Source of the DNA: an uncultured bacterium
GTDB taxonomy: Bacteria > Babelota > Babeliae > Babelales > Babelaceae
Assembly: GCA_963713855.1 (NCBI GenBank)
Contig: OY970209.1
Span: 1,056,001-1,120,000 of the forward strand
DNA length: 64,000 nucleotides
Direction of reading: 5' to 3'
Shown: in pieces, positions 1-64,000 of the stretch
How the letters are laid out: each line of letters starts with the position of its first letter
Position numbering within the stretch: the stretch's first letter is position 1
Position numbers and translations under genes: made by a program
The notes under the pieces: generated by a model
Database searches by the model: none
Told to the model about the DNA's origin: nothing
The model's input: the letters and a program-made list of their open reading frames with translations, nothing else

Positions 1-541
1 TTATGCTATTAAGAAGTCGTCTATTTATTCGATCTGGAATGGTCTTTAGTCCCAAATCCGCTGAGCCATTTAAAAGATCACCGTACGTATTTATGCTTTT
101 TGCTGAAAAGAGGCCAAGATATGCTTCTGTAAGCTTCTCTATAAGACAAGCAAAAATGGTATCTCCAGACGCCTCAGTTCTAGCGTTAACGTCAGCTCCT
201 TCCTCAATAGCATAGATGAAGGCTAGCACATCCCCATTGTACAAAAGCCTTTCTAGAAGAATCTGTATGAATGGTCGCTTGGCATAAGAGAAATTAAGGT
301 GGCCGCCATCGTTCAATTTGCTTTCTATTCGGTCCCATTCTTGGTTGCAGAAAGCAGTGTAGAGATCTTTTATAAAGCTTTTTTTGCGCTTGGGTCTTTT
401 AGAGCATTTTCCTTCTTCTAAACTCTCCTCATTCCTGTGACGCTTCTGGCGAAGCTGTTCATCCCCGCCTTCCATGCCCATTAGGTATGAGCCGCATAGA
501 AGAATGACAAAAAGCCCGCTAAAAGTAAAAAACGATTTCAT
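1..541 (-). CDS. Partial (runs off left edge) secreted ankyrin-like protein
   Basis: Absent from the ORF track. Manual translation from ATG 541: MKSFFTFSGLFVILLCGSYLMGMEGGDEQLRQKRHRNEESLEEGKCSKRPKRKK...YAIEEGADVNARTEASGDT. Signal peptide, GME motif and ankyrin-type GADVNA. Confidence 0.8.
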   Translation of the reverse strand, partial: MKSFFTFSGLFVILLCGSYLMGMEGGDEQLRQKRHRNEESLEEGKCSKRPKRKKSFIKDLYTAFCNQEWDRIESKLNDGGHLNFSYAKRPFIQILLERLLYNGDVLAFIYAIEEGADVNARTEASGDTIFACLIEKLTEAYLGLFSAKSINTYGDLLNGSADLGLKTIPDRINRRLLNSI

Positions 542-574
542 GGTCACCTGTAATTAATTATTTGAATGATACAA

Positions 575-606
575 AAATTATTACTCAGACAGAATATTTT
601 GTCAAA
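575..606 (-). promoter_or_regulatory. Putative sigma70 promoter
   Basis: Minus strand TTGACA-aaatattctgtctgag-TAATAAT upstream of ATG 541. Confidence 0.45.
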
Positions 607-735
607 AAAGTTGCTTGATTCAGGGCATTTTTTGATAAGTGTTTTTCATTATCTTGATATTGGATTTGAACTCTATTGCTTTTTGGAGGTATATTTTTTA
701 TTCTTTTTTAATGTTTTGAAGCATGAGGAGAGAAG

Positions 736-942
736 ATGAAGATATTGTTTGTGTGTTTACTGGTAGCGGGTATGTTTTTTAGCTTGCAGGCATCGGCTGG
801 CATTGCAGAAAAGTACGAAGGAAAATGCGGACTTTGCCATGGACCATTAGATGCTGCATCTGAAGAATTCTCGCGCATCGACAATTGTCCATGTAACTTT
901 CACGCCCACTGCCTGAAAACTTTTAGAGGCGAAAGCGAATAG
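736..942 (+). CDS. Small secreted protein with incomplete RING-like zinc finger
   Basis: RBS GAGGAG; signal peptide ending ASA; CGLC-x16-CPCNFHAHC; final CxxC missing. Confidence 0.6.
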   Translation: MKILFVCLLVAGMFFSLQASAGIAEKYEGKCGLCHGPLDAASEEFSRIDNCPCNFHAHCLKTFRGESE

Positions 943-953
943 CTTGCTTTGCC

Positions 954-2144
954 TTATGAACCTAGATAGGGAAGCCTTTCTGCAATGTTGGGCGTTGGTA
1001 AGGCGCGTTCAAGCTCTGTTGATGGCTGAACAGGCAAATGAATTTCTTCAAACCTAGGCGCAAGCAGCGCAAAAATGTGCTCAAGATTATTACGTTGTCT
1101 TTCTTCTAGCTCTATGCCTGTGCCCAAGAGATCGGACAAAGAAGACCTTCCTCGCAAAGCTGTTCTATTCAGGATTGTACGAACATGTAGTGCTACTGAA
1201 AGTGTATCGAGTGTTATATTAAGCTTTTGAGCGTAAGCTAGGATAGCTATTACTGCTTCCACTTTTCCTTGCGATGCCGCCCATAAGAGTGCTTTGTTAA
1301 GAGCAGCTATAACTGCGGCTTTTTTTGGCTTTGCAATTAAAAGTGCTTGAAGCAACGAGTGCATAAGTGCTGGTTCGCCAATCATGGCTGCGCGCACAAA
1401 AGCTTCTGAAAGCACACTGGCTGAGAGACTAAAACGCAATATCCTTTTTACGACGTATGTTTGGCCTTGAGATACCATGAAGAGTAACGCAACTTCCATT
1501 AGCCTTCTCACGACCGGTGCTCGACGTCGCCTTTCTTTTATTTCCTCTTCATTTGACGGTTCTCTTCTAAAGTATTCATATGCTTCATCAATCGTAGAAA
1601 GTATTTCATTGAGATCGCCGGTTTTGATATAGGGCACTATTAAGCCGTTTTTTGCTATGGGAAAACTCGTACTCAGCATGGTTCTTAGGAGCTTGCCTGA
1701 AGCAGTTTTAGAAATTTTTTCTACCGATAGGCCACGTAAGCTGAGCCAAAGAAAGAGGTAGAACTCCCAATTTTGGGCAAGTAATTTTTTAGCATGGTAT
1801 TCGTTCATTCCCGTGAGCCTTAAAAAAAGTTTTGCTAGTTTTTTGGTTGACACAGGTAAGCTGTCGATTGGTAGGCCCGCTAATAATAATTGTTCGAAAA
1901 TGCCATAAATTGAGCTCATTGGCGACCGAGTGCTGTGCATAAAACGTGAGTAGACCTCATGAAGGTTTAAGTCCTCTACATGATCTATAAGAGTTGTCCA
2001 GTTTCTTGGTGTTGCCAATGTGCCTTTAGTTTCTGTTTTTTTTGACTTTTCAGCTTCTTTTTCTTTTCCATTTACCCCATTAATAGGCAGAAAATGTACA
2101 AGCGAGCTCATGAATAAAACATAAAATAAGTAATTTTTTGACAT
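954..2144 (-). CDS. Secreted protein with degenerate ankyrin-like repeats
   Basis: N-terminal hydrophobic stretch; AFVRAAMIGE and ALLWAASQGKVEAV resemble segments of 40132..41379 and 42327..43346. Confidence 0.65.
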   Translation of the reverse strand: MSKNYLFYVLFMSSLVHFLPINGVNGKEKEAEKSKKTETKGTLATPRNWTTLIDHVEDLNLHEVYSRFMHSTRSPMSSIYGIFEQLLLAGLPIDSLPVSTKKLAKLFLRLTGMNEYHAKKLLAQNWEFYLFLWLSLRGLSVEKISKTASGKLLRTMLSTSFPIAKNGLIVPYIKTGDLNEILSTIDEAYEYFRREPSNEEEIKERRRRAPVVRRLMEVALLFMVSQGQTYVVKRILRFSLSASVLSEAFVRAAMIGEPALMHSLLQALLIAKPKKAAVIAALNKALLWAASQGKVEAVIAILAYAQKLNITLDTLSVALHVRTILNRTALRGRSSLSDLLGTGIELEERQRNNLEHIFALLAPRFEEIHLPVQPSTELERALPTPNIAERLPYLGS

Positions 2145-2450
2145 TTGTTAAAAGACCTTTTTTTACATAGTCTAGCGCTTTAATTGTTCAATAGTCAATA
2201 ATGTAAGTAAATATCCGATTAATTTTGAAAGCGGGTCTGTGGATAAATAGCCGTTGCGTAGGAGATAACTTCGAGCTCAAGTTTTTTTTGAATCTGATAT
2301 GGTGCATGAAAGAAAGTTAAATCATTTTGTCGTTTATGAGCTTAGCATAGTAAATAATTTTATATCTGAATAAATTATTGATTTTAAAAATATCATTTTG
2401 CTAGTATTGAATCATAAATAGATTGATAGATCATCCTCAAAGGAGAAATT

Positions 2451-2993
2451 ATGAGGCTCATCAAGATAGTTGGCTATGTACTGTCAATGACCATTATAGC
2501 TGCTGGAAGTTCTGTATATCCCGTTACAATAACCATGAAAAATACCTCGGATCGCGAGGTAACCATTGTAGTGTTTGCAAAACCCTGCACTATGCCAAAT
2601 TGTTTCGGAACTCATTATATTTTCCCACTTTTGCCCAACGAGGAGCAGAAAAAAGATATTAGATCTGATTGTGTAGGTAATGCTATGCTTTGGATGTGCA
2701 AAGATTGTGTAAAATCGAAGGGTAATTCTATCACTTTTAAGGAATTTCCAAATACAGGTTTCGCACCAGCAAAACCTGATACGACTATATGGCTACCCAT
2801 ATGCGATGACGTGAAGTTGACTGTTCGACGAGATCCGGGTTACGGTTGGGAGTTGTCTGCTGATCCAGTTATCTCATATTGGAAACATTTCAAGAATTTG
2901 ATAGGAAAGGGAAAAGGCGAGAAACTTCGGGCAATTGCCTGGTCAATTAGCGGTCGCACCGGCGATACTCATACCTCGTATAACTATTATTAG
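2451..2993 (+). CDS. Hypothetical secreted Cys-rich protein
   Basis: RBS AAGGAG, signal peptide, 6 Cys. Confidence 0.7.
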   Translation: MRLIKIVGYVLSMTIIAAGSSVYPVTITMKNTSDREVTIVVFAKPCTMPNCFGTHYIFPLLPNEEQKKDIRSDCVGNAMLWMCKDCVKSKGNSITFKEFPNTGFAPAKPDTTIWLPICDDVKLTVRRDPGYGWELSADPVISYWKHFKNLIGKGKGEKLRAIAWSISGRTGDTHTSYNYY

Positions 2994-3230
2994 GTTAGCC
3001 TGCTGATAATAATTCCTGAATTGTCGAGTGCTCATATCGTATTGTTATTAGTACGTAGACGGCTTTTTCTTATATTGTAAAACGCTTTAAGGCTTTCAAA
3101 AATTGGTCAATATTGTCTCGTGGACTGTTTCGAATAGTTCATCTATTATCTGATTCTTGATTCTACGCTTCTTATCCAAGTACTCTACCAAAGGTAGAGG
3201 ATCGCAACATTTTTAGAAAATAGGCACAGT

Positions 3231-4124
3231 ATGTTTCTTTATAGTTGTACATTGATTTTAAGTACGCTTTGCGTTTCCCTTCATGCAAGTAATAAATCTC
3301 TCTCCCACTTGCATGTTGATTTTGATACCTCCATGGGCAAAGGAACTCCGGAGTATGAAAAGAAATTTGCAGATCCTGTAAAGCGTAAAGCGCTTGAAAG
3401 CGCCCGTGAGCTCTATGAAAAAAATAATCTTTCACGCGTCACCTATCTTGATGAAGTAAAAATTCCTCGCATCATTCACCAAATTTGGGTCGGGGATAAA
3501 CCGCTTCCCAAAAATTACTCAAGGTTAAAAAAGACGTGGACTAAGCACCATCCCGGCTGGGCATACAAATTATGGACACCAAAAAAAATCAAGCGACTCA
3601 CTTTACATAATAGAAAATTTTACGATCGAGCCCGTGAACCGGAAGAAAAGGCCAATATATTGCGCTATGAGCTGCTGGACAAATTTGGTGGTTTATATTG
3701 TGATGTCGATTTTAAGTGTTTAAAATCTTTTGAGCCGCTTCATCATTGTTATGATTTTTACACTGGTTTAACCCCTTTAGATTCTGCTGTCATGCTTAAC
3801 AATGCTCTCATCGGGTGTACACCCGGGCATCCTATAATCAAACACTGTATCAGAAGTATGAAAGACACTATGAATAAATCTAATCGCTTTTTTCGTAATG
3901 GCGTAGGCTTTTTTTCTCAAGTATTCACCGCTTTAGCTCCGCGTGTTCCCGGTGTCACGATTGCTTTTCCCCCAACCTATTTCTATCCACTTAAGTTGAC
4001 CTATAACGCGCACGAGCTTGTTGATTGCTTAAAGTCCGAATCTTTTGCGGTTCATTATTGGGCAAGTAGGCATGGTCAAAATACGCCCCATTTAAAAAAT
4101 AAAGCAGCTCTCAAAAAGTCATAG
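3231..4124 (+). CDS. Glycosyltransferase, GT32/OCH1-like (DXD sugar-binding region), with signal-like N-terminus
   Basis: IPRIIHQIW, KANILRYELL..FGGLYCDVDF, NNALIGCTPGHP, FYP...FAVHYW motifs. Confidence 0.9.
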   Translation: MFLYSCTLILSTLCVSLHASNKSLSHLHVDFDTSMGKGTPEYEKKFADPVKRKALESARELYEKNNLSRVTYLDEVKIPRIIHQIWVGDKPLPKNYSRLKKTWTKHHPGWAYKLWTPKKIKRLTLHNRKFYDRAREPEEKANILRYELLDKFGGLYCDVDFKCLKSFEPLHHCYDFYTGLTPLDSAVMLNNALIGCTPGHPIIKHCIRSMKDTMNKSNRFFRNGVGFFSQVFTALAPRVPGVTIAFPPTYFYPLKLTYNAHELVDCLKSESFAVHYWASRHGQNTPHLKNKAALKKS

Positions 4125-4229
4125 ATAGCAGTTCTAGCCGCGGCGTCATTTTTTTGTAAAAGACTTCTTTTCGGCTTTGCTTTTAAAAGCTATACTGCCC
4201 ATAAGATCGAGCCTACAAGGAGAGGGATT

Positions 4230-5372
4230 ATGAAGTTGAAAGCGCTCTTTTTTCTTACTTACTGTCTAGCCATTTACGCACAACCCAAGGGCTGTCATGA
4301 GCTCTTGGAGCCTGGAAAAGTATGCCCAGAGCCTAACACAGTTTCTTTACGTGATGAAAGTGACATCTACTGCGTGGTGCTTGCTGGAGGTAATGGTGAG
4401 CGGCTTTGGCCATTGAGCAGAAAAGATAAGCCCAAGCAGTTTCTTTCATTAGATGCACAGGGTTCTATTTTTGAATCCACGCTTGACCGCATGCAAAAGA
4501 TCAAAGGAAATAAGCATTTTTGGGCAGTAACAACTAAAGCACTCTATGAGCCTTTAAAGCAGCTAGCAAAAGATAGGATTGAGCATTACGTCGTTGAGCC
4601 TGCAAGAAGAAACACTGCGCCTGCGATACTGTTAACATGTCTATCAATAGCACAAAAAGATCCCCATGCCCGTGTTATTTTTTTGCCATGCGATCAACAT
4701 GTACCCGATAGTGAGGCTTTTACAAAAACGCTTAATCTGCTTTTAGACGCGCCGTCTATTGGGGGCATTACGCTTATTGGCCTCAAACCAGAGCGTCCCG
4801 CAACGGGATACGGTTACATTAAGTTTGATCCGGCAAAAGAGGGCATTTCTCCAGCGCTCGGTTTTTTTGAAAAACCAACTTTAGCGCGCGCGCAAGAATA
4901 TATGGAATCAGGAAACATGCTTTGGAATACTGGTATTTTCTTTGGTAAAGTCATCGATTTTATCGAAGAGTATCGAAAATATGCACCAGAAGTACTTAAC
5001 TCAGTTGAAGCTTTCTTAAAAGGAGAGGGTATCTATGAGGATGCGCCTAACACTTCTATAGATTATGCAGTTTTAGAGCACAGTAATGCCGTCAATGTAT
5101 TACCAGCGTCATTTGCATGGTCTGACATAGGTAGCATAGTGACTTTTCTCTCGCTTAAAGGTGAGCCATCAGATAGGTCTACTATTGCCATTGATGCACA
5201 GAACAACCTTATTGAAACAAGCAAAAAACTTGTTGCACTCATTGGTGTATCGGACCTTTGCATAGCGGAAACGGATGACGTTCTTATGGTTACTCATTGC
5301 AGTAGAGCCGAAGAAGTAAAGCGTGTTGTAGCCGAGCTTGTCAAGGATGACAAGTATCAAAGGTACTTATGA
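4230..5372 (+). CDS. manC: Mannose-1-phosphate guanylyltransferase (GMP domain, no obvious PMI domain) with N-terminal extension
   Basis: LAGGNGERLWPLSRKDKPKQFL, EPARRNTAPAI, GYGYI, FFEKP, WNTGIF, SIDYAVLE, WSDIGS. Confidence 0.9.
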   Translation: MKLKALFFLTYCLAIYAQPKGCHELLEPGKVCPEPNTVSLRDESDIYCVVLAGGNGERLWPLSRKDKPKQFLSLDAQGSIFESTLDRMQKIKGNKHFWAVTTKALYEPLKQLAKDRIEHYVVEPARRNTAPAILLTCLSIAQKDPHARVIFLPCDQHVPDSEAFTKTLNLLLDAPSIGGITLIGLKPERPATGYGYIKFDPAKEGISPALGFFEKPTLARAQEYMESGNMLWNTGIFFGKVIDFIEEYRKYAPEVLNSVEAFLKGEGIYEDAPNTSIDYAVLEHSNAVNVLPASFAWSDIGSIVTFLSLKGEPSDRSTIAIDAQNNLIETSKKLVALIGVSDLCIAETDDVLMVTHCSRAEEVKRVVAELVKDDKYQRYL

Positions 5373-5884
5373 TTGATATGGTCTTTCTGCTCCTGTTATC
5401 AGCAGGAGCAGTCCTTTTTGAGCACGGCAAAAAATCTTTAAAGCACTTTAAGTATAGACCCATGCTCCATATTTTCTTAGCAGCGCTTTTATCCCTTCTT
5501 CTTGTGTTTCTAACTGCGGTTGTAATTAGAAGTGTAAGCACACCGACAAGATTTTTGATTCAGATCAGTTTTTTAGCCATAGTAATCCAAGCCGCTTATA
5601 AGCATTCGCGTGCTTACTTTACAAAAGCGACCATCAATAACCGCGTATACCTTTTTAAGGCGGTAGGTGCGAGCACAGCGCTCATGTGGGTTTTTGTAAT
5701 TGTTTTTATTATAAATGAAGCGTTTACCCTTAGGCAAAAATGTAGCGTTTTGGCATCACCCACGCCGTGTTACACGCTAATGCACCTAAGTCTTGCTAAA
5801 ATTTCTCTCTTTTTTCTCGGCATCCTCGTTCTTTTGATCATCGCGGATACTTGGGTTTTTAAGACTGAATTTAGGCCAGAGTAG
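5369..5884 (+). CDS. Hypothetical multi-pass membrane protein, coupled to manC
   Basis: ATGA overlap with the manC stop; 4-5 hydrophobic segments. Confidence 0.7.
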   Translation: MIDMVFLLLLSAGAVLFEHGKKSLKHFKYRPMLHIFLAALLSLLLVFLTAVVIRSVSTPTRFLIQISFLAIVIQAAYKHSRAYFTKATINNRVYLFKAVGASTALMWVFVIVFIINEAFTLRQKCSVLASPTPCYTLMHLSLAKISLFFLGILVLLIIADTWVFKTEFRPE

Positions 5885-5888
5885 CTTA

Positions 5889-6872
5889 TTAGTCGTATAA
5901 GAAGTTAGGTAAACGCACTTGTATTCCTGTGTATCCGCCCATAAAATCTTTGTCTCGGTCACCTATGCTACCAACAATCTTATAGCGTTGAGAGAGCTCT
6001 TTTCTCATAGATTGCTTCCATACTTCGCTTGCTTGATTTTTCTCGTCTTTAAGAATAAGCGCGTCAAAATCGGTATATCCTGCATTTTTAAGCCGCTCAA
6101 GTATAACGTCATAAATTTCTTTTAAGCGGCCACTCATGAAAATAATTTTATACCCCTGCTTTAACAAGTTCTTGTAGAGTTCTAAAACGGGCTCATTTGC
6201 TCTCCAAAGCTTTTCAGCTCTGAACGTTTGAAAGGCTTCTTTATTGGGCCAAAGAAAACTATCTCGATCAGCGTATGCAATAAGAGCCGTATCGTCTATG
6301 TCAAAAATGACCACGTCATTCTCATGCACTTCTAAGACGGCAAAAATTTCTTGGGCTCTTTTACATATCTCTTTCAAATCATTTTCATAAAGCCCTGTAA
6401 GATAATAAGCTCGTATAGCTTTTAAGAACGTTTTAGCGTTAGAAAGCTCTATCCCAAAAATGCTGCGTTTTGGAGATTTTAAAACAGTTTCTGAATCAGA
6501 CTTTTGTTCCGGGGCGTCTAGCACGATATTTCTATCAACAGATTCAAGGACGAGCTTTGTTTGATCGTCTACGTTAATTTGAAATTTGTTCGAACTAATG
6601 GTGCATTCGTTATCTGGACACATATATTCTGAAGGTAATTCAAACAAAAAAATAGTCTTTTCTCGTGCAGTGTACAGTGATAGAGTACATGGATTAGTAC
6701 TTTCCTTTAGAGTGATGATGCTGTCGCTTTTAATAAGAGTCTCTTCTGTGTCTTGCTCGCTTTTAATGAAAATACCTACCGTATATGGAGTTACATTGTG
6801 TAGGACGATCTCCTTTGCACATGTAAATGGTGCAAAGCAGTACATGATGCTAAAAATTATACCTTTTTTCAT
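5889..6872 (-). CDS. HAD-superfamily subfamily IIIB acid phosphatase with extra N-terminal domain
   Basis: VIFDIDDT motif I, IFMSGR motif II, IVGSIGDRDKDF motif IV, LPN..Y end. Start moved to MKKGIIF (signal peptide). Confidence 0.85.
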   Translation of the reverse strand: MKKGIIFSIMYCFAPFTCAKEIVLHNVTPYTVGIFIKSEQDTEETLIKSDSIITLKESTNPCTLSLYTAREKTIFLFELPSEYMCPDNECTISSNKFQINVDDQTKLVLESVDRNIVLDAPEQKSDSETVLKSPKRSIFGIELSNAKTFLKAIRAYYLTGLYENDLKEICKRAQEIFAVLEVHENDVVIFDIDDTALIAYADRDSFLWPNKEAFQTFRAEKLWRANEPVLELYKNLLKQGYKIIFMSGRLKEIYDVILERLKNAGYTDFDALILKDEKNQASEVWKQSMRKELSQRYKIVGSIGDRDKDFMGGYTGIQVRLPNFLYD

Positions 6873-7006
6873 GGGGCCTTTCGCAATGTGCTCATAATTT
6901 GAAGTAGTGTAACAAACCAATTTCTTGCCCCACAAGAAACTGGTTTAATGCCATTCTTTTTTTGGTAAATTTCTCAAGGACGGGCTTTACTCTACGACAC
7001 AAATCG

Positions 7007-10000
7007 TCATAATTGATCCGGTCCAAAATTAACGCTACCTAAAACTGCTCTTGGTCTGTAGACATACTTATAGAGCATCAAAGCGGCTAACCCCGCTGCA
7101 GTCAATAGAGCAGCGCCTCCGATAACGCTAACAGGTATAACCGATGCAAGAATAATTGTTAGGTTATTATTTGAGCTGTTTGAGCCATCTTGACTGCTAC
7201 CATCGCCCAGAAGAGTTCCGAAAGAACCAACTGATACATCATTGGAATCGAAATTAGCTGTTGCAAGAGACTCTTCCTGATTGTTTGAACTTGTATTATA
7301 CGGAGCGAAAATTACAGCAACACAATGGGTTGAGTTAGTTGGTAAAGGATAAGATCCATTAGCAGATAAGATTCCCCCATTAACCGTAAAGAGTGAGAAG
7401 TTATTAGAATCGCTATTGGCCGTTGCTACAAAAGCACCATTTGACGTAGCGCTAATAGATTGAGGATTAAGCGAGCCTGTAGGCAGCGAGTATGACTGTG
7501 CACCACTGAGAATACCTGATTGAAAGTTAAATGCCGTAACGTCATTCGAACCACTGTTAGCCGTAACAAGAAGATTAACGGGTAAAAATGTAAGAGACTG
7601 AGGTCCGGTGGATCCTGCAGGTAAAGCTGTTAATGTACCACCGCTTAAGACACCTCCTGCAACATTGAAGACCGCAATATTGTTTGAAGCATAATTAGCA
7701 GTGGCAAGAAAAAGGCCATCCGGCGTAAATGATGTAGCTTCAGGTTGTAAAGCGCCGTTTGGTAACGGATATGCCGTTGGATTCTTTAAAATGCCTCCGA
7801 TCACCTGAAATACCGTGACGTCATTTGATCCAGCGTTGGCAACAGCAAGGTAAAGATTGCCCGGAGCAAATTGTAGCGAACTAGGGTTGGTTGATCCCGC
7901 AGGTAACGGATATGAAACAGCTCCTGTTAATTGTCCAGCTAGTAGTTTAAACACAGTTACGTCATTTGTCTTTTCGTTAGCTGTTGCAACATATGCATTA
8001 TCCGATGAAAAAGCCACTGACGTAGGAAGCGAAGGGTTTGCGAGATTGAATGGTAGGGGGAATGATTTTTTCGTTCCTAGCGTAAGAGTGTTGTTAGTTA
8101 GGTTTGCAGTAAAAAGCGTAACATCGCTTGTGTCAAAATTTGCAGTTGCAAGATAGGAGCGATCCGATGAAAATGCTACCGCAGTGGGCCCACGAGATCC
8201 CCTCAATAGTGGTGGTAGAGGGTATACTATGCCGCCGCTCAATACTCCTGCCAGTTACGGCAAATACACTAACATTAGACGAACCCTCATCCGCAATAGC
8301 AAGGTATAGGCCGTTTGGTGTAAATGACACTGATTGTGGCGAGGTAGAACTAGAAGGTAATGCATATGAAGTGGCATTACTCAATGCTCCGCCTGCTCCC
8401 ACAGTAAACACAGTCGCTTCTTATTTGATTGAACATTACCCGTAGCAAGAAATAAGCCATTAGGTGAAAATGCTATTGATTGGGCAACGGCGGAGCCACC
8501 AGGCAGAGGATATGATGTGCCAGCGCTTAAGACTTCTCCTGATCCCACCGTAAAGACTGTTACGTCTCCAGCATTAGCAGTTGCAAGATACGTACCGTTC
8601 GGCGAAAACGCTAGTGCGTATGGGAAGCTTGAACCACTGGGTAAAGGATATGAACTACCTCCACTGACGACTCCTGCGGCGTTAAAATTAAACACGGTTA
8701 CAGCATTATTGCCAAAATCGGGAGTAGCAAGGTATGAGCCGCTTGGCGCAAAGGTGAACGATCGAGGATAGCTGCCAGACGGAATTATGCCATATGAAGT
8801 AGCGCCACTCAGCACTCCTCCTGCTCCCACATTAAAAACGGTAAAATCATTTGTAACTTCGTTACTTGTTACGAGATATTGATCATTTGGTGAAAACGCT
8901 ATTGCCATGGGATTTAGAGAACCGCCAGGCAAAGGGTAGGAGGTAGCGTTGCTTAATATGCCTCCTGGTTGCACCGTAAACATAGTAACAGTAGCCGATT
9001 GCACATTAGCTGTAGCAAGGTAAGCGTTATTTTGTGAGAATGCTAATGTATAAGGCTCTAGAAAGCCGGACAATACGAGATAGGCATTTGGACCGCCTAG
9101 CACACCTCCTGTTCCCACACTAAATACACTAACCGTACCATTACCAAAGCCCAAAACTCCGCCTGCGACGGCACAATGCGAGCCGTCCGGTGAAAATACT
9201 ATCGAAGCTGGGTATGATGGGCCAGCTGGTAATGCATATGATGTTCCTGGATTTAGCACTCCTCCCGTTGCCACTGTAAATATCGTCACGTTGCCGCTAC
9301 CAAGATTAGCGGTAGCAAGATACGAATCATTTGGTGAAAACGCCACTGACCAGGGTGATCCGGAACTTGCTGGCATGGGGTACGATGTTCCATTTGTTAG
9401 ATTTCCACCTGCTCCCACGCTAAATATTGTTACATTGTTTGAGGTATTATTACCAGTAGCAAGTAGTGTTTCGTCTTGCGAAAATGTTACTGCAACGGGA
9501 TAAGTGGCACCCGGAGGCAAGGGATAAGAAATACCGACACTTAAGACTCCGCCAGTTTGCATCGTAAAGATAGTGACATCATTTGAGAGCTCATTAGCTG
9601 TTGCTACATAATTACCTGAGGGTGAAAATGCAAGCTTTCCACCAAACGAAGAGCCTGAGGGCAAAGGATATGAAGCCTGGCCGCTTAAAACTCCAGCTAC
9701 TCCTACATTAAACAGCGTTACACCGTTCCCGTTAGCTACGGCAACATATAAGCTATTAGGAGAAAATACTGCTGAGTCAGCTCCTCCAGCAGCGATCGGA
9801 TATGACGTAGCCCCGCTTAAAGTTGCTCCTGAAACATTAAATAGGGTCACATCATTTGAGCTCCGATTTGCAGTAACAAGATATAAACCATTGGGTGAAA
9901 ATGCGACTGATGCGGGGTTTTTTGAACCGGAAGGCAAAGGATATGAAGCGATAAAATTCAATGCGCCTCCAGCTTGAACGCTAAATAATGTGACGTCATT

Positions 10001-10321
10001 TGTAATATAATTAGCAGTCGCATGATACAAGCCATCGGAAGAATACGCTGATGCGTATACAAGGGATGTCGGGCCCACAGGAAGAGAATATGAAATTCCG
10101 TTGTATAAAACTCCCCCTGCTACTTTGTACATTGAAACATCGTTTGAATTGGCGGTAGCAAAATAAGAGCCATCGGGTGAATACTGTCCATCAGTAGGCC
10201 ACATAGAGGCGCCCGGTAAAGGGTATCTAACCTCGTTAAGAGCTTCTGTCCAAGAGCTCGTAAAACAAATAATCCAAAAACTTATAAAAACAGACATGTT
10301 TAAAGCACGAGAAAACAACAT
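7007..10321 (-). pseudogene. Beta-propeller repeat membrane protein (21 blades) split by two frameshifts (~8422, ~8249)
   Basis: ORFs 8381..10321, 8133..8411 and 7007..8242 join into a colinear paralog of 48359..51664 and 54203..57526. May be an assembly error rather than true decay. Confidence 0.85.
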
Positions 10322-10625
10322 TCATACTCTCCGCATTTTTTTGCTAGCAAAAAGACCATTTTTTTTAACAAGACTTCGCTGGAATCGAAAGCGTAAAAAC
10401 AGCATTAGATTATTCAGCGAGTTATCAAATGTCAACCAGAACAATGGCATTAAAGCAAATAAAAATTGCCAAGAACAAAACGTTTGGCTTTGCTGTAAGC
10501 TACTTGTTTCAGACTTGATACGAAACAAAAGATTGTTAGGAAGTTTGGGTTTATTTTCTGCCACTAACGGTGGCAAATTGAGCTCTAGGAGATTTTTTTA
10601 AAGCAACGGGATTATCTTAAAGAAC

Positions 10626-10667
10626 AGTTCACGCTAACAGCCTTTGTAACGGTTATTAGCGTGAACG
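10626..10667 (-). terminator. Putative intrinsic terminator downstream of hdeD-like gene
   Basis: Inverted repeat GTTCACGCTAA...TTAGCGTGAAC. Confidence 0.65.
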
Positions 10668-10675
10668 CTTATTAT

Positions 10676-11263
10676 TTATTTGTGATTTGTCTCATGGCCA
10701 AAGTTTTTGGTTGACGCGAACGCGAGCATCGTAAACATAGCTCCCGTAAATATGAGATCTATAGCTACAAAAAGGCCGATGACCCAGAGGCTTGATGCTG
10801 GCCATCCAAGACCTACAAGTACCCCAAGCGCAAGTGTTACAAGGCCGTTAAGGAAAATCCAAATACGTCCTCGTGTTCTTACAAAAAATGCCCCAGCAAT
10901 ACGTATTAAACCACTTGCCGTGAATACACCAGCAAGAAGTAGCGTGAGAGCCATAGCGCCTGTTACTGGTTTAAGAATGATAAGAGTACCTGCAACAGCA
11001 TTTAGGATGCCTATCATGAGTGAGAATAAAAAGTGGTTACCTCGGCGTACCCATAGAGCATACCCTGCCTGCATAATACCGCTTATAAGCAAAAGCCATC
11101 CAAAAAAGATAACCGATGCAAATGTGGTCAGCGTTGAAGTCGTCAGTGCTATAGCACCAAGAACTAGAAGCCCAATACCAAGGGCAAAAAATAGCACCCT
11201 GTGCTTTTTGATGTCTTCAGCACTCATATGAGCATGTGTCGCATCATGTAAATCGCTATTCAT
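10676..11263 (-). CDS. HdeD/DUF308 family membrane protein
   Basis: Six TM segments, GWLLLISG, WPASSLWVIGLFVAIDLIFTG. Start chosen from AAGGAG spacing. Confidence 0.9.
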   Translation of the reverse strand: MNSDLHDATHAHMSAEDIKKHRVLFFALGIGLLVLGAIALTTSTLTTFASVIFFGWLLLISGIMQAGYALWVRRGNHFLFSLMIGILNAVAGTLIILKPVTGAMALTLLLAGVFTASGLIRIAGAFFVRTRGRIWIFLNGLVTLALGVLVGLGWPASSLWVIGLFVAIDLIFTGAMFTMLAFASTKNFGHETNHK

Positions 11264-11373
11264 CTTCATCTCCTTATACTCTCTCTTTTTTTCTATAGCA
11301 TACTCGAAGCACTTTAGAAATAGCAAGACTTTATTTCTTTTAGGATTAAGCTCGGTCTTTTTAGGTCTCTAAG

Positions 11374-11952
11374 CTATTTATCAACTTCGATATCAAAATC
11401 TTTGTCTATCTCTTCTTTAGTGACCAGCCCGCTGATAGCGAATGCTCTTTTGAGCGCCATGGCCTCAGCTACTTTAAGGATCATAGCGTTAACGTATTGC
11501 TCCCAGATGGGTGCGCCTTTCTTATAATAGTCTTTAATGCTTACAAATATGGCGGTGGCTTTTCTACGGTCCTTTCTAAACACGTTACAAAACGCGCCGG
11601 ACAACTTGCTTTTATCGAAAGCCAAATGGGATTCTCCGTACTCTATGTGAATGCTTCCGTCCTCACGCTTCACCAGTTTATCACCTTGGTAGACCACATC
11701 GCTTTCAAGCCCATCAAAGTTCTTATTAAGGTTGGCGATCTTTAAGTAGCCATCTCTGCTTGTTAGGATGGCTGCTCTTCCATTATATTTTAGAAAGTAG
11801 ATTTCTTTTTTAAGCGGATCGAGATCATATTCCTGACAGAGGTAAAGGAATACTTTAAGCTCGCTATCGGTGGCACCCTGTGCACTACTATTTTTAATAA
11901 GTTCTATATCGTTCGAGCTAAATGTTTTTTCTGCTTTAGCTGGGCTTTGCAT
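11374..11952 (-). CDS. bet: Phage-type single-strand annealing protein, Bet/RecT family
   Basis: ATDSELKVFLYLC..YDLDPLKKEIYF, RDGYLKIAN, FDGLES, GAFCNVFRKD, AMILKVAEAMALKRAF. RBS GAGG before ATG 11952. Confidence 0.9.
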   Translation of the reverse strand: MQSPAKAEKTFSSNDIELIKNSSAQGATDSELKVFLYLCQEYDLDPLKKEIYFLKYNGRAAILTSRDGYLKIANLNKNFDGLESDVVYQGDKLVKREDGSIHIEYGESHLAFDKSKLSGAFCNVFRKDRRKATAIFVSIKDYYKKGAPIWEQYVNAMILKVAEAMALKRAFAISGLVTKEEIDKDFDIEVDK

Positions 11953-12028
11953 AGCTTTTCCTCTAAAAAAACGTTCGATATCTAGTATATAAAAAATGCG
12001 AGCTTTTTCCCAGTGAGCACAATGCGTT

Positions 12029-12469
12029 CTATTTGCGCTCGCAGCAGTGTTCTTTGTACGTTTTAAGAGGGTCCCATAGTGCGAATAGTCCTGGCCCACC
12101 TATAATAATAGCCAAAGCAAAGAGTATTAAACTAAGCGGATACTCAAAGCCACCATTTTGAGCAAAAAAGCCGTGCCCGCGATGGATAATAAGTACAGCA
12201 CCGAGCATAACACCAATCGTCATAAGAGCACCAAGCTCAGCTGCAACCCCTGTAAGCAAGAGGATCCCGCCAATAAATTCAGAAAATGCTGCTAAATAAG
12301 CTACCGCAGAAGGTATATGGTAGGTACCCGCCCAGGAGACGAAAGCGGTTAGCCCCGGTCCACCAAATACCCCCAGCACTTTTTGACCACCGTGTATAAT
12401 AAATATTATCCCTAACGTTATTCGAACAAGCGTAAGCGCGAGTTGCGTGTGCTGAAAAATATTCTTCAT
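12029..12469 (-). CDS. DoxX family membrane protein
   Basis: RITLGIIFIIHGGQK, EFIGGILLLTG, GGFEYPL, GPG. Confidence 0.92.
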   Translation of the reverse strand: MKNIFQHTQLALTLVRITLGIIFIIHGGQKVLGVFGGPGLTAFVSWAGTYHIPSAVAYLAAFSEFIGGILLLTGVAAELGALMTIGVMLGAVLIIHRGHGFFAQNGGFEYPLSLILFALAIIIGGPGLFALWDPLKTYKEHCCERK

Positions 12470-12666
12470 AAATGGTTTGCTCCTTTTTAATGTCTCTCTT
12501 CGCTCATGTCATACCAAATTTGCTCAAAAAGCACAATCCAGCTAGCTGCACACCTTTATAGTTTTCATACTTTATGTTCTAAATAAAGTGCTTAAATATG
12601 GGCTATTTTAAAAAAATTTTAATATGATACAATTATTAGGGTAGCGGTTTTCTTAAAAAGGCATTT

Positions 12667-13416
12667 ATGAGTTGTACATTTACGTATTTAGCTTTAGCGT
12701 TCCTTTCCTTGAGCTCTTGCGGGCTAGAGGCAATGGAAAAGAAATCTTGTAAAAAACCTTCTCTATGCACCCAGTACTATCTAAAGAAGTTGCTTTGTGC
12801 AAGATTAAGTACCTTGTTGCAAAATCCATCTATTTTACATAGAGCTATAGCTTCTTATCAGGATGAAGAAGCGTCTTTAATACTTGGTCTCGGCGCTAAT
12901 CCAGCATTACAGAATGGAGAAGGCCAAAATGCTATGCATGTTGCGCTTATTAATGGTAACTTGGACTTTGCAAGAGCTCTTGTCGTCGTGCTTGATCTTG
13001 AGGCGCTATCTAGCCCGGATGTGCATGGTCATAATTCACTGGACTATGCCTTAAGTCTTAACTTCAATGATTTTGCTCATGAGTTAAGACAGAGAGGCGT
13101 CAACTCATCAGCCAACATTGAGGATCAAACTGACCTTCATCGAGCAGTTAATAATGGCGACAGCGCTGCTATTCGCGAAATTTTAGCTATTCAACCAGAG
13201 CTCATTAATGTGCCTGACGGTGAAGGACATGCACCGCTGCATTGTGCCTTGATTGAAGGATTTAATGAGGGAGCGCTTATTTTGATAGAGCTTGGTGCTG
13301 ACTTAGACGTTGTTTTTGCCAGAAGCACGACTGATCTAGAAGCTCGTCGATTGGTCATAACTCCCCGTGAATTTATTCGGGCGACCGGCAGCCTAGATCT
13401 CTTAAGAATGCTTTAA
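12667..13416 (+). CDS. Secreted ankyrin-repeat protein
   Basis: GQNAMHVA, GHNSLDYA, QTDLHRAV, GHAPLHCA...LGADLD; signal peptide then AME. Confidence 0.9.
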   Translation: MSCTFTYLALAFLSLSSCGLEAMEKKSCKKPSLCTQYYLKKLLCARLSTLLQNPSILHRAIASYQDEEASLILGLGANPALQNGEGQNAMHVALINGNLDFARALVVVLDLEALSSPDVHGHNSLDYALSLNFNDFAHELRQRGVNSSANIEDQTDLHRAVNNGDSAAIREILAIQPELINVPDGEGHAPLHCALIEGFNEGALILIELGADLDVVFARSTTDLEARRLVITPREFIRATGSLDLLRML

Positions 13417-13537
13417 CATAACTTTATTTTTTCCGCCCGATAGCATGCTGAAATTCTTAGAATGATCGAGTCCTATATCTGTAAAAATTAATTTTAGCAA
13501 CCACTGAATTATAGATCTTGTTTTTGTTTAATAGCTA

Positions 13538-13579
13538 AAATAAGCACTTTTGATCAATTGTCATTCAAAGTGCTTATTT
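13538..13579. terminator. Putative bidirectional terminator
   Basis: AAATAAGCACTTT...AAAGTGCTTATTT between convergent genes. Confidence 0.6.
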
Positions 13580-13593
13580 ATATATCCGATCTT

Positions 13594-14979
13594 TTAAAAC
13601 TTCATAGCAGCTTTTTTATAGATCGCTTGAGCATATTTTGCTTCTTTAGCATGATCTAGTATTGGTAGCGGATGAATGCGTTTATCACCAAGCTGATCCC
13701 AATTATGTATGCGTTCGGGCGCTATGTTTCTAAATGCTGGAAGCCATTGCTTGATATAGGTGCATGCAGAATCAAATTTCTTTTGCTGTGTCCAGGGGTT
13801 AAATATCCTGAAGTAGGGTTGTGCATCGCTGCCTGTTGAAGCTACCCACTGCCAATTCCCGTTATTTACGCATGGGTCATAATCAACGAGAAATTGTGCA
13901 AAAAATCGCTCACCTTTCTTCCAATCTATGTGCATATCTTTTGTTAAGAAAGAGCCAACGATAAGCCGTGCGCGGTTATGCATATAGCCCGTGGTGATAA
14001 GTTGAGTCATAGCAGCATCTACAATTGGAAAACCAGTTGAAGCAGAGCACCATCGCTTAAACAGTGTTTCATTGTCGTTCCAAGCAATATCATCAAATGA
14101 GGGCTTAAAGGCGTGCCCAAAAACAAAAGGGGCATAATAAGCAATGTGCGTAAAGAAATCTCTCCAATAAAGCTGCCTCAAAAGAGCCTCAGATCCTGTT
14201 TTTTCTTTTATAGCGTGGTAGACTTCCCGTATGGAGACGGTGCCAAATTTATTAGGTGCCGAAAGGCCAGTCGTATTCATATAAAGCAAGTCGTGCGTTT
14301 TTTCATAGCCCTTAAACTGTTTTAGGTTGGCGAGTATACCCAAAGCCTCTCTTCTTCCACCCTTACGAAAAAGCTCATTATTTTTATAGGTTGCCCATTC
14401 TCTTTTTTCAATAGCTTCAAAGCTTGTAGAATACTTACTGGCACCTATTTTCTTGCGATAGTTTTTTAGATCGTGAAAATGAGGTCGTTCAACAGAAATC
14501 TCAAGGGCTTTTTTATAGAATGGAGTAAAGATCTGATAGGGTCTTCCATCTTGTTTTAGAAGCTCTTCAGGCTCATGCAAAAGCGTGTCCCCGTATACCT
14601 TAAAATCTATGTCTTCATGGTCGCAAATCTTTTTTATATTTTTATCTCGTTCTTTGCTAAAAGGTGTGTAATCTCTGTTTACAAACACAGCTTGAGGCCT
14701 AAGCTGTAGCGTAAGTTCTCCTATTACGTGCTGCGTATTGCCATAAAACAGAAAAAGTTTACCGCCTTTTTTATGCAGCTCCTCGTCAAGGTCGTATAGA
14801 GAAGCGAGCATATATGCGATACAATTAAGGCTTCGATAGGAATTACTCTTCTCGACCTGAACAGGGTCAAAGATGAAACAGGGTACTACTTCTCTTGAGA
14901 GCTTGAGCGCGTTATAAAGTCCAATATTGTCCTCAATCCTCAAGTCACGCCTAAAAATGAAGATACTTGTTTGGTACAT
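13594..14979 (-). CDS. phrB: Deoxyribodipyrimidine photolyase (class I CPD)
   Basis: FRRDLRIEDN, QLYWRDFF, TGFPIVDAAM..L..TGYMHNRARLIV, NNGNWQW, PYFRIFNP. Confidence 0.95.
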   Translation of the reverse strand: MYQTSIFIFRRDLRIEDNIGLYNALKLSREVVPCFIFDPVQVEKSNSYRSLNCIAYMLASLYDLDEELHKKGGKLFLFYGNTQHVIGELTLQLRPQAVFVNRDYTPFSKERDKNIKKICDHEDIDFKVYGDTLLHEPEELLKQDGRPYQIFTPFYKKALEISVERPHFHDLKNYRKKIGASKYSTSFEAIEKREWATYKNNELFRKGGRREALGILANLKQFKGYEKTHDLLYMNTTGLSAPNKFGTVSIREVYHAIKEKTGSEALLRQLYWRDFFTHIAYYAPFVFGHAFKPSFDDIAWNDNETLFKRWCSASTGFPIVDAAMTQLITTGYMHNRARLIVGSFLTKDMHIDWKKGERFFAQFLVDYDPCVNNGNWQWVASTGSDAQPYFRIFNPWTQQKKFDSACTYIKQWLPAFRNIAPERIHNWDQLGDKRIHPLPILDHAKEAKYAQAIYKKAAMKF

Positions 14980-15040
14980 GATGCTTTGCCATGTAAATTT
15001 TTTATAACACTAGATCATTTTTTAGGGATGTCAAAGCAGA

Positions 15041-15061
15041 GCCTCAGGTATTCCCTGAGGC
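15041..15061 (-). terminator. Putative terminator hairpin
   Basis: GCCTCAGG-tattc-CCTGAGGC downstream of 15113..15646. Confidence 0.45.
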
Positions 15062-15112
15062 ATACTACGCTTACAAGCTTAAAAATGATAAAGAGTTTTT
15101 GGTGTGCTTAAA

Positions 15113-15646
15113 TTATTCGTTTTCTTTTGTCGGCAGCTCATTTTGGGTTTTTTCGGCTGAAAAAAGAGCACTCAAAGCTCCGGCTATACCCGCTCCACCA
15201 TGAATAGCTGGCAGGGATACTCCTACTCCAGTTGACAATGGGCTTTGTTCAAGCACTTCACGTAAAGCAATATAGGAAGACATTGTAAATAGAGCAGTTG
15301 CTGCAATTTTTCCTAATAAATATCCTGCTTTGCCCTCAGGTGAAAGTTTTTTAGCAAGCTCATTTGCCTGTTTGTACGAGTCAGATGCCAAATCAGCGGC
15401 CTTAAGAGACGCAGTACCTAGGGTAAGAATAGTGCCCATAAAGATTTGGATAAAGCTCTCCAGGACGCCGGTTTTTAGTTCACTAGAGAACTCGTCGGAT
15501 TTTATTTTGTCATCCTTAGGCTTTTTTATTTCATGTATTGGGTTACGTACGACCAGGGCGCTTGAACGTTGATTCTCTTCTTTTGCGGCATGGAGCCAAG
15601 AGGGTAAACTGCATATAAGAAGCGCGAGAGCTAGTTTTTTTATCAT
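15113..15646 (-). CDS. Hypothetical secreted/membrane protein
   Basis: Signal peptide MIKKLALALL..LHA; Gly/Ala-rich hydrophobic segments; RBS AAGGA. Confidence 0.75.
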   Translation of the reverse strand: MIKKLALALLICSLPSWLHAAKEENQRSSALVVRNPIHEIKKPKDDKIKSDEFSSELKTGVLESFIQIFMGTILTLGTASLKAADLASDSYKQANELAKKLSPEGKAGYLLGKIAATALFTMSSYIALREVLEQSPLSTGVGVSLPAIHGGAGIAGALSALFSAEKTQNELPTKENE

Positions 15647-15895
15647 GTCTTATCCTTAATATCGGTATCATTAACATCATTATAAAATAAATATATATAT
15701 AAATTCAATATTTTTTCCAATAGCAAATTTTAGTATCATTTTAGACATAACAATACTCCCAGCGTAACCGGCTTTCAATTTTTTAATATAATACTTTAAT
15801 AAGAGCTTATTTTTCAAAGCATTGCCTTGTCAGACAATTGCTCTAGTAGTATGCTTAATTTGTTTTATTGAGGATGATATTTGTTGGAGATTGTT

Positions 15896-16438
15896 ATGCG
15901 TACAACGCCTATAGCCATTACCTTTGCTTCAATACTGTTTTTACCTTTTTCGATTGCTCAAGGAGGCAAGCTAACTCATGATCAGAAAGAAACTGTAAAG
16001 GATATAATTGCTCTTATGCGGAGTAAGGTGACTTATGAGAAGGCCCAAAAGAATGATAAATTAAGTGCTTCTTATGGACAGGTAATTCACGAGCTTGAAG
16101 AGATTTCTTATAAAAAACGAAAGGATAAAGCCGATGCTGGAGACGTTGATGAGCAAGTAACGCTTGCTCAGATTCTTGAAAAATCAGGCAGGATCGAGGA
16201 AGCCAAATATTATTATATGCTTGCAGCAGCTGAGGGGGACGAAGAAGCACAAGAAAAATTGCTTGTTCTTGAAGGTCACCGATTTGCTCATGGTCAACGA
16301 TTGGAATCTATGGTAGAGACTAGAGAATTATATCTAGCCTGGGCATCACTCGCAGCATTAGCTTTTGCTACAGTATATGTTCTTTACAGATGCATTGGTT
16401 CTTCTCGCAAATTAAAACTACAAGAAAAAGACATTTGA
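15896..16438 (+). CDS. Secreted Sel1/TPR-like protein with C-terminal TM
   Basis: LAQILEKSGRIEEAKYYYMLAAAEGDEEAQ; C-terminal hydrophobic helix. Confidence 0.7.
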   Translation: MRTTPIAITFASILFLPFSIAQGGKLTHDQKETVKDIIALMRSKVTYEKAQKNDKLSASYGQVIHELEEISYKKRKDKADAGDVDEQVTLAQILEKSGRIEEAKYYYMLAAAEGDEEAQEKLLVLEGHRFAHGQRLESMVETRELYLAWASLAALAFATVYVLYRCIGSSRKLKLQEKDI

Positions 16439-16509
16439 TTTGCAATGAATAGACCTGCACTTGCTTGCACACATTTTATACAAAATCTTATAGATAAAAG
16501 GGTATACCA

Positions 16510-17061
16510 ATGTCTATTGCATTAATTCTCGGCGGTGCGCTTATTCTGCTCGTACTTTGGTTTATTAGTGGTTATAATAGGCTTATTAAGCTCAAGGGCT
16601 TTCTTGATGAAGCATGGAGCGGTATTGACGTGCAGCTTAAGCGCCGTAACGACCTTATTCCCAATTTAGTGGCTACGGTAAAACAATATAGCCTCCATGA
16701 AAAGGGGGTTTTGGAGTCTGTGGCGAATGCGCGGTCAGCTTCGCTACATGCAACAAACATTGAGCAAAAATCCCAGGCTGAAGGTGACCTAAGTCGTTCA
16801 TTGAAAACGTTATTTGCCGTTGCCGAAAACTATCCAGACCTTAAAGCCAACCAAAATTTCTTGAGTTTACAGGACGATCTTTCAAAACTTGAGTCGGACA
16901 TCCAGCTTGCGCGAAGATATTATAATGGTGCTGCACGTAACTATAATATCACTATCGGTACATTCCCTATGAGCGTCATTGCATCGCTTGCTCGATTTGG
17001 TAAGGCTGATTACTTTGAAGCGTCGCAATCTGAGCGTGAACAGCAACGGGTTACTTTTTAA
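16510..17061 (+). CDS. lemA: LemA family protein
   Basis: YNRL..EAWSGIDVQLKRRNDLIPNLV, AVAENYPDLKANQNF, ARRYYN. Confidence 0.97.
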   Translation: MSIALILGGALILLVLWFISGYNRLIKLKGFLDEAWSGIDVQLKRRNDLIPNLVATVKQYSLHEKGVLESVANARSASLHATNIEQKSQAEGDLSRSLKTLFAVAENYPDLKANQNFLSLQDDLSKLESDIQLARRYYNGAARNYNITIGTFPMSVIASLARFGKADYFEASQSEREQQRVTF

Positions 17062-18807
17062 TGACGCGATTTTTTTTAGGGATTCTTCTTGTAAGCACGC
17101 TAACCATTAGCGGCCAAGAACGCATACTCTCTTTCGATAGCCATATCACGATTAATACGGATTCTTCTGTTGACGTGCAGGAAACAATAACGGTCTTTGC
17201 GCAGGGCCAGAAAATAGTACATGGCATCATGCGTGAATTTCCAACACGCTATAAAGACCGCTATGGGCATGAGTATCAAGTAGGCTTTGCTCTTCAAGAA
17301 GCTCGCGTAAAAAATGAACAGAGCAAACTGCAAAAAGTTCCCGTAAAAACTGTTAAAAGAGCAAACGGTATTGTTCTGTATCTCGGAAACCCAGATAGAC
17401 GGCTGAGGCCGGGTATCTATACATACGTAATTCGCTATTCAGTAACGCGTGTCTTAGGCTTTTTTAAAGAGTATGACGAGCTTTATTGGAATGTAACCGG
17501 TAATGGCTGGAGATTTAGCATCGATGAGGCACGAGCGGTTATTAAGCTTCCTCAGGGTGTTAATGCAGAATCTCTTGTTTTTGATGCCTATACAGGGCCT
17601 TTTGGTACGCAGGGCAAAAATTTTACTACAACGAAGGATGCTGTTGGAAATCTTGTATTTCAAACGCAGCGTGCTCTAACACCTTATCGAGGGATTGACG
17701 GTAGCAGTTTCCTGGCCTAAAGGATTTGTGCGTGAACCTGGATTAGCCGCAAAGCTCATGTCGTTTTTAAGTGATAATATTTCTATTTTTCTTCTTCTGA
17801 TAGGGCTTATTCTGGCCTTTGCGCGGTATTTTTTAGCTTGGCTTGATGTAAGGCGAAGAAATCGGCCCGGTACTATTATTCCCTTATTTGAGCCGCCATT
17901 GGATCCTAAAACCGGAACTCCTTTACTGCCATGCGAAGTGCGCTACGTATACCGTAAAAAGTACGATGCTCAAACTTTATCCTCTGAGATAGTTAATTGT
18001 GCCGTGCACGGTTATCTTACAATTGACTACAAATCGGGTTTTTTTGAAGGTACTTATACTCTCCAAAAGACTCATCACAAAGTGCCGGATAAAGCACATC
18101 CTCTTCATGTTCTGATTCTTGACGATTTATTTGCCCGGAGGCAGCAGCTCGAGCTTACGCAATATTACGCTCGCGTACTTACGATTGTTGTTGAAGAAGT
18201 AGTAAATTGGCTTAAGGAGAATCAGGCTGGTACTTTTGCAACCAAGAGCGGTGTCATTTTTAGTGGTATCTTGATATCTGCGCTTTCCCTTATTGCGGGA
18301 GTTATGCTTATGTCGGGATCTGTCGGCCTTCTTTTCTTTGTACTGATCGTAGTTCTTATCTTCGTCAATTATCTATTTGCGACACGGTTGACGTATTATA
18401 CGCAAGAAGGCCGAAAGCTTGCGGATGAAATTGAAGGCTTTAAGCTTTTTTTAGAAACTGCAGAATCACCACGCCTAGCTATTGTAGGAACACCACCGAC
18501 CAAGACTCCCGAATTGTATGAAAAATACTTGCCGTACGCAATGGCTTTAGGAGTTGAGGAGCAGTGGACGCGGCAATTTACTCCCCTATTTAATATGCTC
18601 GAACGGAGGGGAAAACCTTATTATCCGTTGTGGTATTCTAACCCTCGTATGACAGCATTTAACCCGGCTACATTTAGTTCCGGCCTTAATAAATCACTAA
18701 ATTCTGCTATATCATCCTCGGTGCGTGTACCAGGAACAGTATCAGGCTCACGCGGCGGCGGTTCTTCAGGCGGCGGAGCTGGTGGCGGTGGCGGCGGTGG
18801 CTGGTAA
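17061..18807 (+). pseudogene. DUF2207 family membrane protein with one frameshift near 17688
   Basis: DELYWNVTGNGW in the first ORF; LYEKYLPYAMALGV and Gly-rich GGGGW end in the second. Removing one base restores TPYEGLTVAVSWPKG. Confidence 0.88.
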
Positions 18808-18963
18808 TAAAATACAAGCTTTCTGCACTCTTTGGAATAGCGCTTTTAAGCACACACTGCTCTAGTCCATTTGCCTAATTCTACGATTTATACTAAACTG
18901 TCCCTTAGTGTACTTTTGATATTTCAGTCTTTAAATTTATCGCGTGAATAAAGAGTTTATTAT

Positions 18964-19923
18964 ATGGATAGTATAGAAACTGTTAAGCTTACCAAGCATT
19001 TTATTTCTGGTAAAACCCGGGTTGAATCGGTTAGGGGCATTGACATTGTCGTAAAAAAGGGCGAGATATTTGGTTTTCTTGGACCTAATGGTGCAGGAAA
19101 GACAACAGCTATGCGTATGCTCACAACGCTTCTCACCCCGACGAGCGGCACCGCTCTTATAGATGGCCTTGACATTAAAGAGCAAGCAAATGCGGTGCGT
19201 ACGCGTATCGGGTATGTGAGTCAGGCTGGTGGCCTTGATCCCCATGCAACACCGCGTGAGAATCTTATCTTGCAGGGACGTATTTTTGGTATGTCTTTTT
19301 CTGAGGCGGCTAATCGTGCGCAGGAGCTTATTAAGCTTTTTGATTTGACCGAATACGCAGACAGGCCCGTAAAGACCTTATCGGGTGGTCAGCGAAGGCG
19401 AGCGGATATTGCTTTAAGTGTCGTTCATACTCCGCGTGTATTATTTCTTGACGAGCCAAGTACTGGGCTTGATCCTCAAAGTCGCGCATGTGTTTGGGAA
19501 GAAATTAAAAAAGTGCGTGCACTTGGTACAACCATTTTTCTTACAAGCCACTACCTTCATGAAGTAGATGTACTATGCGATCGCATAGCCATCATGGATC
19601 ATGGAACCATCGTTGCAGAGGGCACATCAGTGGCTCTTAAAAAACAGATCGCTGGTGACGTCATTACCGTTGGTTTTGGTGTTCTTGAGCACAAAGAACA
19701 GGCCCGAAGCCTTTTACGTGATCAAGGGTTTGTTCGATCATTGTGTGAAGACAATGACCTATTGCGTGTATACGTAGATCAGGGCGAGACTTCCTTGCCA
19801 CACGTGTTGCGCACGCTCGATCATGCGAGCTTAACAGTTAATACTATTTCGCTTGCGCGACCAAGCTTAGACGATGTTTTTTTAAAGCAAACTGGACGTT
19901 CACTTCAGGCAGCACAACAGTAG
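18964..19923 (+). CDS. DrrA-like ABC exporter ATP-binding subunit
   Basis: GPNGAGKTT, LSGGQRRR, LFLDEP, PSLDDVFL. Confidence 0.95.
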   Translation: MDSIETVKLTKHFISGKTRVESVRGIDIVVKKGEIFGFLGPNGAGKTTAMRMLTTLLTPTSGTALIDGLDIKEQANAVRTRIGYVSQAGGLDPHATPRENLILQGRIFGMSFSEAANRAQELIKLFDLTEYADRPVKTLSGGQRRRADIALSVVHTPRVLFLDEPSTGLDPQSRACVWEEIKKVRALGTTIFLTSHYLHEVDVLCDRIAIMDHGTIVAEGTSVALKKQIAGDVITVGFGVLEHKEQARSLLRDQGFVRSLCEDNDLLRVYVDQGETSLPHVLRTLDHASLTVNTISLARPSLDDVFLKQTGRSLQAAQQ

Positions 19924-19930
19924 GAAAAAT

Positions 19931-20695
19931 ATGAAGCTTATTCGTGATATTCAGCTTATTTACGGGCGTAGCTTTCAAGTAACGTTACGTAATCCGGTCT
20001 TTGTCATATTCGGTTTATTTAATCCGCTCTGCTTATTATTCCTTTTTGCACCGCTTTTAGGTTCTTTAGCAAAATCTCCAGGGTTTCCATCGGGGAATGC
20101 GCTTTCTATGTTTGTTCCCGGACTCCTCATAATGATTGCGCTTTATGGTTCTTCGTTTGTTGGCTTTGGGCTTTTAGACGATGTCCGATCAGGTGTCTTA
20201 GAGCGTTTTAAAGTAACTCCACTCTCTCGCAGTGCCATCCTTTTTGGCATGGTATTAAGGGACGTAACCGTGTTACTTGCTCAAGCAATACTCATGCTTG
20301 TTTTTGCGGCGTTATTCTTCGGACTTTCATTGAGTCTTTCTGGTGTGTGCGCTACGCTCGCATTAGTGAGCATAATCGGATTTGCTATAGCCTCTTTTTC
20401 GTATAGCGTAGCATTGGCTGTGGGTAATGAAGATGCGCTTGCTGCTACCGTTAATTTTTTTATTGTTCCAACGCAGTTATTAGCAGGAATTATGTTGCCT
20501 TTAACGCTTGCTCCGTTATGGCTTCAGCGGCTTTCATACATAAATCCCTTGTCCTACGCCGTAAGCGCTGCGCGTGTCTTATGCGCTGGCAACGGCTATA
20601 ATCAAACGGTTTTGTTTGGCTTTGTCGCTGTTTTATTACTTCTGCTCGTATGCTGCACATGGGGCGTGCGCTCTTTTAAAAAGAATGCTGTTTGA
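19931..20695 (+). CDS. DrrB-like ABC-2 permease
   Basis: Six TMs, GVLERFKVTPLSR, INPLSYAV. Confidence 0.93.
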   Translation: MKLIRDIQLIYGRSFQVTLRNPVFVIFGLFNPLCLLFLFAPLLGSLAKSPGFPSGNALSMFVPGLLIMIALYGSSFVGFGLLDDVRSGVLERFKVTPLSRSAILFGMVLRDVTVLLAQAILMLVFAALFFGLSLSLSGVCATLALVSIIGFAIASFSYSVALAVGNEDALAATVNFFIVPTQLLAGIMLPLTLAPLWLQRLSYINPLSYAVSAARVLCAGNGYNQTVLFGFVAVLLLLLVCCTWGVRSFKKNAV

Positions 20696-20811
20696 GGTGA
20701 GTAAAGTTTATTAAAAACGTTCTTGCCCCTCGAGAACCGTATTGTTTTTTTTAGTGCGGCATCTTTTTTTAAATGGGTTATACTTCTTCTATTATGTCAT
20801 AGGAGTCAAAT

Positions 20812-21351
20812 ATGATCACTAAAACGTTAAAACCCGATAAGAAAAATGTTCTAAAGTCTTCTAGGTTAGAAACTGAACTTGGTTCTATGTTAGTGATAGC
20901 CGACGAAAATGCTTTATATCTTCTGGAATTTGCTAATAGGCGCCATTTGGAGCAAGAAATTGAGCGGCTCAAGAAAAAAACTGGAATGTCCGTTGTTCCT
21001 GGTCGTACTAAGGCGATAGATTCAATTGAAGCTGAGCTGAAGCAGTATTTTGCTGGAAAGCTTCATACATTCAAGACACCCTTCACTTTTTTAGGATCTC
21101 CTTTTCAAAAATCTGTCTGGAAAGCTTTAGAAGAGATACCCCATGGAAAAACGTCTTCTTATGCGCAGGTAGCAGCTCTGTTAAAAAAGCCCTCAGCCTT
21201 TCGTGCCGTTGCAAATGCAGTTGGTTCAAATAATCTTGCTCTTATAATTCCTTGTCACCGAGTTATCAATAAGGATGGGCGCATGGGTGGATACGCGGCC
21301 GGACTTGAACGAAAAAAGTGGCTATTAAAGCACGAGAGTGTTGGAGTTTAA
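20812..21351 (+). CDS. ogt: Methylated-DNA--protein-cysteine methyltransferase
   Basis: FQKSVW..IPHG..SY, RAVANAVGSN, IIPCHRVI. Confidence 0.96.
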   Translation: MITKTLKPDKKNVLKSSRLETELGSMLVIADENALYLLEFANRRHLEQEIERLKKKTGMSVVPGRTKAIDSIEAELKQYFAGKLHTFKTPFTFLGSPFQKSVWKALEEIPHGKTSSYAQVAALLKKPSAFRAVANAVGSNNLALIIPCHRVINKDGRMGGYAAGLERKKWLLKHESVGV

Positions 21352-21929
21352 TGATGCTTAATAAAGATGGCAAAAAGCGGTGCTTTGGCAATGAAGAGGG
21401 CGAAGAATTACTTCGCGAGTATCACGATACCGAGTGGGGTGTTCCATCGCATAACGACAAGCACCTTTTTGAAATGCTCACTTTAGAAGGTGCTCAAGCT
21501 GGTCTTAATTGGCAAATGATTCTTAAAAAGCGTGCAGGATATCGTAAGGCATTTCATAACTTTGATATTCATCGAGTAGCCTCAATGACTGATGCTGAAT
21601 TGCAGAAGTTATCTTATGATGAAGGTATCATTCGTAATCGATTGAAAATACGCTCTGTGCGCAATAACGCTCGTGTTTGCCTTGACATCATAAAGGAATA
21701 TGGTTCTTTCAGCAAATATGTATGGAGCTTTGTTGGTGGTAAGCCAATAAAACATCATTGGAAGTCGCTCAATGATCTTCCCGCAACGACGCGTGAAAGC
21801 GATGCTTTATCGAAAGACCTTAAAAAACGTGGAATGAGCTTTGTAGGTTCTACAATTATCTATGCTTTTATGCAAGCTGTTGGCTTAGTTAATGATCATA
21901 TTACATCATGTTGGCGTTACGGAAAGTAA
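21351..21929 (+). CDS. tag: DNA-3-methyladenine glycosylase I
   Basis: YHDTEWGVP, LEGAQAGLNW, IIRNRLKI, FVGSTIIYAFMQAVGLVNDH...C. Confidence 0.97.
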   Translation: MMLNKDGKKRCFGNEEGEELLREYHDTEWGVPSHNDKHLFEMLTLEGAQAGLNWQMILKKRAGYRKAFHNFDIHRVASMTDAELQKLSYDEGIIRNRLKIRSVRNNARVCLDIIKEYGSFSKYVWSFVGGKPIKHHWKSLNDLPATTRESDALSKDLKKRGMSFVGSTIIYAFMQAVGLVNDHITSCWRYGK

Positions 21930-21982
21930 GCTAATGCAAAAATTGGTGCATGTGTAAATCGATACTTGCACCACAATGCATG

Positions 21983-22753
21983 TTAAGCGTTGGATCCCGA
22001 ACCAAAATTTAAATAATGATTTTGGTAAAGCCATACAATGACTAATACCGCTAAGGTCGCAGATAGGATTTTTGTAATGTTTGCTTGATTAGCTTCTCGA
22101 ACTTCTCTTTGACGATCTCGACGTTCCATCCGTCTTTCGCGCCGTTCTCGCTGTGCCTGAGCTGCTTCAAAGTTTGCATTCCACACTTCTTCTATCTCGA
22201 CAAGAAGTTCTTCTCTTTCAGAAGCATAGGCTTGCTGATTTGCGATGGCTCTGAGTAATTGCAATGGAGTTTCTGGTACCTCAGCAGTGGTGGCTTTAGG
22301 GTCTGCTCCAGCTACAAGAAGACCGTATATACCATCCCAATCTCCTACCATTGCAACCGCCTGCAAAGGTGTTGCTCTTATGATTGATGGGCCTCCCTCA
22401 GGGTAGACGCGAAAGTCACCCAGGTTAAAAAATGGCGCAGGGCTATTAATATCACCATATCGTCGTATATGTTTTTGCAAAGCCTTCTTATACTTGCCAG
22501 CTTGGCCAGTTAGTGAATCAGCAGCTACAGAGACAATATCCTCGGCCTGAACGTCATGGAAGGAGGCGCTTCTAGTTACATATATTCTGCCGTCGGGTAA
22601 AACAAGTCGGATTTGTTTGTTGCCGCATACAAATCTATCGTGGAGAAGGTAGCTAGTTGATCGGGGGGCGCTCCATATGGTTTTACGCTCCATACCTGTT
22701 GCTATAAAAGATAAACCGAGAGCACTTGTAAAAATAATAGTAATTATTTTCAT
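21983..22753 (-). CDS. Secreted single-ankyrin protein with Arg-rich coil and C-terminal TM (paralog 1)
   Basis: ATPLQAVA..G...LLVAGADP; colinear with 22929..23696. Confidence 0.75.
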   Translation of the reverse strand: MKIITIIFTSALGLSFIATGMERKTIWSAPRSTSYLLHDRFVCGNKQIRLVLPDGRIYVTRSASFHDVQAEDIVSVAADSLTGQAGKYKKALQKHIRRYGDINSPAPFFNLGDFRVYPEGGPSIIRATPLQAVAMVGDWDGIYGLLVAGADPKATTAEVPETPLQLLRAIANQQAYASEREELLVEIEEVWNANFEAAQAQRERRERRMERRDRQREVREANQANITKILSATLAVLVIVWLYQNHYLNFGSGSNA

Positions 22754-22928
22754 CGTTTTTCTGTCTTTCGATAAGAGTATTTAATCCCGTTATTATAGCA
22801 ATTTTATTTTCCGATAGGAAGCTAGAATTCCTGCAGAATTAACGCATCCGAGTAACTATTTTTCCGAACAATTTTGAAAAAAACGTGAATCTCCACACTT
22901 CGTGCTAACGTTATCGAAAGATAGTTTG

Positions 22929-23696
22929 CTAGCCGAAGCTTGACGTAGTTGTATGATGAGAAATCAAATGCATTATCAAACCGAGCAGTATAGCAAGTAA
23001 GACTGGATTTATCTGCTCCCGCTGTTGCACAATTGCTCGCCGCCTGACTCGTTCTTCTCTTCTTCTTTGTTGTACCTCCGGCATTACCGGCGGTTCGCGT
23101 CTTTGTTCTCTTAATAGCCTAGCTGATTCAAGCGTTTCATCCCAGGCGGCTCTTACATCAGCACCAAGGCTTGAGCTTGATTCTTGATTTTGTGCGTTTG
23201 CTGCTATGAGTAATAGCTCCAATGGAGTTTCAGGAACATCACTAGTTGTCGCTTGCGAGTCAGCGCCTTCCACAAGTAATCCATGTATGATATTGAGATT
23301 GCCTAGCACTGCGGCTGCTTGAAGTGGTGTTGCCATGAGCGGCCTCAAACCTCCTTCAGGATACTCATTAGCACTTGCAAGTGTAAAAAAGGGCGCCGGT
23401 TCGTTAATGCCGCCGTACCTACCGATATGTCTTGCAAGAGCTCGCTCAATTTCTACGGCGTTGTGAACTGATCGTGGATCAGACACTGCCGCCATGTCTA
23501 TGGCACGGTGCATTGTTCTTGCCAAATATCTGCGTCCATCAGGTAAAATGAGCATTGCCTTTTTTTGATCACGTACCAATCTAGATTGGTTGAGTAAATA
23601 TACTTGCTTGGGTGCAACCCATTTTTTATCATGCATAGCATTAGCCACAGAGGCTATACCAAGAATACTTATACAGACGGTGAAGAATATTTTCAT
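22929..23696 (-). CDS. Secreted single-ankyrin protein with Arg-rich coil and C-terminal TM (paralog 2)
   Basis: Shares LPDGRxY, RYGxINxPAPFF, YPEGG and VPETPL with paralog 1. Confidence 0.75.
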   Translation of the reverse strand: MKIFFTVCISILGIASVANAMHDKKWVAPKQVYLLNQSRLVRDQKKAMLILPDGRRYLARTMHRAIDMAAVSDPRSVHNAVEIERALARHIGRYGGINEPAPFFTLASANEYPEGGLRPLMATPLQAAAVLGNLNIIHGLLVEGADSQATTSDVPETPLELLLIAANAQNQESSSSLGADVRAAWDETLESARLLREQRREPPVMPEVQQRRREERVRRRAIVQQREQINPVLLAILLGLIMHLISHHTTTSSFG

Positions 23697-24071
23697 GTGT
23701 ACATCCTTGGTACATACGATTGATATATTTTTTCTTAATATATCAATATTCTTCTAATTATTCAATAAGTATATTCTACTGGAATTTAAAAAACCGACAT
23801 CACATTTGTTTTGAGAATTCAGTATAGAGCTACTGATTTTCTCGTAACCAAGGAGTCTGTTGGTGAGTAACCTTTAAGCACAATGTTCGCTTTGTAAAGG
23901 AGGGCCGGCTCTGCATATTCCTCTTTTATCGCAGTTGTATAGCAGTGCCATTTCATCATTTTCTCATGCGTCGCTGAGCGCATTCTAGCTCTATTACCTT
24001 CTCATTTTTCTTTAGATAATTTAAAGAGTACTAGGCTGTTATTTGGCTTCTTCGGTTTGGAAGGTAGGAAA

Positions 24072-27000
24072 TTAATAGGGTGTTTGCAACAAGTGTGCCA
24101 ATTGAGCACTTTCTTTGTAATCAAGCTGAGCCAAGGAAGCTCCCGTGTATTCATGGAAATTCTCCATGAGGCTGGCTAATAAAAAATTGAGCAGTGCATC
24201 ATCATGAAGCGCAGTGTATTCTTTAAAAATGTGCCGTAGTTCGAGAATCCAATTTTTAAGGTATGGAATGGTGTGTCTATTTTTTTTATGGGCACCAGCT
24301 AAAATTGGAATGAAGGATTGGTATGGTGTTTTATACATATTTTCGCGTAATATTTTGTCGAGTGCTTTGACTTTTTTGATGCTTGTGAGTATATGGGTTT
24401 GAGCACTTTTAGGAATGTCATGCGGATTTTTTAAGCTATGATACTGTGGTGCATTTTTTTCTAAAGAAGTTATTGAAGCATTTTTGATAATTTTTAAGAT
24501 TTCTGAGGTTGAAAATTCCTGGTAAAAGCCTTCTTGTGCGCCCATTTTTTCTGAATCTAGTGCAAATTTCTTAAGCTCGCTATTTGATTTTCCAAGAGCT
24601 ACAAAAAGCGTTTGCAATGGTGTTTTTCTATCGATAGCCTCGCGTGCCTTTTTTAGCACGTCATAGTCTATCTTTGATTGCCCATCAGTTATTACGACAA
24701 TATTTGCTCCATCAAATAGGCCGGCATTTGCTATAAGTTCCATTGCTTTTAAAAGAAAAGCTTGTATATCCGTTCCACCGCGGGTAGTTTTAAAAAGGTC
24801 TCGGTTTTTAAGGATATAAAGTGCTTCTTGAGCGTTAGTGATTTTAACCGGTTGTCCAATTTTGTTGTCAAAGGGAACAAGGACCACTTTGTGGCGATGA
24901 TGGCCCTGAGGCGAAGTATCGCTCAATGCTCTGCTTATAAATGCCAAAATAAGGGCTTCTTGGAATGTTTCTAACTCTCCTTGCATGCTGGCTGACGTAT
25001 CAAATCCGACAATTGTTATGCGCTCTTCTTCTTTTACAGGTCCTTTTTCTTTAGTGAGTTCTTTTTTGCGCTTAGAAAGCATGTATGCTTGGCCGCGAGC
25101 TATGCTTTTTAATACGTCTTGACCGGGTCTTGCTATTACTTTATTCCAATCGTTAAGGCGGTCAACAGGCACAAGGTCTCTACCGCGTTTAGGAGCATCT
25201 ACTTGCCATTTTTTACTCAATGAATACTTTGGCTTTTTTGAGCCCTGAAGTATGAAATTGCTGTGCTTATAGACAGCGTTAATAAGAAGCTTATTGTTAA
25301 GTTTTCCTGCTTTTAGGTCATCAGCTAAACGATTGATATCAATAGTTCCGGGCTTTGTAAGCTCATACTCTTGGCTTACAGCTTGCCAAATAAGCGGTGG
25401 GCAAGTTTCTTTGAACTCTTCAACAAGTGTCGTGTCTAACGGCGCGTAATCTTTAAGCCCGTCAAGTAGTTTGAGCACGGCTTTAAGCTCCTTGACAATT
25501 TCCTCTAACACATTTGTTGTAGTAGTATCTATTTTGACGTAGCTTTGGCAGTGAATGAGTATGCTTATCATTTGCATAATCTCTTTATATGTTGTGGTAA
25601 TTTTTTGCTCAAAAATTTTCCCGTTTAGGTTTTTGAGCCATTCATAGAGTGTAGGGTGCGGTTTTGTATGCAGAAGCTCACCTTCTTCTGTCTTTATTTT
25701 TTGCGCATCGTTTGCTTTATTGAACAAGCTTTTTACGGCATTTAATCGTGCAAGAATCGCATCTGAGGAAGAAAGGGGGTTAAAAGTGTACGTGCATAAA
25801 AGCTCGATAAGGTAATGCTTTAGTGGATTTATAAGGCCGTTGTTGTCATGGTGTACTGTCGGATAATCTTCTTGCCTCGCGTCATCATTTTGATCTGTGC
25901 GTTCTGTGTTTTTATTAAGCTTGCTCTTTTCAGGCTCTACATTGGATTCCTGTTGTTGGGCAGGACTTGCTGGTGCTGGATCATAGGTATGCCAAGCGTC
26001 GTCATAAAACACTTCTACCCACATGTGGGCGTTATTGGGTAGTTCGACATAACTTGTATCGCTATCTTGCTGCGCTTTATACCCGGCAACTACTCTGCAA
26101 GGAATTGCAAACACGTCCCTTATAATGCTTACCATGATATATGCTGCCATATCACACTGGAAAGAGCCACTTTTTAAAGCGGATATGGGGTCTTTTTCGG
26201 GTTTGGCATTCTTAATATAGGTATATTGTGTTGCAATATGGTCAGCTATGGCTTTTGCGATTGTTGCTGGGTGATCTGTGTCCTTGTTGTAGGCGTTAAT
26301 TATCCCTATTTGTATATCGTCGGGCCATTCGTGTACGTCAAAGCCTACGCGTTGAGTTGCAATTTCGTGCTGGAGTTGGGTGAGAGTATTTGCTTTTGGT
26401 TTTTCGAGGGTTATTGTTACCGTTGCGTACTCTTTTTTAAGTATGACGTCATATGAGCCATTGCCTCTATCTTCGACGTAGACATCAGGTTCGAGGGTTT
26501 TTGCTGGTATATAGCCGCTTGGTATTAATAGCCTAAGCAATTTTGCACCCGCAGTTTTAACGGTGAGTGTTTTTGATTCAGCTAATTCATAGGATTTTGG
26601 GGCGGCATCCCAAAACCGCTTACGTGCTTGAAAAACGTGAGATCGATTGCGGGCTATCGAGGTGTACGTTGCATGGTAAAAATAGGCAGTGTTGAAATTT
26701 GCTTCGGCTATACGCTGTTTTGGGCCTTCTATATCGGTGCTGTCTTTTGTGTGTGGAGAATACTCGTCACTAGGCATGTTCAGCTTGTCATTGTGTTCTT
26801 CGAAGGGATGTTCGCCTTTTGGGCATGCTTTAAAATGCTCAATGTATTCGTCAAGTGCTTGGAGAGCTAAAACGTTTGATTGAAGATCTTTAAGCTGTGT
26901 TTCTTTGCTTTTTAAAAGCATAAGTGCATCATCGATAATTGCATCGACAAGCTTAGTATTGAATGTTTTTGCCCGAATTTGTTTAAGTTCGTTTTGTATT

Positions 27001-27251
27001 TTAAACAGTGGAGAGCCGATGCACTCATCCTCTATAGAACGCTTTAAGAGATTTATATAGATACGATTTGCTTCATCGATTGTTATAGCAAACCGGAAAG
27101 GATTTTTGTATATGCCGAGTCTCTCTTGATAGTCGTGTAAGGCTTTCAGGGTAGTTTTTTTTAATGCTTGATATTCGCCACATGGCAGGGTTAGGGATAG
27201 GTTTATCCACAGCATTGCCGGTATGATGTACTTATTCGTCTTCATTTTCAT
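24072..27251 (-). CDS. Transglutaminase-like domain fused to a C-terminal vWA domain
   Basis: FQCDMAA...IPCRVVAGY...HMWVEVFYDDAWHTYDP (Cys-His-Asp triad); MIDAS elements GFDTSASM, GGTDI, VITDG. Confidence 0.88.
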   Translation of the reverse strand: MKMKTNKYIIPAMLWINLSLTLPCGEYQALKKTTLKALHDYQERLGIYKNPFRFAITIDEANRIYINLLKRSIEDECIGSPLFKIQNELKQIRAKTFNTKLVDAIIDDALMLLKSKETQLKDLQSNVLALQALDEYIEHFKACPKGEHPFEEHNDKLNMPSDEYSPHTKDSTDIEGPKQRIAEANFNTAYFYHATYTSIARNRSHVFQARKRFWDAAPKSYELAESKTLTVKTAGAKLLRLLIPSGYIPAKTLEPDVYVEDRGNGSYDVILKKEYATVTITLEKPKANTLTQLQHEIATQRVGFDVHEWPDDIQIGIINAYNKDTDHPATIAKAIADHIATQYTYIKNAKPEKDPISALKSGSFQCDMAAYIMVSIIRDVFAIPCRVVAGYKAQQDSDTSYVELPNNAHMWVEVFYDDAWHTYDPAPASPAQQQESNVEPEKSKLNKNTERTDQNDDARQEDYPTVHHDNNGLINPLKHYLIELLCTYTFNPLSSSDAILARLNAVKSLFNKANDAQKIKTEEGELLHTKPHPTLYEWLKNLNGKIFEQKITTTYKEIMQMISILIHCQSYVKIDTTTTNVLEEIVKELKAVLKLLDGLKDYAPLDTTLVEEFKETCPPLIWQAVSQEYELTKPGTIDINRLADDLKAGKLNNKLLINAVYKHSNFILQGSKKPKYSLSKKWQVDAPKRGRDLVPVDRLNDWNKVIARPGQDVLKSIARGQAYMLSKRKKELTKEKGPVKEEERITIVGFDTSASMQGELETFQEALILAFISRALSDTSPQGHHRHKVVLVPFDNKIGQPVKITNAQEALYILKNRDLFKTTRGGTDIQAFLLKAMELIANAGLFDGANIVVITDGQSKIDYDVLKKAREAIDRKTPLQTLFVALGKSNSELKKFALDSEKMGAQEGFYQEFSTSEILKIIKNASITSLEKNAPQYHSLKNPHDIPKSAQTHILTSIKKVKALDKILRENMYKTPYQSFIPILAGAHKKNRHTIPYLKNWILELRHIFKEYTALHDDALLNFLLASLMENFHEYTGASLAQLDYKESAQLAHLLQTPY

Positions 27252-28722
27252 GGCTCAATGCGATTTGTCGCTCAATGTCGTACACCTCTTCGAGTTCGTT
27301 TTGATTGGTCATACATTCGAGTAGTGCGTAATATTCTGCTGAATCTTTGAGGATATTTTGGTGCTTTTCGATAGATTTAACAAATAATTGCTTAAATCGT
27401 TCTTGTTCTTCTAAAAGATACTCTACTGTTGTCTTTTCTCTTTTATCTTTTGGATAGTAGTGGTTAGATGTGAAAAATGCGCCGAAATCGATATCTATTT
27501 GGGTTTGGTTATTGTTTATTGGAAAGACGAGTTTTGTAACACCGAAAGAGACGGTTGTTAGGACAAGGTAGGCTCGCCAAAGCGAGAAGGGGCCTACTGG
27601 ATATCGGTTATGTGGAAGGCTTTTAAGTGTATTTTCTAAAGCGTCTATATCACTTAGCAAGCTTGAGGTTAAAAGATCAAAGAAGACCGACATAAGTATG
27701 ACATCACGCATTTTTTCTCTTAAGCGTTCGGTATATTCTGCTGTAGGATAATAGGGATCTTGTGTGTCTTTGCTGGAGTCTCTTTCTTCTTGGGTTTCGA
27801 TAGCAAGAATAGTTTCTTTTCTCAATAAGTTGCTAAACTCACGTAATAGGCTTAAAAACTCTTCATTAGGTCTTACTATAAGGTAAGCGAGAGTTCTTAA
27901 TTCTTGCCAGTCAAGCGGATTGGCTGTAGTATTTTCTTTTTTTTGTGCATTGAAAGCCGCGTCAAGTTCGGCAAGATAGTTATAGTCCAGTTCAGCCTGG
28001 TCTTCTGGTGCAAGCCAGTTTGGAATAAAGGCGATTGTGGTAAATCTGTTTAATAGTGCGGCGGCAGTGGAGCGTTGGCCGTTTTCGGTAAACTGTTGAT
28101 ATATTTCGTAGATATTGGAATTGCTTGTCGAAAGTATAGTTTCGAGTTCTGATATGATGACTTTGTTACCTGCCAATATTTTTCGTTCAATTAGTAGACT
28201 TAATAGCGCAGCTAAAGTTGCTGGATTTCCCTTATCGATTTCATCTATGAGTGCAACGCGAAAGTCTGCAAGAGACCCTTTAGTGTTGACTTCAAAGCGC
28301 CCTTCTTTAGCGGCAGTAAAATTTTGTCCGCCAACAAATACTTGTTCGTTCATCATCTGGTGCATCTGTAACTCGAAAGCGATCTCGTTATCTTGATCAT
28401 AGAGCCACTTAATGAATTTTGATTTTGCTCCCCCTGGTGGCCCATGAAGGAACATGTTTCCTTCCATAAGCCGGGTGATATGAAAAGCATGGTACACGGA
28501 ATCGAATTGTTTGAACTCTTTTTGAAAAAGAGCTTTTCTTCTACGTGCAATAGCTTGTGATTCTTGTAAGATTTTTTTTGAATGGTCTGTTAGCCCTTGA
28601 TAGTTTCCCTCGGTATCTCTTTTTATGTACTTTGTTGTATCTATTGAATCTAAAGCTGCTGCGCGCAACACCAGTAGTGCGCCAATCAAGCTTAATTTAC
28701 TAAAAGACGCGTGAATATTCAT
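27232..28722 (-). CDS. RavA/MoxR-like AAA+ ATPase with signal-like N-terminus
   Basis: Walker A GPPGGAKS, Walker B LIDEIDK, LLSLLIERK, STSN, ALLNRF. RBS GAGG before ATG 28722; overlaps the vWA gene start. Confidence 0.88.
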   Translation of the reverse strand: MNIHASFSKLSLIGALLVLRAAALDSIDTTKYIKRDTEGNYQGLTDHSKKILQESQAIARRRKALFQKEFKQFDSVYHAFHITRLMEGNMFLHGPPGGAKSKFIKWLYDQDNEIAFELQMHQMMNEQVFVGGQNFTAAKEGRFEVNTKGSLADFRVALIDEIDKGNPATLAALLSLLIERKILAGNKVIISELETILSTSNSNIYEIYQQFTENGQRSTAAALLNRFTTIAFIPNWLAPEDQAELDYNYLAELDAAFNAQKKENTTANPLDWQELRTLAYLIVRPNEEFLSLLREFSNLLRKETILAIETQEERDSSKDTQDPYYPTAEYTERLREKMRDVILMSVFFDLLTSSLLSDIDALENTLKSLPHNRYPVGPFSLWRAYLVLTTVSFGVTKLVFPINNNQTQIDIDFGAFFTSNHYYPKDKREKTTVEYLLEEQERFKQLFVKSIEKHQNILKDSAEYYALLECMTNQNELEEVYDIERQIALSHENEDE

Positions 28723-28873
28723 AAAGATCCTCGTCCGGCGCTGCGTACGCTGCATGCTTAACCTTCTTGCTTTCAAGAACGTAAGGATTTTATTTTTGTG
28801 CCGGCTCTCTAGTTTATCAATTTACTTATCTAAGCCAACTTCTTTTTTAGAAAACGCGCATTTTTAAACGATA

Positions 28874-30505
28874 TTATGTTGGTTCTAAGTGAATTTTGAG
28901 TGAAGATTGTAAAGATATATTTTCTAGTTGGTGTCGTTGATCATGGTCAACATACAAGTCAGTTAATGAAGTGATAGATGCTAGAGGTTGTAGGCTTTGT
29001 ATTGGATTGTGGGCAATACGGACTTCTGTCAGGTGTTTGAGTGATGAGAGTGGTGAGATGTCTTCTAGTTGATTATCGCTTAGATCAATTATTTTTATAT
29101 TTAGGTTTTTAAGTGGCTCAATGTTTTTGATTTTGTTGTTAGCCAATTTTAGCTCTTTTAAGTTTATAAGGTAGCGCAGTGGTGAGCTATCTATTATGGT
29201 GTTATTGCTTAGATTGAGTTTTTCAAGTTTTTCGAGTAAGCCTATGGGTTCTATGCTTTGTATTTTGTTACTATTAGATAATGTTAATGATGTCATTCGT
29301 CTCATGGTTGCAAAAGGCGTTTTGCCTGCCATTGTATATAGTGCGCTCAAAGTATTTTGTATTCTTTGTGGATACTTGTCTTTGTGGTTGATTATAACGC
29401 GCAGATAGTCATCTTTATGTATAGGAATGGCTAAAGAATCATCCCATCGCCATTCGTTATCATTTTGGAATAAGTCGTTTTCGAATTGTAAAGTATATCT
29501 TTGGGTCTTTGCATTACTGGCTTTTTTGTGCCTGACGAGCCTAAATCCTAAGGTTTTTCCAGTCGTGTCTTTGTAATAGATAGGTCTTACTACATTTTCG
29601 AGAGTGGTTTTACCCATTACAGCATAAGCTGAACTGAAGACAAGGCCGCTATACAGTTTTTCACTTTTTTTTGTGTAGAGCGTGGATGCGTCTCTTGTAA
29701 ACTCCCAGATTGTTCCTGTCTCCTCATCATTATCTGTGGTAGCGAATGTTGTTTTAAATGCTTTTAGTTTTGAGGTTTTTGAAGGCCATTGTTTTCCTAC
29801 GTTTGTTTGTAAGAAAGCCTCATATTCATTAATGGATGGGAGCATATAGGTATATTTTTCATTGTTTTGATTCATTTTACCAACAAGCTCTTCGATGGTG
29901 GTTAAAGAGGCGTAGGTCATGAAGTTATTTGGCTCCATAGTGATCGTTTTGTAATCTATTGTTATCTCTTGTGTGCCTTTGTGTTCGAGCTCTTCTGGCA
30001 ATTGGAGCATTATGGTTGCCCATTGGTATTCAGTGATTGGTGTTTCTGTTATTTCTATATCATCATCGATGTTAAAGTTTTCTTGGTTGAGGCTTTGATA
30101 CATTCCTGCGGGTATACGGGTAAAATGCATTGGTTTGTATAGGTCTTGGGTGTTTTTATGGGCCTTATCGCGCAATTGACTTTCCTTTTGAAATACCTTG
30201 AGCATTTTTTGGCACCATTTTTTTAGCTCTTTTTTATCTATTTTGTGCTTATAGAGCTCTACAATTTTATTGAGCTGCTTCCAATAGATAAATACGGTAT
30301 GAGAAGCATATGCTTGGGCTTTAGGTATTGGATTATAGAGGATTTGTTTTTCTAGTATTTTTTGAATGCTTTCTGTTTTGAGGATGTCTTTATTTGCTAA
30401 GCTTTCTAGGAATAGAAGGACTTTTTCGGTTTGTGGTTTGTTTGGTCCCGTTTTGGCAGTTGAAACAATGATAAGGCTTAGTATGAGAGCTGCGATAAGC
30501 TTCAT
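28874..30505 (-). CDS. Secreted FGE-sulfatase-like domain plus internalin-like LRR protein
   Basis: FTRIPAG, TPITEYQW, LPSINEYE, GTIWEF, GFRLVR; then LxxLxLSNN/LANN/LSDNQL repeats. Confidence 0.8.
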   Translation of the reverse strand: MKLIAALILSLIIVSTAKTGPNKPQTEKVLLFLESLANKDILKTESIQKILEKQILYNPIPKAQAYASHTVFIYWKQLNKIVELYKHKIDKKELKKWCQKMLKVFQKESQLRDKAHKNTQDLYKPMHFTRIPAGMYQSLNQENFNIDDDIEITETPITEYQWATIMLQLPEELEHKGTQEITIDYKTITMEPNNFMTYASLTTIEELVGKMNQNNEKYTYMLPSINEYEAFLQTNVGKQWPSKTSKLKAFKTTFATTDNDEETGTIWEFTRDASTLYTKKSEKLYSGLVFSSAYAVMGKTTLENVVRPIYYKDTTGKTLGFRLVRHKKASNAKTQRYTLQFENDLFQNDNEWRWDDSLAIPIHKDDYLRVIINHKDKYPQRIQNTLSALYTMAGKTPFATMRRMTSLTLSNSNKIQSIEPIGLLEKLEKLNLSNNTIIDSSPLRYLINLKELKLANNKIKNIEPLKNLNIKIIDLSDNQLEDISPLSSLKHLTEVRIAHNPIQSLQPLASITSLTDLYVDHDQRHQLENISLQSSLKIHLEPT

Positions 30506-30575
30506 GTTCTACTCACTTTTTTGGCTTTTTCGTTAATGAAGCTTATCGAAAAATTAAATTTGCACAAATCTGGCC

Positions 30576-31439
30576 TTAGCTTTTTAGTGCGCCGTGTTCT
30601 TTTAGTTGACGTAGTAACCCGCGGATTCTTTTTTCTTTAAAATGTATAGCGGTCATGCCTAATTTACGCGCTGCGTGTATGTTTTCTTCCTGGTCATCAA
30701 TAAATATGCATTCTTGTGGATTTAATTTTGCTTTATCAAGCAGCTCGTGGAAGAAGGCGGGATCGGGCTTTACCTTTTTTTCGAATCCTGAGATGAAGAT
30801 ATTTTCTTTTTTAAAATGACGGAATATGTGCCTCAATGAGTCATCGTAATACATGAGATCAAATGAATCTGGGTCCCAGTTTGAAGCGATGTATGATTCG
30901 ATATCTGGGTTATTCGCGCATTTTTGAAGAACTATTCGCATGAGTGGCAGTGGTTTCATATTTTTGGCATAGAGTTTTGGAGAGAACAACAATTTAAGTG
31001 ATTTTTGTAAAAATTGCTTTTCACTGTCGGTCCAATATTCTTTTTGTTGATCGAGGAGTCTGAATGATTCTTTGAGTGTTTCTTTGCTTGAAATTTTGCC
31101 TTCTAGCCAGTCGGTCATGCGTACTGGTAGTAATCGTCCGCCTGGTTCTTTTACTCCTATCTCATTTACGCCGGAATAATCTTCTTCTAGAACATTAAAT
31201 AATCTTTCGGTCAGAAGGCCTTGCATGCCTTTGCCGTGCTGAAGATAGAGTTTCATGCATTGACCGAGACCAAGATAATTGGCAATGCTTAGCTTTCTGG
31301 GCTTTACGAGCGTATATCCAAGGTCCCAGATGATTGCTTTTTTCTTGATCGTGCTGGTATTTCCAATCCCGCTGATTATGGCACATGGTCCGCTTATTAA
31401 CGCGCAGGTCAACACAACGTTCGTCACTATTTTTTTCAT
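30576..31439 (-). CDS. HAD-IA family phosphatase with N-terminal hydrophobic segment
   Basis: IIWDLGYTL, IASNW, KPDPAFF, CIFIDDQEENIHAARKLGM. Confidence 0.88.
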   Translation of the reverse strand: MKKIVTNVVLTCALISGPCAIISGIGNTSTIKKKAIIWDLGYTLVKPRKLSIANYLGLGQCMKLYLQHGKGMQGLLTERLFNVLEEDYSGVNEIGVKEPGGRLLPVRMTDWLEGKISSKETLKESFRLLDQQKEYWTDSEKQFLQKSLKLLFSPKLYAKNMKPLPLMRIVLQKCANNPDIESYIASNWDPDSFDLMYYDDSLRHIFRHFKKENIFISGFEKKVKPDPAFFHELLDKAKLNPQECIFIDDQEENIHAARKLGMTAIHFKEKRIRGLLRQLKEHGALKS

Positions 31440-31683
31440 ATTTTTTATTTTCGCTTGATTGATGTGAAAAATTATAGCTTATTAGCCATCGTAATGACAA
31501 AGGTAGATTTGAAAATGTTAAAGTCTGGATAAATGTGTTGTTTGTGTGCTATTTGAGGTAGTTTGTGAAAAACTTTTTCTTTTCTTTTTTTGAGAGCAGA
31601 TTATTTTTATATTTTTTGTTTTCTGATGGTTTTTGCTCTGAATCTTTTATTATTGTTTTTTTTTAATTATTGATCGAAAGAAT

Positions 31684-31825
31684 GGGTCTCCCGTTCGTCC
31701 TTTTTAGAAGGAGCGTGCCTGTCGCCCCATCTTTCGTGGGTGCTTTGGGGCAGGTTCTGGCTGAGGATTTGGTGAGTCTTTTTTCTTGTAGGAGCTTAGG
31801 TGATGGAGGCCCTTAGCGGGCCCCA
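31684..31825. other. GC-rich structured intergenic element (candidate ncRNA or leader, plus terminator hairpin)
   Basis: Nested complementary segments; see findings. Confidence 0.35.
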
Positions 31826-31845
31826 CGTGTGGTTTTTTGCGGTCT

Positions 31846-32757
31846 TTACGCGTTGTGAGGGTGCATTCTATAGGTTATTACCTGTGTTATTCGAGTGGAT
31901 ATTTGAGTGAGGGTATTGTATACGACAGTTGTGGGTATTCGTATGTATTGTGGCACATATACTATGTTTGGCGGAGTGGCCTTTTTTATATGTAGATAAA
32001 GGAGCAGGCTTGAAAGGAGTCCTAGGCCGACAGGTATAACTTGATAGCGATTGACTAATTCGGTAAATATCTGGGCTTTTGTTGGGGTAATAGTTTTAAG
32101 CCAGACCTCTGAGATCTCGCTCAGTGAAGTGATCCTATTTTTATTGTGGATATCTCTTAGGGCGTTATAAGCAAAGATGGCTTCTTTTTCTCTTTTAGGT
32201 GTGACCAATAATTCTAATGGGTCTACAAGTAGTTTGTCAATGAGCGCTTTTTGACCAGACATGGAATGAAGATCTAGTATTCTGTGTTGAGATTCTTTCC
32301 AAGTTAGATAGTCTTCATCCTCGAGCAATGCAAAAGCTACTTGTGGTATTTCTGGCTCTTTCTGTTCATCGTAGATATCCGATTGATCTTGTATGATGGT
32401 TCTTTCTAATAGTATGTAATAGAGGGCATGTAAAAATAGCTTGTTTCCATGAAATTTTATTTCGTGCGGCTTTAAGTTGGCGTCTTTGCCAAATAAAAAT
32501 CCCTCCGGGGCTAGACCGAAATTAAGTCTGTTATACGTAAAGACAGCTTTTTTATTAGCATCTATCTTTAGTTCGGAGAGATCAATGACTTCGTATAATA
32601 GTTCAATGACTTTTCTCTTGAGTTCAAGTTCATTGAGTTGTGGATGTTTTCGCTGTAGCTCTGCCTGGAAGAATTTAGTTTCACCGTACAATGAAGATAA
32701 GGACTTTGTTGGGCTGAGCATAAAGAGAAACAGAGTAAGAACAAGCATTTTTTTCAT
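31846..32757 (-). CDS. Hypothetical secreted protein with late TM helix
   Basis: MKKMLVLTLFLFML signal; VIPVGLGLLSSLLLYL TM. Confidence 0.75.
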   Translation of the reverse strand: MKKMLVLTLFLFMLSPTKSLSSLYGETKFFQAELQRKHPQLNELELKRKVIELLYEVIDLSELKIDANKKAVFTYNRLNFGLAPEGFLFGKDANLKPHEIKFHGNKLFLHALYYILLERTIIQDQSDIYDEQKEPEIPQVAFALLEDEDYLTWKESQHRILDLHSMSGQKALIDKLLVDPLELLVTPKREKEAIFAYNALRDIHNKNRITSLSEISEVWLKTITPTKAQIFTELVNRYQVIPVGLGLLSSLLLYLHIKKATPPNIVYVPQYIRIPTTVVYNTLTQISTRITQVITYRMHPHNA

Positions 32758-33007
32758 AAGTATTTCCCCGTATTATAGCTTATGTAACAAGTATACCATT
32801 TATTGAGGTTTTGTACGAGCGATCTTTTGAACCATTATCTTTAAAAAGCTTTATCTGGCGAGTTATATGGAAAGAATATTGATTGAAAATGCGGTCTGAT
32901 TGCTGCTCTGATTACCTAGTATTTTTGCGGGTGACAGACCTATACTTTTTATGGTAGTCTACCGGATGAGTTACATTCTCATCGTTTTTAAACGGATGGA
33001 GCTTATC

Positions 33008-33292
33008 ATGAAAGAACCAGTTAAGAAGCATCTTTCTTTCACCCCTCTACATCATGATATTTTCAAAAAACCCCTTAAACTACAAAAAGAGCTTAGAAAA
33101 AGCTCACGACGAATCCCTCATAAGATAGTTAACTTTAAGGCAGCGTATAAGAGCATGTTTGAAGCTACGGAGCATAAAACAAGCAGCGCTTATAGCGTAA
33201 AGCAGTGTCTACATAGTGCAGGCAAAGTGCTTTCAATTCTTAAAAGAGCTATCGGAAACCAATCAAAAGACATTATAAAAGAAGAGATCTAA
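33008..33292 (+). CDS. Small basic hypothetical protein
   Basis: RBS GGAG before ATG 33008; followed by a strong hairpin. Confidence 0.55.
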   Translation: MKEPVKKHLSFTPLHHDIFKKPLKLQKELRKSSRRIPHKIVNFKAAYKSMFEATEHKTSSAYSVKQCLHSAGKVLSILKRAIGNQSKDIIKEEI

Positions 33293-33297
33293 TTGCT

Positions 33298-33371
33298 TGA
33301 CAGAAGGGAGGTTTCCCTCCCTTCTGTCACAAGTTCTGGTTTTCTTGCCTGAGGACACTCAGGATTTTTTT
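33298..33371 (+). terminator. Tandem terminator hairpins
   Basis: TGACAGAAGGGAG-gtttcc-CTCCCTTCTGTCA, then CCTGAG-gaca-CTCAGG followed by a T-tract. Confidence 0.75.
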
Positions 33372-33494
33372 ATGTGGAAGTGGATACATCAAGCTTTCTC
33401 GAGTTGTTTGAAGATTTACTTTTTAGCAGTTTATAGTATAATGCTATTATGAATTTTGCCTGATATCAATTGTATTTATGTTACTAAGGAAACT

Positions 33495-33974
33495 ATGAAC
33501 AAACTACTCTATACCCTAACAATGCTTGTGGCTTTATGCCCAAGCTTACTTTCTGCTCAATACCTGACCTTATGGAATAAAAATGCACGCTATTATAAGC
33601 GCAGCATCGAATGTGGTTCTTATGAGCACCAAGAGCAATTAGAAACAGCCCTATCAGAGTTGATCGAGTTGATTGTTCATGGCAAACACTATACTTTTAA
33701 AAGGCTTGCAAGAAAATATGACAAGAAGCTTACGGATTTCTTTTTTAAGTTGAGTTCGATTTTGATCTTTCATAAGCTTTTTATAACTCCTGATAATAAG
33801 GTAAAGATGGAGACTCAACTAAAAATGAAGCTTGAATCACTCTTTGATCAAACAGTTGGCTGTACGGGATCAATTGAGTGGATTGATCGTATTCTTAAAA
33901 ACCTCGATGAAAGTAGAGAGGTTGCAACGACTGATGAGGATGAAACAACTCTTGATAGCATAGATATACTTTAA
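33495..33974 (+). CDS. Hypothetical secreted protein
   Basis: RBS AAGGA; signal MNKLLYTLTMLVALCPSLLSA. Confidence 0.75.
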   Translation: MNKLLYTLTMLVALCPSLLSAQYLTLWNKNARYYKRSIECGSYEHQEQLETALSELIELIVHGKHYTFKRLARKYDKKLTDFFFKLSSILIFHKLFITPDNKVKMETQLKMKLESLFDQTVGCTGSIEWIDRILKNLDESREVATTDEDETTLDSIDIL

Positions 33975-34103
33975 TTCTTTAGAGGCAGCGTAAAGCTGCC
34001 TCTTTCTTCTTTTCATACTTTTTCTCAATATATTCTTGACGCATGAGCATGTTTTTTGTATTTTTGATGGTAAAGGCATCAATTATTAAGAAAATATGAT
34101 GGT

Positions 34104-35246
34104 ATGTACAACAGAATTTTAAAATTACCACTTGATGGGCAGAGCAGTATTTTTTTGTTTGGCCCTCGAGGAACAGGCAAAACATCTTGGGTTAAGGCTC
34201 ATTTACCGGATGATCTTTACTTTGATTTTCTTGATTTTTCGATTTTTAGTGCGCTATCTGCAGATCCTAGCCGCTTAGGCAATCTTATACCCGAAGGGTA
34301 TAAGGGATGGGTCATCCTTGATGAAGTTCAACGTGTTCCCGCGATTCTAAATGAGGTCCATCGTCTTATAGAATCACGAAAGCTTCGCTTTTTACTTACA
34401 GGCTCAAGCGCACGCGGATTAAGGCGCAAGGGCGTTAATCTGCTTGCCGGTAGAGCGTTAACCTACTATATGCATCCTCTTGTGGTACAAGAAATAGGAA
34501 AAGATTTTGTTCTCGATCACGCTCTCACGTTTGGGCTGTTGCCGGTCGCTTTGCAGCACCCAGATCCTTCAAAGTACCTTGAAAGCTATGTACAGACTTA
34601 TGTTCGGGAAGAAGTATTGCAGGAGGGCCTTACCAGAAACATCGGCGCTTTTACGCGATTCTTGGAAATAGCAAGTTTTTCGCAAGCAAGTGTGCTTAAT
34701 TTTTCAGAAATTGCTCGAGAACTAAGGATTAACAGACTCGTTGTTGCTCACTATTTTGATATTTTGGAAGATTTATTGCTTGCAAAACGCATAAGTACTT
34801 TTACAAAGCGGGCAAAAAGGAAAATGGTAGCTCACCAAAAGTTTTATTTCTTCGACACGGGAATCTATCGGTTCTTGAGGCCTTCTGGTCCTCTAGATAC
34901 CTCCGAAGAAGGAGATGGAGCGGCGCTTGAGACGCTCTTCTTTCAATCGGTTGCGGCAATCAATGACTATTTTGATCTGGGATACAAGATTTATTTTTGG
35001 AGAACGTCAGCTGGCGCTGAAGTAGATTTTGTGCTGTACGGCCCGCGCGGCTTACATGCGTTTGAAATAAAACGCACCGCCCATATTTCTCCTAAAACTT
35101 TTAAAGGGCTTAAAGCATTTAAAGAGGATTATCCTGAAGCAAAACTTCATCTTCTTAACCTTTCAAAACACATCGAATATCATGGAGATGCAACAGCATA
35201 TCCCTTCACTCAAGCTCTCTATGCCTTGCCAGACATACTAAAATAG
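34104..35246 (+). CDS. AAA_14 + DUF4143 ATP-binding protein
   Basis: GPRGTGKT, ILDEVQRVP, LTGSSAR, LLAGRA, KFYFFDTG, YFWRTSAGAEVDFV..EIK. Confidence 0.93.
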   Translation: MYNRILKLPLDGQSSIFLFGPRGTGKTSWVKAHLPDDLYFDFLDFSIFSALSADPSRLGNLIPEGYKGWVILDEVQRVPAILNEVHRLIESRKLRFLLTGSSARGLRRKGVNLLAGRALTYYMHPLVVQEIGKDFVLDHALTFGLLPVALQHPDPSKYLESYVQTYVREEVLQEGLTRNIGAFTRFLEIASFSQASVLNFSEIARELRINRLVVAHYFDILEDLLLAKRISTFTKRAKRKMVAHQKFYFFDTGIYRFLRPSGPLDTSEEGDGAALETLFFQSVAAINDYFDLGYKIYFWRTSAGAEVDFVLYGPRGLHAFEIKRTAHISPKTFKGLKAFKEDYPEAKLHLLNLSKHIEYHGDATAYPFTQALYALPDILK

Positions 35247-35317
35247 CAAAAATCTTGCTATTTTGACCTGCATTTTATTACAATAAGAGTAGCTTTAGTC
35301 TAAAAAAGGAGATTAAC

Positions 35318-35461
35318 ATGACTGAAAAAAAGCAAGGTCACGCTAAAGAAGCGGAACACGAAAAGAAAGCGCAACAAGAGCCGAAGCCTAAGCATACCGA
35401 GGGCGGAAGCTGTGGTATTGGTTCCGAGGACCGCTCAAAAGGTTCATCCTGCGGTTGCTAA
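35318..35461 (+). CDS. 47-aa small protein ending SSCGC (below the ORF-track cutoff)
   Basis: RBS AAGGAG; MTEKKQGHAKEAEHEKKAQQEPKPKHTEGGSCGIGSEDRSKGSSCGC*; terminator follows. Confidence 0.8.
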   Translation: MTEKKQGHAKEAEHEKKAQQEPKPKHTEGGSCGIGSEDRSKGSSCGC

Positions 35462-35487
35462 AGCTTTCTCTAAAGCTTTAATTTTAT

Positions 35488-35517
35488 ACGGTCCCTCAAG
35501 CTGAGGGACCGTTTTTT
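35488..35517 (+). terminator. Intrinsic terminator
   Basis: ACGGTCCCTCA-agc-TGAGGGACCGT followed by a T-run. Confidence 0.85.
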
Positions 35518-36261
35518 CTATTTTTGCATGTTTTCAGGTAAGCCACCCCCAAAAATAGCCGGATAAGAATATGCATGAGGGTATGCGCTTTGAAACAGAG
35601 GTTGGGCTAGGTTTTGATTTATTTGAGGCAATGGCATTTGTATCGCTTGAATCGCTCTTGATTGCCTCAAGAGCTCATCTATCGCCCGTGCCCTAGTTAA
35701 TTTTTCAGGATCATTTTTGCTAGCTTCGATTGCATTTTTTGAACGTCTGAGTTCTTTCTTAGTAACTTCAGCCCCGCCTTTAAGAAGGTATTGAACCGTT
35801 TCAGGATTTAAGCTACTTATTGCGTTCATCAAAGGACTGACATTACCCTTGCATCGAGCGTTAGGGTCAATGTTAAAAAGAAGAAGCAGTTTTACAAGGG
35901 CAGGGTTATTGGTATTGTTTCGAGATGCAGCATAAAGCAAAGTCCTATTGCCTGGGGTTACTATTGCTCTAGGATCCTTGCCCGCCTCCACCATATATCT
36001 GAGTGCTCTGAGAATAATAGCATTGGCTTCTGTTCGTGTGGATGTTTCTGAAAGCTCCACCGCCTCTTCAATAGCTCTGAAAAGCAATGTGGTATCTTGT
36101 AAATTTGTAGCTAACAATGCTTCAATACGCTCCTCAAGCCTCTCGAGGTTTACAGCTTTGCCCAACAATGTAAGGTTTTTGCGCAATTTTATGCTGCCTT
36201 CCATGCCAAACGCAGGAAATGACAACACTAAGGCGACGGCAAGTAGTATTGTATAGATCAT
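35518..36261 (-). CDS. Secreted ankyrin-repeat protein
   Basis: RTLLYAA, IDPNAR, SPLMNAI..LLKGGAEV; signal then GME. Confidence 0.85.
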   Translation of the reverse strand: MIYTILLAVALVLSFPAFGMEGSIKLRKNLTLLGKAVNLERLEERIEALLATNLQDTTLLFRAIEEAVELSETSTRTEANAIILRALRYMVEAGKDPRAIVTPGNRTLLYAASRNNTNNPALVKLLLLFNIDPNARCKGNVSPLMNAISSLNPETVQYLLKGGAEVTKKELRRSKNAIEASKNDPEKLTRARAIDELLRQSRAIQAIQMPLPQINQNLAQPLFQSAYPHAYSYPAIFGGGLPENMQK

Positions 36262-36410
36262 AGTCTTTCTTTTTTCTTAAAGTAGTTTAAAAATGCTAAC
36301 AATGGCTTTTATCCATTATATACAAGGCTCAGGCCTTTGTCACAAATACGATACGAAAACTCATTTTTCGTGTATAATAGTTTTTGTGCGCAAAAAAATG
36401 GAGCAAATAA

Positions 36411-37466
36411 GTGAAGCGATTTTTTTATATAGGTTTTTTTATTGTGTTAGCACTTATGGGCAATACGGCATTTTCCTATCAGGTAACAAGAGCAGCCTTT
36501 GATCTGGGCTCAGGCAAGTTTAAAATGCTTGTTGCCCGTGTTGACACCGAAACGTCAACAGTTCAAGAAGTTCTTTACTCAGGCAGCGTTGAAGTTCGTC
36601 TTGCTGATGACTGGCGTGAAAATAAAGGCTCTTTAAGTGAAGTGGCTCAAAAGCGGGCCTTAAATGCGTTGGTTTTTTTAAAGGAAAAGGCATTGGAGCA
36701 CGCAGCTACTGAATTTAGCGCAGTCGCTACCGCTATTTTTAGAAAGGCCTCTAATGGACAAGCTCTTCTTGAAACACTCACCAAAACAACCGGCATTCCC
36801 GCGACCGTAATCTCTCAAAGGCAAGAAGGGCTTATAGGCTTTCATACGATGATGGTTGCTTATCAAGATGGGGCACGAGCAATCTCTTGGGATTCCGGCA
36901 ACGCAAGCTTTCAAATAGTTGCTGCTAGGAATAACGAGTACAAAGTGTATGAAGGTTCCTGGGGGAATGCTCTTGTCGTAAGTGCATTTATTGAAAAACT
37001 AAGAAAAGAGCCCTATTCAGTAGGCTACCCAGTAAATCCTGTAAGTACCGACGAGATTGAAAAGCTTGTCGCATTAATTCAAAGAAAGCTTTCTTTGCCC
37101 GACTGGTTAAAAGAAGAGATTTCAAGTGAAACGCTGGTTCGGGGTATAGGGGAAAACGAGTGCATATTCGCAGTTACGGCGCGAGCGCTCAATGCAACAA
37201 CTTATACCCAAGAAGAGGTACGCGATGCTCTTTTTGGTTTGGCCGGATATACAAACAGCGATGAGCTATTTAAAAGGCTTAATCCCACAAACCAAAGACT
37301 TGTTGTTACCCAAGTTGCACTTTTGTATGCCGTTATGTCTGCCTTTGGTATTAAAAAAGTATCTTATAAAAAGACCTCCGGCAGCAACCTTGGACTTCTT
37401 GTTACTCCTGAGTTTTGGCCTTTGCAGCATCCATCCCTTACAAAAGGCCAGAGCGTGATATTATAG
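36411..37466 (+). CDS. Ppx/GppA-like (ASKHA) phosphatase with signal peptide
   Basis: AAFDLGSGKFK, AVATAIFRKASNG, VISQRQEG, WDSGNASFQI. Confidence 0.88.
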   Translation: MKRFFYIGFFIVLALMGNTAFSYQVTRAAFDLGSGKFKMLVARVDTETSTVQEVLYSGSVEVRLADDWRENKGSLSEVAQKRALNALVFLKEKALEHAATEFSAVATAIFRKASNGQALLETLTKTTGIPATVISQRQEGLIGFHTMMVAYQDGARAISWDSGNASFQIVAARNNEYKVYEGSWGNALVVSAFIEKLRKEPYSVGYPVNPVSTDEIEKLVALIQRKLSLPDWLKEEISSETLVRGIGENECIFAVTARALNATTYTQEEVRDALFGLAGYTNSDELFKRLNPTNQRLVVTQVALLYAVMSAFGIKKVSYKKTSGSNLGLLVTPEFWPLQHPSLTKGQSVIL

Positions 37467-37473
37467 GATTCTT

Positions 37474-38127
37474 ATGTACTTTAAAAGCGCGCCTTTCGTA
37501 ATCTGCCTTATCGCCTTCGGGATACAAAATCCACCTGACGAAAATAGTAAACTGTATGAGCTTCTGGCGACATTGCATTACAAAAAACTGCCCTACGTTG
37601 ACGTTGAGCATACCACTCCCTTAGTGATCTGTTTTTCCGGGACACCCGGCATGGGAAAGACCTACCTTGCCAAGAAAATGGAGGAGGAGTATCAAGGTTT
37701 ACGCATCAGTACCGACGAAATCCGCGAACTATTAAAGGCTCAGGGTATTACAGTGAGAAATGAAAGCATTCTTGAAGAATATCTTCTCTATCTTTTAAAT
37801 AGCAACACCATCATCAATAAGATACTTATACTTGATTGCAGCATCGATAGAAGGGCTTCGAAGCTTTTTTCTTTTTTAAACGCCAAAAAAATACCCTATT
37901 TTGTTATCCGTATTGCTGCATCGCCTGAATGCGCTATAGAGCGCATCGCTCAACGTGAAAATGAAAACAGCGCTCATTATATTCGCTTTTTTTCTCGCTG
38001 GTATGAAGATTATGAATCTTTCTTAGAAACGCATACGCCCGATTGTACCATCGATAACGAAGTAAACGGTCCGGTAGCACTTGATGAGGCTTTTAAAGGC
38101 ATTAATGCGCTTCTAGGTAGAACCTAA
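37474..38127 (+). CDS. P-loop kinase (AAA_33-like)
   Basis: SGTPGMGKT, ISTDEIR, LILDCS, RIAQR. Confidence 0.8.
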   Translation: MYFKSAPFVICLIAFGIQNPPDENSKLYELLATLHYKKLPYVDVEHTTPLVICFSGTPGMGKTYLAKKMEEEYQGLRISTDEIRELLKAQGITVRNESILEEYLLYLLNSNTIINKILILDCSIDRRASKLFSFLNAKKIPYFVIRIAASPECAIERIAQRENENSAHYIRFFSRWYEDYESFLETHTPDCTIDNEVNGPVALDEAFKGINALLGRT

Positions 38128-38305
38128 AAAAGCTCACCCTCCCGTCAATCCACCCAAATATCTACTCCAACTTCACCAGGACGGTTCCTCTTGTTGCTTT
38201 GCTTGAGTAAATGAAGGCATTGGCAAGCTTTCACGAGGTGCCTCTGAAAGAAAGTGTTTTTTAAGCATCTCATCAATCAATTGGTAGCGTTTTTGCCGTT
38301 CACTA

Positions 38306-38947
38306 CTAGGTAGAACCAGAGGGTGTAAGCTGAGACAACATCGATTTGATCTTGGTAACTATCATGTCGATAGCTACTGTGTTTTCGGCACCTCTCGGAA
38401 TGATGATGTCTGCCCAGCGCTTACTTGGTTCAACAAATTCAAGGTGCATGGGTTGTACCGTAGTAAGATATTGATGCATGACCGAATCGACGGAATGCCC
38501 ACGCTCAACGATATCCCTCTTAATCCTACGTATAAGCCGCTCATCAGATGGCGTATCGACGAATATTTTGATGTTCATAAGCTGCCGTAATGCGGCTTCG
38601 GAAAAGATAAGTATACCGTCGATGATGATAATTTTTTTGGGCTCGATGGGAATGGTTTTTTGTAATCGGCGTTGGGTTATAAAATCGTAAACTGGTTGAT
38701 TGATTTTCCGCCCCTCCTTTAGGGCGATGATGTGTTCGATGAGAAATGAGGTTTCTAGAGAATCGGGGTGATCAAAGTTAAGGTCTTCTTTTTCAATACC
38801 TTTAAGTTCGCCACAGTCCTTATAATATGAATCGTGCTGAAGGACAACAACTTTTTCCTGTAAGCGCTCAACGATCTTATTGGTTACCGACGTTTTTCCA
38901 GACGCGCTACCTCCGGCAATACCTATCACAAGTGGCTTTGTTTCCAT
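38306..38947 (-). CDS. udk: Uridine kinase
   Basis: IGIAGGSASGKT, HDSYYKD, NFDHPDS, RRIKRDIVERG, FVEPSKRWADIIIP. Confidence 0.97.
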   Translation of the reverse strand: METKPLVIGIAGGSASGKTSVTNKIVERLQEKVVVLQHDSYYKDCGELKGIEKEDLNFDHPDSLETSFLIEHIIALKEGRKINQPVYDFITQRRLQKTIPIEPKKIIIIDGILIFSEAALRQLMNIKIFVDTPSDERLIRRIKRDIVERGHSVDSVMHQYLTTVQPMHLEFVEPSKRWADIIIPRGAENTVAIDMIVTKIKSMLSQLTPSGST

Positions 38948-39095
38948 GCAATCCTTATTCAAGTTCTTTTATAATAGTAGCACGTCCTATTTTACAGTCA
39001 ACGAATCGATTCTATATTGCACTATTGCTCGTATTTTCCTATTTTTATTGATTATTTAAATGGTATGGTAGTTTGTAATGTAAGGTAGTTTTTCG

Positions 39096-40037
39096 ATGAA
39101 AAGAGCACTTTTACTATTCCTAGCCGCGAGCATGCTCATGGCATTGTCTGTCCGAGCGATGGAGGAGAAATTCCCCCTACACGTTGCTGTTGCAAATAAT
39201 GATCAAAGCGAGATACTCTCCTTGCTTGAGAGAGGTTTTTTTATAAACCAAGTGGATAACTTGGGGCTTACTCCGCTTCAACACGCCTCAGTTACTCCAA
39301 ATGTAGAGCTTATTAAGTTTTTACTTGATCATGGTGCAGATGCCCGGCTACTTGACAATGAAGGTCATACCCCCTTATGGCAGGCATTATCGATTGAAGA
39401 TAACAATGCGGTAGTTTTACTGCTTTTAAAGCATGGAGCTTATCAAGTATATGAGGACAAAGATCAAAAAAGGCGCTTAGCAAATGTTTTTAAGGCAAAT
39501 AATCGGCTAAAAATGCTAATCGAGGGGGATAATAAAGCAATTAAAAGACAGCTTAATAGGTTAACTAAAAAAGAAGAAATAAAGTCCTTCCTGTACGAAT
39601 CATTTTTCTTATTTGTACATTACGATAATCGGGACATGATAGATTTTATTTTTCAACAACTTGCTGAGTATGTTGATCGGAACCAGATGCTCGATTTATT
39701 TCTAAGACTGGCTCAGATTGGTAACATTGAACTTTTAAAGAAATTTTTTTTAACGATTGGATTTAAGGATCCAGTGCTTGAAAAGGCTTTTTTAAAAGCT
39801 GTTGAAGCTCGCAAGAAAGAAACGATTGAATTTTTTTGCAGAACTGGAAGAATTCCTTTAGAGATGATACAAGAGGCTGCGCGCCAAAACGCGGACCTAG
39901 AACCCATTCTTCAAGAAAGTGAAAACCTCGCTCTAGAAGAGGGAAGTGAGGTTCAAACAGGGATAGATCCGCAAGGGCCACCAAACGATCTATCGCCCCG
40001 TCAGCTCGATCTTTCAAGGCATACATTCCTGATATAA
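39096..40037 (+). CDS. Secreted ankyrin-repeat protein
   Basis: PLHVAV, GLTPLQHA..LLDHGAD, GHTPLWQA..LLKHGA; signal then AME. Confidence 0.9.
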   Translation: MKRALLLFLAASMLMALSVRAMEEKFPLHVAVANNDQSEILSLLERGFFINQVDNLGLTPLQHASVTPNVELIKFLLDHGADARLLDNEGHTPLWQALSIEDNNAVVLLLLKHGAYQVYEDKDQKRRLANVFKANNRLKMLIEGDNKAIKRQLNRLTKKEEIKSFLYESFFLFVHYDNRDMIDFIFQQLAEYVDRNQMLDLFLRLAQIGNIELLKKFFLTIGFKDPVLEKAFLKAVEARKKETIEFFCRTGRIPLEMIQEAARQNADLEPILQESENLALEEGSEVQTGIDPQGPPNDLSPRQLDLSRHTFLI

Positions 40038-40131
40038 CGGTGAATTATAGCGTCATACATACAGGATGATAAAAGAAAAAGAGTCATGGATACTAAAAGA
40101 GCTGAAGGTTTTTACTCCAGCCCCAAAAGAC

Positions 40132-41379
40132 TTATTTCTTTTCTTCTGCATTATGCTTTTTGGTGAATATAGATCTCAAAAGATTAGTGGATACACGTCC
40201 TTTTTTACGCCTCATTGGCAGTGATATTGCTCTCTGGCGCGCCCTAGGCGTTAAAACTTCGTTTTGCGCGGGCACCGGAGTTTCTTGTTCATAAGGTTCA
40301 ACAGAAATTTCGGTAATACGCCTACCACCGGATGAATCTATTTGAGAAGATCTTAAAATGATTGTGGATGGCTCTGGAAGAGAAGTCGACAACACTATGG
40401 GCTCAAAAGAATCACCCCTGGAAGAGTGGGCATTTGCCTTTTCAAGTGCTGCAAAAATTTCCAAATAATGAGCCTTTAGATCTTTTGGTAATCCTTCAAG
40501 CTTTAAGATAACCTTTATCTGTTTTAATACCTTGGCTAAATCAACGGTATAGATACATTGTCGGCATCGTTCGATTATTAGATTAATAATGGACGCATTT
40601 TTACGTAAAACGGCACAGAAAAGCGCGTACTGGAACGTTTTACTCCAGGCATCATTTTTCATTTCGTCTTTATTTTTATTATATTTAAATAATAGTCTCA
40701 GTATGCTTTCATGTCCTGCGTAAGCCGTATTGATGAAAGCTTCTTCCATCGTTTCTGGCTGTATAAGGTTTCTGTGTGTTGTGAGAATTTTAAGGAGAAG
40801 CTTGAATTTACCTTGACCAGCAGCAAGGAGGAATAATTCTTGAATTTCTTCGGGCAAAACGGTGTAATCTCCTTCATTTAGCATGGCTGAAAGGAGAGAG
40901 TTGGTTCTTTGGCCAATTATTTTTCTAATTACCTCTTCATAACCAGAAGGAATTTGAGCTCCCCGAGTAAGGCAAAAGAGTACCCAGGTTCTTTGGTCTT
41001 CTAGCTTTAGGTCGCCATTCACAAGAATTTGTTGTAGTGCATAATTTAAGTCTGCTCCATAGTTAACAAAAATCATTGCCACTGGCAGGTTAAGTCGACT
41101 ATTGAACCATAACATCTTCTTGGCTAATTCCTCCCCACTATGATACCTTTCCAGGCATAATTGCCTTACGGCTTCTTCCATTTCCTCTTGCAAGGTATTC
41201 TCAAGAAAAGACACAGAATATGAAGCCGATAAACTATAATGACTTGGAAGGGGCGTGTCTAACGGAGCAATAATGCCCATTTCTGCAATTTCTGCGGGCT
41301 GGCCCTCCATGCCCTTCAGTGCACTCTCCTTATGCATAAAAAATGCAATAAGAAGCATGCAACCTATTTTCTTAACCAT
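40132..41379 (-). CDS. Secreted protein with degenerate ankyrin-like repeats
   Basis: YGADLN, LFLLAAGQGK, AFINTAYAGH; signal then GME. Confidence 0.7.
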   Translation of the reverse strand: MVKKIGCMLLIAFFMHKESALKGMEGQPAEIAEMGIIAPLDTPLPSHYSLSASYSVSFLENTLQEEMEEAVRQLCLERYHSGEELAKKMLWFNSRLNLPVAMIFVNYGADLNYALQQILVNGDLKLEDQRTWVLFCLTRGAQIPSGYEEVIRKIIGQRTNSLLSAMLNEGDYTVLPEEIQELFLLAAGQGKFKLLLKILTTHRNLIQPETMEEAFINTAYAGHESILRLLFKYNKNKDEMKNDAWSKTFQYALFCAVLRKNASIINLIIERCRQCIYTVDLAKVLKQIKVILKLEGLPKDLKAHYLEIFAALEKANAHSSRGDSFEPIVLSTSLPEPSTIILRSSQIDSSGGRRITEISVEPYEQETPVPAQNEVLTPRARQRAISLPMRRKKGRVSTNLLRSIFTKKHNAEEKK

Positions 41380-41512
41380 CTGACTCCTTACAAGTTTTTA
41401 ATAGCGAATATAAAGTTTAGATTAAACTAAATAATAGCATATATGAAAATTATCATTTAGGCAAAAAAGGGGCTTTGCAACTCTAGCATTTAAGGCTTAT
41501 TTTGCCTAAAAT

Positions 41513-41540
41513 TTGACATGTAAATAACAAATTGTATATT
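41513..41540 (+). promoter_or_regulatory. Putative sigma70 promoter
   Basis: TTGACA-16 nt-TATATT upstream of 41570. Confidence 0.45.
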
Positions 41541-41569
41541 AAAATTATTATTGTTATTTTTGGGGTATC

Positions 41570-42229
41570 ATGTCATTAAACTATTGTGCACTCGCTTTCA
41601 TTGCGTTTTTCACCCATTCTTTGAAAGCAATGGAGCAAGCGGAATATAGCCCAGAGAAAATGGCCCAGATGCTTTTTCGTTCGATGTGTATCGCCACTTC
41701 TCTTGACGGCTATGATTTACAAAGCATTCGTGGAATCAGGGATTTGCTTGATAATACGCTGTTGATAAAAGCTGCAGCCCGTGGTAATGAAAGAGCTGTC
41801 GCTGATCTTCTAAAAGCAGAATCTTCTATTAACGCCTATAATTCAGCTGGACAGACAGCTCTCATCATAGCGGTTAAAAATAAGCACGCTAAGATTGCTG
41901 AAATATTGTGCGATAAGGGAGCCGACGTTAATGCTCAGGACTTTTTTGGACGCACGGCTTTAATTGAAGCAATAACGAATAATGACGTCCCCTTAGTTCG
42001 ACTTTTACTTATTCACGGTGCTAATAGAGAACTTCCAACCGGTGCCCGCCAAACAGCTCGTGAAATAGCTATTCGTTTAGGATTTACTGAGGTTCTTGAG
42101 ACCTTGGATACTCCCGCTTGGCATTTTCTTATAGGCGATTTTTTTAATCCAGACGAAGAAGGTTTAGAAGGCTTTGATGTGTATGTGCAAGACCCTGTGG
42201 AACTCTTTTCGAACATGCTGATGGACTAA
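41570..42229 (+). CDS. Secreted ankyrin-repeat protein
   Basis: GQTALIIAV, KGADVNAQD..GRTALIEA..LLIHGAN; signal then AME. Confidence 0.92.
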   Translation: MSLNYCALAFIAFFTHSLKAMEQAEYSPEKMAQMLFRSMCIATSLDGYDLQSIRGIRDLLDNTLLIKAAARGNERAVADLLKAESSINAYNSAGQTALIIAVKNKHAKIAEILCDKGADVNAQDFFGRTALIEAITNNDVPLVRLLLIHGANRELPTGARQTAREIAIRLGFTEVLETLDTPAWHFLIGDFFNPDEEGLEGFDVYVQDPVELFSNMLMD

Positions 42230-42326
42230 CACGATGTCTTCATTTAGCTTAATTAACGCTAAAATCGAGAAATTCTTCAAGTATTACTTTTAATATGGTG
42301 CGCTTAGGCGCTACTGACGAGCTTAA

Positions 42327-43346
42327 ATGGTGAAAAGTACTAAACTTACTTATACTGCAAGTGTTTTCTTATTTCTTATTTGCTGTACATCTCATAAAGC
42401 GCATAGCATGGAGTGGTTTATGGGCTTGTTGGGCTTAGGAGGTAAGAGAAAAAGTGAGGAATTGTCCCAGCCCTCAAAGGAAATAAGAGATCTTCAGCTT
42501 GACATGGCTTGGGGAGCACGGCCAGATGTTCTGATTGCCGAAGAAAGCATGAGGAATAGAAGCGATTTGATAAAATGGTTAATTGAGCGGGGAGCTTCAG
42601 GTAAGGCATTCAGTCGTTTTTACGGTCCGGACATCAGAGCACAATTATTAAGCGGGAATCCGGAAAATGTCGGTGATTATTTAATGACAAATGCGTCTAG
42701 TGAAGAAATCGGAAACGTTTTAATCTTAGCAGCTTCGCAAGGGTATACCGAAGTAGCTACCTTTATCCTTGATCATTTTGTGACCAGGCTTGATTGTAAA
42801 ATTCTCGCAAGAGCTTTTTTTAGAGCGGCATTGGCAGGCCATGAGCATACGGTTAATGCCCTATACCCTTTGGCAATAGAGCTTTTGGGCGATACTTTTC
42901 ATAATATTTGGCTTACATCACTTCGATGGGCAGCAGTACAGGGACGCGTAAAAGTAGTTAGGTATATTCTTACTATGGCTCTACGAGACTATATACAATT
43001 TGATATGAGTGCGATTCATGGCATAGAACAACGCGTCAATGACATCATTGAAGCGAGCAGCATAAGTCAAGGCTATGTTGATGAAGAAGAACGAGCAGAT
43101 TTGAATGATGTCCTTACATCATTAAGGCAATATAGGCTAGTTATTGAGGGTGGCAACGCCCTTCGTTCGTTAGAGATTACGTTACCCCGATACAGAGATT
43201 CGTCAAGACAAGTACCATTGCCGGAGGACATTGTTCACTATATCAGAAGTTTTGAGCGACCGCTTTTTTCGGCCTTTAGAAACATTTTCCTAACTTCTCA
43301 GCTTAACGATCTTTTTTGTGTTGGTCTTCGTTCAGGGCGTCACTGA
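42327..43346 (+). CDS. Secreted degenerate ankyrin protein with C-terminal F-box-like motif
   Basis: LILAASQGY, AALAGH, WAAVQGR; LPEDIVHYIRSF near the C-terminus. Confidence 0.7.
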   Translation: MVKSTKLTYTASVFLFLICCTSHKAHSMEWFMGLLGLGGKRKSEELSQPSKEIRDLQLDMAWGARPDVLIAEESMRNRSDLIKWLIERGASGKAFSRFYGPDIRAQLLSGNPENVGDYLMTNASSEEIGNVLILAASQGYTEVATFILDHFVTRLDCKILARAFFRAALAGHEHTVNALYPLAIELLGDTFHNIWLTSLRWAAVQGRVKVVRYILTMALRDYIQFDMSAIHGIEQRVNDIIEASSISQGYVDEEERADLNDVLTSLRQYRLVIEGGNALRSLEITLPRYRDSSRQVPLPEDIVHYIRSFERPLFSAFRNIFLTSQLNDLFCVGLRSGRH

Positions 43347-43881
43347 GTATTTTCACAGCTTCTGGTGACTCGTAAATCCTGTTGCCAAAATCTTCAAGGA
43401 ATGCCAACCGATTATTTTGTAAAAGTTCTTGAGCTGATTCCATTTCATCGTTAAGGTCCATGACAATCTGGGTAATTTCAGGCCCAAAAGCTTCGTTTAC
43501 GTAGTTTTTAAGTTTAGCTGTTGCAACTTCAATTGCTTCATTTAACGCTTTTTTAACGATTTGAACAATATCAGATGAGATATCTCGTACCGGATGAGCA
43601 CCTAATGGCGACCAATGAAGTTGTTCAAGCGTAATAAATAGTGCTTTTGTCGCCTGTTTTCCTAAGCATGCAAGATGAGGGTTTTTGCTTACTATGTGAG
43701 TAATCTCGCGGGCGTCCTTAACCGTTGCGCCAAAGTCAACTGCGCCACCTTTTTTCTTAAGAGTATCGATGAATTTTCTTGTATAGTCATTACTTTGCTT
43801 TGACGACAATGTGCAGGTTGCTGAAGCTTCTAGTGTTGCACCAAAGACAATCATGGCCTGTAATAGTAGCATTTTATTCAT
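43303..43881 (-). CDS. Hypothetical secreted helical protein
   Basis: RBS GAGGAG; signal MNKMLLLQAMIVFGATLEASA. Confidence 0.75.
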   Translation of the reverse strand: MNKMLLLQAMIVFGATLEASATCTLSSKQSNDYTRKFIDTLKKKGGAVDFGATVKDAREITHIVSKNPHLACLGKQATKALFITLEQLHWSPLGAHPVRDISSDIVQIVKKALNEAIEVATAKLKNYVNEAFGPEITQIVMDLNDEMESAQELLQNNRLAFLEDFGNRIYESPEAVKILSDALNEDQHKKDR

Positions 43882-43942
43882 GGAGACTCCTCAATAGTAG
43901 TTTTCAAAAATTGAAGGCTGAAAGCTTTCTTTTTAACGTTTC

Positions 43943-45412
43943 TTAGGCGGCTACCGGAATATCTTGTAACTTTGCTCTATTTTCTTCATTCTTTTTTTCG
44001 GTCGAAAAATATTTCTTCAATACTTTATCTTCAAAATAGGTCATGAGTTTAAGCTTAATTGGCCTAAAGCCCTTATCAGTATCTTCATCAACGAGCTTAT
44101 TGATGGCATCAGTATCTTCTTCGGTAAAATCTTCTTGTGAAAGAGCGAGTTCTGCCTGCTCATGAAGCTGTAATACTGATGGAAAGAGTTCTTTCCACAC
44201 AGCAGTTTTTTTGTATTCTTTTTCGTAGCCAGCAAAAGGAACAACATGGAGGCGACTAAGCAGAGCGTCATCTGTAACAACCGTTTTTCCTCCTAAAACG
44301 ATTCCAAGATGTCCAATATAGACATCGGCCCTTAAATAAGGGCTATAAAAAGTACTGGTTTCTGATTCAAGCAAGGTGAGAATAAAGGACAAGAGGTCAC
44401 TATTTGCTTCATTTAACAATATTCTATCTGCATCATCAATCAGTAAGATCATATTAGCCGCTTTTTGAGCCGTGTCTTTAGTAAGCGCATTAATCAAGAT
44501 ACCCGGATCATCATAATCTCCAATAAGCTTATGCATGTCCACGTTTGCTAAAGAAATAACTGCAATCGGTAAGCCAAGCGCCTCAGCTACCATTTTTGCA
44601 GCTCTCGTTTTGCCCACACCTGGTTCACCATAAAAATATGCTGCAATTTTACGCACTGCTGTAGCAGTTGAAGCAGCTGCATGCCGAATACAATACCGCT
44701 TGAGCTCGAGCGTTGTTTGCGGGCTATAACCTTGCAAGACGGCGTCAATTCGCTCACTGTCGTACACAATTTTATGATTTTCAAAGGGCAATTTAAGTAT
44801 CGTTTCAATAATTTTGATGTCATGTTCACGTGGCCCTGGATGTGGTGAACAGCGCACGGATACAAAATGTTTCTCAACGACACGTTGAAGCTCGAGTTGT
44901 ATGCGAGGCTTAGATCTAACGTACGTAATTTCTAGTCGATCGAGCTCACTTTTTGATCCTTGAGATAAATAAACCTGCTTAATGGAATCTATGAGGGATA
45001 CTAACTTGCTTATGGGCTCAGAACTGGCGTATGTCAAAAGCTGCCCAAGAGCAGCTCCGCTTCCAAGACCTACCGCCATGGGAACTTTATCAAGGAGATT
45101 ACTATATCGGTAAAGCACAAGAGCAGCTGGCAGAAAAGGTATAGCGTAGATCGCTGAATCTGTTATAGTCCACAAAGCACCAAAAATGCGCCTGTATTGA
45201 AAGTGCGTTTCTAGCATGTCTTGCTGAGTTTCTTCGTCCGCTTCTTGAAATGCCTCCGCCGCTATTAGTGCTGACTGATCGAAAAGATCGTAATTTTTTT
45301 GGCAATAAGCAGGAGAGAAATCCTGATTCATGGCCTCGATTTGATTGTTGATGAAGCACCCAAATAAGAGGACGAGAAAATATTTTTTCATGTTGATTTG
45401 TATAGGTTTCAC
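43943..45412 (-). CDS. Secreted AAA+ ATPase (Lon-like AAA module, no protease domain)
   Basis: YGEPGVGKT...AEALGLP, LLIDDADR, DALLSRL, GYEKEYK, GFRPIK. Confidence 0.8.
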   Translation of the reverse strand: MKPIQINMKKYFLVLLFGCFINNQIEAMNQDFSPAYCQKNYDLFDQSALIAAEAFQEADEETQQDMLETHFQYRRIFGALWTITDSAIYAIPFLPAALVLYRYSNLLDKVPMAVGLGSGAALGQLLTYASSEPISKLVSLIDSIKQVYLSQGSKSELDRLEITYVRSKPRIQLELQRVVEKHFVSVRCSPHPGPREHDIKIIETILKLPFENHKIVYDSERIDAVLQGYSPQTTLELKRYCIRHAAASTATAVRKIAAYFYGEPGVGKTRAAKMVAEALGLPIAVISLANVDMHKLIGDYDDPGILINALTKDTAQKAANMILLIDDADRILLNEANSDLLSFILTLLESETSTFYSPYLRADVYIGHLGIVLGGKTVVTDDALLSRLHVVPFAGYEKEYKKTAVWKELFPSVLQLHEQAELALSQEDFTEEDTDAINKLVDEDTDKGFRPIKLKLMTYFEDKVLKKYFSTEKKNEENRAKLQDIPVAA

Positions 45413-45678
45413 GAATATCTTACCTCTATTTCTCAGTTTATAAATATTATATTTCTGAATAAAAAAATGTAAAGTGCTCTTCTTGAGAAAACCAAATGAA
45501 AAAACTCACGCAGCCTGAAGTGTGACCGGCATCAAAATGCGCGCATGGTCCGGATCAACTTCTCGCTTGTCTTCATAAAGAAAACATGTTAATTTTCTAG
45601 CGCCTTTATAAGAGCATTGTTGCTTTCTTAAATTAATAAGGTTGAGAAAAAGGTCATCTATAAAAAGTCGAGTTTTAT

Positions 45679-47967
45679 ATGCAGTTCATGATATTGCTGG
45701 GCCTATTATTGTGTTTTGTGGTCACAAGAATGGAATCAAATAGTAGTTGCTCGTTACAGCCGGGTGTCAATTATCCCTTTCCTGGTTCTTCAGTACCTAC
45801 TTTAGTGGCATTTTCACCGTCAGGCAACTATCTTGCGACTGCCAATGGTGCTTCGAATGATGTTACTCTATTTACGGTAGGAGCCGGGGGAGTATTGGAT
45901 GCTGGTACCACCACTGCTTTACCATCTGGTTCTACACAAGCTATTTCAGTAGCATTCTCACCGTCGGGTAATTATCTTGCTACCGCTAATTATTCTTCAA
46001 ATGATGTAACAGTATTTACCGTAGGGGCTGGAGGCGTTCTGAGTGGGGCGGCATCGTACGCTTTACCAGTGGGTTCTATTAATCCTTTTTCTGTGGCATT
46101 TTCACCTGATGGCTTATATCTTGCAGTGGCAATCGCTAACTCGAATGATGTAGCTATATTTTCAGTAGGCGTTGGTGGAGCATTGAGCGGCGTGACACCC
46201 TACGCTTTACCCCCTGGCTCTACGGGACCTTCTTCAGTGGCATTTTCACCATCAGGCAATTATCTGACCACCGCGAATTCAGGTTCAAATGATGTGACCG
46301 TATTTACGGTAGGATTAGGCGGTGCTTTGAGCGGAGGGTTAAGCTATGCTTTGCCTCCTGGTTCTACAATACCTTCTTCAGTCGTATTTTCCCCATCAGG
46401 CAATTATCTTGCTACTGCTAATTATGGTAATGCCAGTGGTACTACAGTAACGCTATTTCAAGTGGGAGCAGGAGGAGTATTAAGCGGAGGAGTAAGCTCC
46501 GCTTTACCTTCTGGCTCTACAGGGCCTATTTCAGTAGCATTTTCACCGTCGGGTAATTATCTTGCTACTGCTAATTATGCTTCACATGATGTAACCGTGT
46601 TTACCTTAAGTGCAGGAGGAACTTTAAGCACTGGCATATCTTATATTTTGCCTTCGGGTTCTTCTAATCCTCAGTCAGTGGCATTTTCACCATCAGGCAA
46701 TTATTTTGTAACTGTTGATGGTGGCGTAGGTATTCACGTAACAGTATTTATCCTGAATTGTTCAGCAAGCCCAACGATAGTAGGTACTTCCTATCCTTTG
46801 CCCACTGGTTCTCGTGAGCCTCATTCAATAGCTATTTCAAAGAATGGTTTATTTTTGGCAACAGGCAATTACAATTCAAGCGATGTAACGCTATTTTCAG
46901 TAGGTAATGATGACACACTCAGTAGCGCCGCCTCATTCTCGTTACCACTGGGTTCATTGGCACCGGCGAGTATTGCCTTTTCATATGACACATCATACGT
47001 GGCAACAGCAAATAGCAAAACAAATGATGTAACTCTTTTTCACGTAACCGCAGGAGCGCTAGCAGGGGCAACATCATATAAATTACCGAGCAATTCAACT
47101 CATCCCGTTGCGATTGAATTTTCGCCGGATGATGCTTATCTTGTAACTGCTAACAGTCAATCGGGGGATATCACATTGTTCAAAGTAGCAGGAGGAGCAC
47201 TTAGCGATGCTCTTTCTTATACTTTGCCCGCTAATTCAACAAATCCAGTAGCGGTAGCGTTTTCACCCGATGGCTCATATTTAGCGACGGCCAATGCTCT
47301 GTCAAATGACGTCACACTCTTTAACGCCACCAATGGGGTACTAAAAAGTATATCGTCCCATACACTGCCTATTGATTCAAGCATGCCACACTCAGTCGTG
47401 TTTTTACCAACACCTACCGGGATTTTTATAGCAACGGCAAACAGTAATTCAAGTGATATAACACTATTTCCAGTACAGGGGGGTACGTTGGAAACGGGAA
47501 CGTCATATAAATTACCACTCGGTTCAACAGATCTACTATTTATTTCAGCTGCACCACAAGGAACATATCTAGCGACGGCAAATGGTATTTCTAATGTCTT
47601 TACCTTGTTTACGGTGAGCAACGGGATCCTAGGCCAAGGTTTTTCATATAATCTGCCTGGAAATTCGAGTAATGATGTAGCAGTAGCGTTCGCTCCGGTA
47701 CCGACAAGCACAGGAAATGTGTTTCTTGCAACTGCAAACAGCGACTCAAACGATGTATCGGTTGTAACGATTCTTGGTTCTGAGGGAGATGGTAGTAGCA
47801 ACGTTCCTCTCGGTCTTATCTTAGGAATATCTCTGGGAGTTCCTGCGGCTTTTGTGGTTGGAGCAACGGCCATTTCGGCGGGTGCATTTGTTTACTATCA
47901 GTATTGGTATAGGCATCGTGGCCTTCGGAGTGTGAATTATGGTACTGATTCCACGGACACATTATGA
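45679..47967 (+). CDS. Beta-propeller repeat type-I membrane protein (14 blades)
   Basis: ~48-aa repeat SYxLPxGSxxPxSVAFSPxGxYLATANxxSNDVTxF (lactonase/YVTN-like); C-terminal TM and RSVNYG tail. Confidence 0.9.
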   Translation: MQFMILLGLLLCFVVTRMESNSSCSLQPGVNYPFPGSSVPTLVAFSPSGNYLATANGASNDVTLFTVGAGGVLDAGTTTALPSGSTQAISVAFSPSGNYLATANYSSNDVTVFTVGAGGVLSGAASYALPVGSINPFSVAFSPDGLYLAVAIANSNDVAIFSVGVGGALSGVTPYALPPGSTGPSSVAFSPSGNYLTTANSGSNDVTVFTVGLGGALSGGLSYALPPGSTIPSSVVFSPSGNYLATANYGNASGTTVTLFQVGAGGVLSGGVSSALPSGSTGPISVAFSPSGNYLATANYASHDVTVFTLSAGGTLSTGISYILPSGSSNPQSVAFSPSGNYFVTVDGGVGIHVTVFILNCSASPTIVGTSYPLPTGSREPHSIAISKNGLFLATGNYNSSDVTLFSVGNDDTLSSAASFSLPLGSLAPASIAFSYDTSYVATANSKTNDVTLFHVTAGALAGATSYKLPSNSTHPVAIEFSPDDAYLVTANSQSGDITLFKVAGGALSDALSYTLPANSTNPVAVAFSPDGSYLATANALSNDVTLFNATNGVLKSISSHTLPIDSSMPHSVVFLPTPTGIFIATANSNSSDITLFPVQGGTLETGTSYKLPLGSTDLLFISAAPQGTYLATANGISNVFTLFTVSNGILGQGFSYNLPGNSSNDVAVAFAPVPTSTGNVFLATANSDSNDVSVVTILGSEGDGSSNVPLGLILGISLGVPAAFVVGATAISAGAFVYYQYWYRHRGLRSVNYGTDSTDTL

Positions 47968-48004
47968 GCTGGATTCCGGTTTTTGAAAAGTAGTAAGGAG
48001 TAAC

Positions 48005-48328
48005 ATGATGTTGCCTAGAAGTATTCCTCAGAAACATTCTTTTAAGCTTAGTTTTTTTCTTCCATAAGCTCAGTTGCCCAACCTGTTAGCGAAATTAGCT
48101 ATGCTTTGCCCGGTGCCTCTTTCTGGCCTTCCGGTGCACAATTTTCGCCCAACGGTCAGTATCTTGCAACTGCGAATAAAAATGATGTATCAGTTTTTTA
48201 ATGTGCAAGCGGGCGGAACGTTGCTTGCAGGCTCGTCCTCTTTACTACCTCCGGGTACTACGACCCCCTACGCAGCAGTATTTTCGCCTGATAGCTCTTA
48301 TCTAGCTACCGCTAACTTCAATACATAG
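48005..48328 (+). pseudogene. Decayed 5' fragment of a beta-propeller paralog
   Basis: RBS AAGGAG; across frames reads SEISYALPGASFWPSGAQFSPNGQYLATAN..VFSPDSSYLATAN, with several frameshifts, then stops. Confidence 0.85.
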
Positions 48329-48358
48329 GCTGGCTTTAAATCCGAAAAGTTTGGAACA

Positions 48359-51300
48359 TTAAAGCTCTTCTTCCGGTCCGTAATTTACGCTTCCAAGTGA
48401 AGTTCGAGGTCTATGAACGTGCTTATAAATTAAAAAAGCAACTACGCCGGCAGTAGTAAGAAGAACCGCAGTGCCCACAATACCCGCGGTTAATGTTGTT
48501 GCGAGTATGATGGCCAAATCGTTATTGCTGGATAAGCCATCACCACCGTCTCCACCTTGCGCGCCATTGGTGTTACCATCCCCGAAAAGTGAAGCCACCG
48601 TCACATCGTCCGAAAGCGCATTAGCAGTAGCAAGATGTACTCCGTCAGGCGCAAAAGTTATACCTACACATTGTGTTGAGTTAGCTGGCAAGTTAAAAGA
48701 AATCCCCTGGCTTAAGACGCCGTTACTTACCGTAAAAAGAGTGAAGCTGCTTGATGCGCTGTTAGCAGTTGCTATATAGGTACCATTTGTTGATGAAGCA
48801 GCAGCAATTGACTGCGGATTAGTAGTTCCCGATGGTAACGGATATGACTGTCCATTATTCAAAGTGCCAGCTTGAAAGTCAAATACAGAAACGTCATTAG
48901 AGTCACCATTTGCGGTAATGAGTAAGAATGTATTACTCAATGGTAAAAATGCTATAGATTGAGGTCCGGAAGATCCTGTAGGAAGAGCTGTTGATGCTCC
49001 AGAGCTTAAAGCACCTGCGCTAAATGACCATGTCGTTACGTCATTCGAACCATGATTTGCGCTTGCAAGAAAAGCACCGTTAGGTGTAAAAGCAAGAGCC
49101 GCAGGTTCCGTTGAACCTGCCGGTAATGCGTAAGCAGTGGGATTTGTGAGCGATGCACCTGTTATATCAAATACGACAACATTATTTGAATCACGGTTAC
49201 AAACTACAACATAAAGGTCATCGGGTGAAAAAGCGATGCCTGATGGATTTGTTGATCCAGGAGGTAAAGAGTACGATATGGGCTTAATTAATTGGCCACT
49301 ATTAACGTGGAAAAGTGTCACATCATTTGAGTTATGGTTGCCAGTGGCAACTAAAGAATTATTTGCAGAAAAAGCTATCGATGTGGGATTTGAAGGTGTT
49401 TGTAAATTGTAAGGCAATGGAAAAGCCTTTTTTGCGGTGAGTGTAAACGTGTTGTTGCTTGAATTTACGTCAAAAAGTGCAACGTCGCTTGACCCAAAAT
49501 TCGCAGTTACCAAGTATGAGCGATCGGATGAAAAAGATACGGCGCTAGGCCTTTGGGAACTTATTGAAAGTTGTGGCAAAATGTACGACGTTCCCGTATT
49601 AAGGGTTCCGCCCGTTGAGGTAAAAAGAGTGATATCAGAAGAACCCGTATTAGCGACAGCTGTAAACATGCTGTTGGGTGAAATAGCTATTGAATTATCA
49701 AAATAATCGCCCGTTGGTAGTGGATACGTTGCCAGCAAACTAAGTACGCCTCCTGCTCCAACGCTAAATGTCGTAACCTTGCCTATTCCAGTATCAATGG
49801 CTATATATGAGCCATCGGCGGAAAACGCAAGGGAGAAAACGCCGCCGCTTGGTAAACTATATGACGTCGCGCCACTTAAAACTCCTCCAGATCCCACATT
49901 AAACATAGTTACTTGTCCCGAAACAACAGCGAGATGTAAGCCATCGGGCGAAAACGAAAGCGAAGTGGCGCCTGCAAAATAAGAGGGCACTGAGTAACTA
50001 GTGCCTGTACTCAAAGAGCCTCCTACTCCAACACTAAATATTGTCACATTAGATGAGCCGTTAGCGGTAGCTACATATGAGCCATCGGGTGAAAAGGCTA
50101 TTGCCAAAGGATCCCAAGTACTCGCTGGCAACGAATACGACGTTCCCGCGTTCAATGTCCCACCGTTAACCGTAAAAATCGTTACACTACCTGCCAATTG
50201 AGAATCACTGTTTGCTGTAGCAAGGTAATTGCCTGATGGCGAAAAAGCTAGTCCCGAGGGTGCATAAGAACCGACTGGCAGAGGGTATGAGATTCCAGTG
50301 CCGAGTACTTCGCCTGCTTGCACATTAAATACTGTTACGCTGTTTGCATACTTATTAGTGGTTGTAATGTAGGAACCGTTAGGTGAAAATGCAATTGAAG
50401 TAGGCTGTGTGGTATTTGAAATTACCTGGTAAGATGCAGCATTCGATAAAGCTCCGCCTGAGCCAACACTAAATATCGATACGTTGTTTGAGTACCTATT
50501 AGCAGTGGCTAAGTACGCACCATCTGCAGAAAATGCTACCGATTCAGGAGCAATCGAATTTGTAGGCAACGCATAGGTCGTCCCAGCATTTAATGTGCCT
50601 CCCGACTGCACGGTAAATACTGTGACACTATTTGAGAAGGTGTTAGCTGTAACGAGATTGGTGCTATTTGGTGAAAAGGTAATTGAATTAGGCCTTGGAT
50701 TAGAACTTGGTATTGAGTAGGAAGTGCCTGTGCCAAGAGTTTGTCCGGTTACGCTAAACAGGGTCACATCATTAGAACCCGAATTTGCGGTTGCAAGGTA
50801 CTGGCCATTTGGTGAAAATGCAACTGAAGAAGCGTTATTAGATCCTGTCGGCAGCGAGTATGTGGTGGGATTACTCAGAGTACCCCCAGTTCCCACCGTT
50901 AATAGCACAACATTTGAGACGCCGGCGCTGGCCAGAAGTGAGCTATCTGGTGAGAAAGTCGCTGCATAGGTGCCAGTTGCTCCCGAATATGTCGTTGGGC
51001 TACTTAAGGTGCCGTTTGATCCTATGGTAAATAAAACAATTTGTGAGAAATGCGCAACAACGAGATATAAACCGTTGGGGGAAAATGTTAACGAACTTGA
51101 ATAACCGATGTATCCATCGAGAAAAGCAGTGGGGCCGAGTGAGTAGGAGTTTCCCACATTAAGGATGCCTCCCACGCCAACTGTAAATATCGTTACGTCT
51201 CCTGATTCGAAGTTTACCGTTGCAAGAAATGAACCATCTGGTGAAAAGGCGATCGATTGGGGAGAAAGCGAGCCGCTAGGTAAAGGATACGTAGCAGCGC

Positions 51301-51664
51301 CGCTCAGCACTCCACCAGCTCCAACTTGAAATATGGTTACGTCGTTGGTAAATGAATTAGCAGTAGCAAGGTATAATCCGTTAGGCGAAATCACTGAGCA
51401 ACTGGGAGGCGTTAATCCTACCGGTAATCGATAAGAACTCATTGCACTAAGCGCTCCAGTTCCCGATACGCTAAATATTGACACATCGTCAGAACCATTA
51501 GCGCTAGCAAGGTATGATCCATTAGGCGAAAATACTGCAGCATTAGGCCATTTAGAAACGCCTGGCAAAGGGTAGCTGATCTCGCTGAGTGCTTTACTCA
51601 GACAGTTCCAAGAAATAAGACTTAAGCTAAAAAGTAAGTATCGTACGCTTGATTGAGCCGTCAT
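48359..51664 (-). CDS. Beta-propeller repeat type-I membrane protein (21 blades)
   Basis: Signal peptide, repeats, TM, GSVNYGPEEEL tail. Confidence 0.92.
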   Translation of the reverse strand: MTAQSSVRYLLFSLSLISWNCLSKALSEISYPLPGVSKWPNAAVFSPNGSYLASANGSDDVSIFSVSGTGALSAMSSYRLPVGLTPPSCSVISPNGLYLATANSFTNDVTIFQVGAGGVLSGAATYPLPSGSLSPQSIAFSPDGSFLATVNFESGDVTIFTVGVGGILNVGNSYSLGPTAFLDGYIGYSSSLTFSPNGLYLVVAHFSQIVLFTIGSNGTLSSPTTYSGATGTYAATFSPDSSLLASAGVSNVVLLTVGTGGTLSNPTTYSLPTGSNNASSVAFSPNGQYLATANSGSNDVTLFSVTGQTLGTGTSYSIPSSNPRPNSITFSPNSTNLVTANTFSNSVTVFTVQSGGTLNAGTTYALPTNSIAPESVAFSADGAYLATANRYSNNVSIFSVGSGGALSNAASYQVISNTTQPTSIAFSPNGSYITTTNKYANSVTVFNVQAGEVLGTGISYPLPVGSYAPSGLAFSPSGNYLATANSDSQLAGSVTIFTVNGGTLNAGTSYSLPASTWDPLAIAFSPDGSYVATANGSSNVTIFSVGVGGSLSTGTSYSVPSYFAGATSLSFSPDGLHLAVVSGQVTMFNVGSGGVLSGATSYSLPSGGVFSLAFSADGSYIAIDTGIGKVTTFSVGAGGVLSLLATYPLPTGDYFDNSIAISPNSMFTAVANTGSSDITLFTSTGGTLNTGTSYILPQLSISSQRPSAVSFSSDRSYLVTANFGSSDVALFDVNSSNNTFTLTAKKAFPLPYNLQTPSNPTSIAFSANNSLVATGNHNSNDVTLFHVNSGQLIKPISYSLPPGSTNPSGIAFSPDDLYVVVCNRDSNNVVVFDITGASLTNPTAYALPAGSTEPAALAFTPNGAFLASANHGSNDVTTWSFSAGALSSGASTALPTGSSGPQSIAFLPLSNTFLLITANGDSNDVSVFDFQAGTLNNGQSYPLPSGTTNPQSIAAASSTNGTYIATANSASSSFTLFTVSNGVLSQGISFNLPANSTQCVGITFAPDGVHLATANALSDDVTVASLFGDGNTNGAQGGDGGDGLSSNNDLAIILATTLTAGIVGTAVLLTTAGVVAFLIYKHVHRPRTSLGSVNYGPEEEL

Positions 51665-51930
51665 GAAGCTCTCCCTTTTAAGACCATGTTTTCATGTACC
51701 AATATCGATTGGAAGAACAAACTAATGCAAAGTGTCTTTTGCAACCACCACCAATTTTACGTTCGGGTAAATATAGCACTCATGGTTCTTTTGTCAATCG
51801 GACTATAGATGAACTTATGGCTTGCATTCTCATCTGATAAAGATAGTCCTTTAATAGCTTCGACAATGCCAAGTGGCTTTTCCTGAGCGGTGCGTCTTCA
51901 TAAAATGCTTCTACTTGCCGTAGCTCTTTT

Positions 51931-53789
51931 TTACGAAAAATTAACCGTACCTGTTCTTGATCGAACCCTATAGTAGTGGTACTTATAGCCTGCAAAGCCA
52001 ATAAGGGAAGCTGCGATAGCGACTGCCGCAAGCCCCAGCGGCACTCCTACCGTTGTTCCAACAATGACGCTTATGGGTAAGCCGTTGCTTCCATCCCCCG
52101 TTCCTGCAGCGCCAAGCAACGGTGAAATTGACACGTCATTTGAATAGAGATTTGCTGTACCGATTGAGCCACTTCCGTCACTTGCCAATAAAAAAACTAC
52201 AGCAACACCGTCGGTGGAGTTGCCAGGCAAATCATATGACGCCTGACTATTTAAAGTGCCTCCTGAAAGATTAAATAAAACAATACTATTTGATCCGCTG
52301 TTAGCTGTTGCAAGATAGGCTCCACCAGGCGATATTGCTAGCCACTGAGGGCTTACATTTCCTTCAGGAAGTGAATACGATTGTGCACTGGTGAACGTAT
52401 CTGCTTGTATACGAAAGATGGTTACATCATTTGAATCGCTATTACATGTAGCAAGAAATAAGTTATTTGCTCCGTCAGTAAAAAAGCTCAGCGATTGGGG
52501 CTTATTTGAGTTAACGGGCAGTGGTTGTGAAATTCCGTTGGTCAAAATGCCACTGGAAACCTTAAAGAGTGTTATATCGTTTGATCCTATGTTGGCTGTG
52601 GCACAGTAAGTACCGTCAGGTGCAAAAGCAATCGCTACTGGATTTGAAGAACCGTTAGGCAACATATATGAAAGAGGACCAACCAAAGAGCCTGCTGCGA
52701 AGTTGAACACTGTTACATCGTTTGACTGGCTATTTGCTACAGCAACATGCATATCATCGGGTGAAAATTCGATTGAGATGGGATTTTTAGAGCCTGTTGG
52801 TAAACGATACGACTGTGCTTTAGTTAATTGTCCACCTACGACGTTAAAGAGGGTAAGGTCATTTGAGTTACCGTTAGCTGTTACCAAGTAGGTTGTATTA
52901 AGAGAAAAGGCTGAGGACAAGGGGTTTGTTGAATTAACCGGTAAAGGAAATGATTGTCCCGAATTGAGCGTTATCTGATTGTTGTTTTGACTCACAGGAA
53001 ACAGTGTTACATCGCTTGATTGATAATTTGTTGTGGCAAGATACGATCCATCTTGGGAACGCTCGATTGAGCCTGGCTCAATCGAGTGAGCTGGCAAGGG
53101 ATATGAAGTTCCGTGAGGAACAAGACTACCACAGATAAGCGTAAAGAGTGTTACATTATTTGAGGTTTCGTTTGCAGTAACAATATAGGCACCATTAGGT
53201 GTAAATGCTATTGATGAAGGGTTGCGAGCCCCGGGCGGTAACGGATACGACGTGCCATTAGTAAGTCTTCCAGCAGAAACAGTAAATATGGTGACGTCAT
53301 TTGATGTATTATTAGCAGAAACCAAAAAAGAACTATCCGGTGAGAATGCCAGTGAAATAGGAAAACTAGAGCTTGCAGGAACAGGATACGAAGTTCCTGA
53401 GCTGAGAACGCCACCAGCTCTTACGGTAAATAGTGTTATATCGTTGGTGGAATTAGCAGTTGCAAGGTACTCTCCGTTTGGTGAAAATGCTATTGAGTAA
53501 GGACCACTCGAGCCGATAGGCAAAAAATACGTGCATGGTAGATTAAGGACCCCGCCCGGATTTACCGTAAATACAGTTACAGTGCTGTAAAATTATTAGC
53601 GGTTGCCAGATATGAGCCGTCTGGTGAAAATGCTGCCTCATGAGGTGCCGTATAGTGCGTAGCCGGTGGCAAACTATAACTAACGCCAGACAATGTAGGG
53701 CACAAATTTTGAGCTCCCATGCTATGGGTAAAAACAAAAACTAGAAGTGCGCACACAGAAAGAAAAACGTTACCCACTATAAAGAACAT
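51931..53789 (-). pseudogene. Beta-propeller membrane protein (4+7 blades) with frameshift near 53588
   Basis: ORF 53577..53789 (signal + blade 1) joins 51931..53523 via STVTVFTVNPGGVLNLPCTYFLP after a 1-nt shift. Confidence 0.85.
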
Positions 53790-53829
53790 AGCAAATTCCT
53801 CACTTCATTCTACTTGAGACATTCGGCTG

Positions 53830-53857
53830 AAAGTAGCATGAATGATTTTTTTGTCAA
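53830..53857 (-). promoter_or_regulatory. Putative sigma70 promoter
   Basis: Minus strand TTGACA-16 nt-TACTTT. Confidence 0.4.
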
Positions 53858-53957
53858 TTCTTGTTAACTGTTAAATAAACTAATGAACAATTGGAAGAAA
53901 GCATGCTTCGTGCCCCGGTATTCTACGCGTAAAAATCCTTGCATAGAATAACCTCCT

Positions 53958-54040
53958 GGTTCCAATAATAACCCCGAGCGGAAGGCTACTGCCATCTCCT
54001 TTCTGGCCACTACCACCAAAAAGCGAAGCAACACTCAATG
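53958..54040 (-). pseudogene. Relic of propeller-family linker/TM start
   Basis: Minus strand reads LSVASLFGGSGQKGDGSSLPLGVIIGT. Confidence 0.7.
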
Positions 54041-54202
54041 ATCTTGATGTTGATCAAACGTGCTAGCGCAGATAGAATTCACACATTCTATTCTGATTTG
54101 CTATTGCATTTTTAGTGTTGTATCATTTTGCATGTATTGCTTGCAATTAGTTAGAGCGCATCTTGTAAGCATATGCTAGAAGAAAAGAGGAGAAATGAGG
54201 CT

Positions 54203-57200
54203 ATGTTTTCTTATTACATGCGAAGATACTTTATTCTGTACATCATTATGCTCGGTTGCATGAGTTCCCAAGCAATCATAGAAGATAGTTATTCTTTACC
54301 GGGAGCTTCCCGTTGGCCAACCGATGGAGAGTATTCGCCCAATGGCCAGTATCTTGCGACGGCAAATTTAGATGACGTATCTTTATTTACGGTCGGTACT
54401 GGAGGGGCTTTACAACAGGGAACTTCGTATTCATTGCCTCCTGGCCCTACGACGCCTTATAAAGAAGCCTATTCATATGATGGTGCTTATTTGGCTACAG
54501 CTAACAATGCGACAAGCGATGTAACTGTTTTTACGGTAGGTTCAGGAGGAACTTTAAATAACCCTGCGTCATACCCATTACCTGCAAGCTCTTCCACCCC
54601 TCAGGGTATAGCTTTTTCTCCCAATGGTTTATATCTTGCTACCGCTAATAACTCCAATGATGTAACAATATTTTCAGTGTCGGGTGGCACCTTAGGTAAT
54701 GCTCTTTCCTATGCTTTACCGACTGGAAGCACCAGTCCTTATTCAATTGCTTTTTCTCCTGATAGCTCGATTTTAGCTGTCGCTAACCGCGACCCTGTTC
54801 CTGGAAGTGTTACCCTATTTACAGTCCAAACGGGAGGTGCATTGTCCAACGGAACATCTTATACATTACCCGGTTCATCACAGGAACCTTTTGGACTAGC
54901 GTTCTCACCCAATGGTTTGTATCTCGTTACAGCTAATTTTGCCTCAAATGATGTAACTATTTTTGATGTTGGGACAGGAGGCACTTTAAACAGTGGAACA
55001 TCTTATGCGTTACCTACAGGCTCTAGTGGGTCGCTTTCAGTAGCGTTTTCGCCAACAGGTGCATATCTTGCTACAGTCAACGATTCTGATGATGTAACTG
55101 TCTTTAGCGTCCAAACAGGAGGCGCGTTAACCGGCGCAGCATCCTATCCTTTACCCTCGGGATGCACCGCCCCTTGGTCGATAGCTTTTTCACCCTCGGG
55201 CAATAATATTGCTACTGCTAATAGCACCTCAAATAACGTTAGTGTTTTTAACGTTGGAGCGGGTGGTGTTTTAAGCGGTGGTACGGCATATACGTTACCC
55301 GCCGGCTCTACTAGTAGTTTTGATGTAGCATATTCACCTACAGGATCTTATTTAACTTCACTTAACGGTGCAGGTGGTGGCATCGGCAATCTCTCCGTCT
55401 TTACTGTCAGCTCGGGTGGAGCGCTAAGCGGAGGTACTACCTATCAGGTGATATCGGACTCACTCCAGCCGCAGGCAGTTGCTTTTTCCCCTAATAGCGC
55501 ATACCTTGCTGCGGTCACCTCTCTATCTGAGGCTGTCACAGTCTTTACGGTTGGGTCGGGCGGCGTTCTGAATAATGGTCTTTTATACTCAATACCTTCG
55601 GGTTCTAAGTATCCTACCGACGTTACATTTTCACCGTCAGGCAATTATCTTGCTACCACTAATGAGAGCTCAAATGATGTAACCATGTTTAATGTAGGAG
55701 TAGGAGGTGCTCTGAGCGGCGCTACATCATACCCACTTCCTGGCGCTGCCGTCGCCCCTCGTGCTTTAAGGTTTTCACCCAATAGCAATTATCTTGCTGT
55801 TGCCGCAAATCGTTATATAGTGATGTTTACGGTAACAGGCGGTACCCTGACAGGAGGTACGGCGTATCTCACTCCTGGAATTTCGTTTCCTACCTCTTTA
55901 GCATTTTCTCCTAGTGGTGCTTATCTTGCTGTAACAATAACTTCTACAACCAATCGGATTGTAACTGTGTATAACGTTGGATCAGGGGGAGCCCTCAGCC
56001 TTAATGCTTCGTACGCTCTGCCTACCGGTGAGTCACCTGTCTCAGTTGCCTTTGATTCCACAGGTTCTTATCTTGCTATTGCAAGTACTAGTTCAGGTAA
56101 TCTCCTTCCTGGCAACGTGTTTCTCTTTTCCGTAGGATCAGGTGGAGCATTAAGCGGTCAGACAACCTATCCATTACCAGCAGGTTCTTTCGAACCAGTT
56201 ACCGTATCTTTTTCTCCAAGCGGGTATCTTGCCGCTGCTGATACGCAATCATCGACAGTAAGCGTATTTAGCTTAAGTGGAGGCACGTTGACAGGAGGAA
56301 CTACCTACCGACTACCGCCTTTATTTAGAGGATCACGCGAGCCTAATGCGGTAGTCTTCTCGCCAGATCGTTCATTCTTGGTAACAGCAAACTATCAGAC
56401 AAGCGATATAACCGTTTTTGATGCAGAGTATACGAACAACAACATTACGCTAGGAGCAAAAAAATCTTATCCGTTGCCCTTTAGTGGTCAAGCGTCATTA
56501 CCTACATCAGTAACGGTCTCAGCTGATAATGCATATATTTTGACAGCAAACGCTAATACCAATGATGTCTCGGTGCTTTCGTTAGTGGGGGGTAAAGTAA
56601 CAAATGCGGTCTCATACCCGTTGCCAATCAATACACTGGATCCTCGTTCTATACAGTTTTCTCCCGATAATTTCTATGTTCTTGTTGCAAACGTTGGGTC
56701 GGATACTATTACGGTCTCTCCATTCAACGCGGGTGTTTTAGGGAATGGAACTGCGTATGCATTGCCTGCAGGGGGCTCTGACCCTCAAGCTATTGCAATC
56801 ACACCCGACGGTTCATATGTAGCTAGTGCCAATTATCTGTCAAATAACGTGGCAGTATTTCCGTTTGCTTCAGGTGCGCTAGGCGGTGGAGCGCTTACCT
56901 CATTACCTACCGGGGCTTCAGGACCACAGTCTCTCGTTTTTATCCCGTTACCGGGCAATGCGCTTATTTTAGCTACCGCTAATGGTGGTTCTAATGACGT
57001 TACCGTTTTTGATTTTCAAGCCGGCGCTTTAACAAATGCACAATCTTATCCTCTGTCTGTCAGTGATTTTAATCCACAATCGATAGCATCCACGCTAAAT
57101 GGTGCGTATCTTGCAACAGCTAATAGTGATTCTAGCACCTTTACACTTTTTACGGTTAACGGCGGAAATTTGTTGCTGAATGGTTCTTTTCCATTGCCAG

Positions 57201-57526
57201 CAAACTCTACAAGGTGCGTTGCTATAAACTTTGCCCCGCGCAATGCAACCACTCCAGGCGTTGAAAATCTTGTAACGGCTAACTTTGAGTCGAATAGTGT
57301 AACTACAGGCTCTTTTGGGTCGCTATTTCCAGTAGGTGACGGTAGCAATAGCGGTGGAGGGGGAGATGGTTTGGGATCAAGTGGTGCCACTACCATCATT
57401 CTAGCAACCGTTTTGCCAATCACCATCGTGGGAGGAATGCTTTTGTTGACCGCTGCTGGCGTAACCGCATGCTTGGTTTATCGGTATATGCATAGACCGC
57501 GTGCTGAATCAATGGTTAACTATTAA
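54203..57526 (+). CDS. Beta-propeller repeat type-I membrane protein (21 blades)
   Basis: Signal, repeats, TM, RPRAESMVNY tail. Start at 54203 or 54218. Confidence 0.92.
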   Translation: MFSYYMRRYFILYIIMLGCMSSQAIIEDSYSLPGASRWPTDGEYSPNGQYLATANLDDVSLFTVGTGGALQQGTSYSLPPGPTTPYKEAYSYDGAYLATANNATSDVTVFTVGSGGTLNNPASYPLPASSSTPQGIAFSPNGLYLATANNSNDVTIFSVSGGTLGNALSYALPTGSTSPYSIAFSPDSSILAVANRDPVPGSVTLFTVQTGGALSNGTSYTLPGSSQEPFGLAFSPNGLYLVTANFASNDVTIFDVGTGGTLNSGTSYALPTGSSGSLSVAFSPTGAYLATVNDSDDVTVFSVQTGGALTGAASYPLPSGCTAPWSIAFSPSGNNIATANSTSNNVSVFNVGAGGVLSGGTAYTLPAGSTSSFDVAYSPTGSYLTSLNGAGGGIGNLSVFTVSSGGALSGGTTYQVISDSLQPQAVAFSPNSAYLAAVTSLSEAVTVFTVGSGGVLNNGLLYSIPSGSKYPTDVTFSPSGNYLATTNESSNDVTMFNVGVGGALSGATSYPLPGAAVAPRALRFSPNSNYLAVAANRYIVMFTVTGGTLTGGTAYLTPGISFPTSLAFSPSGAYLAVTITSTTNRIVTVYNVGSGGALSLNASYALPTGESPVSVAFDSTGSYLAIASTSSGNLLPGNVFLFSVGSGGALSGQTTYPLPAGSFEPVTVSFSPSGYLAAADTQSSTVSVFSLSGGTLTGGTTYRLPPLFRGSREPNAVVFSPDRSFLVTANYQTSDITVFDAEYTNNNITLGAKKSYPLPFSGQASLPTSVTVSADNAYILTANANTNDVSVLSLVGGKVTNAVSYPLPINTLDPRSIQFSPDNFYVLVANVGSDTITVSPFNAGVLGNGTAYALPAGGSDPQAIAITPDGSYVASANYLSNNVAVFPFASGALGGGALTSLPTGASGPQSLVFIPLPGNALILATANGGSNDVTVFDFQAGALTNAQSYPLSVSDFNPQSIASTLNGAYLATANSDSSTFTLFTVNGGNLLLNGSFPLPANSTRCVAINFAPRNATTPGVENLVTANFESNSVTTGSFGSLFPVGDGSNSGGGGDGLGSSGATTIILATVLPITIVGGMLLLTAAGVTACLVYRYMHRPRAESMVNY

Positions 57527-57779
57527 CAGAGAGCGACTTTGGTGGGACTGTGTTACGTGGCGGAATCGTCCATTCGAGGAATATGAATATGCCTGTTGCC
57601 TAACTATTGCTGTATTGCTCATCTTCGAGCAGGAAAATGAGCTTGAGACTCTTGAGCTCCTACTGCACCCACAAATCAGCATTCCAAAAGCCTTGTTTAA
57701 AGTTTCCCCCGCAGAGGGAAGTTTTTTAGAAAAATTTCCTTCCAAAAGGGAAAAAATCTCTATATATGTCCAGTATAGA

Positions 57780-58045
57780 GGGAAAGAACTGGTGAAGGTG
57801 ATAAAGAGGCCGATTTTGTGCTTCTTATGCCTGACCAAACAATTAACCTTTTTCAAGTGTGCTTATCGATGCAATCATTGGATACTCGTCGTAGAGAAAT
57901 TGCAGGATTAGAAGATGCTATGAAAGAGCTCAATCTGAAAAACGCTTGCATAATAACGCTTGAGGAGGAAGAAAAAATTACGTCACCTGTGGGTGAGATT
58001 GAGGTTGTACCTGCATGGAAATTTTTTCTCCATCGGAGCATCTAA
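57780..58045 (+). pseudogene. C-terminal remnant of an AAA_14/DUF4143 ATPase
   Basis: EADFVL...FQVC...TRRREIAGL..AMKELNLK...IIT..EEE....IEVVPAWKFFL. No intact upstream ATPase frame. Confidence 0.75.
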
Positions 58046-60315
58046 AGCTGCGCCTCTTCACCGAAGTTAACTGTTCCTCTGTGCCTGTAGTGATGCACGT
58101 ATTTCCACAAGAGCCAAGAGCCTATAGCCGCAACTATTGCAACCCCACCAAGTACGATCGGAACTCCAACGCTTATACCAATAATAGCACCCAGAGGCAC
58201 ACTTGAACTTCCGCCACCATTTCCATTTGTTCCTTCATTGCCAAATAGAGCGAATACTGAAACGTCATTAGAACCGCTATTAGCGGTTGCGATGACCGTG
58301 CCTCCACCATTTACGTCGGAAAAGGCCACCGATACGTCTCCTTTAGAAGTAGATGGCAAGCCAAAGGAAGTACCCTGGCCTACTATGCCACTTGTTACAT
58401 TGAAGAGTGTGATGCTATTTGAGCCTCTATTGGCTGTTGCAAGAGAGGTCCCATTTATTGAAGCAGCAATAGCAACTGGTCCCACTTCGCTTAAAGGCAA
58501 TGGGTAAGACAGACCTGCGCCAAGACCTCCGTTAACAGGAAAAATGGTAACGTCATTTGAATCGCTATTTGAGGTAGCGATGAATAGATTGCTCTTTTCC
58601 GGCACAAAAACGAGTGAGCGAGGTCTATTAGAACCTGAAGGCAACGGCTGAGAAGCTATGCTCTTTAAAGAACCTTGAGTTACATTAAAAAGAGTCACAT
58701 CATTAGAAGCAACGTTTGCTGTTGCAAGATATAGGTCACCGGGCGAAAAAGCGACAGCGACAGGTTGAAGTGACCCAGCAGGAAGTGCATAAGAAAGAGC
58801 TCCTGTTAACGCTCCTGAAAATACTTTAAAGACAGTAACATCACTGGAGTTACTATTTGCAACAGCAAGATAGGCACCATTTGATGAAAAATCAATCGAC
58901 ACCGGCTCAACAGAACCAGCAGGCAAAGCATACGAAGCACCAGAAGCTAGTTGTCCCCCAGTTACAACAAATAGCGTTACATCATTGGACTTACTATTAG
59001 AGGTTGCAAGATAGTTATTATCGTCTGAAAATGCGACCTCGGAAGGGTGTCGCGAACCAGCTGGTAAAGGATACGAGACACCATTTGTGAGCGAACTGTT
59101 TGCATTGACCGCGAATAACGAAACATCGCTGCTATTATAGTTAGCAGTTGCAAGATACACATTATTAAGAGAGAAAGCTACCGAATCGGGCTCTTGAGAT
59201 TGGGGCGGCAACGGGTAAGAGGTTGACGGACTTGCAAGGCTGTTTAAGCAGCCGGGTGCTGCAAACATTGTTACATTGTTCGAAGTAAAGTTTGCGGTAG
59301 CAAGATAGAGGCCTGAAGGAGAAAATGCGGCATCGGTTGCGCCCGTAGACCCAGCAGGAGTTGCATATGATGTGGCCCCGCTCAATACGCCACCCGAGCT
59401 CATTGCAAATACCGTGACGGTACTCGAAGTTTGATTGGCTACTGCAATATTGGTACCATCAGGGGAAAAACTAAGCAACGATGACCCGGCGGTTCCTGAG
59501 GGAAATGGATAGGAAGTTGCTCCGCTTAATGTGCCTCCCGCACCGACCGTAAAAACAGTCATGTCTTCCGAACCCTTGTTAACTGTGACCAAATAAGCTC
59601 CTGAAGGAGAAAAAGCAACAGTATCAGGAGTTGTAGATCCGCTAGGTAAGGGATACGATGTGGCACCACTTAATGCACCCCCGGTTCCAACCGTAAAGAC
59701 GGTGACGTTGTTTGTTACTGGGTTACACGTTGCCGCATAAGCACCCGAAGGTGAGAATACAATGATATGCGGATTAGTTGAGCCACCCGGCAATGCATAA
59801 GAGGCGCCCACACTTAGGGCGCCTCCACTTCCAACTTGAAATATAGTCACGTTGGCTGAATTATAATTGGCAACAGCCAAATATGCACCATTAGGCGAAA
59901 AAGCTACAGAATACGGACTTGTGCCGGCTGGAACGGGATACGAGGTCGCGCCACTTAATACTCCTCCGGGCCCTACTTGGAATACTGTCACGTCATTGGA
60001 ATTATAGTTGGATGTAGCAAGGTAAGCTCCAGAAGGAGAAAATGCTGTTAATGTTGGCAACAGAGAGCCTCCAGGCAACGGATACGACATTCCAGTACTT
60101 AAAATTCCGTCCGAGCTGACAGTAAACATCGTAACGTCATTTGAATTATTATTGGCTGTGGCTATATAAGCACCGGAAGGAGAAAATCGCGATGCGCCAG
60201 GGACCGTGGAGCCGCCAGGCAGTGGATAAGTTGTTCCTGATTGCAGTAAGCAAGCACCAGAAACGGTGACAGTGTTACACAAAATGAGAGCAAAGTATAT
60301 AAGAGCAAGCTTCAT
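58042..60315 (-). CDS. Beta-propeller repeat type-I membrane protein (14 blades)
   Basis: Start moved to MKLALIYF (RBS AAGGA); GTVNFGEEAQL tail. Confidence 0.92.
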   Translation of the reverse strand: MKLALIYFALILCNTVTVSGACLLQSGTTYPLPGGSTVPGASRFSPSGAYIATANNNSNDVTMFTVSSDGILSTGMSYPLPGGSLLPTLTAFSPSGAYLATSNYNSNDVTVFQVGPGGVLSGATSYPVPAGTSPYSVAFSPNGAYLAVANYNSANVTIFQVGSGGALSVGASYALPGGSTNPHIIVFSPSGAYAATCNPVTNNVTVFTVGTGGALSGATSYPLPSGSTTPDTVAFSPSGAYLVTVNKGSEDMTVFTVGAGGTLSGATSYPFPSGTAGSSLLSFSPDGTNIAVANQTSSTVTVFAMSSGGVLSGATSYATPAGSTGATDAAFSPSGLYLATANFTSNNVTMFAAPGCLNSLASPSTSYPLPPQSQEPDSVAFSLNNVYLATANYNSSDVSLFAVNANSSLTNGVSYPLPAGSRHPSEVAFSDDNNYLATSNSKSNDVTLFVVTGGQLASGASYALPAGSVEPVSIDFSSNGAYLAVANSNSSDVTVFKVFSGALTGALSYALPAGSLQPVAVAFSPGDLYLATANVASNDVTLFNVTQGSLKSIASQPLPSGSNRPRSLVFVPEKSNLFIATSNSDSNDVTIFPVNGGLGAGLSYPLPLSEVGPVAIAASINGTSLATANRGSNSITLFNVTSGIVGQGTSFGLPSTSKGDVSVAFSDVNGGGTVIATANSGSNDVSVFALFGNEGTNGNGGGSSSVPLGAIIGISVGVPIVLGGVAIVAAIGSWLLWKYVHHYRHRGTVNFGEEAQL

Positions 60316-60367
60316 CAAAACAATCCTTTTATAATAGCTAATTATGCAAGCGCTGAGTGCCAGAGCT

Positions 60368-60395
60368 AAGCTATCAGTCGCGAGGAAAATGTCAA
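60368..60395 (-). promoter_or_regulatory. Putative sigma70 promoter
   Basis: Minus strand TTGACA-16 nt-TAGCTT upstream of ATG 60315. Confidence 0.4.
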
Positions 60396-60462
60396 TTTTG
60401 AGAGGAGGCAAATCTTTCTTTAACGAACGTTTTCCTTTGACGATTCGTGGAAGCACAGCGAT

Positions 60463-60594
60463 GCAATAGTTAATTTGCTTGCAATTTTCTTTTGTGTGTA
60501 TAAAACTACACAGCGGCTTTGGACAGATCGAAAAATTCCCTACCACAGTAACGTGAATTTCGGTGGGAGCGAATCAGCCGAAGGGAGCTTATAA
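60463..60594 (+). pseudogene. Relic of propeller-family TM end and cytoplasmic tail
   Basis: Plus strand AIVNLLAIFFCVYKTTQRLWTDRKIPYHSNVNFGGSESAEGSL*. Confidence 0.6.
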
Positions 60595-60640
60595 AATTTG
60601 CTGATCCCCAAATCGACTTAGAGATTAGCAGACTTTTTAT

Positions 60641-63600
60641 TTAGAGTGTTTCCATGGACTCTTTGCCAGCAAAGTTAACGCTTCCATCACGTTGCCTATG
60701 TGTGTATCTGTATATTAAATAGCCGGTCAAAGTTCCAGCAGCTACGATAAGAGTAAGGCCAACAGGGATTCCTAACGACAATCCAATAATAAGGCCTAAA
60801 GGCGTATCACTACCTCCGGAACCACCGCCCGATTGCGTGCCAAGGATCGTAGACAGCGAAACATCATCGGAGCCCTTATTAGCTGTTCCATAGAAAATGT
60901 TTCCATTATTGCTAAGAACTGGTGAAAATGCGATTGCAACACAGTTACTCGAATTACCTGGTAAATCGTAGGTAGTGCCTTGACCAATAACACCATTGGT
61001 AACGTTAAAAACGACCACAGTGCTTGAGCCGCTATTAGCAGTTGCAATGTAAGAATTCTGTGGCGATCCTGCAATAGAACTCGGTTGCGCGTTTCCTTGT
61101 GGCAAGTGGTATGATAAGCCGCTGCTCAATGTGCCCCCGTTAACAGTAAAACTCGTTATATCATTAGAGCCGCTATTAGCACTTAGGAGGTATAGGCTAT
61201 TTAAAGAGGGTAAAAAGAGAACTGATTGAGGAGCTGTGGATCCATGCGGTAAAGTATATGACGTTCCGCCATTCGGTACGCCGTCAGTTAGCGTGAAAAA
61301 AGTGACATCATTAGAATTAAAGTTTGCCGTTGCGACGTACGCTCCGTTTGGCGAGAAAGTAATTGAAACGGGTTTTGTTGAGCCTGCAGGCAGAGCATAA
61401 GAAGCTCCTCCCGATAGCGTTTGTCCAACTACATTAAATATCGTTATATCGTTTGAATTATCATTCGCTACGGCAAGATATGTATTATTGGGAGAAAAAG
61501 CGACGGCGGTGGGCCCAAGGCTTCCCGCAGGTAATGCAAATGATTGCGCTGCTGTTAATAGTTGTCCTATTACTTTAAAAAGGGAGATGTCATTTGATTG
61601 ACTGTTTGCCACCGCCAAATAAGTATCATCTATAGAAAAAGCGACTGCAGAAGGATGAGATGAACCTGATGGAAGTGAGAATGAAGATCCCTTGGAAATC
61701 GTATCTACCCCATTGGTTGTGTTAGTTATGAACAAGCTTACATCGCTTGAATTATAATTTGCTGTCGCAAGATACACTCCATTATGCGAGAATGCTACTG
61801 CATCCGGTTCATGAGACCCGCTCGGTAGTGGATAAGAAGCACCCGTGCTTGTAAAGTTACCGCAGGCAAAAAGGGTAACAGCACCCGACGTATCAGCTGT
61901 AGCAATATACGAACCAGTTGGTGAGTAGGCTACTGAATTTGGATATGCCGAACCCTGGGGAAAAGAATACGTTACAGGATTAGTTAAAATCCCGCCAGCT
62001 ACGGTAAAAGTAGTCAAATCATTTGAACCATAATCAGCGGTAACAAGGTACGCGCCGTCCGGTGAAAAGGTTAGCGAAACTGAATTTGTAGCGCCCGTAT
62101 TTACTGGATATGAAATAGCTCCACTTAAGACTCCTCCAGCTCCTACGTTAAACAGGGTAACGTCATTAGAAATTAAGTTAGCTAAAGCGAGATACAATCC
62201 ATTTGGTGAATAAGCTACAGAATGCGGCGAGAGCGAACCCGCTGGTAGTGGGTATGTACTAATGCTACTTAAAGTTCCTCCTGCTCCTACAGCAAAAATG
62301 GATACGTCGTTTGACGCGGCATTGGCCGTTGCCACGTATGCGCCTGTAGGTGAAAAAGCTATCGATAGTGGATCAAGAGCACCTCCAGGTAAAGTATACG
62401 ATGCAACTACAGTAAGAGCGCCGCCCACGCCCACACTGAACATTGTCACAGTAGCTGAAAGCCCATTGGCGACCGCAAGATAATTTCCTGAGGGCGAAAA
62501 TGCTAATGAGTAGGGACCGGTATTACCTGCAGGTAATGCATACGATGTGCCTGTTGTCAAAACTCCGGCGTTTACGTTGAATATCGTTATATCATCAGAG
62601 TTATAATTAGCAGTTGCGCACAGAGCTCCATTCGGTGAAAAACTAACTGACAGTGGAAATAAAGACCCGGATGGTAAAGCATACAAGGTGCCTGAGTTGA
62701 GCGCATCGGTTTCTACTCCAAATACTGTTATGCTGTTAACATTGGGATTAGCAGTTACAAGCTGTGAGCTATTGGGAGAAAATGTGACTTTAAAGGGCTG
62801 CGTGGAAACAGATGCTAATGAATATGAAGTAGCTGCAGTAAGAATACCTCCGGCCCCTACCGTAAACAGGGTTATATCATTTGAATTGTAATTAGCTGTA
62901 GCCAGATAAGCGTTATTGGGCGAAAATGCCACATATTGTGATCCCGTTGATCCAGACGGTAACGTGTAGGTAGCACTCGTGCTGAGCACTCCCCCTGCTC
63001 CTACATTAAATACGACTACATTGTTTAAAGAAGTAGCTGCTGCCAAATACAAGCCATCAGAAGAAAATGCCACTGAATTGCAGGAAGATCCTGATGGTAA
63101 TGCATAGGAAACGCTACCACTAAGCACACCTGAGTTTACTTGAAATATCGTTACATTTGTTGAGCCGTTACCTGTTGCAAGATACGAACCGTTAGGAGAA
63201 AATACAACCGATTTTGGGCTTGTAGAACCTGAAGGCAACGAATAACTTGTAGCTGCGCTAAGTGCTCCACCCGCCCCCACAGTAAATATGGTTACATTAT
63301 TAGAAAGTTCATTAGCTGTTGCAAGATATGAACCATTTGGCGAGAAAACTACTGAGTTAGGTGATTGAGAACCGCTTGGTAAAGCATAAGAGACAGCGCC
63401 AGACAGAACGCCCCCCGAACCCACGCTAAATATTGTCACATCACTCGAACCCTGATTAGCTGTAGCTAAATAAAGATTGTTGGGAGAATATGCTAGTCCA
63501 ACGGGCTTCATAGAGCCTGTCGGTAGAGAACTATAAGAATCTCCTACAGAAGTAACATCACCACTTGCAACAACCTGATACACGATTATGCCGTATTCGT

Positions 63601-63943
63601 TAGGAAAGCCTTGATTAAGCGCTATAGCCGGTGTAGCCATATATAAGCTATTGGGTGAAAATGCTAGCGATATCGGTTGAGCAACTCCTGGAAGAACGTT
63701 AGAAGGAAAACCGGTTAAAGTTCCTTGCGATGTCACCGCGAATGTTGCTATGTTATCTGAGAGGCTATTAGCAGTTGTCAGGGATAAGCCGTTTGGTAAA
63801 AAAGCAAGGCAGGTAGGGCCGACCGGGTTGGAGGGCATCGGAAAATTAGTTCCAACTAACCTACATAGAGCAGAAATTCTGCTATCTGATAACATGAAAA
63901 AAGCAAAAACAAGGAGTACATATTCGATAGTCTTTTTCGTCAT
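60641..63943 (-). CDS. Beta-propeller repeat type-I membrane protein (21 blades)
   Basis: Start MTKKTIEY (RBS GAGG); GSVNFAGKESMETL tail. Confidence 0.92.
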   Translation of the reverse strand: MTKKTIEYVLLVFAFFMLSDSRISALCRLVGTNFPMPSNPVGPTCLAFLPNGLSLTTANSLSDNIATFAVTSQGTLTGFPSNVLPGVAQPISLAFSPNSLYMATPAIALNQGFPNEYGIIVYQVVASGDVTSVGDSYSSLPTGSMKPVGLAYSPNNLYLATANQGSSDVTIFSVGSGGVLSGAVSYALPSGSQSPNSVVFSPNGSYLATANELSNNVTIFTVGAGGALSAATSYSLPSGSTSPKSVVFSPNGSYLATGNGSTNVTIFQVNSGVLSGSVSYALPSGSSCNSVAFSSDGLYLAAATSLNNVVVFNVGAGGVLSTSATYTLPSGSTGSQYVAFSPNNAYLATANYNSNDITLFTVGAGGILTAATSYSLASVSTQPFKVTFSPNSSQLVTANPNVNSITVFGVETDALNSGTLYALPSGSLFPLSVSFSPNGALCATANYNSDDITIFNVNAGVLTTGTSYALPAGNTGPYSLAFSPSGNYLAVANGLSATVTMFSVGVGGALTVVASYTLPGGALDPLSIAFSPTGAYVATANAASNDVSIFAVGAGGTLSSISTYPLPAGSLSPHSVAYSPNGLYLALANLISNDVTLFNVGAGGVLSGAISYPVNTGATNSVSLTFSPDGAYLVTADYGSNDLTTFTVAGGILTNPVTYSFPQGSAYPNSVAYSPTGSYIATADTSGAVTLFACGNFTSTGASYPLPSGSHEPDAVAFSHNGVYLATANYNSSDVSLFITNTTNGVDTISKGSSFSLPSGSSHPSAVAFSIDDTYLAVANSQSNDISLFKVIGQLLTAAQSFALPAGSLGPTAVAFSPNNTYLAVANDNSNDITIFNVVGQTLSGGASYALPAGSTKPVSITFSPNGAYVATANFNSNDVTFFTLTDGVPNGGTSYTLPHGSTAPQSVLFLPSLNSLYLLSANSGSNDITSFTVNGGTLSSGLSYHLPQGNAQPSSIAGSPQNSYIATANSGSSTVVVFNVTNGVIGQGTTYDLPGNSSNCVAIAFSPVLSNNGNIFYGTANKGSDDVSLSTILGTQSGGGSGGSDTPLGLIIGLSLGIPVGLTLIVAAGTLTGYLIYRYTHRQRDGSVNFAGKESMETL

Positions 63944-64000
63944 TCCATACCTCACCACCACCTCTTTGACCGATCGAATTACCTGGAGACTTTCGCGATG

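Follow-up and report, generated by a model that had tools for sequence, protein, structure and literature searches.

Since the periplasm is generally held to lack ATP, AAA+ motors of bacteria are assumed to work in the cytoplasm. Among described systems, those closest to the locus considered here are the RavA-ViaA pair of Escherichia coli (NF010054/NF008230; PDB 3nbx, 6q7l), the operons in which a MoxR-type ATPase and a vWA (DUF58) protein accompany YebA/TgpA (PMC3495828), such as PA2875-2874-tgpA of Pseudomonas aeruginosa (PMC3507681), the beta-propeller MoxR-vWA ternary systems (2020, PMC7159879; 2021, PMC8195603), and the Esr pathway of oral Actinobacteria (10.64898/2026.09.08.750141). By definition, the vWA component of the ternary systems strictly has a propeller C-terminal to its vWA domain, and the term "signal peptide" is absent from the main texts of both ternary-system papers; in the Esr pathway, only the sensor is described as secreted.

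The locus lies in a window of 64,000 nucleotides, the whole stretch analysed, from the genome of an uncultured bacterium (GCA_963713855.1 OY970209.1:1056001-1120000). As judged from its sequence, it probably encodes a target-selective protein-remodelling machine predicted to work outside the bacterium's own cytoplasm. More specifically, it may well combine an exported RavA-type motor, an enzyme with vWA and TgpA-like domains and a binder carrying a "dock" domain, with ATP drawn from a host or prey and with targets, chosen by the binder, being cleaved or deamidated. A search of titles and beginnings of abstracts, with most subscription journals outside its reach, found no paper on this three-gene system; two supplement files of PMC7159879 yielded no relevant match, the gene-neighbourhood source data being perhaps not among them.

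Gene organisation of the locus

Four co-oriented open reading frames, all on the minus strand, encode an HAD-IA hydrolase (30576..31439, 287 aa, signal-like leader, TIGR01509 over cut-off), the binder (28874..30505, 543 aa), a RavA-clade MoxR AAA+ ATPase and a fusion of transglutaminase-like (TG) and vWA domains (24072..27251, 1059 aa). The ATPase may start at a TTG (27232..28776, 514 aa) or at the ATG of MNIHA at position 28722 (27232..28722, 496 aa), the latter being preceded 5 nt upstream by GAGGA and being also the start given in the database. A preliminary description of the locus had noted the common orientation and the overlap of the ATPase stop with the start of the TG-vWA gene, and both hold, the overlap being 20 nt, or 14 nt from a second ATG; the remaining intergenic gaps are 70 and 151 nt. 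The GC content of the module is 0.389, compared with 0.414 for the genome. A promoter-like site ahead of the HAD gene is uninformative, since the scan returned 22 sites where 23.1 were expected. As to mobile copies, plasmid and phage records (8 and 2, respectively) gave RavA-like matches only, with 25–36% identity over less than half of the query.

The ATPase has intact Walker A (GPPGGAKS, residues 94–101) and Walker B (LIDE) motifs, preceded by a signal-like leader of residues 1 to about 24. It matches Pfam families bpMoxR (1.7e-14) and AAA_5 (1.2e-10); bpMoxR (PF20030; 53.8 bits, cut-off 27) is unspecific, as the ordinary RavA-like protein of locus L088 passes the cut-off too. RavA is the best PDB match of the family profile (E 1.6e-15, profile positions 84–207), and the NCBIfam RavA model scores 39.9 bits, short of its cut-off of 681. 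Six RavA/MoxR-type controls, with Walker A at residues 42–62 and no leader, split from all leader-bearing rows in a quick tree that contains one spurious row, a second motif of P0188 (SH-aLRT 90). Conservation is 0.28 in the leader columns and 0.77 in the AAA core.

The TG-vWA protein consists of a leader, a helical region (residues 24–139), a TgpA-like domain (158–430; 25962..26780, minus strand), a disordered linker (433–472), a second helical region (476–664), a vWA domain (744–926; 24474..25022, minus strand) and C-terminal helices (949–1056). No transmembrane bundle is present in its AF2 model (mean pLDDT 82.6, pTM 0.46). Pfam returns Transglut_core (3.6e-12) and VWA_2 (2.4e-4, under cut-off), and the NCBIfam ViaA model matches at E 1.6e-4 with 21 bits, short of its cut-off of 500; an Atlas search gave one Transglut_core cluster at 0.92, which is a lead only. 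In fold comparison, the transglutaminase/papain-fold domain resembles TgpA (6g4h; Z 18.1, rmsd 4.5 Å, 243 residues aligned) over both TgpA subdomains, with an HMM match to 6g49 (E 2.1e-8), and the vWA domain resembles that of Rpn10 (Z 16.5, rmsd 2.9 Å, 165 aligned). The Cys-His-Asp triad and full MIDAS reported in the preliminary description are both there and conserved: Cys366-His409-Asp424 is intact in 83 of 96 full-length homologues, and the MIDAS residues D751-x-S753-x-S755, T827 and D856 are kept in 95, 94, 95, 90 and 94 of them, respectively. In 10 of the 96, the TG domain is not alignable, so that the constant part of the system is the core of motor, vWA domain and binder rather than the enzyme.

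The binder, identified by Pfam and homologue matches, comprises a leader, the dock (30125..30436, minus strand), a cysteine-free FGE/C-type-lectin fold (residues ~127–328) and LRRs (~395–540). Pfam recognises LRR_4 in the protein, and no FGE family at E 0.01; the FGE label comes from a homologue (E 2e-73; 30% identity across 573 aligned columns) that itself matches PF03781 at 3.9e-9. Catalytic FGE enzymes need active-site cysteines. The sole cysteine of the binder is residue 98, within the dock, so the FGE part lacks this catalytic feature; most FGE-only dock proteins likewise have 0–2 cysteines after the dock.

The dock itself is a helical domain of about 105 residues with an Asn-Pro motif, common by alignment to all binders of the system and modelled by AF2 as five helices (pLDDT 88.4). 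It would be, on sequence evidence, a new adaptor domain, with no Pfam match: no Pfam family matched more than 1 of 28 dock members. Its best Atlas score (0.80) is at chance level, and its best VIA match among 48161 chains ("pdb_via"), at Z 6.0, does not reveal a relative and does not establish a new fold either. A word-index search for longer proteins returned only 4 matches. The idea that the dock is a homotypic copy of a part of the TG-vWA protein or ATPase was dropped, hhalign giving no match, nor was any found between the dock profile and the linker in AAA-FGE fusions (hhalign probability 0.4%; no match in another search).

The conserved three-gene module

In 20 of 21 related loci, the TG-vWA gene comes immediately after that of the ATPase; as the TG-vWA alignment was too divergent to search for loci, they were found through the ATPase and are biased to ATPase-bearing sites. 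Of the 14 loci with downstream sequence, 13 continue with a dock-bearing gene, recognised by HMM in 12 of them and by alignment in L018. Within the bacterium's own phylum (261 genomes), dock and core ATPase occur in the same 3 genomes, and within the phylum of a Bdellovibrionales MAG (401 genomes) in the same 4; the dock sequences of G261 and G330 lay outside the profile used. However, 6 of these 7 genomes fed ATPase or dock sequences into a profile, and kin are not independent.

Linkage of four genes had been proposed; that of ATPase, TG-vWA protein and binder stands, and the HAD hydrolase falls away. Of 61 related genomes, 35 contain relatives of the hydrolase (TG-vWA: 3 of 61). It matches HAD_2 in Pfam, has two paralogues in the source genome, and lies near the module in only 1 of 21 related loci, about 6 kb off and on the opposite strand. 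Its wide spread and poor linkage rule it out as a member: it is a co-oriented bystander. The real unit is three genes, for a RavA-clade ATPase, a TG-vWA protein and a dock binder.

The suggestion that the FGE/LRR protein is a targeting subunit agrees with its behaviour as one of a swappable repertoire of dock binders. Dock copies number 1–17 per genome across 10 genomes, and the dock is fused to FGE, LRR, RCC1, other propeller or ankyrin binder modules. Among 37 further dock proteins, Pfam assigns 25 to FGE, 3 to RCC1 and 1 to ankyrin, leaves 8 without match, and detects no enzyme apart from the FGE fold. Across a tandem array of 10 genes, the docks are 76% identical and the binder parts 35–62%. 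In some distant systems the FGE domain is fused to the C-terminus of the ATPase.

A complex of dock and ATPase was predicted with a score of 0.43 (best control 0.00; 0.00 with the ATPase replaced) in a three-chain job, unlike the calibration pairs, of which 116 of 157 solved and 2 of 215 mismatched pairs reached the mark, 18 of 157 solved pairs and both mismatches doing so at 0.60 or less. Model runs agreed in at least 84% of contacts, with partner pLDDT of at least 74. This complex prediction, one of the checks suggested in the preliminary description, lends weak support to binding of the ATPase by the dock.

Leader sequences and predicted export

Signal-like leaders had been reported on all four proteins, and they are present as quoted. 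Taken alone they are weak evidence: by our crude home-made hydropathy rule, which is not SignalP and cannot separate a cleaved signal from an uncleaved anchor, 549 of 1126 open reading frames of the genome with at most one later transmembrane stretch score signal-like, so that four leaders in a row would arise by chance in about 6% of cases. The leader of the window TG-vWA protein is a borderline case, its best 9-mer having a hand-calculated hydropathy of about 1.9 where the threshold is 2.0, and the rule did not pick up the database form of this protein (P0001).

What does lie above chance, as judged by the same rule, is the retention of leaders across distant homologues, in keeping with the expectation that they would recur: they score in 48 of 56 full-length ATPase homologues (4 of 60 rows, partial, being left out) versus 7 of 489 internal Met starts, in 79 of 96 TG-vWA homologues versus 56 of 1789 internal Met starts, and in 36 of 40 further dock open reading frames, the internal starts amounting to 1–3%. 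Motor, vWA partner and receptors keep their leaders across four phylum-level groups. Export by the Tat pathway through the Arg-rich TTG extension of the ATPase is unlikely, TatC not having been found in G000, G001 and G008.

The carriers are small-genome parasites and predator-type genomes, and the source bacterium is likely parasitic. An ATP/ADP translocase was found in 10 of 20 core carriers, the source genome included, versus 2 of 42 controls; no match was obtained in the other 10 core carriers and in all 18 distant-clade carriers, and import of host ATP is thus not general. For carriers without translocase, a predatory life is assumed in the ATP argument. The source genome further encodes two secretins, BamA, signal peptidase I, two GspE/PilB-like ATPases and pilins.

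Proposed function and alternative explanations

Each chain would be exported by Sec and fold in the periplasm, signal peptidase I being present, and would then either be released through the secretin/GspE-type apparatus into a host compartment or prey, or else act at the bacterium's surface. The RavA ring is hexameric, and a similar ring here would carry binders through the dock. The MIDAS would grip the target and the motor expose it to the Cys-His-Asp site, so that a target selected by the docked binder would be pulled on, then probably cleaved or deamidated. Eukaryotic ligases use exchangeable substrate receptors, and the logic proposed here would resemble that of such a ligase, rebuilt from bacterial MoxR parts.

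The exported complex might instead act on the bacterium's own envelope, which we regard as unlikely: motor and vWA protein would assemble or position the binders, the TG domain would cross-link them to the surface as variable adhesins or sensors for recognition of host or prey, and ATP would come from the periplasm, which host ATP crosses to reach the inner-membrane translocase. TgpA, the closest structure to the TG domain, is described as periplasm-facing, a transglutaminase in vitro and tied to the cell's own envelope (PMC3507681), a predicted transglutaminase is reported to be needed for retention of the secreted propeller sensor of Esr (10.64898/2026.09.08.750141), and FGE-fold domains are described as receptor binders of phage tails (PMC7159879). 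The LRRs of the binder match internalin models at scores far below cut-off, and tandem arrays with diverging tips fit adhesins. However, the FGE-ATPase fusions of five loci (AAA-AAA-FGE in L076, L077, L079 and L080; AAA-FGE in L089) and the weak but ATPase-dependent dock score suit a motor subunit better than a departing product; moreover, systems without TG domain exist, and no membrane anchor beyond the leader is apparent in the three window proteins.

Improbable is a third arrangement, in which nothing is exported and the leaders serve as uncleaved anchors or export-delaying tags of a membrane-proximal cytoplasmic unfoldase-protease like MoxR-vWA-YebA. The ATP problem would then vanish, and a near-membrane MoxR-vWA-TGL protease was proposed by Zhang and Aravind (PMC3495828). 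A 19-residue window reaches a hydropathy of at least 1.8, enough for an anchor, in 20 of 48 ATPase and 28 of 79 TG-vWA leaders. Yet the leaders begin with basic or neutral residues, their hydrophobic core is short, and an A-x-A-like site is present in 35 of 48 and 59 of 79, respectively; they vary freely in sequence and are present on every component, binders included. By the positive-inside rule, a basic N-terminus would put the rest of the chain outside.

Also improbable is a periplasmic defence system, an extracytoplasmic MoxR-vWA ternary conflict system whose binders detect proteins of phages or competitors in the envelope for destruction by the motor-enzyme pair, which shares the three-part logic and the FGS and propeller modules described for ternary systems (PMC7159879, PMC8195603) and would suit the patchy spread (3 of 261 genomes), the IS elements inside the G008 locus and the fast-diverging binders, all traits of conflict genes, but fits poorly with carriers that are small-genome parasites and predator types instead of the multicellular bacteria of the ternary-system papers, with leader-bearing ankyrin, WD40, RCC1 and LRR binders, described as the usual toolkit against a eukaryotic host (PMC6561590), and with PF00078 reverse transcriptase, present in G001 and G265, not being found in G000 (91% complete), G008 and G264, which gives no sign of DGR diversification there.

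If the exported, receptor-programmed machine is the correct reading, it would be a ubiquitin-independent bacterial counterpart of receptor-programmed degradation machines, traded between unrelated host-dependent lineages. Its broadest form, that an AAA+ family has moved outside the cytoplasm and that predatory bacteria and parasites of protists export the complete machine, with its library of exchangeable lectin-fold, LRR, WD40/RCC1 or ankyrin receptors, into their victim, using the ATP found there to unfold and then cleave or deamidate chosen proteins, is a possibility that we put forward tentatively and with some doubt. The conserved predicted export signals on motor, partner and receptors would allow a direct test of whether and where ATP is used outside the bacterial cytoplasm, and three soluble proteins would suffice to reconstitute the modular protein-modifying machine in vitro. 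Ankyrin, LRR and propeller proteins with leaders, of which TM6-type parasites and Bdellovibrionota have many, would also gain a first mechanistic handle.

Comparison with known systems

The Esr pathway shares with the module a MoxR ATPase, a vWA protein, a transglutaminase and a secreted variable beta-propeller in one cluster; as described, it signals inward through a Ser/Thr kinase, a phosphatase and an FHA protein, three components that are not conserved in the module. The ternary systems, as published, have in common with it a MoxR ATPase and a vWA protein with a third, variable component, FGS and propeller modules, bpMoxR as best Pfam match and a GxxxxAKS P-loop. Their third component combines a transmembrane segment, TPR and propeller, whereas the window binder combines dock, FGE and LRR, and its relatives dock and propeller without TPR. 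The dock has no Pfam match, no propeller follows the vWA domain of the window protein, residues 949–1056 being helical in the model, and the neighbours scanned with Pfam gave no match to VMAP, iSTAND (inactive STAND), TERNS3 or FtsH components.

With the YebA/TgpA operons, the shared elements are a MoxR-type ATPase, a vWA domain and a TgpA-type TG domain that, by gene context, act together. There the TG protein is separate, a multi-pass membrane protein; here TG and vWA domains share one soluble chain, the ATPase belongs to the RavA clade and bears a leader, and binders are added. RavA-ViaA shares the RavA-clade AAA core and an ATPase gene overlapping that of a downstream partner with C-terminal vWA domain, here matching ViaA weakly. 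The window proteins score far below both NCBIfam equivalog cut-offs and, by the crude rule, both carry signal-like leaders that RavA-type controls lack; the vWA partner is twice as long as ViaA and holds a TG domain, and a third, variable family of binders is an obligate part of the system.

A conserved three-gene module

Re-reading of the window sequence upheld the preliminary description of four ORFs and their spacing, and of the Cys366-His409-Asp424 triad and full MIDAS in the transglutaminase-vWA fusion protein (TG-vWA). For the ATPase, the ATG of MNIHA at 28722 is the most likely start, supported by a GAGGA 5 nt ahead of it and by a database call of 496 aa. The HAD hydrolase, previously counted as a member, has to be removed: its family occurs in 35 of 61 related genomes, versus 3 of 61 for TG-vWA, and near the module in 1 of 21 loci. 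The module thus comprises three genes, not four. Linkage of the ATPase, TG-vWA and FGE/LRR-type binder genes in other genomes was borne out by these 21 loci, which come from a scan of species-representative genomes with an ATPase alignment (record titles: Bdellovibrionales, Bacteriovoracia, Pseudobdellovibrionaceae, Oligoflexales, Myxococcales/Myxococcaceae, Deltaproteobacteria, Proteobacteria and Altimarinota). The TG-vWA gene lies directly downstream of the ATPase gene in 20 of them, and a binder gene comes next in 13 of the 14 with downstream sequence, the exception being locus L026. In L027 the ATPase is truncated and nothing else of the module is present in the locus; in L019 TG-vWA is divided between two ORFs. 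The binder gene of the window lies upstream of the ATPase gene, unlike the downstream position in related loci. The three-part system is real and conserved.

Two loci showed further features. The binder array of genome G008 is interrupted by two transposase-like ORFs (L007:4870-5748 and 7934-9082, families judged by eye), and one of its binders is broken at the LRRs. A leader-bearing protein of more than 2466 aa (L010:1-7398, minus strand), 2.5 kb from the module, combines an inverse-autotransporter beta domain with SecA-like DEAD and P-loop domains.

The window genome is a single contig of 1.52 Mb (GC 41%) from a phylum of 261 genomes, whose listed families are the same 21 as in its order. 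Its lineage, the Babelota (Dependentiae, TM6), comprises parasites of protists. Two ATP/ADP-translocase-like genes and numerous ankyrin proteins with leaders are encoded. In the window, a co-oriented 303-aa ORF with a leader (31846-32757, minus strand) upstream of the HAD gene has no Pfam match and no paralogue in the genome. Two tandem paralogues (21983-22753 and 22929-23696, minus strand; 42-45% identical) with leaders and a hydrophobic C-terminus also lack Pfam matches, and at least 5 more related stretches lie elsewhere in the genome. A lactonase/WD40-like propeller family is expanded in the window (7007-8242, 8381-10321, 51931-53523, and ORFs of 760-1117 aa between 45679 and 63961); a Pfam scan of the shorter ORFs confirms three, and the family lacks the dock domain described below, since a genome-wide dock search gave a single match. 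The RNA polymerase beta/beta-prime region (G000:C1:648685-657085) comes out as several ORFs in crude ORF calling, from either assembly frameshifts or a split gene.

The ATPase and TG-vWA enzymes

The closest solved relative of the ATPase is RavA (E 1.6e-15), and its score is far under the RavA cut-off. In the predicted structure of TG-vWA (pLDDT 82.6, pTM 0.46), residues 158-430 form a TgpA-like unit (Z 18.1, rmsd 4.5 A, 243 aligned) and residues 744-926 a vWA domain (Z 16.5 to Rpn10). Between the two lie helical domains, whose folds the search barely probed, and a disordered linker. Among 96 homologues the triad is intact in 83 and carries substitutions in 3, an alignable TG domain is absent in 10, and MIDAS residues are conserved in 90-95. 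What stays constant is thus the vWA half, with the cysteine enzyme as a cargo that is usually present yet dispensable.

The dock domain and the binder repertoire

All binders have in common an N-terminal stretch of about 105 residues that follows the leader. This dock domain, predicted as five helices (pLDDT 88.4) and without convincing match in Pfam, Atlas or fold comparison, defines the third component. Behind it lie FGE/C-lectin folds, FGE plus LRR, RCC1 or other propellers; by Pfam match, 37 further copies carry FGE (25), RCC1 (3), ankyrin (1) or none (8). The catalytic residues of formylglycine-generating enzyme are cysteines, and the FGE part of the window protein has none, so it is a binder and not such an enzyme. 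Each genome has a single ATPase match and 1-17 dock genes, and in a ten-gene array identity is 76% in the dock and 35-62% in the binder part. Of the 261 genomes of the window's phylum, 3 have the dock, and the same 3 have the ATPase; among the 401 of the phylum that includes a Bdellovibrionales MAG, dock and core ATPase (E below 1e-140) likewise share an identical set of 4. The docks of G261 and G330 were not among the sequences behind the dock profile, but most of these genomes supplied one profile or the other.

Distant ATPase matches were found in 22 more of these 401 genomes. A leader-bearing single or tandem AAA protein lies near a vWA or TG-vWA gene in 16 of the 19 loci fetched. The other three are L073, which is fragmentary, L082, where 19 kb of sequence contain no vWA partner, and L088, an ordinary pair lacking leaders. 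WD40, ankyrin, LRR, FGE and propeller proteins with leaders are among those encoded nearby, and five loci have an FGE domain fused to the C-terminus of the ATPase. In L074-L077 and L079-L083 the RavA-like AAA protein is a leader-bearing tandem double, 800-1415 aa long; four of these doubles carry a C-terminal FGE domain, and their AAA copies, two in each, form separate groups in the tree.

Because FGE-ATPase fusions exist, the dock was predicted to bind the ATPase. A complex model scored 0.43, against 0.00 for the best control, a score this low being found also in 18 of 157 solved pairs and both passing mismatches of a calibration that the job did not resemble. The signal was gone on replacing the ATPase, contacts agreed to at least 84%, and partner pLDDT was at least 74. 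The model hints that the dock may bind the ATPase; against this, the dock profile finds no match in the linker of AAA-FGE fusions.

Leaders and the case for export

Leaders were called by a crude hydropathy rule, not SignalP, applied alike to genome ORFs and homologues. It was positive for 549 of 1126 soluble ORFs of the window genome and negative for its ribosomal proteins and RNA polymerase ORFs (recognised by eye); for Chromulinavorax, the available text of one report gives a predicted signal peptide on 44% of CDS (PMC6561590). Four consecutive leaders are unremarkable in this genome, and the case for export must therefore come from homologues. There the proposed leaders proved conserved by the same rule: in 48 of 56 full-length ATPases versus 7 of 489 internal Met starts (4 partial rows of 60 dropped), in 79 of 96 TG-vWA proteins of 950-1500 aa versus 56 of 1789, and in 36 of 40 further dock proteins. 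Most leader-negative homologues appear to have been called from a wrong start, which makes the protein too long or too short. As many as 20 of the 48 ATPase leaders could be membrane anchors, and the leader of the window TG-vWA is borderline by the rule. Conservation within the ATPase is lowest in the leader columns (0.28 versus 0.77 in the core). None of six RavA/MoxR-type controls, taken from plasmids and L088, carries a leader; their Walker A lies at residue 42-62, and they split from all leader-bearing rows in a quick tree (SH-aLRT 90). The window ATPase groups there with G001, G008 and the Pseudomonadota-titled L010 (support 99), amid rows whose titles are otherwise mostly Bdellovibrionota or Myxococcota; the tree, unrooted and without a clade test, would fit export that arose once and was transferred among bacteria dependent on hosts.

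Other leader-bearing proteins were noted in the window. A second AAA ATPase (43943-45412, minus strand; Pfam AAA 8.4e-12; leader MKKYFLVLLFGC...) is unrelated to the module in context, and the genome may export more than one ATPase. A Ppx/GppA-family phosphatase (36411-37466) and an AAA_33/zeta-like P-loop kinase (37474-38127), both on the plus strand with signal-like leaders, are of normally cytoplasmic types. Directly past the leader, a Cys-x2/3-[LFIY] motif occurs in 31 of 37 module proteins versus 55 of 138 other leader-bearing ORFs of the same loci (L011-L013, L017, L019-L021, L024-L028 and L071-L089, excluding L088), and in 152 of the 549 leader-positive ORFs of the window genome; it is possibly a sorting or disulfide feature.

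The window genome encodes signal peptidase I, BamA, two secretins of about 1000 aa, two GspE/PilB-like ATPases and pilin-like genes, and a search of it for TatC found none; judged from gene content, a Sec-then-secretin route is available that the module might use. The secretins lie five kb apart in one cluster (G000:C1:253381-261441), also present in G001 and G008, a candidate for an unusual exit route for a large leader-bearing proteome. Of the core carriers, 10 of 20 have an ATP/ADP translocase, compared with 2 of 42 controls and none of the 18 carriers of the distant clade. Carriers with a translocase have access to host ATP, inside the host as well as in the periplasm, which it must cross; the others are assumed, from record titles, to be predatory.

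A putative mechanism and its relation to known systems

We give about even chances to the module being a machine that is exported, is guided by its receptors, and remodels proteins of a host or of prey. Binders would dock on the ATPase ring, the MIDAS would grip a target protein, the motor would expose it, and the Cys-His-Asp site would cleave or deamidate it; cleavage would agree with the proposal, in the accessible part of PMC3495828, that TGL domains linked to MoxR act as peptidases. The main rival, surface display of binders through cross-linking, seems rather unlikely to us, with TgpA activity in vitro (PMC3507681, in extract) and EsrD (10.64898/2026.09.08.750141, in extract) in its favour. 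A cytoplasmic, anchored complex and periplasmic defence both seem improbable.

The module resembles MoxR-vWA ternary systems, as excerpts of PMC7159879 and PMC8195603 present them, in joining a chaperone pair to a third variable component. A search of open-licence text and one supplement found no published description of the three-part system, which is apparently unpublished. By their defining tests it falls outside RavA-ViaA, the YebA/TgpA operons and the propeller ternary system. It belongs to the MoxR-vWA kind, and proof that the motor is exported would make it categorically new.

Follow-up and report, generated by a model that had tools for sequence, protein, structure and literature searches.

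The propeller proteins of a Babelota genome and type I membrane proteins of Acanthamoeba very probably share one C-terminal module, a long membrane anchor followed by a short tail, as judged by sequence comparison. Capture of a host address label is likely because this same anchor and short tail are found on Acanthamoeba membrane proteins, and we consider it probable that the module reached the bacterium by transfer, while host reading of the tail has about even chances. The best explanation of our data is that a host-derived anchor and sorting tail sit on exported propellers and are likely read by host machinery, a reading for which we see equal weight on both sides.

The seven near-complete paralogs in the analysed window, a stretch of 64,000 nucleotides, were originally predicted to end in the same way, and this was confirmed (Table 1): a Gly/Ser linker precedes a hydrophobic segment of about 31 residues, a basic patch and VN[FY], and the C-termini read as quoted in that prediction. 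The details also held, with an exact GDGS in the linker of four of the seven, an internal Pro in the long transmembrane segment (TM) of six, and an acidic stretch plus terminal Leu in five. The seven-bladed lactonase family PF10282 was the top Pfam match of all eight family ORFs in the window (E 3e-25 to 7e-63), and the structural model of the 762-aa paralog contains two blocks of 28 strands each (56 in all), followed by a helix at residues 712-746. While the fold match is shared with lactonase-family propellers, the proteins described here carry their propellers in tandem and are predicted to be exported and anchored, and no lactonase activity is claimed. Length classes point to one to four propellers per protein, and by its length the 1101-aa paralog would belong to the three-propeller class. 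Signal peptides were assigned by eye and by a hydropathy rule; the true start of the 834-aa ORF is probably a later ATG. The fragment at 48052..48328 is either a decayed copy or an assembly error. Assembly indels may account for the frame breaks in the two-frame paralog and in the seventh paralog, since the assembly splits tuf, fusA and rplB as well.

Table 1. Propeller genes of the window with their anchors and tails (TM, transmembrane segment).
Feature	Position	Strand	Details
762-aa paralog	45679..47967	+	Signal-like N-terminus; two lactonase-type propellers, each predicted to have 7 blades; linker and TM; tail with VNY
TM of 762-aa paralog	47803..47898	+	32 residues, uncharged
VNY of 762-aa paralog	47932..47940	+	Followed by acidic residues and terminal Leu
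Short propeller N-terminal fragment	48052..48328	+	In two frames
1101-aa paralog	48359..51664	-	TM 48425-48517; VNY 48380-48388
Two-frame paralog	51931..53804	-	530-aa ORF 51931-53523 and signal-bearing piece 53577-53804; TM 51985-52083; VNF 51937-51945; C-terminus one residue past VNF
Orphan fragment	53880..54053	-	Linker and TM start (decayed tail)
1117-aa paralog	54173..57526	+	Uncharged run (linker end and TM) 57368-57481; VNY 57515-57523, forming the C-terminus
834-aa ORF	58042..60546	-	Two-propeller class; uncharged run 58105-58218; VNF 58063-58071
1106-aa paralog	60641..63961	-	TM 60710-60805; VNF 60671-60679
Seventh paralog	7007..10321	-	Three frames, pieces 8381-10321, about 8133-8420 and 7007-8242; TM 7070-7162; VNF 7025-7033

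Propeller proteins with anchor and tail number about 45 in the window genome (G000; 1.52 Mb, 91% complete) and 35 in a sister genome of the same genus (G001). The propeller family occupies about 9.6% of the 1.5-Mb genome, and more than half of it ends in the anchor-tail module. The module was not found in the 259 other genomes of the phylum, which confines it to two of 261 genomes, both of one genus; a genome of another genus (G008) has the propellers, the tail being absent. A giant virus or phage as source was rejected, given that nothing related to the amoebal outer domain turned up in viral contigs and that 78 viral loci with propellers yielded no tail at E<0.5.

VN[FY] had been described as invariant, which is true of all seven window paralogs and does not extend to the whole family, where it occurs in 52 of 76 tails (27/43 in G000, 25/33 in G001). 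The wider pattern [VI]N[FYW], absent from 21 of the 76, was counted in 60 of 87 bacterial tails as compared to a mean of 1.3 (max 7) over 2000 tail shuffles, a comparison in which the paralogs are not independent. In a 79-row alignment the motif proved locally more conserved than nearby residues, with an entropy of 1.8-1.95 bits at V, N and F/Y as opposed to 2.5 bits for the G-S just before it, 3.0-3.3 bits for the two columns before G-S and 2.7-3.2 bits for the three columns after the motif. The TM has not simply diverged, as had been stated; its N-terminal Ile, Gly and Gly are kept in 75, 71 and 72 rows, respectively, and the Tyr of YKY in 69, so that these residues are conserved as much as V (63 rows) and N (60 rows), or more. 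The ratio pN/pS over the 76 tails was 0.43 at VNF versus flanking values of 0.77 and 0.80, and pS was 0.57-0.74. Among the 55 motif-bearing tails, V is written with four codons and the terminal Leu, present in 47, with all six. VN[FY] and the terminal Leu are under protein-level selection.

The original prediction had named a dedicated bacterial sorting factor or a host adaptor as the reader of the tail, and our results weigh against the first and lend support to the second. An undescribed CTERM-type system, in which a membrane enzyme recognises the tail, or cuts at the Gly/Ser linker, and hands the propellers to type II secretion, as rhombosortase does for GlyGly-CTERM, would be suggested by the order of linker, TM and basic residues with GDGG/GDGS, by the two secretins and by the many substrates per genome. 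The GlyGly-CTERM proteins also resemble the family in having a signal peptide and the order motif, TM, basic cluster, as read from the sequences. GlyGly-CTERM with rhombosortase (PMC3237569, PMC6219818), PEP-CTERM and LPXTG share with the family a Gly/Ser-rich stretch, a C-terminal TM, a basic cluster, many copies per genome and a type II secretin, whereas the family has a longer TM, one cargo family, and a conserved motif with terminal Leu past the basic cluster. None of the NCBIfam or Pfam CTERM models matched the seven 80-aa tails at E up to 10; no PEP-CTERM, LPXTG or CPBP-linked signature precedes the TM in the family alignment. In G000, no match was found to rhomboid PF01694 (controls positive in 14 of 14), sortase PF04203, CPBP protease PF02517 or exosortase PF09721, the latter being a weak test with just one of 14 controls positive. 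With neither a CTERM match nor a sortase, exosortase, rhomboid or CPBP enzyme, these known systems were rejected and a bacterial CTERM system is therefore unlikely. CTERM signals are moreover shared by unrelated proteins of a genome, while this tail is found on propellers only: all profile matches at E<0.1 in G000 were propeller ORFs or fragments beside them, contrary to the idea that non-propeller proteins might end in it too. The expected association with a peptidase or transporter did not appear either, since only one ankyrin-like group, with 12 members, and two pairs recurred among 99 neighbours of family genes. The module is also shared with eukaryote proteins, and overall we regard a CTERM-type system as very improbable. 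A general sorting signal of this bacterium was likewise rejected, as the motif is missing from all 27 other G000 proteins that combine a signal-like N-terminus with a C-terminal TM.

The link to Acanthamoeba arose from a search of 1.84 billion representative proteins with a profile of the seven tails, which returned 47 matches, of which 20 belong to the propeller family and 27 do not; 22 of these 27 have [VI]N[FYW] downstream of their TM and two are unrelated, the profile itself including the motif. Named carriers are ACA1_236820, ACA1_367650 and ACA1_031990 of A. castellanii Neff, uncharacterised type I membrane proteins with a supersandwich outer domain. Only these three amoebal-type carriers have names, 19 of 20 looked up being without one, and the module may extend beyond Acanthamoeba. 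Like the bacterial family, the Acanthamoeba proteins have a Gly/Ser linker (here after LLG), a TM of about 31 residues mostly with internal Pro, a basic patch, [VI]N[FYW] 9-16 residues on, an acidic stretch and a terminal Leu, and a signal peptide is seen in the two full-length ones. The uncharged segment mostly spans 28-33 residues in the bacterial set (87 rows) and 28-34 in the amoebal-type set (29 rows), V follows it after 9-13 and 9-16 residues, the terminal Leu occurs in 62/87 and 26/29, and acidic to basic residues after the motif stand at 131:16 and 77:7, respectively. A non-circular profile, built from six amoebal-type sequences chosen by outer-domain patterns only and not by their tails, was run against 32,534 G000 frames, and all 27 matches at E<0.01 and all 38 at E<1 belonged to the propeller family; strict [VI]N[FYW] is present in two of these six tails (near copies), LDY in two, ANF in one and none in one. 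Profile-profile comparison (hhalign) of the amoebal-type and family alignments gave 98.1% with E 1e-13 over 71 columns.

The outer domains of the Acanthamoeba proteins are unrelated to lactonase propellers, and one protein has RCC1-like repeats. By predicted structure the outer domain is GLMP-like; the best Z in a fold search was 7.9, for 8r8q_B (162 aligned residues, rmsd 4.3), a score equalled by glycoside hydrolase domains, which serves as a lead only. One relative showed a weak match to ComC_SSD PF22933. A protein search with the domain of ACA1_367650 alone (residues 345-560) matched only itself, querying an atlas with the bacterial tail produced nothing usable, and the literature searched described no function for the Acanthamoeba tail.

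It could be argued that a Gly/Ser linker and a long TM of small residues are a generic eukaryote-style anchor, and that the likeness of the tails reflects composition bias and recent paralog expansion. Consistent with such convergence or inertia, the amoebal-type TMs weakly match the fungal SKG6/Psg1 and TMEM154 models, E-values are inflated by short low-complexity profiles, and the TM compositions differ, being Gly/Thr-rich in the bacterial family (17% Gly, 15% Val) and Val-rich in the amoebal proteins (7% Gly, 39% Val). A tree of 70 bacterial and 34 eukaryote-type rows, with rows lacking a motif-like tail left out, placed the two groups on either side of one branch and gives neither direction nor nesting. 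However, V, N, F/Y and Leu are kept although synonymous sites are near saturation, which excludes inertia. The non-propeller matches are also nearly all motif-bearing rather than assorted fungal or animal TMs, and the likeness runs from the LLG ending the amoebal outer domain through to the last residue. We therefore consider convergence improbable.

The bacterium likely lives inside amoebae. Its genome encodes three ATP/ADP translocases, two secretins and no ketoacyl synthase, and with its small size it agrees with the traits of Babelota (Dependentiae, TM6) given in PMC4776705, where a small genome, two secretins, ATP/ADP translocases and the lack of fatty-acid synthesis are reported. Acanthamoeba is a known Babelota host (PMC12172432), and one Babelota isolate seems to release vesicles while inside the food vacuole (PMC6561590). 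BamA is present in G000, and the type III and IV markers FlhA/SctV (PF00771) and VirB4 (PF03135) had no matches, which leaves no known route for inserting a TM protein into the host membrane. In a two-membrane bacterium, a signal peptide with a C-terminal TM would by default leave the tail in the bacterial cytoplasm, beyond reach of the host, which counts against host reading; the topology of the Acanthamoeba proteins, made at the host ER, is in contrast not in doubt. A literature search for a type II precedent with TM-anchored cargo (PnlH) found nothing. Passage of the propellers through the host ER was rejected, as N-glycosylation sequons are not enriched (504 versus 543 shuffled).

In another reading, the host-derived anchor would stay in the bacterial envelope. 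The propellers would then be plain type I proteins of the inner membrane (or of a degenerate envelope), and VN[FY] and the terminal Leu would be kept for tail packing, membrane contact or a bacterial cytoplasmic partner, e.g., a quality-control protease. This fits the default Sec topology, the failure to find an injection system, the conserved Gly zipper and YKY, and the loss of the motif from more than a quarter of the tails; because a ketoacyl synthase is missing, host-type lipids could also favour a host-type anchor. Other single-pass proteins of G000 nevertheless keep short TMs, with a median run of 20 and a maximum of 26 in the 27 proteins of like topology versus a median of 32 in the family. 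A bacterial partner would in addition need to have settled by chance on the residues, spacing and terminal Leu that the amoebal family keeps. The three PDZ matches lie in two ORFs, the tmRNA tag lacks VN[FY], by which an ssrA-like degron was rejected, and no bacterial reader is obvious for the dileucine sub-class described below. Retention in the envelope, together with this use of the tail, seems to us rather unlikely.

An acidic dileucine signal consists of [DE]xxxL[LIV] in a short tail after a TM. It is matched only by a small sub-class, in which all seven members seen, which are kin, end instead in ExxxL[LIV] (three from G000, three from G001 including one fragment, and P0009); in the whole set, five dileucine motifs compare with a shuffle mean of 1.7 (max 7) and are not enriched. 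Together with the Acanthamoeba tails, this sub-class favours the host adaptor. A class I PDZ ligand ends in [ST]-x-hydrophobic, a pattern of 11/87 bacterial and 4/29 amoebal-type tails, [DE]-x-L being commoner (36/87 and 15/29), and this candidate was rejected. The Retriever ligand RICT, [ILV]-x-[DEQN]-x-x-L at the extreme C-terminus, shares an acidic tail with terminal Leu, and SNX17 has an Asn-aromatic pair upstream; it was also rejected, as the defining C-terminus occurs in 3/87 and 0/29 tails. The pocket is described as conserved as far as amoebae (PMC11589680).

Short host-type sorting motifs on bacterial membrane proteins have precedents. Salmonella SteD is a TM effector with an inverted dileucine (AP1), its motif being described as convergent (PMC9182567), and Legionella MavE has a C-terminal TM with NPxY and tyrosine motifs (PMC7885109). 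The propellers would work likewise; however, SteD and MavE are each a lone effector that a type III or IV system injects, whereas the family comprises about 45 paralogs with signal-like starts, and its whole anchor and tail match a host family.

Returning to host reading of the tail, we hypothesize that an older propeller family, which in another genus ends in a Ser/Thr linker and an amphipathic helix, once acquired the 3' end of a gene for an amoebal membrane protein and then expanded to about 45 copies. The propellers, predicted Sec-exported proteins of a likely amoeba-dwelling bacterium, would leave the bacterial envelope most plausibly in shed vesicles or via the type II system with its two secretins, and would finally span the vacuole or another host membrane with the propellers in the lumen and the tail in the host cytosol. 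A host factor recognising VN[FYW] and the terminal Leu of amoebal proteins might then retain or recycle the bacterial ones, making the propellers a variable coat or tether at the interface of bacterium and host. Insertion into the vacuole membrane and binding of an adaptor are steps that we infer. The full claim, that a genus captured an amoebal anchor with its address label, put it on dozens of propellers and installs these in host membranes with no type III or IV machinery, is put forward only tentatively.

If this were true, it would reveal an undescribed amoebal sorting signal, VN[FYW] followed by acidic residues and Leu, and an undescribed route of bacterial integral proteins into host membranes. 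Irrespective of this, a conserved and apparently unstudied tail motif has been flagged in Acanthamoeba membrane proteins. Should the host read the tail, this would be mimicry by capture of a whole module of anchor plus signal and not by convergence of a few residues; should it not, a eukaryote-type membrane anchor would be kept under selection in a bacterium. For the remodelling of hosts by Babelota with only Sec and type II components, the short tails of this family provide a concrete handle.

All C-termini quoted in the original prediction, those of six propeller ORFs and of a split copy, proved exact when the sequences were re-read, and the anchor-and-tail feature is real: a Gly/Ser linker is followed by a transmembrane segment (TM) of ~31 residues, a basic patch, VN[FY] (more broadly [VI]N[FYW]) and, in five of the seven, an acidic stretch and a terminal Leu. 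Lactonase (PF10282) was the best-scoring Pfam family for 8/8 ORFs tested. For the 762-aa member, AlphaFold (16-row alignment, mean pLDDT 81, pTM 0.50) predicts 28 + 28 strands, a disordered linker, a single helix spanning 712-746 and disorder in the tail; the top Foldseek matches of this model are double seven-bladed propellers. The proteins fall into length classes of about 400, 770, 1110 and 1440 aa, which points to one to four propellers per protein.

In the genome holding the window (G000; one contig, 1.52 Mb, 41% GC), 86 ORFs or fragments matched the propeller, amounting to 9.6% of bases. Since tuf, fusA and rplB are also split, the assembly contains indel errors, which bear on every pseudogene assignment; split propeller paralogs need not be pseudogenes. 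A profile of the seven tails found 45 places in G000, 35 in a sister genome of the same genus (G001) and two marginal matches across 59 other relatives; at E 0.001 it matched 2 of 261 genomes of the phylum. It gave no match in G008, from another genus of the family, despite 23 propeller matches there, and those C-termini of G008 that were read stop at the last blade or continue into a Ser/Thr linker and then a short stretch of hydrophobic or amphipathic character. Further carriers occur among database proteins, one of which (P0001) is just 37% identical and ends VNW. The members of a small single-propeller sub-class carry a related TM; in 7/7 of those seen, the tail closes with ExxxL[LIV] followed by 1-7 residues, the three middle residues varying between members. 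This is the acidic dileucine pattern, a second host-type signal; because its carriers are related to one another and the tail set as a whole shows no enrichment for it, we treat it as supporting evidence only. A third class without TM, with a Ser/Thr-rich linker and an amphipathic C-terminal stretch of ~20 residues, is present in another genus too and may be an older state or a separate export signal.

Features and their coordinates
Feature	Location	Strand	Remarks
Six propeller ORFs	window 45679..63961		
Split propeller copy	window 7007..10321		
AAA ATPase	window 43943-45412	(-)	signal-like N-terminus, hydrophobic stretch; divergent from first propeller gene
TM protein	window 21983-22753	(-)	signal-like start, short C-terminal TM then YLNFG; no match to tail profile
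Transglutaminase-like core + vWA (1059 aa), MoxR-type AAA (514 aa), LRR protein (543 aa)	window 24072-30505	(-)	three-gene run, signal-like starts; MoxR-vWA pair looks exported
Mannose-1-phosphate guanylyltransferase-like and glycosyltransferase-like ORFs	window 4230-5372 and 3231-4124	(+)	signal-like starts; identified by eye
Recombinase-like ORF, phage Bet/RecT type by eye	window 11374-12099	(-)	among secreted-protein genes
Two tandem secretins	G000:C1 253699-259557	(-)	open frames ~1000 aa each, unusually long
fusA, tuf, rplB	G000:C1 838586-844439		core genes split over several frames
tmRNA	G000:C1 447048-447423	(-)	tag ends AFA; ARAGORN could not assign tag
Two Cys-rich paralogs	G000:C1 1137043-1137918 and 1434792-1435859		secreted-looking; adjoin propeller genes
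ExxxL[LIV] single-propeller sub-class	G000:C1 146068-147381, 725993-726181, 1441495-1442769; G001 loci L039, L040, L018		
Third (TM-less) class	G000:C1 813493-814698, 1233042-1234316, 1234629-1235921, 1430832-1432073, 1178339-1179565 and others; G008 loci L144, L155		
Tandem motif (VNY then INY or VNY) before acidic-Leu end	G001 L037:182-3538 and L035:136-1098		two paralogs
Short tail ending SV[SA]L in place of motif	G000:C1 1045330, 1122796, 1154461		three paralogs

The tail alignment comprised 79 rows (43 from G000, 33 from G001, three database proteins), after removal of one false match, two fragments from G001 and four G000 rows that were partial or frameshifted. VN[FY] had been called invariant. 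V (63/79) and N (60/79) do form a clear local conservation peak, but VN[FY] occurs in 52 and [VI]N[FYW] in 55 of the 76 genome tails. Nor has the TM simply diverged, as had been claimed, given that its first half (I 75, G 71, G 72 of 79) and the last Y of YKY (69/79) are conserved as strongly as the motif or more so. Pairwise pS lies at 0.57-0.74 in every region, so enough time has passed since the copies arose for neutral sites to change. Over the 76 tails, pN/pS is 0.43 in the motif, 0.39 in YKY, 0.37 in the last blade, and 0.77 and 0.80 in the motif flanks; of the 55 tails with the motif, 47 end in Leu, and all six Leu codons are represented. Selection on the tail operates at the protein level.

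Two readers had been proposed for the tail, a dedicated bacterial sorting factor or a host cytoplasmic adaptor. Curated CTERM models gave no match to the family tails, no rhomboid, exosortase, sortase or CPBP was found in G000 (91% complete), and no peptidase or transporter recurs among 99 neighbours. Another 27 proteins begin with a signal-like stretch and have a single TM at the C-terminus; none of them carries the motif, and their uncharged runs have a median of 20 and a maximum of 26, compared with 32 in the family. GlyGly-CTERM is defined by cargo of mixed kinds and by a rhombosortase distributed alongside it (PMC3237569), while the cargo here is propellers only; a bacterial CTERM system is a highly improbable explanation of the tail.

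Searched against 1.84 billion protein representatives, the seven-tail profile matched 20 propeller-family proteins and 27 others (47 in all), with [VI]N[FYW] after the TM in 22/27; ACA1_236820 of Acanthamoeba castellanii Neff is the one named protein among 20 matches looked up. A search for longer proteins with an alignment of those matches yielded seven, all ending [VI]NF, including the A. castellanii proteins ACA1_367650 and ACA1_031990. These are type-I membrane proteins in which a supersandwich domain precedes the linker, and the outer domain alone is significant in 6/7. One relative matched ComC_SSD (E 5e-4). The Atlas structure search matched the amoebal outer domain to a cluster of GLMP-like lysosomal proteins with a TM-score of 0.62, and VIA-align gave Z 7.9 to 8r8q_B, presumably GLMP, tied with unrelated domains. 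Two short non-propeller matches carry a GPS-like HFT motif, and thus other outer domains also use the module. The TM length, the spacing of the motif, the acidity and the terminal Leu are alike in bacterial and amoebal-type tails.

Because the first matches had been selected using the motif, the test was repeated without it. Patterns from the outer-domain end gave nine metagenome loci (GC 0.57-0.63, GC3 0.74-0.96); in two of these the contig ends too early and in a third the frame breaks. The remaining six tails are mixed (two near copies with VNW-acidic-Leu, two near copies with LDY-acidic-DQL, one ANF with a longer acidic tail, one without motif), so that the motif is common, not universal, on the amoebal side. 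With a profile of these six, the propeller family accounted for 27/27 matches in G000 at E<0.01 and 38/38 at E<1; the three named ACA1 proteins alone gave 11/11, and the profile-profile match to the family tails reached 98.1% (E 1e-13). The anchor-and-tail module is common to the family and the Acanthamoeba proteins, and that it arose twice by convergence appears improbable. A 104-row tree, which has no root, splits the bacterial and amoebal-type sides with 100/100 support. Only the distribution speaks for transfer from amoeba to bacterium: the module occurs in one bacterial genus, another genus has the propellers without the tail, and among eukaryotes several outer domains bear it.

Selection in the bacterium still maintains the very residues that the amoebal family keeps, and the tails of that family are exposed to the amoeba cytosol. 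On this ground we argue for a host reader of the tail, to which we give about an even chance. Against it, the default topology puts the tail in the bacterial cytoplasm, and an injection system was searched for and none found; an envelope anchor with a co-opted tail is the less probable alternative. G000 carries two tandem secretins, three tandem ATP/ADP translocases and BamA, and ketoacyl synthase, FlhA/SctV and VirB4 were searched for there and none found; for TM6/Dependentiae, a pair of gspD copies, translocases and a lack of fatty-acid synthesis are reported (PMC4776705). Routes to the host membrane are conceivable because Chromulinavorax is reported to shed vesicles in the food vacuole (PMC6561590) and TM6 is said to have a degenerate outer membrane (PMC4776705).

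Among candidate readers and counterparts, RICT, a Retriever ligand, also ends acidic-Leu (PMC11589680, PMC12491506); its definition covers 3/87 bacterial and 0/29 amoebal-type tails. A class I PDZ ligand fits poorly, [DE]-x-L being the commonest tail end, and the tmRNA tag of G000 is unlike the family tail. In Dictyostelium, TMs rich in Gly are reported to steer proteins to the surface (PMC4510845), which we note as a lead only.

TM effectors bearing host sorting motifs are already known, SteD (PMC9182567) and MavE (PMC7885109) being examples; unlike the propeller family, both are injected, single effectors. No account of a Dependentiae propeller family or VN[FY] tail was found in the mostly open-access literature searched. 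For the family described here, an amoebal 3' gene end would have been captured by the bacterium and the captured tail family expanded there; the propeller proteins would be exported by Sec and transferred to a host membrane, where the tail may be read by host sorting factors.
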